A stretch of DNA of 61,835 bases, the filler included, from Kipferlia bialata (taxonomy: Eukaryota): NCBI GenBank assembly GCA_003568945.1. It is 2 parts of 2 records of this genome, joined end to end, with 100 filler letters (N's around TTAATTAATTAA, not from the genome) between each part and the next. Parts side by side here need not be neighbours in the genome. Positions count along the whole stretch, not along the records: positions 1 to 30,889 come from BDIP01000117.1; positions 30,990 to 61,835 come from BDIP01000118.1. One strand, 5' to 3'. This document shows, piece after piece, positions 1 through 61,835 of this stretch (the stretch's first letter is position 1; each line of letters opens with the position of its first letter). The position numbers and the translations under genes were made by a program. The notes below the pieces were generated by a model. It saw only the letters and a list, made by a program, of their open reading frames with translations. It had not been told where the DNA came from and searched no databases.

Positions 1-238
1 TATAGATGTATATATGGCTCTAGCAGACCTTATACTGTATATACTCAACTTTTGAACCACCTGTGGTGAGGAAATTTTTCGAAATTAGACCGTCTATTTT
101 TCGAAATTGGTCCAATTTAACTACGTAGTGAAATCCATTTTACTACGTAGTGAATGGCAATACACTATGTTTAGGGAACCCTATGAATCAATGACTCTCT
201 GTGACACGGTCCCCACTTTTCATCACCCGCACTCTCAA

Positions 239-1069
239 ATGGATCTCCCAGATGAGTTGATGGAGAAGGGGAGGAAACACATGCGGAAGGGTATATTCAA
301 GAGACCTGACTACTCCTCTGCAGGGCGCTGTTTCAAGAATGCAGTGAAGGGATACAAGAGGGACCGCCAGTGGACTCTTGCTGCTGACGCCACAGAGCTA
401 CTTGCCGAGGCACGTGACCTCGAGGGTCAGCCTCTGGCAGCAGGTCTTGCCCTTCGCGAGGGAGGAGAGTTCCTGCTGAATGTCAAGGAGGTTCTTCGCG
501 CTGCCACTCTACTGCAGCAGGCCCAGCCCTTCCTCATTGAGTCAGGCAAGCTGGTGGAGGCTGCTGAGTGTGGGGAGAAGGCCGCTCTCTGCCTGCTGGA
601 GATCAATACCCCAGAGGCCATTGCAGAGGCCTATGAGCTGTTTGCCACATCCCTCTCTACACTGATTGACGAGGGGCGTCTTCACTCCGCTGTCCAACCC
701 TACCTCCGTTATGTGGAGGCCCTGGTCGACCGGCAGAAGTGGGGGCAGTGTCTGTTGGTGCTCACTGACCTGAGGGACCTGTTCCAGCGCATTGAGCAGC
801 CCCACAATGTGAACAAGGCCACCTTTGCCTCCATCATAGTGTGTCTGGCCCAGAACGACATTGTCGGGGCAGACGAGGCCTTCCTGCGCTTCAGCGACTA
901 CCGCAGGGCTGAGGTCGGTGCTGCCGAGACCCTCATCAACCACTACCGGTCCAGAGACGTCGAGGGGTACAAGGCCTCCCTCACCAGCTCAGCTCTCTTT
1001 GGACAGTGGAACTGCATTGCCACCCTCGCCAGGAACCTGTCCCCTGACGCAGAGGATGACCTGCTCTAG
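239..1069 (+). CDS. NSF attachment protein, gamma-SNAP-like (intronless)
   Basis: ATG at 239. The N-terminus GRKHMRKGIFKRPDYSSAGRCFKNAVKGYK resembles the gamma-SNAP 'K(W)KPDYDSAA..Y.KAA..FK' motif. All-helical TPR-like body and acidic SNAP-type end EDDLL*. Confidence 0.8.
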   Translation: MDLPDELMEKGRKHMRKGIFKRPDYSSAGRCFKNAVKGYKRDRQWTLAADATELLAEARDLEGQPLAAGLALREGGEFLLNVKEVLRAATLLQQAQPFLIESGKLVEAAECGEKAALCLLEINTPEAIAEAYELFATSLSTLIDEGRLHSAVQPYLRYVEALVDRQKWGQCLLVLTDLRDLFQRIEQPHNVNKATFASIIVCLAQNDIVGADEAFLRFSDYRRAEVGAAETLINHYRSRDVEGYKASLTSSALFGQWNCIATLARNLSPDAEDDLL

Positions 1070-1551
1070 GTTATCCACCAGTAGTGCGTTGAAGTCAAGT
1101 GTATATGCTTGGAGTGTGTTGTGCGTAGTGTTTATGTGTTTGTGTTAAATTGTTTTCGGTTCTTTGCTGAATACACTGCTTCTTCAGCCTTCCCCCCACT
1201 CTAAGACTGCTGTGACAATGTATATGAATAGGAGAAGACAGTCGTCCGCTCCTTATCCTAATTAGAGGAGCACTGAGCGCTACAGTGTAGTCTACACAGT
1301 GAAGTATTAATAGTCACCTTGCCATTTTTGGTCGCGTTTGGACGAAGGGTGCAGCCACAGAGACTTGATTGTCAGGTAGCTGTAGAGCTCTCTACCAATC
1401 CAGCGAAAGAGGTCAAGGCCTGCTTTACCTGAAGATGCAGGTGGATTGCGAGACTCCTCTGTCCCAAGGTAATTGTGTGAATGCTGTTTGTATCTTCGTA
1501 TATGTGTGTCAGAGACAGTACTGTTCATTCACTGTGTCACACAACTCACCA

Positions 1552-3274
1552 ATGACTCACCCCGCAGAGATTGAATCCAACATCAAGCTCCTGGCCCAGA
1601 GCACCGATGTGGCGCACTCCTCCCGGCTGCTCGCCATGTCCAACTCCATTCTGTCCAAGGCCAAGCAGCAGGACCTGTCAGATGGGGTGGCACCCTTCCT
1701 CACCCTCGACTGTGGAAGCACACCCTTCTCCGTCCAGTACGTCACGGAGGAGTACCCCCAGCGGGCTGCTGCCCTCCTCTACCTCGTGAGGTACTTCTGG
1801 CGCAATGGTGTGCAGGACGTGGCTGAGTTCCTGGCCAGACAGGCCTTCGAGCAGTTCCACACAAGCCCCCTGGGATCCACCCTGGTGGAGGGCCGGTTAC
1901 TTCACGCAGCATGCCTTGCCACACCCGGTGAGGTACTTCAGCAGGTGGTGCTGCCTGCCCTGAGGAGGGCACAGGATAGGTACCATACTTATATATACTT
2001 GTGGAAATGGAATCCATTATGTGCCCCCCCCCTCCGCCGTATGACTCACCCTCCAGGCGTACCCACGAGGCCCATGCCACCTTTGTGGTTGCCCTTCTGC
2101 GGCAGTGTGTGGGCACAGGGGACATGGCCAAGGCAGAGAGACTGCTGGAGAGAATGCCATTCCCAGACCACAGGCTGGTGTCAAACTCAATGGTCGCCAG
2201 GTATGGGTATACGTAGATGTATGTACCTTCGTATACCCAGAGGTCAGCCCTTGGTATACTACCCCCCCCCCCCCTCCCACACACTCCTTCTCTTCCCACA
2301 TATAGTGTGAACACTGTATGTGTTCCTGGAGCTCTCTTTATGTGTGTACATTCTCTCTCTCCCCCCCCCACCCCAGGTTCCTGTACTACAAGGGCGTCGT
2401 TGCCCTGACCGCTGCTGACTATGCTGCAGCTGTGACATCCCTATCTGCAGCCATATCCGCCGCCCCTTCCTCCTCTGAGACAGTCTCTGGGTTCCAGACC
2501 ACGTGCCATAGGTATCGTCATATCTGTATAGACTGTTCATGCCCCCCCTCTCTCTCTGACCCCAGGGCCCTTGTTCTGGCCAGACTCCTCCACGGAGAGG
2601 TGACCCCCCATCCCGAGCTGATCAAGTACCCAGGCCCTGTCCCCCTGCTGGCTGTCTCCCAGGTATGTCAATATATATATGTATATATATACCTATAGTA
2701 TGTAGATCCTGATACTGATACTGACCCTCCCAGGCCTACCAGTCCGGCAGCACCGGCCAGGTCGAGCAGGCAGTCACCCGGCACTCCGACGCCTTTGCCG
2801 CCTTTGGCCTTCTACCCATAGCCCAGAGGGTCCCTGCCGCATGCACGAGGGGTGCTGTAGTGAGGCTGGCCTCAGTTGTCAAGAGGGCCACCCTGGCCCA
2901 GGTCACTGCCAGACTGGGCCTGGACAGTGAGCAGGCTGTGCTATTAGCCATAGGGGATGCCACTGAGAGGGGTCTGGTCAAGGCAGAGCTCACCAAGGAC
3001 GGGGTGGTCGAGTTTGGGGATGCCTCCCAGCCAGACAAGTCCTGTGCAGACGAGCTCAGAGAGCTCACGGCTAGGTGGGTATTGTATACATAATTTGTGA
3101 GTATATTGCCAACCCCCCCCCCCTCAACCCAGGCTGGATGGGATCCGTGCCCGCGCCGTCAAGTCCCTGAGGTTCGATACAGAGGAGACCTCCAAGAAGA
3201 CAGCCCTCGAGACCCTAGTGCACGAGGAGATGGCCGAGGACGCAGTCATGGGGGCAGCAGAGGGGGACGAGTAG
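1552..3274 (+). CDS. RPN3: 26S proteasome lid subunit Rpn3/PSMD3 (6 exons: 1552-1979, 2057-2200, 2377-2511, 2566-2662, 2734-3074, 3133-3274)
   Basis: The spliced product contains ATFVVALLRQ..AERLLERMPFP..NSMVARFLYYKG..AAISAAP..GFQTTCHRALVLARLLHGE, a PCI winged helix (LAQVTARLGLDSEQAV..AIGDATERGLVKA) and C-terminal AVKSLRF..EEMAED, all colinear with Rpn3. Introns are canonical GT-AG with matching phases. Confidence 0.88.
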
Positions 3275-3557
3275 GAGGGCCAATAGAGTGGTATCCATAC
3301 ATGCATTTGGGAAGTGCTCCTATCACGAAAGAAGAAATCTATCACCTTTTCGAATGGTAGATTAATCTCCTGTATAGCGGTGCTCTTCTCAGCCTAAATA
3401 TTCCCTATTGCTATATGTATGGTCTCTATGAATCAAATCGAGTAGTAGACAGAGCCCTTTGAAGAGTGGACCGAAGGGTTCAGAGGAAACACGCACGTAC
3501 TTCAACGGATCTTTCCCTGCCACTCCCTCCTTCCTTGAGCATCCTGGATCTGGCGTG

Positions 3558-3920
3558 ATGGATGACCCCATCGATGCTGCCGAGGCGCTGTCTGTAGCGC
3601 TAGAGGCGCATCTGAGGGAGGAGAACCGGTATGACAGCACGGAGGGCCTTGCCCTGAGGCGGCAGGTGCTGCTGGACCTGACCGACCTGGTCAGGCGGTG
3701 GGTGTCGGACACATACCTCCCTAGGCTCAGGGACTCCTTCCCCTCCAGGCCGACTGCCACTGCGCACATCTTCACCTATGGGTCGTACCGACTGGGAGTG
3801 CACACACCCGAGGCAGATATCGACACCCTGGCTGTGTTCCCCTCCTTTGTGGAGAGGAGGGACTTCTTCAACAGCTTTGTCAAGGTGCTGGAGAGGCACA
3901 GAGAGGTCGAGGACCTGGTG
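3558..3920 (+). CDS. Canonical poly(A) polymerase, first exon only (N-terminal part of nucleotidyltransferase domain); no downstream PAP exons found
   Basis: IFTYGSYRLGVHTPEADIDTLAVFPSFVERRDFF is the PAP signature. The exon ends at a phase-0 GTACGT donor at 3921. Confidence 0.85.
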
Positions 3921-4253
3921 GTACGTATCTGGCACAGATGTGTATGGGTCGTGGGATGTTGGAGCCTCGGCTCAATATATAGTGTGTGGGGTGGTATCAG
4001 CGTGGGTATCAGTGACATTATGCTCTATATTCGACTCCTCTCTGGTTATAGGTTTGTATATTGGTGGAGTCCTGATGTGTGGTAGCCGGAGAGCATGTGT
4101 GTGCGGGGGGGAGTCGATCCATTCTCTTCAATTGTTCATGGTGTTCATCCCTGCAGGGACACTCTATTGGTCTCCATCATCAGCCATGTGACCCTCTACC
4201 CCTCTGGCTGCATATTCATATATACACACACATATATATATATACTACTCTAT

Positions 4254-4288
<35 letters not shown>

Positions 4289-4367
4289 CCCCCCCTCTCT
4301 CTTCCCACCATATTATGCAACTCATGTCTTGCCATTTGCCTTACAATACCCCTATCTTACTCCCCAG

Positions 4368-7300
4368 AGTGTTGCCCGAATCTTCCAGCATTCCCAACTG
4401 ATTCGGCGGATGGGTCTACTGGCGGTATGGTCTCCTCTATTATGCTATTAGTCAAATATATATCCATTCTATATTGATGTTTCTCTTATGTATTCAAATG
4501 TATATGCGGATGTCGCACTCACGGATTCGCCTTACCGATATAGTATGTAGCACTTCATTCATATCCTCTCTCTTCTCTGTCTCTCTCTCTCTCTCTCCCC
4601 CCAGAGAGACTATCGCCCCGTCTCTCTCTCCATATATACCCCCCTTATGATAGGAGCCTCCCACTGCCATTCATGTCGCCCAGTGGTACCGTGAGGCCAA
4701 TCCCCGCTCCTCTCTCTCTCCCTCTCTCACCCTCTGGGAGGGGCTGTGTCCCCAGGCCAAGATGGCTCTATTCCTACAGGAGGAGGAGAGAGTGGATGGA
4801 AAGGAGAGGGGGGGAGGAGTTGAGGGTGTGTCTCTGGGAGGGGAGAAGAGAGGGAGAGACGAGGTTGAGGAGAGGGAAGGTGGTTATGTGGGTGGGACTG
4901 ACGCCAAGCGTTTGCCTGCTAGTAGCCATAGTACATGTACTGCTAGTGGTCATACTGTACATCTTTCTGTTGGTGAGAGTGGGGCTACTGTTGCTGTACC
5001 CGAAGAGGCTCTATGTTGCTCTAGGCGATGCCTAGTGACATACCTCAAGTACCGGAGGGTATACATGCTATCCTCTACTCAAGGCGCTACTCTATCTGCC
5101 GAGGACCGGCTGGTTGAGCAGTCCTCTGGATACCTATCTGCCAGGCCTATGCTATCCGCCTTAAGGGGTATGAAGGATGGTATCAAGGCAGACAGAGGCA
5201 GGGATGGGAGAAAGATGCGGTACATCATCTTCATCAACTCCTGGCTGCTACCCACTGGTGGTGATAGTGGTGATGGGGAGAATACCACCCTTGAGCACTG
5301 CTGTGATGCATGTATTGCCCGGATGGTGGGTGTCAAGGTGGGCTTTGTGCACAGTCTGAGAGAGGCACTGGAGGCATCAGAGGAGGAGACGTCCCAGGAT
5401 GACTCATGGGTAGGGGGGAGTACCACTCAGCTGGAGAGTAGTAGTACTGCGGCTGGTGGAGGTAGTAGCACGGCTGCAGCTAGTGTGGCAGATGTTGATA
5501 TTAGACGTGATGTGGATGAGGAGGAGAGTGATTTGTCTTCATCAGAGGATGAGCATGTGTCCGCCCCTGAGCCCCCAGTCTATGAGACAGTGACAGATGG
5601 CGGTACAGGCAGCACTAGTGTCAGAGAGAGGGATAGGGATAGTAGGAGAGATGCCCTGGATGCACTGAAGGCATGTCATGGTGGAGAGATGGGTAGGGTA
5701 CCTGTCTCTGCCAAGAGGGAGTTCATCATGGGATGGTTCCTCGACAAGAAGCAGGGCACGCTGCAGATGCCCAGGCACCACATCATGACTGTCATGCAGT
5801 GCACTGCCCAAGATGTGGATCTTGCCCAAACCATGTACCTAGACAAGGCCACACCCAGAGTTGCACCCCCTGGTACCAAGCGTGCTGGCGCCATCTTGAA
5901 GAAGGCTTATGCCACATACAAGAACAGGTACAGCAACAACCCGACTGGTCCCCTAGCTGTCAAGACTAAGAGAGCACTGCTAGCTGACCTGTGCATCGAT
6001 GTGAAGACTGGGAAGCTGGCTATGGAGCTGGGGCATGTGAAACGCCTCTTTGACTGCAGTGGGAAGTTTGTTATGGGGGTGCAGAGGGAGTGTGTGGCGA
6101 GGGTGGCACAGAGTTGTACGCAAGGTGACGATGGGGAGGGGGAGGGAGACGGAGAGAGTGATGGCAGTAGAGTGGCTGGTTCTGATATTGGCTCTCTCCA
6201 GGTTGCCTCTGCGCACGAGAAGCACGCTGCAGAAGTACCCCCTGTCTCTGAGAAGGAGAGACAGGTAGAGGGAGGAAGAGCGGCAGGGAGTGATGTTGAG
6301 ATTGGAGTGAGAGAGGGAGAGGTTGGTCTGCCTGAATCCGCTCATGAGGGGGAGGACATCTCCGCTGCCCTAGAGTCACTTACGGCCCAGTATGGAGGTG
6401 ACATGGTCAATGTACCTAGCCGTGCCAAGGTCCAGTTCATCACTGAGTGGTTCCTCGACCAGCAGCTAGGGACACTCCTCACGTACAAGAGGCGTGTTGC
6501 TGATATCATGCAGTGCTGTGGAGGTGTGGTTGATACCGCACGCATGCGGTATATGGCCAAGATGGGTCCTGCTCACGCTCCCCCTGGTACCCTGCGGGCT
6601 GGTGCTAATCTCGCAGATACCTATGCTGCGTCCAAGCTGAAGCACCGTCAGAACCCTCTTGCTATTGACGCAGTGACGGAGAAGCGGGGGCTCATAAGAG
6701 AGCTGTGTTTCAACGCAGAGACTGGGGAGCTGGCCCTGGATCCCTGGCACGTCAGGCATGTGTTTGAGTGCAGCATGGGTCTAGTATCCATGGTGATCCA
6801 GGAGTGTGCTGCCATGGTGGCAAAGGGGGGTAGGCTCGTTGCTAGTGGTATGGAGGAGAAGAGTGGGGATACTGGAGGTGTGATAGCACCACCTGGCACA
6901 CTGCATGAAGGGCAGGATATATCCACAGCATACCATGCCTATGTGGGTAAGGTACCTACTGACCAGGGGGCAGAGGCACTGGCGCTGAAGAGACGGCTGA
7001 TCTGTGAGTGGTGCCTGGACCAGAGGACAGGGCGTCTTCTGCTCCCTATAGAGCAGGTGAGGCATATATGCCGTCACCACTTGGTCTGATACTAATAGTC
7101 ACGAGTCATACTACTACTAAAGTCTCTCCTCGACACTATGTCTTATCCCCAGGTCAGGAAGGCCTTCAAGTGCAGCAGGAAGACAGTGAGTACCACTGAG
7201 AGGACAGCCATGGCTAATGTGGCTGAGTGTGGGTGGGTGCTGAGACCCAAGGAAGAGAGGGAGATGATCACAGAGGTATCTGATATGCCATCCACTTCTG

Positions 7301-9995
7301 CTGTCACCGCTGGCCCAAGTACTACTCGGCAGGGTGATGTGAGTATGACACACACCAACAGCACCACTGGGAGTGGTACTGATGGTAACCCCTCTGTGCC
7401 TGTTGGCAAGGAGTCCGCTACTCCGACCGTAGCCCCCTTTGGCAGTGTTCACGAGGGAGAGGACATGTCGGCTGCCTACTCTGTCTTCATGAACAGGTAC
7501 CAGGGCGTCTCTCATGGTGACAAGACCCTCATTGCTGCTAAGCGTGCCCTAATCGCTGAGTGGTGCATGGACAAGGACACTGGGATGAGACTGATGACGT
7601 GTGCACAGATTAGGGAGGTGTTTAAGTGTGGGAAGCTGCTGGTGGTTAGTGCTGAGCAGGCGGCCATTGCTAGTAAGAGAGGGACCGTAGAGCCTGAGGG
7701 GGAGAGTGGTGACACTAGTATGGCTGGTGCTGCTCCTGTAGAGTCTAAGGAGGAGCCTGATGGAAAAGGTGGCGAGAGAGAGAGAGAAGAGAGTGAGGAC
7801 AGACAGGAGGGAGAGAGAGAGAGAGATGAGAGAGAGGTGGGAGACGCTGCCGTTTACCCCAGGGACAGTGTTCTCTCTCTCTACCCAGGAGACAGTCTGG
7901 CTTTGGTGGCCACCTGGGATGGCATCCAGAGGAGGGTGAGGGAGGCAGAGAGAGAGAGAGACAGAGTGTATCTGGAGAGGGAGGTTGACAGACTGTATCT
8001 CGAGTTCATCCAGGACTGGTTCATGGACCAAGAGACTGGGGAGCAGCTGCTAGAGACACGCTCCATTGCAGCGTTTATGGGTGTCAGTGAGGGTGTTGTC
8101 ACTGAGGCCCTTGCTGCACCCTGGGACGAGGAGGAGGGGTACTCCACTGCCAGTGTGACAGGGCATCTAGAAGACGGCACTATCACACGACTACCAGAGG
8201 TTGTATCTGTACCTATCCCTCCCTCTGGGTACATGGTTGGACCACATGGCACTCTGCATGAGGGAGAGAGTATGGAGGGTGTCATGTCTGGGTATCATCA
8301 GACATACCCTTCAGGGGCAGGGAAGGACGCAGTAGCAGCCAAGCGCCAGTTGATACAGGAGTGGTGCTGTGACAAGGAGACTGGCCGCCTCTGCCTAGGG
8401 GTACAGAAGGTGAGGAAGGCCTTTGTCTGTAGCCGCAAGATGGTGCACGCGGCAGAGAGAGAGGCCGTGGAGGCCATAGAGAGGGGGAGGGAGATGGAGG
8501 CCGAGGGTGATAGAGAGAGTATCCAGGGAGGGGGAGAGATACCTCAGGACAGCGATGCCACACACCAGACGGAGAGTCCTAGCTGTACACAGATATTATC
8601 TGATAGTGCATTGCAGTCAGAGAGGTCTGCAGTACTTCCATTTGAGTATGGTCTTCCCAACACCCGCAGAGAGGGAGAAGACTTCTTCGCTGCCTATGCC
8701 AATCTGCTCGATACTGCTGGAGGTGATATCGAGAGCGTTGACACTGACGCCAAGTGTACCTTCATCAAGGAGTGGTTCATCCACAAGGAGACTGGCTATG
8801 TCCGGCTTCAGATGAAGGCGGTGAAGGGGCTGATGCAGTGTAACAACTACACCATTGCTCAGTGTCGCCGGGAGGTTATCTTTGAGGCAGGCTATCCTGC
8901 TCCTGGTGAAACCATTAGGGAGGGCGAGGATATCACCGCCGCATACACTGCCTTTCTAGCTCAATATCCAGAGACAACCCATCCTACTACTGCTGCACTG
9001 GCTGAGAAGAGGCGGCTTATCCGTGAGTACACCATCAACCAGCGGACGGGTAGGCTAGCAATGGCACCTCAGACTGTGATGCTGATATTCCAGTGCACCA
9101 AACGGACAGTGCTTGGGGTTGTGGCCTCTACATCTCTATCTACATCGGTTAGTGGCTCTACTAAGCCAGGGGACGATAGGGTGGATGGTGGATCTAGAGA
9201 GGGGGGGTGTTCAGACGCACATGTAGATCATAGGTTCGCTTCTGGGTATGAGGGTGAGAGAGACCCTGAGGAGGGGTATTGTGATGAGGGTGATGTTCTG
9301 ACCCATGCCCCCCCAGGCACCATGCACCAAGGGGAGGACATGAGAGAGGCATTCACTGCTTATGCACTAAGGTTTGTATATATGTATATGTGTGTATACA
9401 TTTACATGCACCAAGGGGAGGACATGAGGGAGACATTTACTGCTGTTGCACTAAGGTTTCTATATATACATATATAATTATGTGTGTGTGTGTGTATGTT
9501 TAAGTATATATATATGCATGAGGGGGAGGATGTGAGAGAGACATTCTATGCATTCTCTCTAAGGTATATATGATGTATGTATATATGTATGAATGTATCT
9601 ATGTATGTGTGTATACTCATACATTCTTACAATATGCACCCCATACTGATCCCTGCTGCCACAGAGGCCATGAGGGTATATATACATGTGTGTGTGTGTG
9701 TATTCTTCTGTTCTTATAACAGGTACCCCTGTACTGACACCCCTGCTGCCACCCTTGCCATGAGGGGTCTGATCAGAGAGTGGTTCATAGATCAGGTACA
9801 TAGACAATAATGCAACATAGTTTAGATTATTGGCGGCAGTATATAACTGATACTGATACCAAGGACACTGGCAGACTCGCCCTCCCGGCTGACGATGAGC
9901 AGTGGGCCTTCATATGTGGGGGGGAGACAGCACGTAGTGTGGAGAGAGAGGCCATGCAGTGTCTGAGGGCAACAGGGAGTATATTTCCATGCTAG
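4368..9995 (+). CDS. Large hypothetical protein with about 11 copies of a ~75-aa helical domain (exons about 4368-4424, 4654-7056, 7153-9371, 9723-9795, 9864-9995; 5' end uncertain)
   Basis: Long ORFs 4762-7089 and 7138-9477 join through intron 7057-7152, which completes a repeat unit (PIEQ|VRKAFKCS). Recurring motif: APPGTLHEGED.SAAY...KR.LI.EW..D..TG.L.L....VR..F.CS. Confidence 0.75.
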
Positions 9996-10505
9996 GTCGC
10001 TGGAAATCCCAGCCTGGGATCTTTGGGCGCACCTGGTTGTATAATACTATCATATTTCTTTCTGGTCTCTGTTGCAATTCCGTTAATACCATATTTGAGA
10101 GCTCAGATGCACTGTGACTTACCTGTCAGTATGTTGCTCTCATTTCGTTTGTCTCCTGAGATATATTGTAATAGATCATCATGGCATAGCCGATTCCGTT
10201 CAGTGAATATCGAAACATTATTACTGTTCACAGAAGATATGTATCCTCGAGTCAAAAATGCCTGTCAGTCTCTGAGTCTGGGAGATGAAGGAAGCTTAGA
10301 CTACCTCTATTGAATAGAGGGCCACAATATCGAGCCCCAAATTTGGCCCCCAATGTAATCTGAGTCTCAGACTGAGAATACTATTCTCGCCAAGAATTTA
10401 TTGGTGTTTCATCGCTGACAGATGATATCACTATTAGTGATAGTCTATTACAAGCAAATATTTTGTGAGCCAGGCCAAAGTTGGGGAGTTTGGCCCGAAC
10501 CAGTG

Positions 10506-10742
10506 TTATACACAAAACAAGTCTGACATGCAACGTGAGCTTTCAATATTATCAGTTATCAGGTAGCCTATCTCCACAGGAAGCGTGTCTGCGTGAACTA
10601 AGTAGGCATGACGGTGGCCTGCCACTAGAAGGATGTGAGTGGGACTGAGCACACATAAGGTGGCGTAGTGGCGTCCAGACTCCAGCCGTATCCAATATTC
10701 CTTCGCCCACTCGCCAGACACTACTGCATATACTATATGCAC
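10506..10742 (-). pseudogene. Possible remnant of the C-terminus of a Kelch-like family gene
   Basis: VVSGEW..Y.TLCVLSPTHILLV resembles the C-termini of the Kelch-like genes in this window (IVSGDV..HLCPVTPSTYL; ACHLTPHNIVV). No upstream exons found. Confidence 0.25.
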
Positions 10743-11265
10743 TGCATATTATGCAGTACCCTATATGCCATATAGGGTCACAATTTGGCTACTGGTCCCT
10801 TGCTCTACCACGGTGGTAACCACCATGAAGTAACTTTTTCATTGAAGTTCATGGCATGAACTGAATCTTTGTACCAAGTGACAAATCGTGATGTGCACTT
10901 AATGGAGTTGGGGTCAATTCTTCCGTAGAACCGTAGAATAGTAATCAAATAATCAAACCCCATTCAGAAGTTCACTGCAGAGAGCTGATATACATGAAGG
11001 AATATCTCATCTTTGCAAAGCCATTGGGAACTGGGCTGTTGATTAGCTAATAGTCTGATTATCGTGGGCCATATTTTATATACTTGACCTAATATTACAA
11101 CTATACTGCTCGACACTGCAGCCATCTCCAGTGGAGCCTGCCCCTCTCTCGATCGCCCTAGTGTCCCCAAACTCATAGCATCAACATCCAGTAACATATA
11201 TAAAGACATATTTATACAATTAGCAAGGTGGTCGAAAGGTCCTCAACCAAGGATCCTAAAGGTGT

Positions 11266-14200
11266 TCAAGCGCTTCCCCATCCTGCAGTGGCCTCTCCAA
11301 AGAGTAGCACCAGCATGGAGGTAGCAGACAGGGCCACTCCAACGAACAGCTGGTATCAGTATCAACAGTATCAGTATAAATACACTATCAGAACTATATG
11401 TATCAGTATCAGTATCAGTACCTGGTCCTCGGTGGTGTCCCTGAGGTGCAGGGCGCCGTCGTCCTGGACGTAGTACCTTGAGGTAAGGGACAGATTGTGT
11501 CTAGTACAGTGAATAGGTTAAATATGGCAAGACAGATGTATGAGGTGCATGCCGCCGTCATGGACGTGGTATCTGCGATGAGGGAAGACATATATGAGAA
11601 ATGTAATGTGTTGGAGAGAATTCTATGCAAGGAATGCAGTGAAGATGTAAATCACTGTGGTTGAGACAGAGAGAGAGAGAGACCACTCACTTCTTGCCAG
11701 GTGTCAGGCCAGAGTGCACTGTGGAGGTACCACCGGTGGTGGTGACTGGAGTAAGCAACGACAATATGACAGTAATTTGATAGTGGAAGTACTTTAGGAT
11801 AGAGAGCAGTATATATACTGTATATGTATGCATAAGATACTCACCATATACCGTATCCCCATCGGCACAGTCTGCAATGGCAATGCCCAGGTATGCATAT
11901 CACATTGTATATATATAACATACTATATATACACTATCATACCATATGCCATGTCCCCATCGGCACAGTCTGCTATGGCTATGCCCAGGTATGTATATCA
12001 CATTGTATATATATAACATACTATATATATAATATACTATATATATACTATCATACCATATGCCATGTCCCCACTTGCACAGTCTGCAATGGCTATGCCC
12101 AGGTATGTATACCATATTGTATATATATAACATACTATATATACACTATCATACCATATGCCATGCCCCCGTCGGCACAGTCTGCAATGGATATGCCCAG
12201 GTATGTATAGAGAGTGTATTACTATACTATACTATTGTATATCACTCATCATACCATAGGCCATGTCCCCATCGGCACAGTCTGCAATGGCAATGCCCAG
12301 GTATATCTGGAGAGTGTATATATAATACACAATATATATACTATCATACCATATGCCATATCTCCGTCGGGACAGTCTGCTATGGCAATGCCCAGGTACG
12401 TGGGGTCAGTGGCGATGGTGGCACCGGTGGAGATGGTTGCACTGCCGTCGTCATTCAGGAAGACCTGGGAATGAGGGAACGACAAGTCTTCTAATCTCTG
12501 ACAGGAAGATATAGAGAGAGACTGTGCTCGATAGAGAGAGAGGGAGGCCGAGAGAGAGAGAGAGTACGCACTGGGAGTCCAGCTGTGATGGCACCAGCGG
12601 CAGTGAGGGAGAATGTGTTTCCGGCGTTGTTCCACTCGAGTGCACTGGTGGCAGTGTTCATAGTCATGATCTAGGGGGTGAGAAGGGTCTTAACATCGAA
12701 AGAAGAGAGAATGAATATTGGTATAGAGAATAATCAGATGTGCTCAGGGTCATGATCCAGGGGTGAGTGGATAGACATATATCACACACATATGTTCGTG
12801 CTTATAATCCAGAAGCTGAAGCTGACTCAAAGTCATGGGCACTTCAATTGTCTGGTATGTACAGGAGTACCCACCTGACCGTTGGCCCCAGCAGCGGTGG
12901 GCAGAGAGTACTCGGTGCTATCCACACCTAACGTCAGCAGACAGAAACACACACACAGAAGATAACATACACTATGTAGCATAATCGCATGCTAAATTGG
13001 ATGGCGAATAATGATTTGCCGTAAAGATAGCATCTATCTATTAAGGTACTCACCCATTGTGAATGCGTCCGTGGTGACCTTGTCGAAGGATGCATCGGCA
13101 CCAGATACATTGCCAGTGGCACTCAGGGTGCCTGGGGTTAGAGTGAATAACAGTACCAAGGATACTTCCTAGAAACACTGGTATATGTTTGGTACTACTA
13201 GATGTGTATAGGTACTGGGACCGTGCCTGTGATTGCGGTGTTGCCTGCATCCAGGGCAGCGAGGGTGGACTTTCCAGTGACGCCGAGGGTGCCTCCGATG
13301 GTGGCGTTGCTGGAGACACTGGGGGTAAGAGAAGGGATGATAGAGAGACAGAGAGAGAGAGGGAGAGTACCTGAGGGTGCTGCTGAGGGTGGCTGCTCCG
13401 GTGACACCAAGAGTGCCGGTAATGGAGGCATTGGAGGACACAGCGAGGGTGCTGGAGAGAGTAGTGGCGCCAGTCACAGTAAGGGTGCCGCCGAGGGTTG
13501 TGGTAGCAGGGCCGGTCACTGTGAGGTTGCCGCCGAGGGTAGAGGTTCCAGTGACAGCAAGGGTGCCGGTTAGAGAAGTGGCCTGGGCACTAGCGACGGT
13601 GAGGCCACCGCTGAGGGTAGTGGCTCCAGTAACACCGAGAGTGGAACCTACAGTAGCAGCGCCAGTGACGCCAAGGGTGCTAGAGAGCGTGGCTGCTCCG
13701 GTGACAGAGAGAGTGCCTCCTAGGGTGGTGGTCTTGGTGGCATCGACGCNNNNNNNNNNNNNNNNNNNNNNNNNNNNNNNNNNNNNNNNNNNNNNNNNNN
13801 NNNNNNNNNNNNNNNNNNNNNNNNNNNNNNNNNNNNNNNNNNNNNNNNNNNNNNNNNNNNNNNNNNNNNNNNNNNNNNNNNNNNNNNNNNNNNNNNNNNN
13901 NNNNNNNNNNNNNNNNNNNNNNNNNNNNNNNNNNNNNNNNNNNNNNNNNNNNNNNNNNNNNNNNNNNNNNNNNNNNNNNNNNNNNNNNNNNNNNNNNNNN
14001 NNNNNNNNNNNNNNNNNNNNNNNNNNNNNNNNNNNNNNNNNNNNNNNNNNNNNNNNNNNNNNNNNNNNNNNNNNNNNNNNNNNNNNNNNNNNNNNNNNNN
14101 NNNNNNNCGTTGTCGGAGAAGGTAGAGGTGCCTGTAACCGCAAGGCTGCCTCCAAGAGTGGTTGCCATGCCAGTAGCAACGCCAAGGGTCCCATTGAGGG

Positions 14201-17078
14201 TGGAGTTGCCAGTGACGGTAAGGGTGCCTCCAAGAGAGGTAGCGGAAGACGTGACGGTGAGGGAGTTGTTGAGAGTGGTGGCGCCAGTCACAGTAAGGGT
14301 GCCACCGAGGCTAGTAGTGGCAGGACCGGTGACGCTAACGTTGCCAGCGAGAGTAGAGGTTCCTGCAACAGAGAGAGTGCCGCCAAGGGAAGTGATCTGG
14401 GATGCGGCAACGGAGAGACCACCGCTGAGGGTTGTGTCTCCGGTAACACCAAGAGTGGAGCCTACAGTAGCAGCGCCAGTCACACCAAGGGTGCTGGAGA
14501 GTGTTGCTGCTCCGGTGACAGAGAGAGTGCCGCCTAGGGTGGTAGTCTTACTGGCATCGACGCTGATGTTGTCCTTGAACACAGAGAGTCCATTGACAGT
14601 CAGAGCCTCAACCTCTGTGTCTCCAGAGACGTCGAGGTCATCGGAGAGAGTGGCAGCCTTGGACACAGACAGAGTGCCGCCGAGGGAGGTGGCCTTGTCA
14701 GCGGCTACGGTCACGGCGCCGTTGAGGGTGGAGGCGTTGTTGACGGTGATGGACGTGAAGGTGTTGCCTAGGGGTGAGAGAGACATGTTGATGACCAATC
14801 AAGTATGTGCATGCTCACCTCCAGTGTAGGTGATGTCGGACCAGGCCACTGTGCCGGACCCATCGGTGGTCAGGGTCTGGAGATGAGAGGGAACTACACG
14901 ACTACAAGTACCTACACTACTATAACAATGCATACAATAATACAAGAGTACGATGGCGTTGGTACCTGGTCAGCTGTGCCGTCAGTAGTGGGCAGGGAGT
15001 ATGCAGTGCCCATGGCCAGAGATGTCACGGTGGTGCCCAGGAGAGAGGTGGTACCAGTCACTGTCAGGGTGCCACCGAGAGAGGTGGCCTTGCCGGTGGC
15101 GACGTTCAGGGCGCCGTTCAGAGTGGTGGTCTTGTCGGTGGCAACGGTGACGTTGTCGTTGAGAGTGGTGGTACCGCTGACAGTCAGGTCTCCTCCTAGG
15201 GTAGTTGCCTTGTCTCCGACCACAGTAAGGGTGCCCCCGAGGGAGGTGGCCTTATCGGTGGCAACGGTGACGGCATCGTTGAGTGTGGTGGTACCGCTGA
15301 CGGTAAGGTTGCCGCCAAGGGTAGTGGCCTTGCCAGAAGCGACGGTCAGGGCACCGTTCAGAGTAGTTGTCTTGTCGGTAGCCACGGTTACGCCGTCGTT
15401 GAGAGTAAGGGTACCGGCGACGGTAAGGTCTCCGCCGAGGGTAGTCGCCTTGTCTCCGACAACAGTAAGGGTGCCGCCGAGGGAGGTGGCCTTGTCGGTG
15501 GCGACGGTGACGGCGTCGTTGAGAGTGGTGGTACCGGCGACGGTGAGGTTACCTCCCAGAGTGGTAGTCTTGCCAGAAGCGACGTCCAGGGTGCCGCCGA
15601 NNNNNNNNNNNNNNNNNNNNNNNNNNNNNNNNNNNNNNNNNNNNNNNNNNNNNNNNGGTGGTAGCCTTGTCGGCGGCGACGGTGACGGCGTCGTTGAGTG
15701 TTGTGGTACCGGCGACGGTGAGGTCTCCGCCAAGGGTAGTTGCCTTGTCTCCGACCACAGTAAGGGTGCCGCCGAGGGAGGTGGCCTTATCGGTGGCGAC
15801 GGTGACGGCGTCGTTGAGAGTGGTGGTACCGGCGACCGTGAGGTCTCCGCCGAGGTCAGTGTCCTGGCCAGCAGAGACAGAAAGCCCAGTGGCAAAGGAT
15901 GTGGCGCCTGTGACAGTGAGGCTGTCTAGGGTGGTCACACCACTGACAGAGAGAGTGCCAGTGACAGAGACATCGCCCCCGACATTGAGGTCGTCAGACA
16001 TGTTGACAGCGGTGGCGTCAATGGCCAGAGCACCACCGTCCTTGCCTGGGGTCAGGAGGGGTACCACTTAGTTCACAAATATACCAATAATTATCAACAA
16101 TTCATATACCGATAACAGACAACTATCTATGTCCGATATTCCCTTATTCCCTACCTGTGATTGTGGTCAGCTCCAGCTCTGTGAATGCATCAATGGCAAC
16201 GGCACCGGTGAACTCGACATCGCCTTAGGTGAGATGCCACCCCAAACAGACATAGTATTTGCACTGAATCACACTGCGAAAGAGACACAAACAGTAACTC
16301 CAACACTAATCTCCAGCGTACCAGTGAAGGTGACGGGCACAGCTATCACCATCTCAGTCTCAGCCTCCTCCTTTGCAGAGTAAGAATCGCTGGTGTTCTC
16401 AACCTGAATATGAGTCAGTCTCAAGGTGACAAAACAAAAATATATCAACCCTTTTGAGAAGTTAGAATAAGGGTGTAGAAATCGTTTGGCAAAAACTCTC
16501 GAGGCAATGATGACATCACATTATTCAGTGTTCACAAATACATATACTCATACCTGTGTGATGGCCAGGGCTGTGACACCGTTGTTAGTGAGGTAGAAGT
16601 CTCCTCCGATGATGGTGTCGCCCCTGGCCTCGGTGTTGATCTTGACAGCGCCTGGGGTGAGAAAGAGATATAGAATACCCACATATCTGTTGCGGCGGCA
16701 GAGAGGGGGATGTTGTGGTGGAAGTTGGGGTGGGGTGGGGGGGGGGGGTCTGATTGGGAGAATACAGTAGATTATATAAATAACTATGAATACAAACCTT
16801 GCTCACTCCCCATGGTCAGTGACGGGATACTGTAGTATGTATAGTGTAGAGCATATATTTACAAGGTATATATATATATATACATACCCTGGCCACTCCC
16901 CATGGCCACGTCTGTGTTGGTCTGGGGCTCAATCAGAAGGGAGCCAATCTGGGTATGAGACGTTGGCAGGGAAATAGAATAGATATAGCCAGCTGAATGC
17001 ATATGGGTTCTAAATTCACACATGCATATAGATATAACTAACCTGGGCATCGGTTCCCATGGCTGCGGATCCACTGCC
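11266..17078 (-). CDS. Multi-exon Thr/Gly-rich repeat protein resembling phage tail/capsid fibre proteins; start exon unresolved (possibly ATG 17343); two internal N-gaps
   Basis: In-phase exon chain GSGSAAMGTDAQ|IGSLLIEP..|AVKINTEARG..|..long repeat exons (16045-14965, 14767-13372)..|IMTMNTATSALEW..TAAGAITAGLP|VFLNDDGS..YLGIAIADC..|TTTGG..SGLTPGKK|YYVQDDGALHL..|LFVGVALSATSMLVLLFGEATAGWGSA*. Confidence 0.8.
11844..12398 (-). repeat. Six tandem copies of an exon 3' half plus donor site (YLGIAIADC.DGDMAY|GT), separated by TA-rich spacers
   Basis: Plus-strand unit ccatatgccatgtccccatcggcacagtctgcaatggcaatgcccaggta at about 11844, 11942, 12056, 12154, 12254 and 12349 (the last is the real exon). 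Confidence 0.9.
13372..15990 (-). repeat. Coding tandem repeats (VATDKATSLGGTLTVVGDKATTLGGDLTVAGTTTLNDAVT and TLGVTGAATLSS types)
   Basis: Visible directly in ORFs 14912-15895, 15549-16067, 13680-14798 and 13169-14233. Confidence 0.9.
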
Positions 17079-17208
17079 TGGGGTGAGGATATAATAGAGA
17101 GAACAGTACACGTTGTATGAAGGCCCATGGAGAAGGGGAAGGACGGAAATGGGGGGGGGGGCACATCGAGGTAGATAGAGAGAGACTATTGTGTCTGGGA
17201 AGGAGGGA

Positions 17209-17252
<44 letters not shown>

Positions 17253-17664
17253 AAGGGGGTTGAGAGAAGATTGTCTCATGCACACTATCCAATGTATGCA
17301 CCTTTGTGATATCCAGTGGTTCACTCTGCACTGGACTCTCCATGACAATCTCTGTCTCTCTCTCTCTCTCGCTCTCTCTTGTGTTTACTCAGTCACGTAC
17401 TCCAATACTCCCACAGGACAGCGCTCGGTAGCAGTTGGACTAGAAGGCTATGTCACCTCAGCAGTCACACTACACAACCTCCTACAGCGCCTCAGGAGGT
17501 GTATAGAGAGGATAGTACCGCTATTCAAAAGTTACTTTTGAAAACTTCACCAGAAATGAAAAACCTCAAAAGGTATCAAAAGGGTGTAGAATCGCCAGGT
17601 AACAATCTCCTACAGTTGGACGTGGTAGTGACATATATGTGGGTATATTGACTTCGTTCTTCTG

Positions 17665-19421
17665 TTAGGAACAAAGCTCCCCCACGAGCAAACCCTGCTC
17701 ACTGTGCACCACAATATTGTGAGGAGTGAGGTGACATGCCCTGGTGTTAAGGGTGTAGAGAGAGATAGGGAGAGAGAGAGAGAGTAAAAGAATGGATGAT
17801 GTGACTGACTTGATTTGAAGAGAGTATGGTTTGGGCTGAGTAAGTCACTATACTTGCCCCATTTCATAGGCACTGGAACTTCAGCCTCTAATACTTATAT
17901 CCTATAGTATCTACTATACTATCTACTATATAGTATCTACTATGTGTATACTACATATACCTGCCCCATTTGATTGGCACTGGAAGCTCAGCCTGCTCCC
18001 TCCATGACTTGGTGAGGGTGTTGTATACATGGACCTCAGTGTCAGCCTACACACTGTGCATACATTACACATAGATATCTACTGTATATACTGAAGGTGT
18101 CGTATATGTGCACCTTGGTCTCATGGTGGTATCCACCCAGCACCACTATGTCTGTACCGATGGACAGAGTGGAGGCAGAGTAGACCTAGTGTATGAGTAT
18201 GTGGAGAGAGACAGAGAGATGGATAGAGTGGAGGCAAAGTATACCTGAAGTTAGGCGAAGAGAGGAGGTTTGAGGGGAGAGAGAGCAATTTTGGTAATAC
18301 GCAAGGGGAGTGTGTATTAATAGTAAGCAAATATTCGCAAATGCTATATTAATATATATATGTATAAATATGATGTACTATGAATACCACTACCTCAAAT
18401 GGTAAGTCAGCCTCTGTCACCCACCCTCCATCCTCTGAGTAGGAGAGGTGCATGGATGGGTTGTCAACTGAGCCAAAGAGGTGGGCAGTGTCACCTATGA
18501 CAACCGAGGTGGAGAAATAGAATGGAAGTGGGGCGTCAGGTACCTGGGTGAATGATTGTTGTCAGAGCTCAACAATACAAAGGGAGAGAGACATGAAACC
18601 TGAATTGTATTCGACACACGTAATGGAAAGTCTATGACAGGGTATGTAAAAGGGGTATGGAGAGGGGAGAGAAGAAGGGAAGGTATACACGGAGTACAAG
18701 AGGGAAGAGGAGGAGGGGGGGGTGGGGGAGAGAGAGAGAGACACACACAGATATATATATATATATGTATATATACGTTGTGGAACCCACTGACAATGAG
18801 AGTTCCCACCTGATTGTCTGGATCATAGCACCAGCAATCCCTCAGTGCACGTGACCCATCGAACCCTCCAGCAATGTACAGTCTACCCCCCAGTGTGAAT
18901 GCAGAGTGGTATCCCCTCCCTCCCGGCCACTGATTCCTCTCTGCCTCTCCCCATCGGTCTCTCGGCCACTGACCCTCAGTCTGCACCTCCCTCCACACAC
19001 CCTCACTGATACAATAGCAGTAGAGGTCACTGAGGTGTGAAGACTCAGTGTCACCTCCAAACAGGTACACACTGTCACCAATACGTGTGGCAGTTGAGTG
19101 ATGGGTGATGGTGGGTATGGGACATGGTATCACACGGTGGGCTAACCCTACTCTCCCACTCTCTCCAATACTCTCTGACACTACTATACTGTGGTCACTC
19201 TCGTTGGTGGCGTTCCTACCCACTATCAGAGTGGAGTACTGCTCTCTTGGTCTGAGAGTGTAATGATCTCTCTCTCCCTCTCTCTCCCCCTCTCCTTGCG
19301 TCATAGTGTGTGAGGGTGACTCCCCATCTTGGGAAAGGGGTCCTATATATGCAAGAGCACTCCGTCCATATGCCGCATGGCCCACATCCCGAAGGGCCCA
19401 CTCAATGCCACTGACTGACAT
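17665..19421 (-). CDS. Kelch-repeat beta-propeller protein (multi-exon)
   Basis: HHSTATRIGDSVYLFGGD..SDLYCY..W and RGYHSAFTLGGRLYIAGGFDGSRALRDCWCYDP are Kelch repeats. Later exons VHVYNTLTKSWREQAELPVPIKWGR|ACHLTPHNIVVHSEQGLLVGELCS*. Confidence 0.85.
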
Positions 19422-20105
19422 AGCTTAAGGAAGAGGAGCAACAAAGTACTTGCACCGAGTGTTTGAAACGAGTCACAACAAAACCCTTATGAGATTTTTG
19501 TCTGCATCAAAGATATGACCAGTATGAGCCACCTTGGCTCTACTCTCTGTGGCACCTACTGTACGCCCTACCACTCGAGCACTCCTGACTGTGTAGCTTG
19601 TAGTACCAGTGTACTCAGGTGACCTATAGTGGGAGTTTCAAGAGTGGCTACTCACTGAGTGAACAAAGTGACTGAGAGAGAGAGAGAGACCAGCAATGGT
19701 CAGTGCTATCACGTCCTTTGGACCACTGAAGGGGCTGCCCAAGCAGATAGTACTCAACCTGGATGCACAGGTATGGTATAGAGGGCGGTAGATGTATTCA
19801 TTGGATATTTATCATGGTAGTATACAATTGTATGTACTCACCTGTTTGTACATTGGATAGGGGGGAGGGGGGGGGGGGGGGGGAAGGGGGGGGGGGGATA
19901 CATACATATGAGTGGCGGGATAGCATGATAAGGACTCCCACACTGGTACGTCAAACGAGCATGCCCCCACACTCACGTAGGGCAGTACACGCGACAAAAT
20001 ACCACCAACAGAACCCCAGACACCTTATATACGCACAGGCACAGTATATGTGCATGGAGATTGATGCTGACCAAACATGACCATCCGATGTACATGTAGA
20101 CGTAC

Positions 20106-20227
20106 CGGTCAGCGAGGGCCTTGAGCAGAGGGGTGGGGGTGCCAGCAACGGAGTGGCCCCAGACCCTGTCCCCGCTCTTGATGCACTGCACAGCCTCAGC
20201 TGGAGACACGAGGTTGGGCATCTTCAT
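20106..20227 (-). CDS. Acetyl-CoA hydrolase/transferase family (ASCT / 4-hydroxybutyrate CoA-transferase-like), first exon only
   Basis: VSPAEAVQCIKSGDRVWGHSVAGTPTPLLKALADR matches the family N-terminus (AEEAV..IKSGDRV....AA.TP..LL.AL..R). Followed by a GTACGT donor at 20105. No homologous continuation before the next gene. Confidence 0.7.
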
Positions 20228-20568
20228 GTCATACTGACGGTCAAGATGTGGAGGGTATTGTGGGAAAGTTAAAAGACGTCAAAACGGCCATAATTCAATG
20301 CTGCTACTGCTCTTCCTCTACCACACGTACGTTGGGGATGTGGAGAGCCGAAAAGGCCTTGGCCAGAGCAGATCCCTTCACAGACTGAGCCAGCATGATC
20401 GATTCTGAGGAAAGGATAGCTCTGAGTTATGTCAGACTCGTACAAACAAAAACTCTCGCTACACCCCTATTGGACATGCGAGTTGCTGATTCGACAGGAC
20501 CTCTCTTATGACTGAACAACTACAGTACTATAGGCCTACCAGAGGCCTTACCACTGGATATCTATTGA

Positions 20569-22293
20569 ATGAATGGCGAGGCTGGGCTCAATGTGAGTCC
20601 AGCTGAGGAGTTCAGCAGACGGGAGGCAGAGGTAAGTGTATGTATACACAACACCCAGTCTCTCCTCCAACTATATACATGTCTCTCTGTGACTTCTTCA
20701 ATAACTGGTGCCCTCCTGGCAACGTCTTGACCCCAGGTTGCTGCTGTGTATCTGAGGCAGGTGGGCCAGATAGCAGAGCGTGTGATTGGCTCCATCACTG
20801 ACGATACCCCCTTTGACAGGAGGACCACGTCCCTGGGGCCATTGGTGGCTATATCAGGTGTGGGGGGGGGGGAGAGGTTATGAGCTGATAGGCGTCCAGT
20901 GTTTCTCTGTACATGCATCTTGTCTACCACACTCCCTCTCTCGTGGGAGTATGTGCTTCTATGTACTCAGCAGTGACATTATGTATATGTACTGTGTACC
21001 CTTTGTCCTCACTGCAGGCTCCATCTCCGGTGTGTTGTTGGGCAAGTGTGTGTTGAAGTTCGATGCAGCAGAGCTCGGCATGGAGTCACTGTCCCCATCA
21101 ACAGCTAGGTACATGATATGTATTGCATGTGCTAATCACATATATATGTATACAACATATTACAGTGTACGGTCTAGAGGTGTCCATGTGCCTACCCAGT
21201 CCAGGTGTTGCCTCTTTACACTCCATACCCCTCTCCCTATGACTAACCCCAGGTCTGACAGGAGTAGGGGACTATACTACATACCATATATATATGCATA
21301 CACCTCTGCCTACCCCTTATAACAGGTCTGACAGGAGTAGGGGAAGGGACAAGGTGGCAGGGGCAGAGGGAGAGACTGTGGACTTCCCCATCCACAGAGT
21401 GCCCCTGGCCCCTGTTGTGTCTGCATGTGCCGCACTGAGGCGTCTGGTGGACAGGCTCAGCCACCCAATGCCACAGACCATACAGGTGGGTATATACATA
21501 TATAGTCATATGGGTATATGTCATGCACTGCCCCCAACCCCCCAGACCCTGATCCCCTTTGCCCTAGCTGCCCTGGCCACTGTGGATATAGCATGTGCCG
21601 CACTGCCTACCAGAGAGCCAGGTATAGTCATTGCGTATATACTCTTCTCTAAGGTGTGTGGTCGTGTATACCCACTCTATTAGGAATCTCTCTCTATACT
21701 GACGCCATGCATCCCCCTGCCCCTCCCCTTCCAGATAGCGCCTCCTCTCCCTGTCTCTGCCTGTCTGGGACCCAATGCACTCAGCATAGACATCAACGGG
21801 GGGGAGCAGGTGAGAGGGGACATGTATACACACATACATGTAGATTGTTTTTTCATATTTCTTGTTATATATACCTACATATACAGAATATATATTGATA
21901 TAGGAATAGCGTAGACATCAATGGGTGGAGCAGGTAAGAGGGGCTATGTATATTCACTACCCTCTCTCAATGTGTTTTACAGACCTATTCAAGGAGTAGT
22001 GTTGTTGCTATTGGAGGTTATCTCCCCTTTCCCTGACAGATTCACCTAAAGTAACAGAAGAATAGTGTATTCCATGGTCCAACTCTAGGTCTCCTTCTTC
22101 AATGTACCGGTTTAGTACATATTATGTGTGTATGTGTATGTGGGTATATACGTAGACCCACTCCAACCTCCAGGTCTGCTTCCTGGATGTCCCTGGTCTT
22201 GTCTCTGCCAGGGAGGATGTATCCACGTGCAGACAGATGCTGCTGTCCATATTGGCCAAGGCCGAAGTATTAGCTGGCGTTCTAGAACACTAA
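20569..22293 (+). CDS. Hypothetical multi-exon protein
   Basis: Exon chain with consensus splice sites: MNGEAGL..EAE|VAAVYLRQ..|GSISGVLLGK..|SDRSRG..|TLIPFALAALA..|..SIDINGGEQ|VCFLDVPG..VLEH*. No family recognised. Confidence 0.55.
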
Positions 22294-22421
22294 TAGAGTG
22301 CCTGAAACAGTTTTCATCGTTGTGTTGGTTTCTTGCACCCTTTCTCTTGTTTGTTTGCTACTCCGAATCTACTACTTTGTGAGTCCTATGCCTTCCTAAG
22401 CTACACTGATAGCCCACCGTG

Positions 22422-24326
22422 ATGGGTGACGTGTCAGATGTGCTCACAGAGCTACAGGACAGGTACCACAGTGTCAGTGACTACTGTAGAGAGACAGTAT
22501 ACCTAGCCTCAGATTGGATTGACCCATGTCTACAGTATGGCGCGCCATGTGGCTGTAGTGTCTCTCAATCACCATTCCTCTACTCTTACTGTACTATGAC
22601 GCACACATTTGGTGGGTGTATGAGTATGATGTGTGGTATAGCGTCCATATTCCACAACACACTACCTTTACGCGCTTCTTCACTCACTCCCACTATACAC
22701 ACTGTGGGATGCATATCCACTGACCCACCAGGCAGCGTAGCATTAGCGATGCCCGGCAGCAGTGTATGGCCCAGTCAGACACCCTGCGGACACAGCTGGA
22801 GAGTATCAAGAGGCAGTACTCAGGTGGGGGGTTGGATTGAGTTGGATTCCCTCTACTATTCATCATGTCTGTACGCACTCACCCTCAGAGCTCATGGACC
22901 CCACTCTAGATGTGACCCCTAGTGCCTCTACTACAGATACCTCTACCTCTACTAGGGTAGATATGGTGGCACTCAGGGCACAGGCAAAGAGGGTGGGTGC
23001 TATTCATATACTCACTGAGTAGACGTCTATAGTCACACTCTCCACTACCCTATTCCCCCTTCGCCCCCCTACAGAGGGTCTGTAGGGGTCTCTGCTGTGA
23101 TCTACAGGAGTTTACTCAGCACCCGATCAAGTGTCAGTATCGTGTACAACATTCTCTATCCCCATCTATGTATCTATTGGTTCTCCCTCCTCATACTTCT
23201 TTGTGCATACCCGTCCATGTCCCCACCCACAGGTCCGTGCCTCTAGACACCAGCAAACACGGGCACTGGCCCAGTTCACTAAGAGTGTGGAGGCGCAGGT
23301 GGGTATCTTGTATGTGTGTATGTACCCATTGCTTCATACTCCTCAATAAGTGTATACTATTGTTCCCACCCACAGGTGCACTCTCTCTCGGCCCCTATCC
23401 TCTCACTCCCCGGGTCTCTCTTCCAGCCACCCAGTCCAGCCGTCATCGCTTCTCTCACTGCCTCTGCCGCCTCCTCTGCCCCTATCTCTGGAGCACTGGC
23501 AGCCGCAGAGGCACGGAGAGGGGCAGAGGCTAGGCGGGATATGCAGGTGAGTAGTTCAGTAGTGATTCATAGAATAGGCACTTCTCTATACACCGGTCTC
23601 TTCCAACCCTAGGCTGAGGACACCCGCGCCCACTCCCTGAGACTTGTGCTAGAGATGGTGCTGTGTGAGAGGGCGTGTATGGCGGCTGAGGACGAGAGGG
23701 AGAGGGCAGTGAGGAGGGGGGCTCTGTACCAGATAAGGGTGCAGAGAGCAGAGGCCATAGTGGCCAAGATGAGGTGGGGAAGTATATACTAGAGTAGGTG
23801 ATATACTTTGGGGTATATACTCTGGTGAGATACATTAGTGTGTACTCCCTTACACCCCAGACAGAAGCGCATAGCCATGTCTCCCTATGCAGCTGGTCAT
23901 AGTAGTCGTGCGGCTCAGGGCCCATACACCCACCACCCCTATGGCACCCAGCCACAGCACCAGTCACAGGTCTACACACAACACATGAGTGGGACCACAG
24001 GAGGTACCCAAACACAACCCCTCAGGCCTCTAAGTGGTGCTGTCTCTGCATCCACTACTCAGACTAGTAGTACCGGTATCCACTCCAGTCAGAGCCAGCA
24101 TGTAGGTGGACCCACCCGTTCTCCTGAGTCCTCCAACACTGCTGCTCTGGCTGCTATCATGGGACCATCTACCACTGGCTCAGCCTCTGGCACCGGTACC
24201 ATCCTCAGGATGACTGGTGGACATACCCAGATGGGAGGGGGACAAGGAAGGGGGGCTACAGGGGCAGCGAGGGTGGAGGGGCATCAGCAGGATGCTGGGA
24301 AGTCGCTGTCCAACTCTAAGGCTTAG
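22422..24326 (+). CDS. Hypothetical coiled-coil protein with low-complexity C-terminus (multi-exon)
   Basis: MGDVSDVLTELQDR|QRSISDARQQC..|ELMDP..|VRASRHQQ..|VHSLSAP..|AEDTRAHSLRLVLE..|QKRIAMSPY..SNSKA*. Confidence 0.6.
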
Positions 24327-24639
24327 GTCACAGATTGGAATATATTCATCTAGTCGTTCTTTGATTGGTGTGCGATGGAATGTCTCTGCATATTGACGAT
24401 AGATACAGTAGAGAATACTAGAGAACCACTCGTGGTAATAGATACCCTCACAGTGGATACAGTGGAGAGTCGGTATGGAATCAGCTAGCTATCCATGGCA
24501 CCCTGGAACAGGGTCTGCCTTAACATGTATCACTCTAAGGTGGGTATAGTCTTACGCAGTTCATTCCTTCCTCCATTGCACGCAACCAGTCTCTACCACA
24601 TGGTGATATGTCTCTACAGTAGTTTGATGGTCAACGGTG

Positions 24640-27600
24640 ATGTCGATAGTGAATGACACTAGTAGGTAAGTGACCCAATCACAACACCACTCCCAGACTC
24701 ACTGACAGAGAGATGTTGCGTTCTGCATCCTCCACATCCTGTGTCTGGTGGTCACATACCCACACTGGCTACATGCTGATAGCACTGTAGACCAACTCCT
24801 TGCCCTATACATGCTGATTGCCCCAACCTACACTGTGGTTCACCAGTGTCTTGGGTGTGTGGCAGACCTGGTACCCGAGTGGGCCCGGCTGGTGGAGTGG
24901 GTGATACGTGTAGTACCTATATCTGCTGGTGTAGGGACAGCCTCTTTCGTATGCAACGTACTCCGGCCAGATATAGGTCACAGGTTACTCACCTACATAA
25001 CCCTCCTTGCGCTAGTTCCACTGCTTACTGCTTCCGTGTTCCTGCCCAGTACCATGATTCAGGCAGAGACCACCTACCGCAGAGCCATAGCCACACCTGT
25101 ACCATGGTGCATGTCCACTGGGATATACTCTACAGCAGCGTGGACCACATACCTCTGGACACATACCCTCACTGCACTGGGGGTCTGGATAATAACAGCA
25201 ATACCAGTCTCCCACCTGTTAAGGAGTGTGATCTGCCTTACCCGTGCATGTGGTGTGGCATCAGTGACCTGGTTCTGTCCTGTCATGACGTACCCTCCGG
25301 CACTCAAGCTGGTCAAGCGCAGTATCGACAGAGTGACTGGTGCGATGGTTGTTCCGGTTGAGGTCACCCATGATCCGAGGCATAGGATCAATCGAGTGTG
25401 TATCAGATACCTCTCACTGTACACTGTTCCTTATGCGACTACTGCATCTCGGGTGGCAGTGGTTTCTTCTATATACCGAGAGCTCAGGAGTATAGTGCAG
25501 CTCGATGTCGCTGGTCGAGTGAAGGCACTATACCCCTATATGCCGGTGTGTGAGTGTCCTCTGGAACAAGAGGGACATCTCAGGAGACTCACTCTGAAGG
25601 TGATCCCTATTGCCGCTGAGCCCACAGACTATGTACACGAGTACCAAGTGGTTTGCCTGGGAGTCAGTAGGGTCAGCCTTGCTTGGGGGATATACTCTCA
25701 GTGCCTGTCATACCTGGCCCTGAGGTTCGCAATGCTAGAGATACCAGCTGTCAAGATTCTAACCGGGTTATGCGAAGGCCTCTTCTTCACCCTTCCCAAC
25801 ACTGCACCACCTGACCCCAATGAACCCATGACTGTTACATACGCAGATGATGTGTTGCGTATGTTGCAGGTATGATATATGTATACACAGTACTCGTGCA
25901 TCGTAGGTATATCTGCTTAGTTGATATATATATATATATATGAGCAAGAGTGTCTCATTGCTAGGAACTTCTAGGCGACCCTCAGTGTCTACCCATCCAC
26001 TCAAGACTGCCCCAGTTGGTGAGTAGTATACGAGCACAGACCCTGTACATGAGTGCAGAGGAGAAGCAGAGTCTGATTCCCGACAGCTCCAAGATTACAG
26101 AGCTGAGGACCCCAACGGTATATTGTGTATTAGTGTTATAATCTACACCTACTGAGTGTCCAACGACCATACATCTGACACTACAGAATGCGGATCCAGT
26201 CCCCTCCAGCATGTTGTTGTCCCAGTCATTCACTTCTCCAGCGATGGAAGACGCTGAACTAAAGTTTGATATGCCCTATGCCGAGGAGATTCCGTGTCTT
26301 GTAGCTGACTCACCTGCTGGAAGTGTATCCTTCTCACTATCGCACGAAGATCCCAGCGCTGAGATAATGAGCAATGCTGTATCTCTCAAAGACTGTGATA
26401 GGATGAGACCAGTCCGAGCCAGCTGGGTTATGTCGTTCATCGATGGTAAGGGACTACTGCATGATGTGTCGAAATATCGAAAAGTAACAATGAGGGTATA
26501 TGGGCTAGCTTATACCAGAGGGCCACCATCTTGCCGCTGTGGCAGTGTACAGACGATGGCTAAGGATGCTGCGTATCTGTGCACCCGACGGTTCCTGTGA
26601 TACTGATGCCGAAGCCTTAGAGCTCCTTGCATATCCACACCACATACACCCAGATGATTTGCCAAAGGTAGAATCACTATTGCGGATACATCATCAATAA
26701 GAATGACCCCTAATCGTAGGTGTATGGAGTAATGGGTGCAATGGCTGAGGCTCTGCCGAAAGAGCTTTTCATATGCGCATTCACGTACCGACAACTACTG
26801 AGGCCTGAGAACCCTGGTGTATACACATTCATGAGGACAATAGGGTATGTGTCAGTGTGCTGTAGTTCTATGTTCAGTCAATATTGTTGACACAGTGTCT
26901 ACTAACCAGTGGATGGTTCCATCTTACAATCTAGGTCGGTTGTCAGGGGGCAAACTGATAAGAATCCTCTTACGTATTCTGGCTACGCAGAGCGGATTCC
27001 TCCTAGTCTGCGTGATGAGACGAGGATCCAGCCTGAAAAGGATAGTGAGACAGGCCAACATACAAGTCAGATTGGGGGTTTCGAGCTACAACGACCCGCA
27101 CCTTTGTCATACCCTACCGACGGTTCTAAGGGGTTTCTAGTGGAGCACCGTCCCAGTGGGCGTCCCCACATTATCCTACCAACATCCCTAGTGCAACGCA
27201 ACTCTAGTCTGGTGACCTGTGAGTCGTGTGTTGACCAGATCATACTGCATTCACACACACTATGTGGTATGTACATGCTTACCTACTATTACTGATATGT
27301 TGGCGGTCCGGAATCCTAGTGGTTGAGGTGTGTGTGAATACTGATATCCAGCGTCCTGTCCGTCTCGCTCTCTGTTTGAAAGGGCGGTAATTGACAGACA
27401 CTTTGACGCGCACTCGTTTGATAGTGTCTTTGGAGGCTTTGGATTTGGGTGAGTAAATATATACTATGATTGCTTACACCCACTTCAGTATTGAATACTA
27501 ACTTCTAAATTCCACTATCCTCTTCACTCATTCGACAGATGGCTGCTACTATATGTCTACATGCACCAGTCAGCGTTTTGTCCAATCAATGTGCACCTAA

Positions 27601-28798
27601 CGTACCGATGTCTCGCCAGAGTCCTGTTCTCTATTCACAGGTACAGTGCGTTCCTCATTTACATTCTTATTCCTCACCGGAGGCTGATGCACGACAACCC
27701 GTTCCACAACGCCGTCCATGCACTGGATTCCCTTCAGATGGTGGTTCTTCTCTCTCGAAGCTTACGTAGCCAGTCAATGGGCCTTGTGCTGCTGCCCTCT
27801 ATCCTGCAACTGCTACTGATGCTTGCAACTGTGTCAAGCAACTTGGACCACCCTCTGGTCTCAAGAGAGTACCTAGCTGCTACTGATAACCCAATAGCAG
27901 TGCTGCATGGACCAGAGGCACCGACAGAGACACATGTACGTAAAACAGGCTGGCAGAATACAAGTGTTTCTGGAAGTGACCATTATACTGCTAACATACA
28001 GGCCGGATGCCTTCTGACCTCAATCTTCCACAGCGCCGGACTCTTTGATACTAGACCGCGCAAAATCGCCTTTGCACGCGACCTACTGGTTTCGACTAAC
28101 CCTAAACGTAGCAAGACTCTTCCGTATCAGCTACTGCGTACAAAGGGTTCTTCAAGGTGGTTAGAGAGAGTGGTTAGTGAAAGGCTTGTTCCTAGTGCCA
28201 TCGCAGAACCAGAAGGGGAGCTAGGTAATAGTGGATGTAAACACTAAGACCTAATGACTTTTTAACAATTCTTTTCTAGTGCCATAATTCTAGGATTGAA
28301 TTTCTATCCTAACTGCATTTCAGTCCTCATTCTAGGGCGCGCCCAGACTATATCGTGCCTCTCCCTAATGCTGATAGGCCACTTGGGCAATGCAGCTAGA
28401 CCATGGCGAGTGTCTGAGAGGTTCGCAAGGTCTGCTATGAGAGAAGAGTTCATATCCGGCAGGCTTGAAAGAGAGGCTGGTATGATAGTGCCAGCATACA
28501 GGAACGCAGAGAGTGGGACTGCATCGCCTGAGCTCATAGTGGCGGTGTGCCAGGTGGGATTGTAAAGCAAAAGTATTGGTGACTAAGGGTAGTCTAACAG
28601 TGGTTATCGAATATTGTCTGACCCTAGGTTAACCACTTTGACACGAGGGTGCTTCCCCTCTTGAAAGCACACACTGCATACATGGACAGACTAGGTCTTC
28701 GGGAAGCACAGCAGTTGGGACAGGACCTGGTGCACAGGGCCACTTCCAACAGAGACAAGTGGAGAGAGAGAGTGGACAGTCTATCTGAGGAGCAATGA
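24640..28798 (+). CDS. Multi-pass membrane protein with C-terminal class I cyclic-nucleotide phosphodiesterase-like domain (degenerate); start and middle exons uncertain
   Basis: Hydrophobic ORF 24748-25875. PDE motifs DNPFHNAVHALDSLQ, LDHP..R.YL.AT.NPIAVLH, LGNAARPW.VSERF...MREEF..GRLEREAG. Confidence 0.7.
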
Positions 28799-29149
28799 GC
28801 ATACGTCTAACCTAGTACCATATACCATACCGGCAGGGACACCACCTCTCTGCATCACGAAATCTACCAGCACACACACAAGAATAGAAGCGTTCTTGGA
28901 GGCCAATCAGATAACACTCATAGGGACACAAGTTTGCGACACAAAGTTAGAGTAGTCTACCAACTCCACTGATTCAATAGAGTCATCATTGTATTGCTAC
29001 TGAAGAGAAATCAACATACTGTTAGACTTGACAACAGAACTAATTATCACATGAACACGCACACTTACAATCGATTAACTCACGAGCTATATTAACCACA
29101 CTCTAAACCAAGAAACTGACAACACCACTGGATGATTACACATATCTTA

Positions 29150-30598
29150 ACCTCTTGGGATATCAGCGAACCCTATCTGAACAGTAGATGCACATACATG
29201 CAGGCCCTAGATATCCCACTCCTTAGTCTCTGGGGATATGAGCACCGGATCAGGCACTCTCGGACTCTGACTCGATTGTCTCGGATATGCTATGGGAGGA
29301 AGACACGCCCCTATCAGACTCAGGGTCCGAGAAGTCAGGGACCACAGTGGGAGAGTGGGTCCGTACTCTCTCTCCCTCTCTCTCTCTCACGCTAGCCGCA
29401 TGCTGCGGTGAGGTCTTGAGTGGAGAGGGCCGATACAAATACATACACTACTCTCACATGTGTACTGAAACTATTCATGTGTCATTCTGTATACCTATAA
29501 GCAAACATCAAAGAGTCAGACACAGCAAGAGGTCAGTCGTTGTACCACCATACATGTATCGATATATACACCACCCTACCTGCGTCCTTGGGTGTATGGA
29601 CCCATGTGTGTGAGGTACTGAGCCAACAGTACTCTCAGACGTCATCCTAGGCACTCCGGGCATGACATCATATGCCTCTCTCTCTCTCTCTCTGCCATAA
29701 TTGAGTTGGAGGTTAGCACTAAAGTACGGTGATGCAGGCACCGTCCCCATCCCCCCCTGCTGGCAGGTTGGAGAGTGTCCCATCCCCCTCTCCCCACCCC
29801 TTGGTGCCACAGGGGTCTGGGACATTATGGATGTCTGGACACCCTGATCCACAACCCCCCCCTCTCTCTCTCTCTCTGCCTGTCTGTCATCCTCCAGGGT
29901 GGAGTGTCTCTGGTAGGCAGGGGGAGAAGCTGAGGTTAGATGGATATGTATAGAGAGAGAGAGAGAGAGAGACTAAGAGAGAGAGAGAGAGAAAGAGAGA
30001 AATACAATGGAGTGTCTAGCAGAGAGAAGGGGAACTGGGGATCAAGTAGCAAACGCAGACAGACTTACACAATTCCGAGGCCTTGGGTACTTGAAATTAG
30101 AGTATCATTCAGTGGAAGGTGACATATAGAGAATCAGAGTTTAGGAAATAGGACAGGGGGAAAGGCTTGAGATAACGCGTGTGTGTCTGGCCGGTATACG
30201 TCAACACAACTAGTCTTTACTGTCACACAACCCCCCAACCCCCCCCACCCTCTCCATTCACAGTTATACATACCCACATGTCTCAACTCTATAGACATGC
30301 ATATGTACATGAGGATACATGACCCACCTGCTCTGTACTGGTAGTCAGACACAGGCACTGCAGTGTAAGGGGGCATGATGGGCTGGGGGTGAGAGGGAGA
30401 GAGAAGGCACCAGGGCGGAGGGAGAGAGAGGGGGATGACAGGAAGGGCTATATTGGCTAAAAGAATAGTAAGAGCTGTAACTGGATGACAGGTAAAGCTA
30501 GTAAAGAGGAAGACACGTGTATATCAGTGCCCATAGTTCTGTCCCACCTGACCATTGATTTGGACGCTGGACTCAGTCTCTCCCCTGCAGGCAACAAC
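29150..30598 (-). CDS. 3' exons of an unidentified low-complexity protein (5' part lost at the contig linker)
   Basis: Several CTSACCCCAG/CTAACCTCAG acceptors and GT donors flank short open segments (for example ORF 29508-29852). Frame ambiguous. Confidence 0.3.
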
Positions 30599-30889
30599 TG
30601 GGGTCAGGGACAGAGGGACATGAGGATCCAATAGTTAGATAGATGGTCTAGTAACTAATACCACGTGAGTGTCCCTGGGACAGAGACTCGCTAGAGGCAG
30701 AGTCTGTGGACTCCTGACTGAACGACTGATGGTCAGAGGGGGAGTCAAAACATGAGAGTATGGTAGTAACCAGTTTAATAGTATTAAACTAATACCAATT
30801 TAATAGTATTTAATTAATCCCAAAGAGAGATTAATGAAACAGGGGGGGGGGGGCAAGGGAATGATGGCCAGCTAGAAACCTATGATATA

Positions 30890-30989
30890 NNNNNNNNNNN
30901 NNNNNNNNNNNNNNNNNNNNNNNNNNNNNNNNNTTAATTAATTAANNNNNNNNNNNNNNNNNNNNNNNNNNNNNNNNNNNNNNNNNNNN
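30890..30989. other. Artificial 100-bp assembly linker N44-TTAATTAATTAA-N44
   Basis: A six-frame-stop palindrome centred between two 44-N runs. Confidence 0.9.
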
Positions 30990-31040
<51 letters not shown>

Positions 31041-31081
31041 GGGCCGCATATACATGTAGCTAGATAGTATTCAGCCCATAC

Positions 31082-34063
31082 CTCCTGGCCCTCCTTGTGT
31101 GTCACAACCACAATGCCTGTCAGCCTGTTCTTGTACACAGGGTAGACGGGGGAGTCCTCGGCCCAGGTGGTGGCATCAGCCTAAAGTAAGGGAGTTAGGG
31201 GGATAGAGAGAGAGAGAGAGAGGTGTCCACGTACCTGGTGTGGCAGCATTCTGCAAGGCCCCCTGAGCGTGTGCACCCCGGTTGTGTCGTCCTCTGCCTG
31301 TGCCCCCTCATCCCCAGGTGCCTGGGTCTCAGTCTCCATCAGGGCAACCTCGGCCTGGGGTGAGGGGCAAGCTGATAGAGAGAAGGGTGAATCTATCTGT
31401 GTATATCATACTCCCTCTGCCCACCTTGTATGCCTCTGCCGTGTGTGCTGCAGCCCTCCTGATGAATATGAGCATGTCGTCCTGCTCCTGTGTGCCACTC
31501 CTCTCGCGCAGGGACAGCTTCACATTGCGGACCTGGGGTGAGCGAGGCATATACACTGCAGAGAGAGTGATATACACTATACCATACCCACCTCTGCCTT
31601 CTTCTTCTTGACCCTCTCGGCATAGTGGGCGGGGTATGAGTAGGATGCCTTAGGGGCAGAGCAGGCCAGCTGGGTCCTCTTGGAGAGGGAGAGAGACCCA
31701 TCGGTGGGGAGGAATGCCATGGGGCTGAAGCCTAGGCACAGGGTGAGCATCATGGGGTGCCAGAACCAGCCCTGGCCAAACAGACACGCAGACACCATGC
31801 CTAGGGGGTGAGAGGGGGTGTGAGAGAGAAGAAGAAGGGTTATATGCAGGAGGGTCGTACCGAGAGCTGAGTTGAACCCAAGCCTGGTCTTGAGCTGGAA
31901 GGACACATTGCCCCCAGAGGCATTGATGAGGCCCAGGGCCATACGGGCGCCAAAGAGGGCGAGGGGGTCTCTGTTGCGCCTGGGGTTAGGAGGACATCAC
32001 ATGCATAATGCATGATGCATTTGTCAATCTACTGAGTCACACAACATACAAGTATCTGTGGCAAGGGAGGTATATATACATACATCGTTACCTAGACCTA
32101 TATATATATATATATATATATACAATATAGTGTTATACCTAGTGTTGACGAGCATGTCAACCAGTCTCTTCCTGAACTCGGCTGCATAGATGGGGGTCTC
32201 TGGGGGGTCAGAAGAGGATACACTACAACGCACTCAATAAGTCACACCCTCCTACCTGGCAATGGCTTTGACTGCTCTGCCTTCTGCTTCTCAATCTGGT
32301 CCTCCTTGTCCTGCTTACGCTCCTTCCTCGACTTCTGCTTCTTCTTCTTGCCATTCTTCCCCTTCTTTCCCTTCTTCTCCTCCTCCTCCTCTGCCTCCTT
32401 CTCGTCCTCAGGCAGCTCGGGAGAGGGCTGGAGCTGCAGCACAAGGGCCTGGGGTGAGGGTAGAGCATACATGAATATGGTCAAAGAGAGAGAGGAACAT
32501 GGAGGTGGTACATGTACTATGTGTGGTCACCTGAGCCATGAGGGAGCTCTGCACCACATAGGACTCCAGGGAGCCCTCGAGGTCCCTGAGCAGGGTGAGG
32601 GCCCTCCTGTTGCCTGTGCCGGCACAGGCCAGACCAATGCCCAGGGCAGCGCCAGACCTGGGGGTGAGGGGTATAGAGGATGTATCAACATGGTTACACT
32701 GCAATACAGTTAGTACCTGATGTGTGGGGAGTATGACCGAGTGGATAGGGCCAGGGCCTTGACAGTCTCCTCGGGGTCTGCCAGCAGAAGGGCAACGCCG
32801 ATGAAGGCAGCACGGCGGACCTGACGTCAGATGGGATACCATGCGACACATGATACAATTATTAAGTACTGTCACTCCCACATACATTGTCGTCTGAGTC
32901 GTTCATGCCGAGTCTGAGCAGCAGTCTGAGCTGGTCGAGGTCACCCGACCCGGCAAAGGCGAGGGCACGGGCCCAGGCAGCACCCTCCCTCATCTGGGGT
33001 CAGGGAGGGGATAGGTGGATATCAATACACACACACACATATATTATATATATATATATATGTAAATATATATAATATAATAAACACAACATGTACCTGG
33101 GGCCTCCTCTCGTTCTCAAGAGTCTTGATGAGGGGGAGTGCGTCCTGGCGGCACTCGTAGCATGCGAATGCAAGTCCCACTGCACATGACCTGGCCACCC
33201 TCTCGTGCTCAGTGTCTCTGGCCTGGTTCAGCATCATGTCCAGCCTCTCCTGCAGGGGCTGAAGGTGAGAGGGGGGGGGGGGGGGGTACAGGGAGATGGA
33301 AGAGAGAGAGAGAGGTCGGTACCTGTCCTGCCTCTGTCTGTGCCTTGGACACACTGCCGAGCATCAGAAGGCCACAGCCAAGGGCACTGCCCATGCCTGT
33401 GGGGTGAGAGAGGTCTTATACATGTATGGGCTATACAGAGATATATACGCATATACAGTATCCCACCTGTGTCTGGGTCTGCACTGAGTGTGACAGGCCA
33501 CAGGTCATCAAACAGAGTGATGTCATGGGTACCCATGGAGACAAGGCCCATGGACAGACCTGGGGGTTAGGGGCAAGGAGATGAACGACAGAGTAAGAGT
33601 GGGTGTATCTATATACCTGTTGCGTGGAGCATGGGTGCGCTCTGTGTCTGTGTGGCCATCTGGAGGTAGGACAGCAGCTGGGGCAGGGGGGAGTGCTCGG
33701 ACTTGGAGGCAGCGCCGGCATGGCACAGACCAAGGGCAAACACAGCGCCTGGGGGGGTAAGGCTAGTGTATATTAAGAGAACTAGTATATGTACGTGTAC
33801 GTGTCACCACAATACCTGCTGGGGCGTATGCAGCCTCGGGGTCCTGGGTGACAGCTGCCACAAACTGGTTGTCTGGGAGGTAGGCCTGGAGCCAGCTCTG
33901 AGGGGTCAGTCACAAGGGAATATGTAGTGTTTGTGTGGTGAGTGTATATATTTATAACCACACCTGGTCCGTGATTCCGAATCTGTGGATGGCGCCCATG
34001 GACGCCACACTGGCAAAGATGACCCAGCCCTTGGCCTGCTTGAACCATCTGGGGTGAGGCAGG

Positions 34064-34105
<42 letters not shown>

Positions 34106-34342
34106 TTAGAGACACTGGACACCCCACCTGAAGCGTGCTCTGATGAATCCCTCGTCGTCGGTGCCAGCTGCCATGAAGCCCTGGGCACACACGATGGCAG
34201 TGCGCCTCATGTCGTCATTCTCCCTGGGGTGAGAGGGGGAGGAGGCAGAGAATGAGTACAGAGGATATGGGACCCCCACTCACTTTGCCCTCTGTCCACT
34301 TGTGGCTCCCTTCAATGCCTTGGCCAGTAGGGCAACGTCGAG
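31082..34342 (-). CDS. RPN2: 26S proteasome base subunit Rpn2/PSMD1, partial (about 16 exons; N-terminal third and extreme C-terminus absent at gaps)
   Basis: TAIVCAQGFMAAGTDDEGFIR..WFKQAKGWVIFASVASMGAIH; QARDTEHERVARSCAVGLA; ALAFAGSGD..LRLLL..NDSDDNVR; RSYSPHIRSGAALGIGLACAGTGNRRA; FGARMALGLINASGGNV; QGWFWHPM. All colinear with Rpn2 PC repeats. Confidence 0.92.
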
Positions 34343-34902
34343 CTGGGGGTAAGAGAGAGAGAAGGAGGGGGGGGGGGGGGGGGGGGGGGATACCCCCTGG
34401 GCTNNNNNNNNNNNNNNNNNNNNNNNNNNNNNNNNNNNNNNNNNNNNGGGGGAGGGGGGAGGGGAGGGGGGGGGGGGGGGGGGGGAGCTCGAGGGTGCTC
34501 ACCATAGAAGAGAGAAGAGACCACTCCCCTGACATAGATATATAGCAATACAAATGGATGTACATGTATCTGGTTACATATATATTGTTTCCCATATCCA
34601 AGAGTATACATTGTATACATATGAAGTTAACTCCTGTCCTGGGAGGGATCACTACATGTACATACCTATTGGCATTTCATATTGATACAGGTATCAAGTA
34701 TCACTCAGCCACTGAGGTATATACAGAGTGACAAACACACCTCGGTAACTCCCTCCTTAACCAGACACTACTGGAATACTATACCACCCTCAATTATATA
34801 TATAGACCCTAACCGACCGACTGTAGTGGAACCGACATGTACAATTATAGATATATAAGAGTATATGCCCATATACACATAGATAGACAGTCGCCCCCAC
34901 CT

Positions 34903-35107
34903 TACCCATTGCCTCCACGTCACTGTCATCTGTCGACAGTCTGCTCTCCCCATCTGCCTCGATACTAGACGGCGCATCTCTCTCTCTCTCTCTCTCTCTT
35001 CGGCTGTCTATAGACAGCCGGGAGTCATCTAGATTAGTCCCAGACTGAGACATATCCGAAGACCCCACGTCAACACGCAGCGGGAATGGCGCTGGCCCAC
35101 CGGGCAT
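34903..35107 (-). CDS. First exon of an unidentified acidic/low-complexity protein
   Basis: ORF MPGGPAPFPLRVDV..VEAMG followed by a GTAAGG donor. Divergent from the BI-1 gene. No similarity to the Rpn2 N-terminus that I can see. Confidence 0.35.
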
Positions 35108-35452
35108 ACGCTATCCGGATATACTACTGCTTCTGTGAGGGGAAGACACCTGCCATTGAGTGAGACGCATGAAATCTCTCTGCACCCTCAATCTTGTTTT
35201 TGTCACACTGTACCCTTATTCGGGTGTCTTTTTTAAAGCCGAATCTGTGCGATTAATAATCGTACTGTTGATTCGCGGATGGAATCGTGTACTTGTCAAC
35301 AGGCACTGCTCTCTTCATCAGAGACTGTTCAGTGGAGGAATAACACATGTATAGGACTTCAGGTTGGGTGTGCGAAATAGAGCGACTTTAATCTTCAATG
35401 ATGTCTTCCCCCCCTTGTCCTCTCTCTCCCACTGTCTACAGTCACTTAACTT

Positions 35453-35650
35453 ATGCCAGGCCGTGGTAGATACAGTGCCACCTATGACGAGGACACCCAG
35501 GACGAGTACAAGGTGTGTATCAAAGATAGTGTGTCCAGTAGTTACCTATCCTCTCTCTCTCTCTCTCTGTCTACTCTATATACATATATATACTTATACA
35601 GGATGAGTACAAGGTGTGTTTCCCTATCTGCTGAGGATGGCACCATGCAC

Positions 35651-35686
<36 letters not shown>

Positions 35687-38657
35687 CTCTCTACTCTCTA
35701 TATGTATATATATACTCATACTATCTCCAGGATGAGTACAAGGTGTGTGTCCATATTCTCTCCATCTTTCTCTCTCTGTCAAGACTCCTTCATTCATACC
35801 CATTTTATCAATACTGTTCCCCGTAGATATATGTCTCTCTTTGCTCCCTCACTCTCTCCACCAGCCACTCTGCCTATGAACATACTAAAATACATAATCC
35901 TAGCGCGAGACCAGTTCTGTAGTGTCTCTCCCTCTCTCTCATACTCTCTCTTTCTCTTCCTATACAATTTGTGCACATAACCCCAGGGCCAGACCCGTCT
36001 TACAGTCTCTCTCTCTCTCTCTCTCTCTATCTTTCCCCCTCTCTTTCCATACAAGAATTCCAATGTATATGAATGCACATATATAACCCCAGGGTCAGAC
36101 CCATGCTGCAGTCCAGCTCCGGCTAGTGTTTGTGAGGAAGGTCTACATGGTGAGTCCAGAGTACCCCCCCCCCTCTCTCTCTCTCTCTTCCTATGAATAT
36201 TTGCATATGGATAGTGTATCTCTCTCTCTATAGGTCATGGCCATCTCCCACTATATATATCTCTCTCTCTATGAGTTAGTGTAATCGTATGTCACTCACT
36301 CACTTAAGGTCACAGTCTCTATGCTGGCCATCACGCTCTCTCCTTCTCTCTCTATTTGACTCTCTCTTTCTCTATGTATGAATACTAATGTCCCTTCTGA
36401 TACTAGGCCATGGCCTCCATGCTGGCCATCACTATCTCCTCTCTTCTCTCCCTCTCTCTCTATCTCTCTCCCCCTCCCCCATATATGGCCATCCCATCCC
36501 CTATCTCTCACTCTCTCTCGCTAAAATATGTAAGTTTAGATATATATATTGGTATACACATATTTCACTCTAGGTCATGGCCTCTATGTTAGCCATCACA
36601 GTGGCAGAGTGTGCACTAGTGAGAGTGCCAGGTATATATATATATAGTATATATATGTAAAAAGAAAGAGAGAGAGAGAGAGAGAAAGAGAGAGAGTTAC
36701 AGGGGCAGAGTGTGCACTGGTGAGAGTGCCAGGTATAGAGGGATAGATATATGTATATTGGTATATATACGGAGAGAAAGGGGGGGGTAAGAGCGAGAGA
36801 TCTATCTGCTGAAAATACCAGGCCTCTCCCCTACCTCTCTCTCTGTCTCTCACCCCAGTTGTGCTCTATGGGGTACTCAGAATGACTAGTCGTGTATATG
36901 AATGTATATATGTAACACCTGGGCCAGACCCATTCTGCCGTCTCTCTCCCTTCCTCTCTCTCCATCTATTCCTCTCTCTATCTCACCCCAGCTGTGCTCT
37001 ATGGAGTACTCAGACTGTTGAACGGTAGCTGGTTCGTTAGGGTAAGTGCATTTACGTTGTGTGCTACGTATATATGTATATATATGTATGTTTGTATATA
37101 TATATATATTTCACCTACAGGGTGCTACAGGGTAAGTGCATTTACCTGGTTTGCTACATGTTGTATCATTTCTGGATTTCATATTACTGGGTCGTATGGA
37201 CTAATTTTTGTCCATTCTCTCTCATGTATGATGTGCAGCTGGGGCCTAGGTGTCAGCCTCTTTGCATCCTTACACATATATAGATACACATGTGTTTATA
37301 TATACATATATATATCTGTGTGTGTATGTATACTATGTTCTTTCTTCCCACCCTAGATGTGCACCTGGTCCCTGGGTGTCAGCCCTCTTATCCTCCTTAG
37401 GGTACTGAGGTAAGCATATTAGACATGTGGGAAATAATATCATATATCGTACTATATTTATCAGCTGTCTTTCAGTATTCACTCTTATTTATTGTTGCAG
37501 ATACTGCTACAATACGATTTAGCGATACAATACCGTCTTATGCCAGGCACAAGAGACATTGCTACCCTGCCAACCTCTACCTGTTAGGGGCATTCACGGT
37601 ACTGGTAGGTATGGAAAGACTACTGACTATATGCCAGTGTTTACTGCAGTATAGAAACACACACATACATATTATGCACTGTATTTACCTTTCCTCAGGT
37701 GGCTCTGTTGCCCTAGCCACCGCCTTCACTCAATATTCTGAATGTACTAAATATTCACTATATACATCTATATTCACATACCTATATATAATTGTATTAC
37801 CTTACCCCAGGTGGCTCTGTAGCCCTTGCCACTGCCTTCACCCTCTATATATATTGTCTATACTATATCTATGCTATATTCATTCAGGATTACATATACA
37901 ATACTTGTTCTAGGCTTACCTCAGGTGGCTCTGTTGCCCTGGCCACTGCCTTCACTGACACCCTTGTGCTACTGGCGGCGGCATCAATAACCCTGGGTGA
38001 GTAAGGCTATATATACGTATAGATAGATATATATATGTATGATATGGTTATTAACACCCTGGTGCTACTGGCAGCGGCATCAATAACACTGGGTAACACT
38101 ATATATATATACATCATTAGATATTGTACTCTGTGTTTACTGACACCCTGGTGTTATTGGTAGCAGCATCAATTACACTTAGTGAGTAAGGATATATGTG
38201 CGTATATACACTTACATATAGTATTCTAGGTATCCTGACACCCTGACTATAACACCTGATATATAAATAATTATAACTATATATATAGTGTGTTCTGACC
38301 CCAGGTGTGTTCTCCGCTGTCACTCTGTATGCAATGACAGCCACCAAGGACTTCCGGTACGAAGTGTACTATATATATTACTATATACTATACATATTGA
38401 TATACTAGGGTAATAATGTGATTGTGTGTTTAACATTGTATGCAATGACAGCGGCCAAGGACTTCCACCACGGATTGTGTGTATATGCTGTGGAGATATA
38501 CGTATGCACGTTGCATAGTATTGTCCTAACCCCAGCTACCTCTACCCCACCATGGGAGGCATCCTGCTGGGCATGGCAGTGGCTGCATTCTGGAGTAGGT
38601 ATATATATATGTAATACTACTGATTATATATAATTGCATATGTATAAATATACACAC

Positions 38658-38695
<38 letters not shown>

Positions 38696-39546
38696 CATCC
38701 TGCTGGGCATGGCAGTGGCTGCATTCTGGTCAAGGTATGACATACATACAATAGTACGGATGCTACATATATTACATGTATCGCCTCCCTGCCAATACTG
38801 TCTTTGTCGCACACTGCTGTTATGCTAGTCGGAATTCATGTATGGATCTACTAAGCATTTATACTCCTTCCACTTCCGTCTTCTCTCTCTCTCCGGAACA
38901 ATTGCATGTATACACATTCTCCAACCACCAACAAGGTTCCTCCCCTTCCTTCAGTCTCTCTCTCATTTAACACTGTATTCATTCATATACACTGTATATA
39001 GAGAGATACATGTAATGATATATATATATTAGTTACATCTCTCCAAGCTCCAGGTTCCTTCCCCTCAATGAGACCCTCTACTGCCTGGCTGGTGCCATTG
39101 TGTTTGCCATGTACCTGATGATAGACACACAGATAGTGGCACAGAGACTGCCTGTAGATGAGGTATTGACTCATTTGTATATATACTCATAAATAGAATG
39201 TTATATGTGATATCGATATAGAGAGTATATTGTTCATAGTTTGATATACTGATGGCGGAAACACAGAGAGAGAGAGAACGGTAGGGAGAGACACAGCCAA
39301 ATGATGAGGTTCTCTTCTATTCTAACGTATCGGAATCAAGTAACTCTATCCCAATTATCATTCCGGTCTCTCTCTCTCTCTCTTCTCTCTCCCTCTACCC
39401 CCCAATTTCAGTGGGTACTTGGCGCCATCGAGGTGTACCTAGATATCGCGAACCTCTTCATATACATCCTGGGCCTCCTGTCCGATAGAGAGAACAAGAA
39501 GGACAAGAAGAGAGAGGAAGAGGAGGAGGAAGAGAGTGATGACTAA
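35453..39546 (+). CDS. Bax inhibitor-1/TMBIM (lifeguard/GAAP-like) membrane protein, about 12 short exons
   Basis: RLVFVRKVY, RHCYPANLYLLGAFT, VLLAAASITLGVFSAVTLYAMTATKDF, LYCLAGAIVFAMYLMIDTQ, DEWVLGAIEVYLDIANLFIYIL. Confidence 0.9.
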
Positions 39547-40099
39547 TAATACCTTCATCAACCCGACTAAATCATCTAGGCTTGATGGAATAGATTGAAT
39601 CGACTTCCATTCAATAGAACAAGAACACAAGGACAAGAAGAGAGAGGAGGAGGAGGAAGAGAGTGATGACTAAATCATCTGGGCAGATGGAATAGATGGA
39701 GTAGACTTCCAATTAATAGTAGAAGAGAGATGAGTCATCTCAGATGACGATTAGTAAGGAGAGTGACTAGAATGGAGTGGAGTATACTTCATGCTTCATG
39801 GTGAGTGCATGTGTATGTTGTGCATAATATCAACTGACAGAATCTAGGAGACTCTGGAATCTTCCTCTTCAGAAATATATATATATATGCTAACTTAGAG
39901 TCAAGATGGGTTTGTGGATATAGTTGGCGGCGAGATAGGACGAAGAGAGGTTAGTGGGAACATTTGTTGGCCTGAGATCTGTGTTTACAATCGTGTGAAG
40001 AAACGCCGAACCCTTTCTTGATTCTCTCAGAGGATGTCATTCAGCTACACTCCAGCTCTTATCCTAGTAACAATCCACCTCAGCTGACAGCAAGTTCCT

Positions 40100-42573
40100 T
40101 GAGTGCATGAGGAAGGGCTTGTCGGGGAGTCCCTCTGTGCATCTCAGTCCGGCGCTGACCTTGGTGGGTATGTCAATCCTCTCTCTCTCTCTCTCTCTCT
40201 CATATATAAATATGTACATGTATGGCTTGCCAATATCCACGTGATATATTCACGGGTTCGGCTCTGAGCCTGGTGGGTATGTCCTCTTTTGACCCCCTCA
40301 TCCCCCCCCCCGCCACTTTGGACTCTCTCTCTGTCTCCATAGGTTTGCTCTCTCTAAGAATAGATAAGAGTGTATATAGAGTTCTATATGTAGTCTGGCT
40401 TTCCGATTCTTTCAATCTGCATGACTTTTCTCTCTCTATCTCTCTCTCCTCCTCCCTTTCCTCTCTCTCAAGACACTCCAACGCTATTCTCAATTCTTGT
40501 AGAGCTCTTCTCTCTGTTACCTATTGTCTCTAATCTATGTATTCTATGAGTGAGGTTGATCTCTGATCCCTCCAGGAGATCAGTAATGGTATTCATACCA
40601 ACATACATGTTTACAATATGTGTGATAATGTACATAGTTGGTTATTCCTAACCAGGAGATGGCCTAGGCCATACATACAATGTCATATATATACATGTGT
40701 GTGTGTGTTTGTGTGTGTGTGTGTTTGTTCGTGTGTGGATGTATACCCCCCCCCCTCTAACCCCAGGAGATGACCTCACTTCATTTATGTATATACATAT
40801 ATATGTATGTATACAGTGTATACCATACACAGTGTGTATTACACACTCATAACCCCAGGAGATGACCTCAGTCAAGTGGTCAGGTACACATCAGTCTGCC
40901 CCCTCTCTGAAGGGGCGGTGTTTGCAGTGACAAGCACTTACACCGATACAGTGACAAGTGCATCTGGTATGGGTGTGATGTCTACTGGGTGTGTCATACT
41001 GACCCTGGTCGAGGCGGAGGTGGTGTGTGAGAGAGTGGAGTGTCCTATACCCGACTGGGACGGAGACACGTTTCAGAGTGAGCCATACACTGTGGTACGT
41101 AATACATACACACTTACAATTACACTTCACATGTACTGAGTGCTCATCAATGATGACTCATCATGAATATTGCATGGTTTTCTGGATTCTCTGGGAGAGA
41201 CACGTTTTCGAGTGAGCCATACACGGTGGTATATATTCATGTGTTCTATCTTTCCAGCGTTATATATACTCCATTTCCTTTTGGGAGAATGCTTGGCCTC
41301 GCAATTCTTACCTTATGGCTATGTTATCCCATACGTATATTTGTCTGTGTATATACGTAGCATACCTGTATGTCCATCTCACACCCTCACTCCCCAAGTG
41401 TGTCTACCTAGGAGGGGGTGTTGTGGGAGTGGTGCGCGGCAAGAGTGTGTACCTCCTCTCCCTAGACACGAGAGAGTGGCAGGTGCAGCAAGGGGTACTG
41501 TCACATGACGCACTCGGGTCAACCCAGCTTGCATGTGCACTTCAGGGCAAGGTAATAGGACAAATTGGTATTGATACTCGATAGTAATTGATATGGATAA
41601 TTGGTGTCATTGTCGCATATGTCTTTTCTTCTTTCCGTTCTGTACTTCTTCTGTGTTGCAAATAGGTGAAACTCAATCAGTCCCGCCATTTCCCTAATAG
41701 TTCCATGATAATAGTACCCTTACCACAAGATCATTATATTATTCAGTGATATTGTATATTGTTACTCTTACTATCAGATCATTATAGTGTCAGGTAGAGA
41801 CTACCACAACCCAACCGTGTGGGAGTATGACACTTTGTCCCAACTGCTCTGGAAACTCCCCCTTCCACCCAGCGGCAACAGCCTTAGAGTGCTGGAGTAT
41901 GGCACAGAGTATAGAGGGTCATTGCACTATATAAAGCGTCAGTCGCACCTTATATATACACCGGGACAATCACAGGTAGAGAGAGAGGGAGAGCCTGACA
42001 GAGAGAGAGACAGAGAGAGAGAGGGAGAGGGTGGGTGGGTCAGTATCCCAATGGGGTGCCACAACCATGGGGATGTGGCAGCACTGGGCAGGTTAGGGAA
42101 CCACGGCGTCCACACATAGCCATACAGATACTGATACTGAATCAGTATTACTGGTCATTCAGTGTACAGTTACTCATGCCAGGTACCTAGTCTATCCCCA
42201 TGAGGACACCCTTGTGGCATGGGACTCTGTCTCCGGGGTGTATCACAACATAGAGATGCCAGAGGTAGGGTTAATATTCAGTTCAGTTACTATATGGTCT
42301 ATATTGTCTAGTCTTTGTCTCTCTCTGACTCTAGGGTCCTGCCGGCATCTACCAGCTGTGTGAGCGGTTGGTCAAACTTAGTGACACAGAGGTATGATTG
42401 TGGGCCACAATTTGTGGCATACTATAGACCCTCAGTATTCAGACTAATTCCCACTATCCTAAGCGAATTTTCTACTACCTGTCACACTGATTAATTAGGC
42501 ACTGGCTTTTGGCTATCAGGACGGGAGGCAGTGTTTAAGACTGGTGACATTGGGGGTGCTGGAGGAATCATAG
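40100..42573 (+). CDS. Degenerate Kelch-like beta-propeller protein (multi-exon; start uncertain)
   Basis: CVILTL..CERVECPIP, VYLLSLDTREW, IVSGRD..TVWEYDTLSQ, LVAWDSVSG. Consensus splice sites; ends LVTLGVLEES*. Confidence 0.55.
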
Positions 42574-43345
42574 ACTATGATTCGTAATGATACCTTATAC
42601 CTTGCAGAAGCCCATTAGGTACTCAACACGCCAAATGCATGGATCAAAACATGCTGGAAGAGTCATATAATACAATTTGTTACCGAGACTCTCACGGTCT
42701 GCCACGAGTTCATTGACTGAGTCTATTGGGTAATGAGGGGATCAAAACAACTCTTCCTCAGAGGTAGAGAAGGCTGTTTCCACTATACCGTGATATTAAT
42801 ACCGAGAGGAAATACAGAGAGTAAATTGAACTATATGTGAGTCTACAAGAGATTTGGTTATGTACACTCCTATAAAATATTGTAACTCATTTGCTCATTA
42901 CAATAACCAGAGGAAGAAGACTGGAAAAGCGGTTTCTGGATTCAATACTTGTAGATCATTAATGGCCCTGAATTGGGGCTCCGATTTCCTCCCCTCAGTA
43001 GATAACGTCTACAAGAAATGAAGAAGAGTAGACGAAATTGGGAGAGAGACCAAAATTCGCACAACATGTGACCTCTAGATGAAGAGTCAACATGACTTGT
43101 AACTGCCTATCTTTTCACTCTCACTAGACTAGTCTGTCCATTATTTCCATTAACGACAGTGTCTGATTGAATCAATACGACCAAATGTGTTATCCGACTA
43201 GTTAATTTAACAGGTCCTCTCTAGACACAACCTCAGCTACACTCTACTAAGAACCCGTGATATTCACTCTCACTGGGTCACTGATACTATCGGTGACTGA
43301 TAGAGATTCACTCTAGTATAAGCCACACTTGGTTCTCAATCTGGA

Positions 43346-46174
43346 CTAGAACAGGTCCTCCTTAGACACCACCCCAGCGACACTCTGGACCAGGGCATGG
43401 TTGACGTGGAGGAGGCACCACTTGCTGAGGGTAAGTGTAGGCGTTTATACTAATGGTGTAACAGTTAAACAAAAAAAGAATTCATCTGACACAAAGTAAT
43501 TGTAATTGTGACACGAGAGAGACGACTTGCTTAGAGTGGTATTACCACTGGTAAGTCAAAAGATCTGCATAGAACGGTGCACAAGTGTACTTACCGTTGA
43601 CTATTCTGAGGTATCAGTTTAATACAAAATATCACTAATGTGGTAGACACATGCACTCACTCATTGACTTGTGTGAGGTATGTGGAGGGTGTCACGGGGC
43701 ACAGGTGCTCCACACGCTGTGTGTCGTGTATCTCCACGCCCCTATAGACATCGCCACTGACTATGTCCAGTACACAGTGTGCAATTTCAGTGCCAGTGTC
43801 GTACCACTTAGGAACAGTGTGTGATACTCTGATGTCGGCAGAGTACACAAGTAGTGCCTTTCCGCTCTGTATGTACCGGGGTGTGTCTAGCAGTGGCATC
43901 TGAGAGTGGCGTGGGCAAAGGGAATCCACCCAACCAGTGTCTGGGTGGTATGTAAAGTGCCTCTGAACCCTGTCTATCTTGGAACTGAAGGAAGACACCA
44001 CCACATGCAGACACGAGTCACTGTAGACAAACATGTCCCCGGCATCTAGTGTGTTAGAGTCGCACACATAAATGATGTGAAATCACACAGTTATTGATAA
44101 GTGATTCAATGACACCTTGTGTTTTCATCGGGTATACCTTACAAATAAATGTACTGTAAACATACAGTTTTACCTTCCTGTCCCAGGCATAGCACCCACT
44201 TCTGCTGGACGTGACTCTCCTCACTGTCATCGATGATGTCAATAGACACACCCCAGTGAGCCAGTTGTACCAGGTAGAGAGACTCCCTGTACACGTGCAT
44301 AACCTGATATGAGCGAAACGGCGTCCAAGCATTCTTAGGTAGCTGATCGACTGTATATCATATACACTCACACATGTATAGACTATTGATTCTTCAATGT
44401 CTCATGCATATAACTACAATAAGGAAAGCTTTCCAGTACTGTGTCGTTACGTCTATATGATTCAGGTAGTGCCACATGATGCGAATGTTTTGAATTGGTA
44501 TAATACACCATAATACATGGTTCCATGGTACACTGTGTTGACACTTTTAGCTGTATTTGTATCAGTAGTATTACACTGTACCGTCTTCTGAAACCCAGTC
44601 TTGGCCATGACAGCAGCAGGCACGTTTCTTTCCCTGATCTCCCAGCGGTCTATGGTGAGAGTGGGTGACAATAGTGATGAGAGTCGAATGGTAGTAGAGT
44701 CATATGGATCAGGTCAATGAATTGGAAAGGAGAATGTGTAATAGACCATTTCGTTGCCTACCTGTGTCAATGGTGTATATGACAAGAGAGGCCTCTGTGG
44801 AGTTTGGTTGTGCTTCATCCCCCTCCTCTCTTGTGCTACGGAATGAGCAGTACAGGTACATCTGGTGGTGGATAAACAACTGAAACAATACAAGTGACTC
44901 CTTAACGTATAATCCAACGATGCCAATGGCATCATACCATACATGTGACTACCTTACCGTTGTGGACTATTCCACAGTGCGTGGTGTTACTCCTCATCTC
45001 GTCGGGGATAGGACCATACTCACCAGTCTCTGTAGGTACCAGACACTGTACACCATCCTTCTCCCGTAGTGTCAAGAAGTACTCACATGCGTTGGTGGAG
45101 GTAACATAGGTGTTGAACACTAGGTTGTGGCCCAGACCTATTGGGTCAAAGCAAACACCCATGTCCCGCACACCAACCCTCTCTAAACGGAATAGTCCAC
45201 CTGTATCCTCTTGACTCCATCGGTGCCTGGTGTTAGGGAAGGTACATTGACGCCTGCTCTAAATACCCCATTAGTTAACACATATACTCATTGTCCCTAC
45301 CTCTCCAACCATAGTTCTTGCCTCTCCCTCACTCTATCCGGGTGCTGCTCCCTCACTCTCAGCTCTTCCTTTAACTTGGTCAGCTGGTCTGCAGACGTGG
45401 CGCCCACATACCACTGTGAGTACTCCTGTGGGAGCCTAGGATCCCCGCACCTGGTGTTATGTTAACTCGCGGAAAGAACTGACTGAATACATGTAAGGAA
45501 CTAAACATATAGATCACTGAAATCAGAGTTATGTGCAGCTATATGAACCTCAGCTGCTACTATCGGGGACATAACTCTGCACCTACCTGTCAACAGGTAT
45601 ATTATATATATATATATATAGTATATGCATACATATGTATATATATACATATATACCTGTCTGGATCCATGTTCGTCATGCTCTGACGAAGCATTCCACC
45701 ATACTCTGTGTCTTCAAGCCAGTAGACATCCTCGTTCCGGCAGTAGACCTGGAACTTAACCAAATATTTATCAATTGAAGTGGAAATGAATCATATTTCT
45801 TGGTGGATTTAGATCTCAAGATAGCCTCAATATGAGACCTCCCCACTCATACTATCAGTATACAGTGGTTCCCAAAAACAGAATACCTTCGCAACAGAGC
45901 CGTCCTCGAACTGAAGTGTCCACTCGAGTGGATACTCCTCGTCTGTGTCGTGAAATTGAGGGGGTCCGCCGAGGAGGGCTTGTATTAGGGTACGTGTAGG
46001 GGGTTTCAACTGGATTAGAGATACCCTGACAGGGTAACCCTGTTACTACTATATTCTATGCCAACCTGTCATGGTCTCGAGATCTAACTCTGGGCACACA
46101 ATACCAACAAAGTGTCTCGTTCCGTCAAACTCGTCAGTGGTGGGGAGATCACCATTCACTATAGTGAACTTCAT
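43346..46174 (-). CDS. Hypothetical protein with degenerate Kelch-like C-terminal region (multi-exon)
   Basis: MKFTIVNGD..; LVIYTIDT|DRWE; HFTYHPDTGWV; VLDIVSGDV..HLCPVTPSTYL; ends LHVNHALVQSVAGVVSKEDLF*. Confidence 0.55.
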
Positions 46175-47079
46175 GCTGAATAGAGACTAGGATTGAGTGA
46201 TGCATATTGGGGGATGAAGACATCTATAATATAGATAGTCCTTATTGACAGGCTGAAGATATCTATAGACCGAGTATTAGAATATCTTTGCTTGGGAAGT
46301 ATGAACTACTTGTTGTTCCTCCAAATGCCTTACACAGTGTGATTCACGCCGTGCGTTACACTCGATCTGCACTACTGGGACTCCCAGACGAAGAGGGGAC
46401 TATCATTTCCTATCCATTATTTGGTGTCACAACACCAAGTCTAAGCTGCTGATCTATTCTAACCAACTACGAAACGACTATTAGGTATACGAATCGTATA
46501 ATACGATGTACCCTCGAATCTCTCTGTCCATATACTCACAGTATGTGTGGGGATACACAATTGGTAGATTCATACTGAGTCTCTCTCTATTTATATCTCT
46601 CTCTCCCTCTTCCTAGAGCTCTCTCTCTCTAGACCTCTTCACTGTCTGACTTGATCTCCTCATGCTCAGTGAGCATTGCTCACCTTGCATCTTGGGGTTC
46701 CTCTAAATTGTGAGTAGTCAGACACATATGCATATATCCTATAGTACACATAATTTACGTTCATGGAAGTCCTGTGGGGTGGAAATATATCATACTACCA
46801 TATGCGAGTAGATTACTTCATATCACGGGGGTCCTCTGGGTGTGGGAAACGGTGGGTTTGTGCAGTATTTATGCCCTGGAATACAACTCAAATGAATGAA
46901 CGTTGCCCTACTGTCAATGATTGACCTAATCTACCACTGTATAACTCATTTACTCATCTTTGGCAAGAAGACTGGATTCCAGTCTGCCTACTTCCAACCA
47001 TCACACAGATTCACACACACACACCACCTCTCTCTCTCCTTGCAGCCCCTCGCTCTATCACGGTGATAGAATCTCACCT

Positions 47080-50000
47080 CTACTCATCTGACGTGAAGTC
47101 TGGCACCTCAAACTGGTCAGTGATGAAACGTCTGAGCATGATGTCGCTCTCGTTCTCGCCCTCCTACACGGTTAGCTGCATCGTGTAGAAAGAATTACTT
47201 GTATGTATTGAGAGAGTGATAACTTACCTCTAGCCATGCAGCGTAGAGCACGTTGCCGCCTGGTGTCATCCTAATCTGCACCTCGCCAGACTCGTACCCT
47301 GCACCCTTCTGCAGCCACTCTGCTACACTACCAGGGGAGCCATCGTCTTCATTCTTGGGCTTGGCCTGGTCCAGCTCGTTCTGGTCAATAACCTGAAGGT
47401 CATAAAATATGTATTTCCTACACAAAATACCATGGCAGACACATGCATATAGTAACGTATCAATATGTCTCATACCTGTTCGTTCTCGTTGAGACTGGAG
47501 TTCTGGCCCTTGGAGTCTGATGATGTGTTCTGTGGGTGCACGTAGGAGTAGTACGTGTTACCAAAGTCCTGAGATGTCAGACTAGTCGTGTCACTAAATC
47601 GTGTAGTAAACAGAGGATTGAGATACCTTGGTCCATGTGAAGTAGAGGTCCTCCGGGGCTGTATCTCTCTCCTCCACTGTCTTGTTCATGCCAGTCTCCT
47701 CGTCAATCTCGTCGGTCTCAACCTCAACTGAAATGAGCACAGTAACAAAGCATAGTATACCGCTACTGGTCCAAGAAAATGTTAACCATACAGGGTATAT
47801 AATAGCGCACCTGGCTTCCCGTTGTGGGAGGTGCCGAAGGCAAGGTAGATGTGGAAGGGGTTCTGCTTGTCCTCCTTAACCTTCCAAGTACCAGTCTCCG
47901 GGTCCTTGATGGTGCCTGGGGTACCAACAATCTGACGTCAGGCACTGACGCAGGGGTGGCGTGCAAATACGCAAAGAATGTCGTGCGGAGTGTGAGGAAT
48001 GTAGCATCAATAATGTTTGAGTATGTTTGGTTTTCAGATTCAGTCACGTACCCTAGGCTCAATCACTGACTCCTTGGCGTTCTGGAGGAGAGAGATGTTC
48101 TTAGCGGGCTCAAAGACGCCATGGGGGTACTTCTTCGGGTCTGGCTGGTACGAGTGCACGACCTTGATCATTGTCCCTCCCACGTCTGAATCAGCATCGG
48201 CAACCACACTATCAGGGTCCTTCTGGCTGGTGCTGTCGTTGCCGCTACCACTGGACGTTGCGGTTTCATACACCATGACAGAGTCAGCTCCTGAGGGTAA
48301 ACTACTCTCGGGATGAAAAGAACAGGACTTACTGTCTTCTTCTCTCTACTGTAATACTATATACTATATATATACTAATAGTATACCTTCGATGTTGGCA
48401 TAGAGCTCCTCAATAGCCTCCTTCGTGATGATGGCACCGTTAAGAGTGACAGTAGTAGAGTCAGGTGCAGAGTGATCACGGGTGTCGGTACCGTCGAGGA
48501 ACCTGCGTTCTTCAGTGGGAGTGGACAGAATGTCCTGAGTGTCAATTTCTAGTGCAATTAAAGAACCATGTGTACGCATTGACTACAGTAACAGTCACTA
48601 ACCTTGAAGAGATCCACATGCTGGTTCAAGGGGCGCTTGCCAGGGCCGGGTACGGGCTTGCCCTTGTAGTTGGCACCGACGGGCATGGTTGTCCAGGAGG
48701 CACCTCCGTCCCAACTACGCCTGACATAGAAGTCATACCTACGGTTAGGTCTGACACTCCACAGAGAATCTCAGGTCAATATAGCATGAGGCTAATACAG
48801 GCAATACGGATTTTACTCATTCATATTGAAGACTGTACTCACTTGTCGTTGCCGTTGCGGATTGCACCCCAGTTGGGTGTGTGCGAGAATCCAGCGAGGA
48901 TGAAGTCACCTCTGATAGCGCCTCTGTGAGCCCTAGAGCGTAAGTAGACAGTGGAGCGCTAGAGGGTATGTAGAAAGGTTACACAATTTATGGCTAGTGA
49001 TACCTAGCATCGGGTCTTGGGTCGGCATACGACGTGTCAAAGAGGTTAGCCTCTCTCTGAGTGAACAGAAGGGTCTTGTCCTGGTGGTTAGAGATGAACT
49101 ATTCAGCATTTTGGACTCATTATAGATAGTTGCTACTTACTGAAGGTACTTGTCTCACCTCTCCCTTAGGAACGTTGTCGTCCTCCTCATCTGAGTCTGA
49201 GCTACTATCGGAGTCACTGCTACCCCCACCCGCTGGCTTCTCTGCTAGCACCGTGACACTGCTAATGTTCTGTGATGTAAGGCGGGTGATCTCACCATAA
49301 CTCCAGCCATCATCGACTACAGTGTCGCCGTCCACCTCAACCTTGCTCTCATCGAACACCCACTGCTTTCTGTTCTGGGGCTCGATGTATGGGTTGTAAC
49401 AGCGGGTGACCTCCCTCTCTTCAGAACCTGGGGAGAGGGTGACATATCCGTCACTGCCGACTGTCATGATAGGATCAATCACAGTCCGGTAGGTGAAGGC
49501 ATCGACCAGACTAGACTCGACATCGACGTCAAAGACAGTGGGAAGGTAGTCGGCGTCGCCAGGCTGCGCAGTCTGGTTGAGACGGTTAGGGTTGATTCCC
49601 TGGATGGTAAGAGGCTACGTTGCGAATCTGACCCATGTAAAGTATTGGGCAACATGCTCGTACCTTAACCCTAGTGGTCTCTGGACACGTGAAGTACTGG
49701 GCAGCATACGGGTTCCATCCCTTCTTCTGACAGTTAGACTCTCTTACCAGATATGATAGCATATTATTGGTACGTACACATGAGTTGTGCTTCACATCGG
49801 AGTCAAAGAATGTCTCCTTGTCCCACAGGAAAGGCATGGTCCCAGTCCCCTCTAGCTCAGGGTGGTTCTTTTCAAGGAGGCTGATTCTCTGGGCCATGAT
49901 GTCTGAGGGCCGGCCCTGTCCATCTCTACCCTGGGTGTTAGTCTACGCGATATTCAACAGCAATATATGACTCAGCTAGTTACCTGCTTGGACAGCATAA

Positions 50001-53000
50001 CCAAAGGAGTCTGGCACTTGGAAGGAAGGACCAGTCCAACACCTTGCCTGTGGTAAGATGTCCTCATCACGGAAGAGAAATTCACTTCTCCACAAGTGAC
50101 AATTATGACATACTGGTACTTACATGATGAATCTAGGCCTACGAGAGTTCTCGTGTAGGACTTGTCCTCTACCCAGTGCATCAGGGAGCATGAGGCCAGT
50201 GTTGGTCCTGTTACCCTCATCATCCTCTCTAGTCTCTCCTGGAGAGTCAGTCTTCACCCATATGTCTACACCATTGTAGACTGACAAAGATAGTTTCCGT
50301 CGCTTCATATAGAACACATGTCAATGAACTACATGTACATCAGAGCCTATACTATTGTCACCAAGTCGTTACCTAGATAGAGTGGTTCGTAGTAGTATGT
50401 TGACGTGTCGTCCTCATCGGGCTTGATGAGAACAGTCTCCGGCACATTCATCTGGTGCCCACCACTGACATCAGAACCAAATTGAATATCATGTATAACA
50501 TATTCTTCCTAGTCCCACTAATGACACGCAGTAGAGTAACTAACCTTACAATCGGTGGGTATCTGAAGTCGAAGGAGTGGTAGATGATGTTCTTGCCCAC
50601 TTCCTCCGGCTCCGGATGAGGGCTGCCGGTTCCGTCGCCAGAGCCGTCCTGGGCGGGACCGTCACCAGAGTTACCACTGTCGGTATCGCCCTGCGAGCCA
50701 CCCTCACTGGTACCCTCAGGTGGACCGGCACCCATCTGGGTATTAGACATACTATACTATCTAGTAGGGACTATATCAGTATCAGATGAGTTACCTACAC
50801 GGTAGACTGTTGTTGAAATCACTTACCCCCTTAGTCTCTTCGTATGCAAGGATAGCCCAGGCGCCCGTTCTCTTCACATCACCCTCGTCGTAGTAGACGT
50901 ATGTCTGCAGGAAGAGGTTAGGCCTAGAAGCTCCCTTGTCACCGGCAAGAATACGGCCTTGTGTTAGCTAATCTAATAGACTCCACAAAGAGCAGAATTG
51001 TTCACACATGCCAAGGTGATGCAAGAGGAATGAAACTCACTATACACATACTCAATGACACATACCGTCGTCGCTGATGCACACCATCTTCTCATCGCCC
51101 TTCTGGTTGGTGAACCTGGGGTTGGATAACACTACAAAACAAACTCGAATTAGCAGCAGTGGGAGAAGATACACATGATATGATCTGAGACATGATAGAA
51201 GATGGCAACGTGTACTACTTACCTTGACCATCTGGCGTCCGGCTCCACCTGGGATACATCGTAGGATAGCACGTAGCCATCGTCATCGCGGACAACATCG
51301 GTCACACCTCCAGTGACATAGTGCTCTGTCTGCTCTGACAGTAAGAGAAACACAAAATGGCTTATGGAACCGTGATGTGAGTATAATGACCTCCAACATG
51401 GCAGGGTGTGCGATAGTACTCCATAAATGGAGGGGCCTCGTCGTTATCCGCCATGATCTGGAGAGCCCTGTTGCGCTTCAGTGCCCACTCGGGAAGGGTG
51501 TACCCGTACTGGTGCTTACCAACAGTCTTCTCCTTGTCATCGTCGTCGTCGGTGTTGTTCTCCTTAGGTTAGTACAAACAATAGCAAACTAATACCCACA
51601 GAGGTAGAAGGAACATAACACTGATTGATAGTACGTGTGCATGTGTCTGTACTATGTAACCCCACCTGTGTAGGTCCGGTCCAGTCTTCATCGGTGGAGT
51701 TGCCTGTACCCGTTGTCGTGCCGTTATCGCCACCTGCGCCACTGTCCTTAGAGGTCAGTGGGATCCACTTGCCATTTGCATCTGGGGTTAGTTAGGTACT
51801 GAGTGTTTACGGGCTATCTACTCAATCGTCTTCATCTCATTATATACTACGGATAATAGAAATATATAGTAATTTCTGACGTTGAGCACCTAACTCAGGC
51901 AGACCAGCAATGTATGCAGGCTCAGCGTCGGGATCGGCATCGGGGTCCTCCTCGAGAAGCTTGACTTGGAGGTTGGTTGTGTTTAGAACCTGCAAGTGAG
52001 TGTCGGAGCCGGCATCAGAATGGAACTGCAATGGCTTTGAATGGTAGAAGAGTGGTATGAATCCACAAGAGAATTGTATACCTCATTGTCTGACACTCTG
52101 ACTGGGCTGGACATTGGAACCAGCCACCTCATCCTGTTGGAGTACATGGGAGTAGTAGAGAGGGCGTCTGTATCAGTCTCTGTCCCGGAGCCGCCTCCCT
52201 GGGTACCATCAGTAGCGTCTCCATCACTATTACCGGTCTCGCCAGAGAGTTCGTTGCCAGAGTCGTGGTTCTGCATGTAGTAGATGTCAGGCTTGTTCAG
52301 GTTGCCCCACGTGATGTATGAGTACCAGATATCTGGAGTAAGACCAGGTTTACGGCGATGCAATAGAGAGAGGGAACGCTACTAAAAGAGTTGTGTCATA
52401 CCCGTCTTGTGGTTAGTGGTGGCGCCTGTCCAGCCGTCTCCTGGTCCAAGGGCCTTGCCAGTTCTGGTACCTAGCGATCAAATTAGTCAATAACAGTACT
52501 ATACGTGGTGGCGTACACACATACCCTCTGGATCCTCCTGCCAGGCAATGGCGAATCCACCACCCTTGGCTGCTCCTAGGAAGAGCTGCATAGCATCACG
52601 GTTACCAGACGTCACCCTAGGGTAAGAGCATATATACTCTTACTCAGTTATTCACTGTGCAGTCTATGTTACATTGCTGCTATGCATGTGTAGTGAGACT
52701 CGGAGGCGTACCTCTCAGGCTTGCCCCAGATGATCTGGTTCTCGTGGAGGCCTAGAGCGGACTTCTGGAAGTAAGTATTATATACCTAACATAGAAGAGG
52801 CTATGAGGTTCTGACAATGAACTCACCGCCTTAGCGAAGCAACCCTTCCCCTGCAGATCTGTGGCTACCGGGATGATACCACGGCACACCCAGACAGCAT
52901 TGAAGGGGACCTCACCGACCTCTGGGTACCCCTCCTCCGCGTAGTCTGGAGTGAGTATCGCATAAAATAACAATCAACGAAAATACTAACATCATTATCG

Positions 53001-56000
53001 TTCCTAATAGCAAAAATAGACAGTGATACAGGGTACCTACTAGTTTCTGAGGCCCTCCTACTCCAAAGATGTCCTTCTCGTAGTACATACACTTGGCGCT
53101 GTAGGAGTATTCGTCGGTGTGCTCAGCAGGTGGGTCCTCAAGTACAGTCTCAGTGGTCGTGTCTCCATCAGCTGTGCTAGAGGTGGTAGTCAGTGTTGTG
53201 ATGACACTACCAACTGGGATGGACCCATCGTTTCCCATCCCACTCACAACACAGTACTTGCCATCAGTAGGTACTGTGTAAAGGGCTTCACCATCTGTGG
53301 TCTTTGTACGGACCACATCAATTGTCTCAGGGATAGAGTAAGTGGGACTTCCTCCTGAGGTGAGGAATGTGATCAGTGACTGGTTGCATAAACATTACAA
53401 GTAACATCTGTCTCACCCTTGGCATACTTAGACACCCATCCAACGAGAACCTTGTTGCCACGGACCTGGAACCTGAATGAGACATATGAGGTAATAGGAG
53501 GAGGACTGCAATAGAACATACGTACACTGGCTTTGTGACGTGTCCGTAGAATGGCTCCCCGTTGGCATCGATGGAAGACTGGTCGCCGGACCGTGAGATG
53601 TTGGTACGCTTGAAGGTCTCTCCTAATGTGAGAACAACACGACTAATATATCGGAACTCTGCCATGATGAATCCCACGCGTACCATCGTCCATACTCACA
53701 GCACAGTACACATCGTGTGCTCCGGTGTCAGGGTCAGCATCAGCGTAGCAGATCACAATGGGCTTCGCCTTGGTAGTTGTACCGATCATCTCCGTGTCAT
53801 ACACATCCACCAGCTCTGTGACTGTGTTGCCGCTGTCGTCTGTGGTGGTGACTGGTTCCTGCGTGACGACGTCTCTGTAGTAAGAGATGGGGAACCCTCT
53901 CTCACTAGCATCAGACCCCTCGATGATTGTGACTCCGTCTGCGGCAAGGGTGTCGAATTTGAAGTTGGCCTTCTGCGTGTCCACCCTGGGTGAGAAATTA
54001 TGATCGTGTATAATACTATTAGTCTCATTTACTCACCAGATGTCCATCAGATTCATCTTGGCCTTGGCAGAGGCCTCAGAGGCAGTCTTGGAGACATTCT
54101 TGCGGAACATGACCTACTGTGAGTATTTGTTGTTACGGCACCAACCTAGAAATACATATAATATTCAAATGTATACCTTTGATACGTGAGCGTCCAGATT
54201 GCCCTTGGCATCCTGCTTGTTGACCTGGGGTCACTGAACCTACACGATACTTCTCAGACCTGTAACATACTATCCATTACACACGGACAGCCTACGGTAG
54301 TTGACTCATACCTTAGTGATTTGCTCATCGTCCACCTTGTCGGCGTTGTAGGAGGCAAGGGTGATATCGATCACTGCCTCTACCTCCTCATCGTCTGACA
54401 GGCGGAGGCCGTCGGTGTCTGGCGGTAAGACAACATGTAGAGAGAAGAGAGAATGGTACTGTACTAGTAGTCTATCCGTCTGTACCTGGGATTGTGTGGT
54501 CATCGCCCTGCAGGAAGATTGGTGTCTCCCCCTTGGCAGTCATGTCAATGACAGGGTCCTCCTCATCACCATCAAGAGGAAGGTCACGCTGAGCTAGGGT
54601 GAGAAGATTCTGCTTATCCATCATGTAGAAGTGATAATGACATATGATACTGGGTGTCTTTAGCAGATGTTATCATACCGATGACAATCTCCACTGCCGC
54701 GTTGAAGTGGGCAATGATCTCCTCGGAGAGAGTGATCATGCCGAGGTCTCTGGTGGTATCCAGAGACTGCAGAAGACTGGCTACGTTGGCAACCCTGTGG
54801 TCCTGGCGTGAGTATTGACCTCCCATCTCTGTATCGTGAAGAGTTGTTGTGGGTGTAGTGTTTCCATATATGACCTATCGTGTAGTATGAGAATGTACCT
54901 CACTGTCCGATGTGGCAAAGAGGTCGTAGGGTGTGACCTGGTGGTCAAGCACTGCAGTGCCCAGCAGGGTGTCGCCCAAATAGAAGTCACCTGGGTCAGG
55001 ACATACAGAGTACATATACACATACAGAAGCATAACTAAATAGTGACTGGATTTCTCTCACCTGCCTCCCCACTAGCATAGTAGACTGAACCGCTCTCAT
55101 CTGTTGTCTGCTGGCTACTCTCCTCCAGAGTGTCACGGGCAAAGGTGCGCACCCTAGAAGTGAGTTGACAATATATACACATTGGGTATATATATCTTAG
55201 ACCGCGTAGAAAGTGGGGTAATAGTCTCACCTCAGGCCGTGTACAGGGGCATCGATGAAGTGCATGCGTCTGAGCATAGTGGACTGAGACCGTCTGTGCC
55301 CTGCAGCGTGTAGAGTGACATGGTTAACACCGCATAGCAGAGACACGGTGGTCTCATAGTCGACCTCGTTGACAGTGTACTTCATGGTGACATACTCAAT
55401 GAGAGTGCCAGGTGCGGGTGGCACACACTCCTCCTCACACTCACACTCGGTGTCAGAAGTTGCGCCCTGGAGGCCGATATCAGGAGTGCCTGCTGGGACA
55501 GTCTCCGAGGTGTCAGTGTCTGACCCACATCCACACCCGCTACCCTGGCCACCGGACCCATCTCCGTCCCCACCTCCCAGGCCATCTCCACCGCCACTGC
55601 CGGTGTCGATGATGGTCTCCTTGATGAGCGGGTACAGCTCGAAGCATGCATGGCCCTTTCTAGACAGAGGCGACATCATGCTCCCTAGAGGGTCCAAGGC
55701 GTTGGAGGAGGCATCGTAGAACTCAATCTGGGGTTGGTAGAATATCACAGCATATTCGACAATAGAGTAGTTTTTGACGGAGTATCTCAGTAACTCACCT
55801 CCACGTCCTTGGCGGGACCGGACACGTGCACGCACACCATCTGCTTGTAGCAGTCCAGCTGGAAGTCTAGCTCTCTTTGCTCGCATGGACCTAGAGTCTG
55901 CATGTCTGTGAATGGAAGCATCGCGTAGTCTCCATACATCCCAGGGACGTGTACAACCGACACCGTGTAGTGTGTATCAGGATCGGGCAGCTCCTCGAAG

Positions 56001-59000
56001 GAAGCGACACCAGTGGAGTCAGTGAATGCTATGGCAGTGTTACCCTCGAGATCCTCCCACATAATCTTGGCGTCGACTATGGGCCCACAGTTGCAGAATG
56101 GCTTGTCGATAACGAGATTGACAGTGAGGGACCGCTTAACCTTGCAGACGAGATCCACGGAGAGAGTGTTGGGTCCGCAGACATGGTCCCCAGCCCTGGC
56201 CCTGTGCTGATAGAGAGGGTGGGAGTAGACAAGGACAGCGTCGCCGATGTTCATATTGGTCTCGTTGTAGACTCCATTCTCAGAGATACCCTCGTAGGAA
56301 ACACCGTTGATCATGGTGTGGACCTCGACTCCATCCACTAGGGTACCGAAGACGTTGAGGAAGGTGGCGGAGAGAGAGGCGGGCACCTTGCAGGGGAGGA
56401 TGACCTCGACGTACTCAATCTCACACATATCAAGAGTAAACTCAATCCCATACACACCATCGTAGACGGAGGTGTGATCTGGAGTGGCAGAGAGGTGGTA
56501 GGTACCAGCTGGCAGCCCGTCCACACCAACCCTACCAGCATCGTCGGTGTAGGTGGTGACAACAGGGACCACCTCTCCCCACTCATCTGTAGACAGATCT
56601 ACTCCCTCTGCCATATCCTCTGAAGGGACTGGGTAGATGGACACCTCCACGTTGGAGAGAGGGACATCGATCTCGTTGGTGACTGTCACAGACACAAGAC
56701 GGATGCAGTCAACCTCGATACAGGTGTGTGTCTCGCCACAGCCCATGTAGACACTCTGACTGTACTCCTCTCCATCATAGGTGAGTGACACAACTACATC
56801 AGTGATGGGTGTAGAGACGGTGTCTGGCAAGATGTTGAGGCACGTGGCCCCAACACTATCAGTGAGTACTGTCCCTAGTACAGCTCCATACATGTCAGAG
56901 ACAGTCACGGTTTGACCCCCGATACTCGCGACCTCAGCCTCCCCGCACCCTTCACTCACAGAGATGCACAGGCTCTGCAATGGGCATGGAAGAGTCTGGG
57001 TCACAACAGCAGGCCCGCAGCAGGGTACCGTGTAAGCCATACCATCTGAGTACTCTGGGTATCCTTCAACCCCAGCCACAGAGAGAGTGACGGTCCGGCC
57101 CAGTACCTCAGCAGGGAGGTCAGAGAAGAGGGCCTCTCCAGAGAGATCAGTCACCTCAGAGCCAGTGTAGTCACCATCTACAGCAGTCCACGTCACTGTC
57201 GCACCAGAAGCGACACCTGCGAAGGGCTCTGCAGTGTACACGTCGACTGCTAGAGTGGGGGAGTCTGTGCACTCGAGGTAGAGGGTGGCAGTGTTGTCGC
57301 CGCAGTTGAGGGGGAACACGACAGTGAGAGGGGCATACTCATCGGCACAGGCGCTCACGGTGACGTAGAAGGGGGGGATGATATCGGCTACCTCGAAGCA
57401 CGCCACACCAGTGTCATCCGTGACAACAGTCTCGGTCTCTATACCGGTGTCAGTGGATACCATCACAGAGACAGTGGCGTCAGGGATAGCCTCCTCACAG
57501 TCGTTGAGGACAGTCACGCAGAGGGTGGAGTCACAGTGGAGGGACATAAGAGAGGCATCCAGCTCTGCCTCGCCACACATGGGGACAGGGACGGTCTCAG
57601 TCACACCCACGTGCCACTCCTTCTCAAACTCTACACGGATGTAGGAGAAGTCGCCAGCGTAGCCGGTGAGGTCGAGGGAGTAGGTGCCGTCGGCGTTGGA
57701 GAGGGTGCTCTCGAGGGGGGTCAGGTCCCAGGGTGGGTAGCCGGTGACAAGCACACCCTCCAATGGAGTAATAGGATCTGAGGTGTCGTAGACAGAACCA
57801 GCGATGCCGAAGTACTCGCAGGGAGTGACCTCGAGGTAGTAGGGACCACACCTGCCGTCAGGACAATTGAGACAATAGATCATACACAATACAGACGTAC
57901 CCTGTGACAGTTGTGACAGGCTGGCACCCCTGTGTGTCTCTGTCGAAGCACTCACTGTCACATCCAGCTAGGCTGCAGAGGAGGAAGGAGGATGTGTCGG
58001 GGCAGGTGAGGGCATCGTTGCATCTGACCTGGAGTGAGAATATGCACACGCAAACACACGACAGTAATATTTCACCTACTGCTAATAGTGATGCTTCTTC
58101 ATATTGACACATGCTAGATAAATAGTGATATAATACTACACTACCTGCACATCCGTGACAGTGCCGTCGGTCAGGCCGAGAGGGAGGTCCCCCTGGAGGT
58201 AGGAGCAGTTGGCACGGAAGGACTCGAGAGGGCTGCCTGGGAGTGAGATACAACTCGTGATAATAGTAGAGAGAGTAGGAGGCCATCTATATATATAGGC
58301 GATGGGACACTAGCGATATATCTAATGGAGGACACTATTATACCTGCGTTACCGAGGGACTCAGGGAGGGGGGCGTTGAGGTAGTTATTACTGGGGTGAG
58401 GAGGGATAGGGGGGATAGGCATAAACTATACACATACTCTATATCCGTATATATATAGAGAGAGAGAAAGAGAGAGAGAGGAGTACCTGAGGTGCAGGGT
58501 GAGGAGGTTGGGCATGTACCCAATGCACTCGGGGAGGGGACCCACCACCTCGGCATTGTTCATGTTGATGTGGTGCAGGTTGGTGTTCTAGGGTGAGGTT
58601 CAGAGAGACAGAGATGACCAATAGTGAGTGAGGGGTACGCAGGATGTTTAGAATTCGTACAGAGAGGGAGATGTGGGAGGAGAGAGAGAGGGGGAGGAGG
58701 GGAGAGTGTACGGTACACTGTACCTGGCACATCTCGGGGATGAATGCTGTGACCAGGTTGTTGTTCTCGAAGGATAGGAACTCCATAGAGGGCAGGCATC
58801 CAATCTCGGCTGGGAGTGAGAGATATATATGGAAGAGAACACTCTGAATTGTGTGTCTACAGTGTATCTAGTAAGGTACTTACCTGGCAGTCTCCCGCTC
58901 ATGCCAAAGTCCCCCATCCAGAGCCCCATGACACTACCATACTCAGTGCAGTAGACACCTTGCTGGGGTGAGAGAGGGGGGGGGGTCAGCTAACGCGAGA

Positions 59001-59286
59001 TAGAGGGAGAGGGAATGGGTCTACAGTGACTGCTACACGCAATGCACATACAAGGTAAAGAGAAACAAGGGATGTGTATAACAGGTAGTAGCGGACGTAC
59101 CCAGTTGCAGTGGTCTGCGTCTGTCATCCAGCCTGACCCCCCTACCCAGCTAGGACCACCAGTAGCAAAGTAGAGCCTCTCCAAGACATCTCTATCAGTG
59201 ATACCGAGACAGACATCCTCAGCGGAGGCAACGCCCACACAGAGCAGTAGCGCCGCTAGCAGCAAAGCCAACACTCGCAGAGACAT
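47080..59286 (-). CDS. Giant secreted protein: signal peptide + extracellular LRR + tandem Cys-rich beta-sandwich (carboxypeptidase-regulatory/prealbumin-like) modules + bacterial choice-of-anchor O-like region; more than 30 exons
   Basis: Signal peptide MSLRVLALLLAALLLCVGVASA. LRR cap DRDVLERLYFATGGPSW..W..HCNWQGVYC and GRLPAEIGCL. Repeated V.V......I.GATV......TD..G.A.F modules in ORF 55787-57961. C-terminal motifs SMDDG.TFKRTNISRS, DIFGVGGPQK, FAIAWQEDPE, GPGDGWTGA..HKTDIWYSYI, ARAHRGAIRGDF, SVIEP, GEVQIRMTP. Confidence 0.75.
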
Positions 59287-59634
59287 TACGTATCCGCGGG
59301 TTTAGCTATTAGAGGAGGTGTTCGCATATTGTTCCTATTCATTGAGTCAATGAGGGTCGTATTGGAGGGGGTCAACAGCAAGACTCAGATGGTAAACAGA
59401 AACGGCTCAACAGCCAATTGTGTGAACCCTTTGAAGGTACGGACCATTCTTGACAAGATTCTGTAGAGTGGCAAACTGTAGACTGTACAGTGTACAGAAT
59501 TGAATGATATGACATGGTAGATCTTTCAACGAGCGCAAAGCGTCAAGAGCTGTAACAAAAATGAAGAATTCTTTCTTACTAATACCAACCAGTAACTGCC
59601 CTGTATTCTACTCTCTCACTCTCCCACCTCTATT

Positions 59635-60514
59635 TCAATCTATGATATCCCAGACTGCTCTCTCATAGAGCAGTGTCCCGCCCTCACCATGGATCAACAT
59701 GGTGCCTGGGTATTGGTTACACACATATATGTGAAAGTAGATATATGACATCAATCCCAGTCTTGAATTCATCTGTTCCTATCAGCCATGTGTCACTGTC
59801 CTAATTAGTCAGGATGTGGAAATTAATGAAAATTCATACCATAGATCCCATTATGCATTTGCTAGCCCCCTCTGGTACTATCAACACTGGAGGGTATTCA
59901 TATATATACACCAGTATATAGTATAGTATACCTGTGCCCATAAGACATGCATCACCCCTCTGGTGCAATCAGGGCATCCCCTCCCCCCAACCTCTCGCTC
60001 TATATAAAGTAATTACTGTATATATTTACCTGATCCCATTATGCATGTGTCACTGCCCTCGGGGGCTATCAACATTGGAGTATATACATATATATATACC
60101 AGTATATACTATAGTATACCTCTCCCCATTATACATGTGTCACTGCCCTCTGGTGCTATCAGGGCAGCACCCACAATGCCATCAAGGGGGATGTCGGCCT
60201 CATCCCTATGAGTTAGTATATATCCACAGTACACTCATATATCATACTATTACAATGAATCCATCATGCCATCAAGGGGATGTCGCCCTCATCTCTAAGG
60301 GTCAATATATAATGACATTCTTACTATCTAAATACACATATAGGATATTCAGATATAGTATACAGGTCAGTACATACCTCCATGCAGAGTGGGTACCAAT
60401 GTTACCCCTAATGGTATCACATGCAGCACCATTACTAGGGCTAGGTGTAGATGATACTGTCATGGCAGCCTCTGCATCCAGGACATGCACTCTGCCCTCA
60501 TGCCTAGGGTGAGA

Positions 60515-60567
<53 letters not shown>

Positions 60568-61779
60568 TATACAGAGATCACCCTGCCCTCATGTCTAGAG
60601 TTAGGGGACATATATATATACTTATGAATATATGCATACGCCATGTATGCTCTGGGGATATATACTGCATCCAGAACATGCACCTGCCCTCATGTCTATG
60701 GTTAGTATCAATAAATACAAATATGAATGTATATGGAGATATATACATAGCTATAGACAGAGAAGCAAGACAAGGATACCTGTCCCCCCCTATGAAGTAC
60801 ATGTCCTTGCCCACAGACACACAGGCAGCACTCATGGCCTAGAGTGAGAGTATGTGTATACACACATATCATATATATCAAGTATGGAATGCATCTGCAT
60901 ACGTATACGAGTGGACACTCACACAGGCAGCACTCATGACCTAGAGTGAGAATACATACCAAACACCATACTGACATACTATACAGTGAGACGTCTACCG
61001 ACCTGAAATGGCACTCTGCCCCTTGATGACCTCTCCCACTCTATGGTGGGTGGCACTCTCTCTCCCTCTCCCTCTTGCTCCCCTTCTATGAACTGGCACA
61101 CCAAGTGGGTACGATGGTTATAGGATGCATTGCCTAGGGATCAGTGTTCACAGAACGGAGCTGAGACAGCAATACTCATTGAAACAAATGGCTCTGCAAC
61201 TATGGGAAACAGAAAATACATATAATAATATAATACCTAGTATGTGCACATATCCCTTGTGACATGCTGCTGCAGTGTATGTCAGGTTGAGGGGGGAGTC
61301 AGTGAGTCTGGTCCAACCACCAGAAGTGTCATACTCCCAGACCTGGGGTGACTCTTATCCATTCATGATATCAAGGTATGAGAGGTGCGCTCCAGGCAAA
61401 TGAGGTGTGATATTTCTATATACACACAATGTAAATACTGTTGAGTTCCACACACTTAATGAAACATACCTGCCGAGTCTCTCTCCCATACCCTCCCCCT
61501 ATGACCACGAGTTTGTCATGCACAGAGAGGGCACAGTGGCCCTGTGGGTTAATAATACCAATAATAATCATATGAATAAGAATGAAAGAGAAAGATAGAG
61601 AGAGAGAGAGAGTCTGTGCCGCACAGCCCGGGCACAGTGGCCCTGAGGTTAGATATACAAAAACTAATATATATAGGTGTATATATATATAGGTCGGTAT
61701 ATGTATATATAGAGAGAGGGAGATAGAGAGAGAGAGTGTGTCACGGACAGGCAGGGCATAGTGGCCCTGTGGTAATATA

Positions 61780-61835
<56 letters not shown>
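59635..61835 (-). CDS. Kelch-repeat protein, 3' part (5' end beyond the window)
   Basis: VWEYDTSGGWTRL, SAACVSVGKDMYFIGGD, RVHVLDAE; ends GTMLIHGEGGTLLYERAVWDIID*. Confidence 0.65.
60517..60566. repeat. (TA)n microsatellite, representative of many intronic (TA)n, (GA)n and poly-C/G tracts
   Basis: Direct inspection. Confidence 0.95.

Follow-up and report, generated by a model that had tools for sequence, protein, structure and literature searches.

Forty-eight copies of exon ends were curated at 25 exons (29 exon halves) of seven genes in a 61,835-nt window of the Kipferlia bialata genome, the window being the whole stretch of DNA that was analysed. The copies are junction-spanning tandem duplications of about 100 nt, and we give an even chance to the reading that they are halves of formerly working alleles displaced by uneven recombination. 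Their coding-like divergence likely reflects this past as parts of working alleles.

Architecture and distribution of the copies

K. bialata is a free-living, intron-rich protist. Repeats were detected by a codon-blind diagonal scan for same-strand local repeats, and exon models were set by hand except for the Bax inhibitor-1 (BI-1) gene. Control diagonals at 3000-3865 nt gave no matches outside two coding-repeat regions, and those at 20000-20865 nt gave seven weak matches. Scan and curation confirmed the original prediction of tandem, same-orientation copies, one to five per array. Their reach had been overstated: seven genes were curated rather than at least eight unrelated ones, and the arrays are not pervasive, the scan finding none at 31050-34340 (a gene of proteasome RPN1/RPN2 type), at 46600-58050 (a large gene with many exons) and in the gene at 58050-59290. 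The arrays are located as follows.

9292..9567, + strand: exon 3′ end (donor after 9371) with two downstream copies of 3′ part plus GT, 9405-9459 and 9514-9567
9631..9795, + strand: upstream 5′-part copy 9631-9676, no AG in register, of exon 9723-9795
11422..11574, − strand: repeat-protein gene, exon 11422-11476 with upstream AG plus 5′ copy 11541-11574 (in-frame 3-nt gap)
11843..12464, − strand: repeat-protein gene, mosaic array of exon 12350-12464 with five downstream copies of 3′ part plus GT (12250-12303, 12150-12206, 12052-12108, 11938-11994, 11843-11895)
16793..16948, − strand: repeat-protein gene, exon 16888-16948 with downstream copy 16793-16818
17849..18246, − strand: Kelch-like gene (weak Kelch_1 match, below cut-off), exon 18114-18185 with upstream copy 18218-18246 and exon 17961-18034 with downstream copy 17849-17887
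21250..21938, + strand: unassigned-family gene, upstream copy 21250-21271, identical to the start of exon 21326-21485; exon 21735-21809 with downstream frameshifted copy 21908-21938
35348..39546, + strand: Bax inhibitor-1 family gene (K. bialata GIQ80180.1), with a spliced contig and 18 of the 48 copies
35460..36149, + strand: BI-1 3′ copies 35599-35618 and 35727-35747, 12-nt DEYK pieces with exon-derived AG plus GT; exon 36093-36149 with 5′ copies 35899-35923 and 35982-36007
36229..37041, + strand: BI-1 exon 36574-36631 with three 5′ copies (36229, 36307, 36403) and one 3′ copy 36697-36737; exon 36992-37041 with 5′ copy 36854-36884; displaced copy 36918-36942 of exon 36093, the single polarity exception
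37230..38738, + strand: BI-1 copy 37230-37272; nested array of exon 37925-37996 with 5′ copies 37694-37732 and 37806-37841 and 3′ copies 38048-38096 and 38131-38186; copies 38431-38472 and 38696-38738, the latter with a Ser AGT/TCA swap
39622..39673, + strand: copy of the end of the last BI-1 exon, stop codon included, in the 3′ flank
40080..41231, + strand: unassigned-family gene, 3′ copy 40256-40281; exon 40859-41094 with 5′ copies 40572-40582, 40652-40671 and 40762-40780 and 3′ copy 41191-41231
43209..43430, + strand: neutral-looking 5′ copy 43209-43245 of exon 43355-43430 (0 synonymous, 5 nonsynonymous differences)
59771..61771, − strand: Kelch-like gene, ten copies, three of them frameshifted, around exons 61470-61541, 60780-60838, 60378-60503 and 60120-60205, the last with four 3′ copies and one 5′ copy

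Each unit consists of an exon end, its splice site and the adjoining intron in the orientation of the exon. The exon portion spans 7-56 nt (median 32). The predicted arrangement, acceptor plus 5′ half upstream and 3′ half plus donor downstream of the working exon, holds in 47 of 48 copies. As anticipated, most copies carry a single splice site in register, AG in 21 and GT in 20; seven have neither and none has both. Alignment to the exon is gapped in nine of the 48, about five of these being frameshifts. The donor-side intron flank of the copies scores 6.5 against their own real intron and 1.6 against other introns, the acceptor-side flank 3.4 and −0.2 respectively. The copies are thus genomic duplications, since their flanks resemble their own intron more than other introns. 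The inner breakpoint is common to the copies of one array in most multi-copy arrays; all five copies of exon 12350-12464 begin at exon position 64-67, and this array looks mosaic (5/6 informative site pairs incompatible, P 0.03-0.06).

The period has a median of 101 nt and lies within 59-167 nt for 47 of 48 copies. It was rejected as a mechanistic constant, being bounded by exon and intron sizes and by detection limits. The coincidence of 5′-copy ends with 3′-copy starts, seen at three of four exons, is weak, as the copy lengths sum to about the exon length anyway.

The lack of two-site copies agrees with the earlier view that these are not mutually exclusive exons. Whole exons that were duplicated, both used and then reduced to a half on one side would supply a selected phase without the need for diverse alleles. 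Such decay predicts both polarities and surviving intact pairs; with one polarity in 47/48 copies and both sites in 0/48 it is largely refuted and highly improbable.

Assembly and splicing of the copies

The contig check covered one 10.1-kb stretch of the 61.8 kb, holding 24 of the 48 copies. Separately assembled DNA contigs (429-1886 nt) reproduced 13 copies and their spacers with no differences and no gaps, and the mis-assembly set out beforehand as a refutation was not seen in this stretch. An artefact in which alleles or paralogues were stitched in tandem is next to impossible on these data, even though the window may itself have been built from the DNA run and the contigs are confined to the stretch checked.

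Transcripts were followed in a run taken to be RNA-type, which shows GT..AG joins missing from the DNA run; the seven joins listed are present in it, against a depth of 0 in the DNA run. These are the seven ordinary joins of a BI-1 spliced contig of depth 510, which has no differences from the working exons among the pieces listed and skips all seven copies in 37230..38738. A low-depth spliced contig skips the first four copies of the gene at 40080..41231. Spliced contigs therefore skip 11 copies in two genes, the joins listed leaving the other 37 uncovered; for these 11, the splice site nearest the whole exon is the one used and the mRNA is normal. The exons are colinear with no sign of DNA-level reassembly, and the annotated BI-1 protein contains working exons only. 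The contigs display a single mRNA form, and contigs drop rare variants.

Translation of the copies, by rare isoforms or by unconventional repeat-guided joining of RNA or DNA, would account for their coding-like divergence. Three 3′ copies have an exon-derived upstream AG and in-frame lengths (12, 12 and 30 nt), and the spliceosome is reduced, with no snRNA candidates found in K. bialata in the available part of PMC6679479. The ordinary joins, the annotated protein, the 5′ copies without a following GT and the frameshifts all speak against it, and translation is very unlikely; the unconventional joining offered originally as a second option gained no support. Intron gain, the third option, does not describe the arrays either: the units sit inside single introns, spanning pre-existing junctions, and the mRNA gains no intron.

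Divergence between copies and exons

Copies and exons differ at 208 of 1431 sites (about 15% mean divergence), with 98 synonymous and 110 nonsynonymous differences over 477 codons. The first-position Leu swaps and the Ser AGT/TCA swap reported earlier were found, the latter at 38696-38738. The dN/dS is 0.29 pooled and 0.41 (0.33-0.54) with one copy per exon half; the synonymous skew, first described as strong, is thus present but moderate. Dead duplicates had been expected to ignore codon position. This is wrong for copy-versus-exon comparisons: because half of the divergence accrues on the working exon, the dead-copy null is about 0.45-0.53 and not 1. Pooled dN/dS as proof of selection on the copies was rejected on account of pseudoreplication and the wrong null.

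Plain dead duplicates would arise by tandem duplication within one allele in slippage-prone, microsatellite-rich introns, the skew coming from the later evolution of the working exon. The de-duplicated dN/dS of 0.41 compares with 0.45-0.52 under this null and falls inside it (P 0.17-0.40), and the synonymous fraction, 0.41, is at the dead-duplicate ceiling of 0.43. Microsatellite content is 8-19% in copy-rich regions against 1-8% in copy-free genes. Frameshifted copies exist, several look fully neutral and one is identical to its exon. However, changes private to the copies are synonymous in 29 of 69 cases (0.42) against 0.27-0.28 under simulated nulls in which dead duplicates arise sequentially or the exon converts the copy (P 0.000-0.003). 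The copies contain no stop codons where 2.8-3.9 would be expected (P 0.02-0.07), although about 5 of 48 are frameshifted, and amino-acid changes are conservative (mean BLOSUM62 −0.19 versus −0.42 to −0.65, P 0.000-0.07). These three tests reject the null, also with conversion added, and therefore suggest that selection on the protein was acting while a large part of the differences accumulated; they draw on 69 private changes from this window, on exon models set by hand outside BI-1, on parsimony counts and on simulations with simple trees. Taken singly, no copy exceeds the ceiling of the dead-duplicate model once 35 tests are corrected for (best P 0.03), and in conserved genes alone the synonymous fraction of 0.51-0.52 is not significantly above the ceiling of 0.44 (P 0.13-0.18). 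When a star model was simulated with selection along its branches and 25% dead time, it reproduced the observed values; 50% dead time did worse. Plain dead duplication appears rather unlikely.

An origin of the fragments by copying from paralogues at other places in the genome would suit the several hosts that belong to repeat or kelch-like families. The BI-1 gene has 18 copies, and no close paralogue was found, the next match among proteins of 142-454 aa having 31% identity; such an origin is extremely improbable.

Origin of the copies and relation to known systems

The reading of the copies as retired allele halves can be put in four steps. Where an exon breaks, or a fork stalls in it, repair would copy from the homologous chromosome, running across the conserved exon and on into the intron, and would be closed by end-joining rather than a clean second-end match, so that the old exon end would remain with one splice site. 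Survivors would then be the duplications that keep one whole exon between the nearest AG and the nearest GT, because the spliceosome presumably pairs sites across short exons (exon definition); this filter would explain both the polarity and the size window. A founder copy could next misalign with working exons of other alleles, which would enlarge the array, give its copies a common inner breakpoint and make their sequence mosaic. Finally, retired copies would decay, a step seen in part in the frameshifted and neutral-looking copies; by the simulations, dead time makes up about one quarter of the branch of a copy. The supplement of PMC8516963, in the part available, lists four Dmc1 models and PolQ for K. 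bialata and no Ku70 or Rad51A.

The polarity, the absence of two-site copies, the homologous intron flanks, the shared inner breakpoints, the mosaicism and the selection signature in private changes support this origin. The list of repair genes, the fit of the star model and the failure to find a close BI-1 paralogue also count in its favour. Of the explanations first put forward, unequal exchange leaving retired or donating halves fits best, and the breakpoints, mosaicism and private changes bear it out in part.

A second DNA version of a neighbouring gene carries at least 15 synonymous, 16 nonsynonymous and 9 intronic changes in 40 of 75 rows. Over the same 40 rows pS is at least 0.06 and pN/pS is 0.31, which resembles the 0.35 of the copies and also supports retired alleles. 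A second DNA version also aligns across copy 43209-43245, with a shorter spacer at 43257-43316 (58 versus 9 nt). Against the retired-allele origin, an allelic synonymous divergence of about 0.25-0.35 is needed versus the value of at least 0.06 measured in the neighbouring gene; the de-duplicated dN/dS and the neutral-looking copies also weigh against it, no donor allele was seen, and inspection of the junctions by eye did not establish microhomology. In 36201-43200 there was no second DNA version at 88% likeness or above, a result that favours neither side, as this region may be hemizygous, too diverged or filtered. A short-protein search found no second BI-1 allele, and a metagenome scan for one gave 61 pattern matches, none confirmed.

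Copies might instead still donate, at times converting or collapsing into the working exon, and indirect selection in a very large population would keep them protein-like. Ordinary genes would then hold intronic libraries of exon ends feeding the working exon, a diffuse genome-wide cassette system in a eukaryote reported without Ku and Rad51A. Donation would leave the same selection signature, and the working exon and different copies share states in a mosaic fashion that is suggestive of transfer. The reading frame is preserved in the silent vls cassettes of Borrelia (PMC3828179, available part), and CBS 844ins68 has been proposed as a conversion template (PMC2630376, available part). In contrast, about 5/48 copies are frameshifted, the copy seen in two DNA versions differs at positions that appear nonsynonymous in the alignment rows, and the hosts include the housekeeping-type BI-1 with no sign of diversifying selection. 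We regard both donation and such a cassette system as distinctly unlikely.

If the copies are retired allele halves, each affected exon has its past alleles stacked next to it within a single assembly. Allelic diversity and the results of repair could then be read directly in a lineage reported without Ku and Rad51A and with Dmc1 and PolQ. If the copies still donate, cassette-driven variation would gain a new and general form. The arrays also provide a test set for splice-site choice in an intron-rich species with a reduced spliceosome, which bypasses perfect-looking donors and acceptors and presumably pairs sites across short exons. They are a route to longer introns without intron gain, and a trap for gene prediction.

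The literature search returned no report of such copy density or coding-like divergence, the architecture being known from single human loci (CBS, F7); the comparisons below draw on the available parts of the papers cited. Human CBS c.844_845ins68 is a 68-bp intron/exon junction duplication whose upstream exon piece is spliced out (PMC2630376). It shares with the K. bialata arrays junction duplication, a spliced-out exon piece and copies differing in sequence, and conversion has been proposed for it. CBS has one polymorphic locus, one extra copy and one base difference, whereas K. bialata has 48 copies in 62 kb, about 15% diverged, in both polarities and with a selection signature. At F7 IVS7, CBS IVS13, 6-16, LAMIN B2 and PDGF, minisatellites with pseudo splice donors span a junction (PMC1557585); each tandem unit begins within the exon and brings a further copy of the donor, the first of which is used. 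The F7 unit has 4 exon nt and donor sites identical in sequence, unlike the K. bialata units, with 7-56 exon nt, on the acceptor side as well and well diverged. The near-identity to the source junction in CBS- and F7-type duplications is thus not found here, with 208/1431 sites differing.

In Borrelia vls, silent cassettes feed one antigen locus under diversifying selection (PMC3828179), and unexpressed copies with coding-like features lie beside expressed sequence, as here. The K. bialata copies, in contrast, lie at many exons of unrelated genes, some are frameshifted, and the skew is of purifying type, dN/dS being 0.29-0.41 rather than that of diversifying selection; donation is a candidate only. 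Scrambled ciliate genes have paralogous MDSs, partial duplicates used via programmed DNA rearrangement (PMC9797194), and thus also local partial coding duplicates decaying beside a used copy, but in K. bialata the genes are colinear and the copies are removed by ordinary splicing. Short tandem duplication near splice signals is also a feature of the intron gain or sliding attributed to tandem genomic duplication (PMC3265369, PMC4974935, PMC2891723); in K. bialata, by contrast, existing introns are lengthened and no new intron is made.

Architecture of the exon-end copies

The window DNA is of the intron-rich eukaryote type; the parts consulted of the K. bialata genome paper (PMC5874029) count 124,912 introns of the GU-AG type and give a diploid k-mer profile. 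A codon-blind scan revealed many short same-strand repeats on near diagonals of the window; control diagonals gave 0 matches outside two coding-repeat regions on one set and 7 weak matches on the other. Curation from the scan and by eye yielded 48 copies of exon ends at 25 exons of 7 genes. A 35-nt internal repeat common to neighbouring working-looking exons (21403-21437 and 21571-21605) was excluded from this count. Each copy holds 7-56 nt of exon (median 32). As the original prediction stated, most copies carry one splice site: acceptor AG is kept in 21, donor GT in 20, both in 0 and neither in 7. In 47/48 cases the copy lies upstream of the exon when it repeats the 5′ part and downstream when it repeats the 3′ part; the array period has a median of 101 nt (59-167 nt in 47/48). 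The intron flank beside a copy is closer to its own real intron than other introns are, hence the duplicated unit is the genomic junction. An inner breakpoint is common to most multi-copy arrays. The arrays are real, but not pervasive across the window: they are concentrated in certain genes, and three genes gave no copies in the scan, namely one of proteasome RPN1/RPN2 type, the 11-kb gene 46600-58050 and the gene at 58050-59290.

Features of the window
35348..39546 (+): Bax inhibitor-1 family gene (BI-1)
35599-35618, 35727-35747: two in-frame 12-nt DEYK pieces with AG and GT (a single DEYK in the annotated protein), which could be microexons
36697-36884: 3′ copy with GT, full intron and 5′ copy with AG, a complete inner intron nested in the real one; two-step splicing is possible
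36854-36942: a copy of an exon two introns upstream separates a 5′ copy from the exon it repeats, which suggests template switching in several steps
11843..12464 (-): five-copy array, repeat-protein gene
13200-16100 (-): long coding repeat of the repeat-protein gene, 36-120-nt units rich in Thr/Gly/Val; the piece tested against Pfam has no match above cut-off
5700-9370 (+): long ORF in which a domain without Pfam family occurs at least seven times; a poly(A) polymerase-like exon (3558-3920) lies upstream
46600-58050 (-): large multi-exon gene with short introns and bacterial Ig-like/carboxypeptidase-regulatory-like repeats in a 2-kb exon
43657-45450 (-): copy-free gene
30890-30989: gap with a short TTAA-repeat stretch flanked by two N runs; long poly-G tracts adjoin gaps elsewhere

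DNA contigs and spliced contigs

Contigs of a DNA sequencing run (X1) and of a run taken as RNA by guess (X2) were compared with window 35300-45400. X1 contigs match 36201-36629, 36704-38589, 40818-41973 and 42046-43673 without a single difference or gap, and 13 copies with their spacers lie inside them. Mis-joining is thus excluded for these copies, X1 being possibly the window's own source and not an independent sample; that the copies are an artefact, such as the mis-assembled alleles or paralogues named beforehand as a refutation, is scarcely credible.

A BI-1 exon used as query matches the Bax inhibitor 1-related protein GIQ80180.1 of K. bialata (NCBI name), 100% across 86% of its length, and the spliced model equals this protein except for the first residues. 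A 780-nt X2 contig (depth 510.6) makes seven GT..AG joins across BI-1, skipping 7 copies, and a contig of depth 4.7 skips 4 more in the adjacent gene. Judged from the length of the 780-nt contig and binned depth, the upstream BI-1 copies may be skipped as well. Copy-specific variants, suggested earlier as a thing to look for in mRNA, are absent from the three listed pieces of the 780-nt contig (0 differences), in a comparison where contigs lose rare variants and rare isoforms are invisible. Use of the copies in mRNA or through unconventional joining is highly improbable in view of these joins; an origin as decayed mutually exclusive exons is very improbable indeed. Templating by paralogues would be a remote prospect, as no close BI-1 paralogue was found among proteins of 142-454 aa.

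Divergence between copies and exons

Over 477 codons, with the donor-plus-intron duplicate 37039-37067/37129-37157 (only few exon bases) excluded, copies and exons showed 98.25 synonymous and 109.75 nonsynonymous differences, 59/50/99 by codon position, and 0 stops. Pooled dN/dS was 0.29 (bootstrap by exon 0.18-0.52). Neutral decay alone, simulated in the same pipeline, gave 0.98 (0.71-1.35), but this null is wrong: the partner of a dead copy in the comparison is an exon that has gone on evolving under selection. Simulated dead duplicates gave 0.41-0.62 depending on setting; the premise of codon-blind differences is wrong for comparisons of copy with exon. Since copies of one exon are non-independent, one copy per exon half was recounted (29 halves): dN/dS was 0.41 (0.33-0.54) against a dead-duplicate null of 0.45-0.52 (P 0.17-0.40). 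The predicted synonymous skew, present in the pooled value, thus proves little.

Plain dead duplicates fit this recount, but are unlikely from the changes private to single copies, which should be nearly neutral if copies were dead at birth. The synonymous fraction was 29/69 (0.42) against 0.27-0.28 under sequential duplication or codon-wise exon-to-copy conversion (P 0.000-0.003), and the excess persisted with the junction codon trimmed (27/61). Stop codons numbered 0 against 2.8-3.9 in the nulls (P 0.02-0.07), and 81 distinct replacements were conservative (mean BLOSUM62 -0.19 against -0.42 to -0.65, P 0.000-0.07). These values agree with a star model whose branches are under selection, with 25% dead time (private fraction 0.37; exon-private 9.3/7.7, observed 10/5); the fit is poorer with 50%. 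Copy-versus-copy dN/dS was 0.36, a pseudoreplicated value. Against a purely selective account stand gaps in 9/48 copies (about 5 frameshifting), several neutral-looking copies and overdispersion of the synonymous fraction (P 0.04, 35 copies). The private-change, stop and BLOSUM62 tests rely on counting by parsimony, on simple trees and on exon models set by hand, and so provide moderate evidence of past selection.

Origin of the arrays and known counterparts

There is about an even chance that the arrays arise by out-of-register repair copying from a diverged allele. Repair would copy an exon end with adjoining intron, and out-of-register rejoining would retire the old exon end. A duplication spanning exactly one junction would be tolerated, since one short exon is still framed by the nearest AG and GT; duplication of a whole exon or of two junctions would harm the mRNA. 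The arrays could afterwards be enlarged and mixed by uneven exchange with working alleles. That the copies are cassettes still donating is doubtful. In the five-copy array, 5/6 pairs of 4 informative sites, all synonymous, are incompatible (P 0.03-0.06, neutral tree), which hints at exchange.

The copy-free gene has a second X1 version of similar depth with 75 differences; the 40 listed (15 synonymous, 16 nonsynonymous, 9 intronic; 1.7 kb) give pS of at least 0.06 and pN/pS 0.31. The intron at ~44862-44952 is not alignable between the versions. We read the second version as a second haplotype, a paralogue being the alternative; the two versions suggest high heterozygosity. X1 contig depth across 36201-43673 is ~410-433, similar to that of one version of the neighbouring copy-free gene, and no second X1 version was found in this stretch before ~43200: it may be hemizygous, too diverged or filtered. 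The main weakness of the retired-allele model is that the required allelic dS (~0.25-0.35) exceeds the lower bound next door; no donor allele was seen.

In the parts consulted, PMC8516963 describes metamonads without Ku70/80, loss of Rad51A in fornicates, and four Dmc1 models and PolQ in K. bialata; alternative end-joining in general yields templated insertions and tandem duplications (PMC7407515, in part). The arrays may be tied to this repair setting.

The arrays are apparently undescribed: 'duplicat' and 'tandem' have 0 occurrences each in a term search of the main text of PMC5874029, and no fitting description was found in accessible literature on Kipferlia introns and exons or in general, subscription papers being mostly beyond reach. 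They are, however, less strange than first proposed, their architecture being already known at single human loci. From the portions consulted, CBS 844ins68 (PMC2630376) is a counterpart of the acceptor side, and the F7, CBS, 6-16, LAMIN B2 and PDGF minisatellites (PMC1557585) are counterparts of the donor side; the K. bialata arrays differ from these in density, divergence and selection signature.

What the first reader, a model, noticed from the sequence alone, without database searches (positions are those of the whole stretch)
37690..38190. BI-1 exon flanked by echoes of both halves, almost all differences silent
The real exon is 37925-37996. Two upstream acceptor+5'-half copies read GGC TCT GTT GCC CTA GCC ACC GCC TTC ACT and GGC TCT GTA GCC CTT GCC ACT GCC TTC ACC, versus real GTT GCC CTG GCC ACT GCC TTC ACT: every difference is synonymous. 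Two downstream 3'-half+donor copies read ACC CTG GTG CTA CTG GCA GCG GCA TCA ATA ACA CTG and ACC CTG GTG TTA TTG GTA GCA GCA TCA ATT ACA CTT, versus real ACC CTT GTG CTA CTG GCG GCG GCA TCA ATA ACC CTG: one A>V among these codons, the rest silent. The halves overlap at TTYACT, so recombination could rebuild variant exons.
Basis: seen in the sequence. Interest (0 to 1): 0.8.

Follow-up and report, generated by a model that had tools for sequence, protein, structure and literature searches.

The report
Half-exon echoes skipped by splicing
In a single-celled protist, many exons are flanked by leftover half-copies about 100 bases away that the assembled transcript skips; they are likely scars of faulty DNA-break repair, possibly copied from already diverged alleles, rather than a system for making variant proteins.

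Summary
The four half-exon copies are real. One DNA contig at single-copy depth spans them unchanged, and a spliced contig uses only the full exon 37925-37996. The gene is a Bax-inhibitor-1 family gene whose protein matches a Kipferlia bialata entry. The echoes are not special to this exon: I list 46 in the window, 18 in this gene, with median spacing 101 nt. Each is a tandem duplication of intron end plus half exon. Splicing skips intact echo splice sites, which points to exon definition. Some silent skew is expected, because the used exon is constrained (null ratio about 0.5). Exon 7 exceeds that (14 silent:2 replacement, p about 0.02 after correction). The pooled codon test also exceeds it, but the site-class test does not, and the rest of the gene sits at 0.47-0.48. 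Best reading: scars of aborted break repair joined by polymerase theta, partly templated from diverged alleles (0.5); sister-copy duplication with plain decay is the main rival (0.33). A variant-building cassette is not supported: the used exon has private bases, variants would be near-silent, and 6 of 21 echo alignments are frameshifted.

The parts
37925..37996 (+). Used exon (exon 7 of my model), 72 nt
   Evidence: Spliced contig joints 37606>37923 (cut +2) and 37995>38304 (cut +1), GT..AG, 0 other letters; matches P0002
37609..37730 (+). Start of intron 6 plus first 5' echo (exon-like part 37699-37730); AG kept, branch-point-position A at -7 lost
   Evidence: 2 silent differences
37731..37842 (+). 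Second unit: intron-tail copy plus 5' echo (37811-37842); acceptor intact and scoring above the used one (13.3 vs 8.6), yet skipped
   Evidence: 3 silent differences
37843..37924 (+). Intron tail in front of the used exon, homologous to the two upstream tails (52/77 and 50/81 aligned columns)
38054..38135 (+). First 3' echo (38054-38092) plus weakened donor and intron-head copy
   Evidence: 3 silent differences
38136..38191 (+). Second 3' echo (38136-38181, homology possibly from 38131) plus a donor identical to the used one over 10 nt, skipped
   Evidence: 9 silent and 2 replacement differences
38212..38245 (+). Faint third remnant resembling the lead-in to the second 3' echo
   Evidence: score 15.8, near threshold
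35347..39546 (+). Whole BI-1 (PF01027) gene, 12 exons by the annotated protein, with 18 listed echoes; 16 echo units make up 1827 of 3323 nt of the ten introns measured
36309..36732 (+). Exon 3 (36574-36631) with two 5' echoes (36309, 36407) ending at exon position 26 and one 3' echo (36699) starting at position 25
11843..12464 (-). Second gene: one exon followed by five 3'-half-plus-donor echoes; the first donor is used and 604 nt are skipped
59767..61773 (-). Third gene (kelch-like motif, label recalled; frames inferred, not RNA-checked) with 10 listed echoes, several frameshifted

Best explanation
The echoes are roughly 100-nt tandem duplications across one splice site that the assembled transcript skips, likely left by aborted repair of breaks inside exons, with the copied strand likely often taken from an already diverged homologous allele. 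Shown: the head-to-tail anatomy (intron end plus half exon), single copy number, and skipping of intact echo splice sites. Inferred: a break end invades a template, copies 85-140 nt past the exon boundary, fails to anneal and is end-joined by polymerase theta. The old 5' half is then stranded upstream or the old 3' half downstream, while an intact exon survives. Duplications that damage the mRNA would be purged, which gives the fixed polarity. Once a unit exists, unequal exchange would repeat it with the same breakpoint. Inferred: splice sites are paired across the exon (last acceptor, first donor), so the echoes are harmless junk that lengthens introns. Inferred and least certain: where echo and used exon differ almost only silently, both were working exons on different alleles until the event, and the echo has decayed only a little since.
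For: DNA and splicing. Intron parts of the units are homologous, with 0-1 of 300 shuffles reaching the score for the six exon-7 pairs, and differ at about 25-38% of aligned columns. Non-degenerate sites of the exon-7 echoes differ at only 2 of 91. Exon 7 minimum changes are 14 silent:2 replacement, p=0.0016, or 0.018 after multiplying by 11 exons. Pooled nearest echoes of 19 exon halves give 38 silent and 29 replaced codons against a simulated replaced fraction of 0.61-0.65, reached in 1-5 of 2000 runs; without exon 7, 32:29, reached in 2-25 of 2000. This is robust to GC bias and high transition bias (2-36 of 1000). In the second gene, real-versus-echo pN/pS is 0.15, and silent states are shared with a different echo at different codons. 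38 of 41 spacings lie in 84-141 nt and echoes cluster by gene (0 of 100000 draws). 5' ends meet 3' starts within 2 nt in 3 of 3 exons with both kinds (about 0.008). The species has PolQ and Spo11 and lacks Ku70 (PMC8516963 Supplementary Data 2 rows), and fornicates lack Rad51A and have two Dmc1. Failed SDSA plus polymerase theta gives such duplications in worms (PMC8654963).
Against: The site-class test does not reject the plain null of 0.5: ratio 0.38 (p=0.17) for 19 halves and 0.45 (p=0.39) without exon 7. The rest of the BI-1 gene gives 0.47-0.48, and nine echoes in other genes give 0.60. Exon 7 was picked after the fact. No second allele or close paralog is visible: no other letters were listed in X1 or X2, and the 10 other proteins found are 26-31% identical. 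The model needs alleles about 25-30% apart at silent sites, which is very high. Junction microhomology could not be read because the flanks have diverged. Worm duplications have a median near 1 kb, not 100 nt.
Confidence: 0.5

Rival explanations
1. Same duplications and same skipping, but always copied from the identical sister chromatid or by slippage. The echo decays neutrally while the used exon drifts only silently, which alone gives a ratio near 0.5; exon 7 is the lucky tail.
For: BI-1 without exon 7 gives 0.47-0.48, other genes 0.60, pooled site test p=0.17-0.39. Frameshifts occur in 6 of 21 alignments. In the second gene, changes private to one echo are mostly replacements (read). It needs no hyperdiverse alleles.
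Against: Codon-level simulations reach the observed skew in at most 25 of 2000 runs and at most 36 of 1000 under extreme mutation bias. Exon 7 echoes differ at 2 of 91 non-degenerate sites beside intron parts 25-38% apart.
Confidence: 0.33
2. The copies were whole working duplicates (mutually exclusive exons, or a since-lost paralog or homeolog) that diverged under selection and were later trimmed to halves.
For: It would give silent-rich differences and diverged introns.
Against: It does not predict that 5' halves lie upstream and 3' halves downstream (one displaced exception at 36922), nor the shared breakpoints. Several echoed exons are not multiples of three (58, 50, 53, 52 nt). No close paralog was found.
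Confidence: 0.09
3. The echoes are a maintained cassette archive that recombines into the used exon, in DNA or RNA, to make variant exons.
For: The halves meet near one point in 3 of 3 exons, and the exon 7 echoes keep their reading frame.
Against: The used exon has 4 private bases. Variants would be almost silent (17:2). The spliced contigs carry only the full exon. No DNA joint between echo and exon is among the rows shown (4 rows not shown). Other echoes are frameshifted.
Confidence: 0.05
4. Assembly artefact in which alleles or strains were laid out in tandem.
For: Spacing near 100 nt resembles a short-read length, and the window has five N gaps.
Against: An independently assembled 1921-nt contig spans all junctions unchanged at single-copy depth. 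Run X1 holds 0.98 of sampled words. No gap lies in the gene.
Confidence: 0.02

Closest known systems
Tandem duplications from failed SDSA joined by polymerase theta (C. elegans helq-1 and brc-1 mutants; PMC8654963, passages read)
   Same: Head-to-tail direct duplications. The paper's range starts near 100 bp. The species carries PolQ.
   Different: Median 101 nt here against about 1 kb there. Here they are fixed in a wild genome, clustered by gene and filtered by splicing. A diverged homolog is proposed as template, not the sister.
End-joining duplications at meiotic double cuts (bioRxiv 10.1101/2020.06.23.168138, passages read)
   Same: Hotspot-clustered duplications; joining between homologs is considered there, which would put two alleles in tandem.
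   Different: Kilobase scale, mouse, mostly ATM-null. Meiosis is not shown here beyond a listed Spo11 gene.
Human F7 intron 7 minisatellite spanning the donor site (PMC1557585, abstract and section list read)
   Same: Repeated exon-end plus donor units in which only the first donor is used.
   Different: One 37-bp VNTR in one gene. Here both acceptor-side and donor-side echoes occur at most exons of some genes, and the last acceptor is chosen, which 5'-to-3' scanning alone does not explain.
[quoted passage not shown]
   Same: An internal duplication tolerated because splicing removes it.
   Different: No new intron arises; existing introns grow.
Silent-cassette gene conversion (trypanosome VSG, Borrelia vls, chicken Ig pseudogenes; recalled, from no call)
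   Same: Partial gene copies beside an expressed copy.
   Different: No amino-acid repertoire, the expressed copy is not a mosaic of the donors, and no variant transcript was seen.

Membership tests
Bax inhibitor-1 / TMBIM (PF01027) | Pfam gathering score reached | tested here: met
   P0002 97.2 bits against cutoff 34.1; my exon model equals P0002 apart from the first residues
SDSA-failure / TMEJ tandem duplication | Head-to-tail direct repeat including flanking non-coding DNA | tested here: met
   Intron parts of adjacent units are homologous; 0-1 of 300 shuffles for the six exon-7 pairs
SDSA-failure / TMEJ tandem duplication | Microhomology or templated insertion at the junction | not testable with these tools
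   Flanks differ at 25-38% and are rich in simple repeats; no ancestral allele is available
SDSA-failure / TMEJ tandem duplication | Polymerase theta present and required | tested here: inconclusive
   Gene listed for the species in a published table; requirement untested
Silent-cassette gene conversion | Expressed copy is a mosaic of donor states | tested here: not met
   4 bases of the used exon occur in neither matching echo
Silent-cassette gene conversion | Donors supply amino-acid variation in intact frames | tested here: not met
   2 of 19 differences at exon 7 change a residue; 6 of 21 echo alignments are frameshifted
Silent-cassette gene conversion | Variant DNA or transcripts in the population | tested here: inconclusive
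   None listed in contigs, but contigs drop rare variants
Mutually exclusive exon array (Dscam type; recalled) | Each copy is a whole exon with both splice sites | tested here: not met
   5' echoes have no donor and 3' echoes no acceptor at exon 7
Intron gain by tandem duplication | Duplicated proto-splice site creates a new intron | tested here: not met
   The spliced contig has one intron on each side of exon 7, 316 and 308 nt
F7-type donor minisatellite | Only the most upstream of repeated donors is used | tested here: met
   First donor used at exon 7 and in the five-echo array

The most novel reading that the evidence does not exclude
The echoes are a genome-wide mutational signature of a eukaryote that repairs breaks without Ku or Rad51A, using mismatch-tolerant Dmc1 and polymerase theta. 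Each echo is a fossil allele left when repair from a homolog about 25-30% diverged at silent sites aborted, so one genome records cryptic recombination in a hyperdiverse protist population. The thousands of echoes expected would also be natural decoy experiments showing exon definition in a reduced spliceosome, and the main engine of intron growth in affected genes.
Probability: 0.35. Interest if true: 0.78.

Novelty: new variant of a known kind. Interest (0 to 1): 0.52.

Why it matters
Three questions become testable from existing data. First, splice-site pairing: protists are held to work mostly by intron definition (PMC2397502, passages), and this species keeps 87 of 174 spliceosomal proteins studied (PMC6679479, passages), yet intact decoy acceptors and donors are skipped in the way exon definition predicts. 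Second, intron growth: echo units make up about 55% of the intron length measured in this gene. Third, hidden sex and diversity: if a genome-wide count holds the ratio below 0.5, the echoes are a record of recombination between deeply diverged alleles that can be read from a single genome. If the ratio is 0.5, it remains a dense, narrowly sized duplication signature in a lineage with unusual break repair. Practically, such echoes can mislead gene prediction.

Tried and rejected
No whole genome was held, so all counts are for this window only. A degenerate pattern of the exon's 5' half found 0 matches in metagenome contigs. The protein found no related locus there (61 pattern hits, none confirmed). 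So there is no second isolate. No listed holder run is on record as RNA; X2 is a guess, though its contigs are spliced GT..AG. Three look-ups of earlier findings returned nothing. One search used a wrong frame for the 11.8 kb array and was replaced. Left out of the pooled counts because the frame was uncertain, the alignment was gapped or the copies were identical: echoes near 16.8, 17.8, 18.2, 21.25, 21.6, 21.9, 37.1, 40.25 and 40.76 kb, and the gapped or most decayed ones in the 59.7-61.8 kb gene. Mutation bias as the cause of the skew was tested and did not remove it (transitions:transversions 11:16 at four-fold sites). Two-way gene conversion between echo and exon, or frequent collapse, was rejected by argument, not by a call: neither can push the ratio below 0.5 while keeping high silent divergence. 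Present-day paralogs as templates: none seen. The splice-site matrix (14 acceptors, 13 donors) is crude: one acceptor is off by a base and one intron was dropped. The acceptor census behind the clustering test is a rough motif count. Literature searches for this pattern found no description in this species; the library lacks most subscription papers. Gao and Lynch 2009 was seen only as a title in a reference list and is not held.

Full report
Observation. The quoted codons are all present. The used exon is 37925-37996. Two copies of its first 31-32 nt, each behind an AG, lie 226 and 114 nt upstream. Two copies of its last 39 and 46 nt, each followed by GT, lie 96 and 185 nt downstream.

Is it real DNA? 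Run X1 holds 0.98 of the sampled words. One 1921-nt contig covers 36704-38589 with no other letter and no gap at depth 419, like the six other pieces listed (373-432), and no allele differences are listed. X1 may be the window's source, so this excludes mis-assembly but is not a second sample.

Which copy is used? A 780-nt spliced contig of run X2 (RNA status guessed by the tool) follows the full exons with 0 other letters and skips 316 and 308 nt around exon 7. The exon model equals database protein P0002, named Bax inhibitor 1-related protein of Kipferlia bialata, apart from the first residues. It reaches PF01027 at 97.2 bits. The ten other proteins found are 26-31% identical, so no close paralog is on record.

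The pattern is general. I compiled 46 echoes in the window, 18 of them in this gene. 38 of 41 spacings are 84-141 nt (median 101), and echoes cluster in a few genes (0 of 100000 draws against a rough acceptor census). Sixteen echo units make up 1827 of 3323 nt of the ten introns measured. The intron parts of neighbouring units are homologous: for the six exon-7 pairs 0-1 of 300 shuffles reach the score, with about 25-38% differences. Support is weaker for several other exons, and absent for the exon-5 tail (131 of 300). So each unit is a tandem duplication across one splice site. The polarity (5' halves upstream, 3' halves downstream) is what any such duplication gives if the mRNA must survive (inference). 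A second gene at 11.8-12.4 kb has five 3' echoes; overlapping DNA contigs tile them except at a skipped TA repeat, and its spliced contig uses the first donor and skips 604 nt.

Splicing. Five of 9 echo acceptors keep both AG and the A at -7, and 10 of 11 echo donors keep GT (crude matrix). The acceptors before 37811 and 36859 score at or above the used ones, and the donor at 38182 equals the used one, yet all are skipped. Taking the last acceptor and the first donor is what pairing across the exon predicts; intron definition or first-come choice predicts otherwise (inference). A survey of 42 eukaryotes infers intron definition for protists but notes that most species use both and that introns above 200 bp favour exon definition (PMC2397502, passages). 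First-donor choice among repeats is known from human F7 (PMC1557585, abstract and section list).

Is the silent skew more than expected? The right null is not 1. If the echo decays neutrally and the used exon changes only silently, the ratio is about 0.5. For: exon 7 has 14 silent:2 replacement minimum changes (p=0.0016; 0.018 times 11 exons) and 2 differences in 91 non-degenerate sites. The five-echo array gives pN/pS 0.15 against the used exon and 0.27 among echoes, from non-independent pairs. Nearest echoes of 19 exon halves give 38 silent and 29 replaced codons, reached by 1-5 of 2000 simulations; without exon 7, 32:29, reached by 2-25 of 2000, and by 2-36 of 1000 under strong mutation bias. 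Against: the site-class ratio is 0.38 (p=0.17), or 0.45 (p=0.39) without exon 7. The rest of the BI-1 gene gives 0.47-0.48, nine echoes in other genes with inferred frames give 0.60, and 6 of 21 echo alignments carry frameshifts. The two tests differ because replacements cluster within codons and two serine-family switches count as silent codons. The excess is therefore probable but not settled.

Mechanism. In 3 of 3 exons with both echo types, a 5' end lies within 2 nt of a 3' start (about 0.008 under uniform breakpoints), which suggests breaks at a shared point in the exon. Metamonads lack canonical end joining, and fornicates lack Rad51A and have two Dmc1 paralogs (PMC8516963, passages). 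Its Supplementary Data 2 lists PolQ and Spo11 but no Ku70 for this species (rows seen; one supplement was not searchable). Dmc1 tolerates mismatches (PMC7809202 and PMC11514202, search listing and start of abstract only). In worms, extended ends that fail to anneal are joined by polymerase theta into tandem duplications of about 100 bp to 10 kb (PMC8654963, passages). In mice, end joining at double cuts yields duplications, and joining between homologs is considered (bioRxiv 10.1101/2020.06.23.168138, passages). I therefore commit to aborted templated repair plus end joining, with a diverged homolog as template in part of the events (0.5). Sister-only copying with decay is the main rival (0.33). 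Former whole duplicates get 0.09, a working cassette 0.05 and an artefact 0.02. The cassette fails because the used exon has 4 private bases, swaps would be near-silent, and no variant contig is listed.

Novelty. Each ingredient is known: internal tandem duplication (PMC2891723, passages; PMC3488318, reference list only), skipped repeated donors, and repair-born duplications. Seven searches found no account of this dense, roughly 100-nt, two-sided pattern in this species. The species' genome paper reports 124,912 introns and has no hit for 'duplicat' in its main text (PMC5874029, passages; supplements not read). Verdict: a real feature, a new variant of a known kind, interest 0.52; 0.78 if the fossil-allele reading holds genome-wide.

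Noticed in passing
window 36893-36942: A copy of the exon 2 acceptor region and 5' half sits 829 nt downstream, between exons 3 and 4, inside another echo unit. It breaks the usual polarity and suggests a double template switch.
   Followed up: partly
window 35599-35613 and 35727-35742: The two echoes of the exon ending at 35512 read AG, 12 coding nt, GT, so they are complete in-frame micro-exon candidates. The spliced contig does not reach them; P0002 has the motif once.
   Followed up: no
window 38730-38732 versus 38594-38596, and near 60920 versus 60818 (minus strand): Two echoes differ from the used exon by a switch between the two serine codon families, keeping serine.
   Followed up: no
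window 39499-39624 versus 39629-39726: The end of the last exon, the stop codon and part of the 3' UTR are duplicated too, so echoes are not limited to internal splice sites.
   Followed up: partly
window 11843-12398 (minus strand): Five-echo array whose last copy has a different, stronger-scoring donor and the most diverged intron head, as if it were the remnant of the older exon end.
   Followed up: partly
window 59767-61773 (minus strand): Kelch-like gene (label recalled) with 10 listed echoes, many with replacements or frameshifts; the 5' echo of one exon ends where a 3' echo begins.
   Followed up: partly
window 13200-15905 and 5650-9050: Long coding repeats: a 120-nt-period array at 15.0-15.9 kb with related repeats from 13.2 kb, and a protein with diverged internal repeats at 5.6-9.0 kb.
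   Followed up: no
window 24000-32000 and 44000-56000: Stretches with acceptor-like motifs but no listed echo, in contrast to the echo-rich genes.
   Followed up: no
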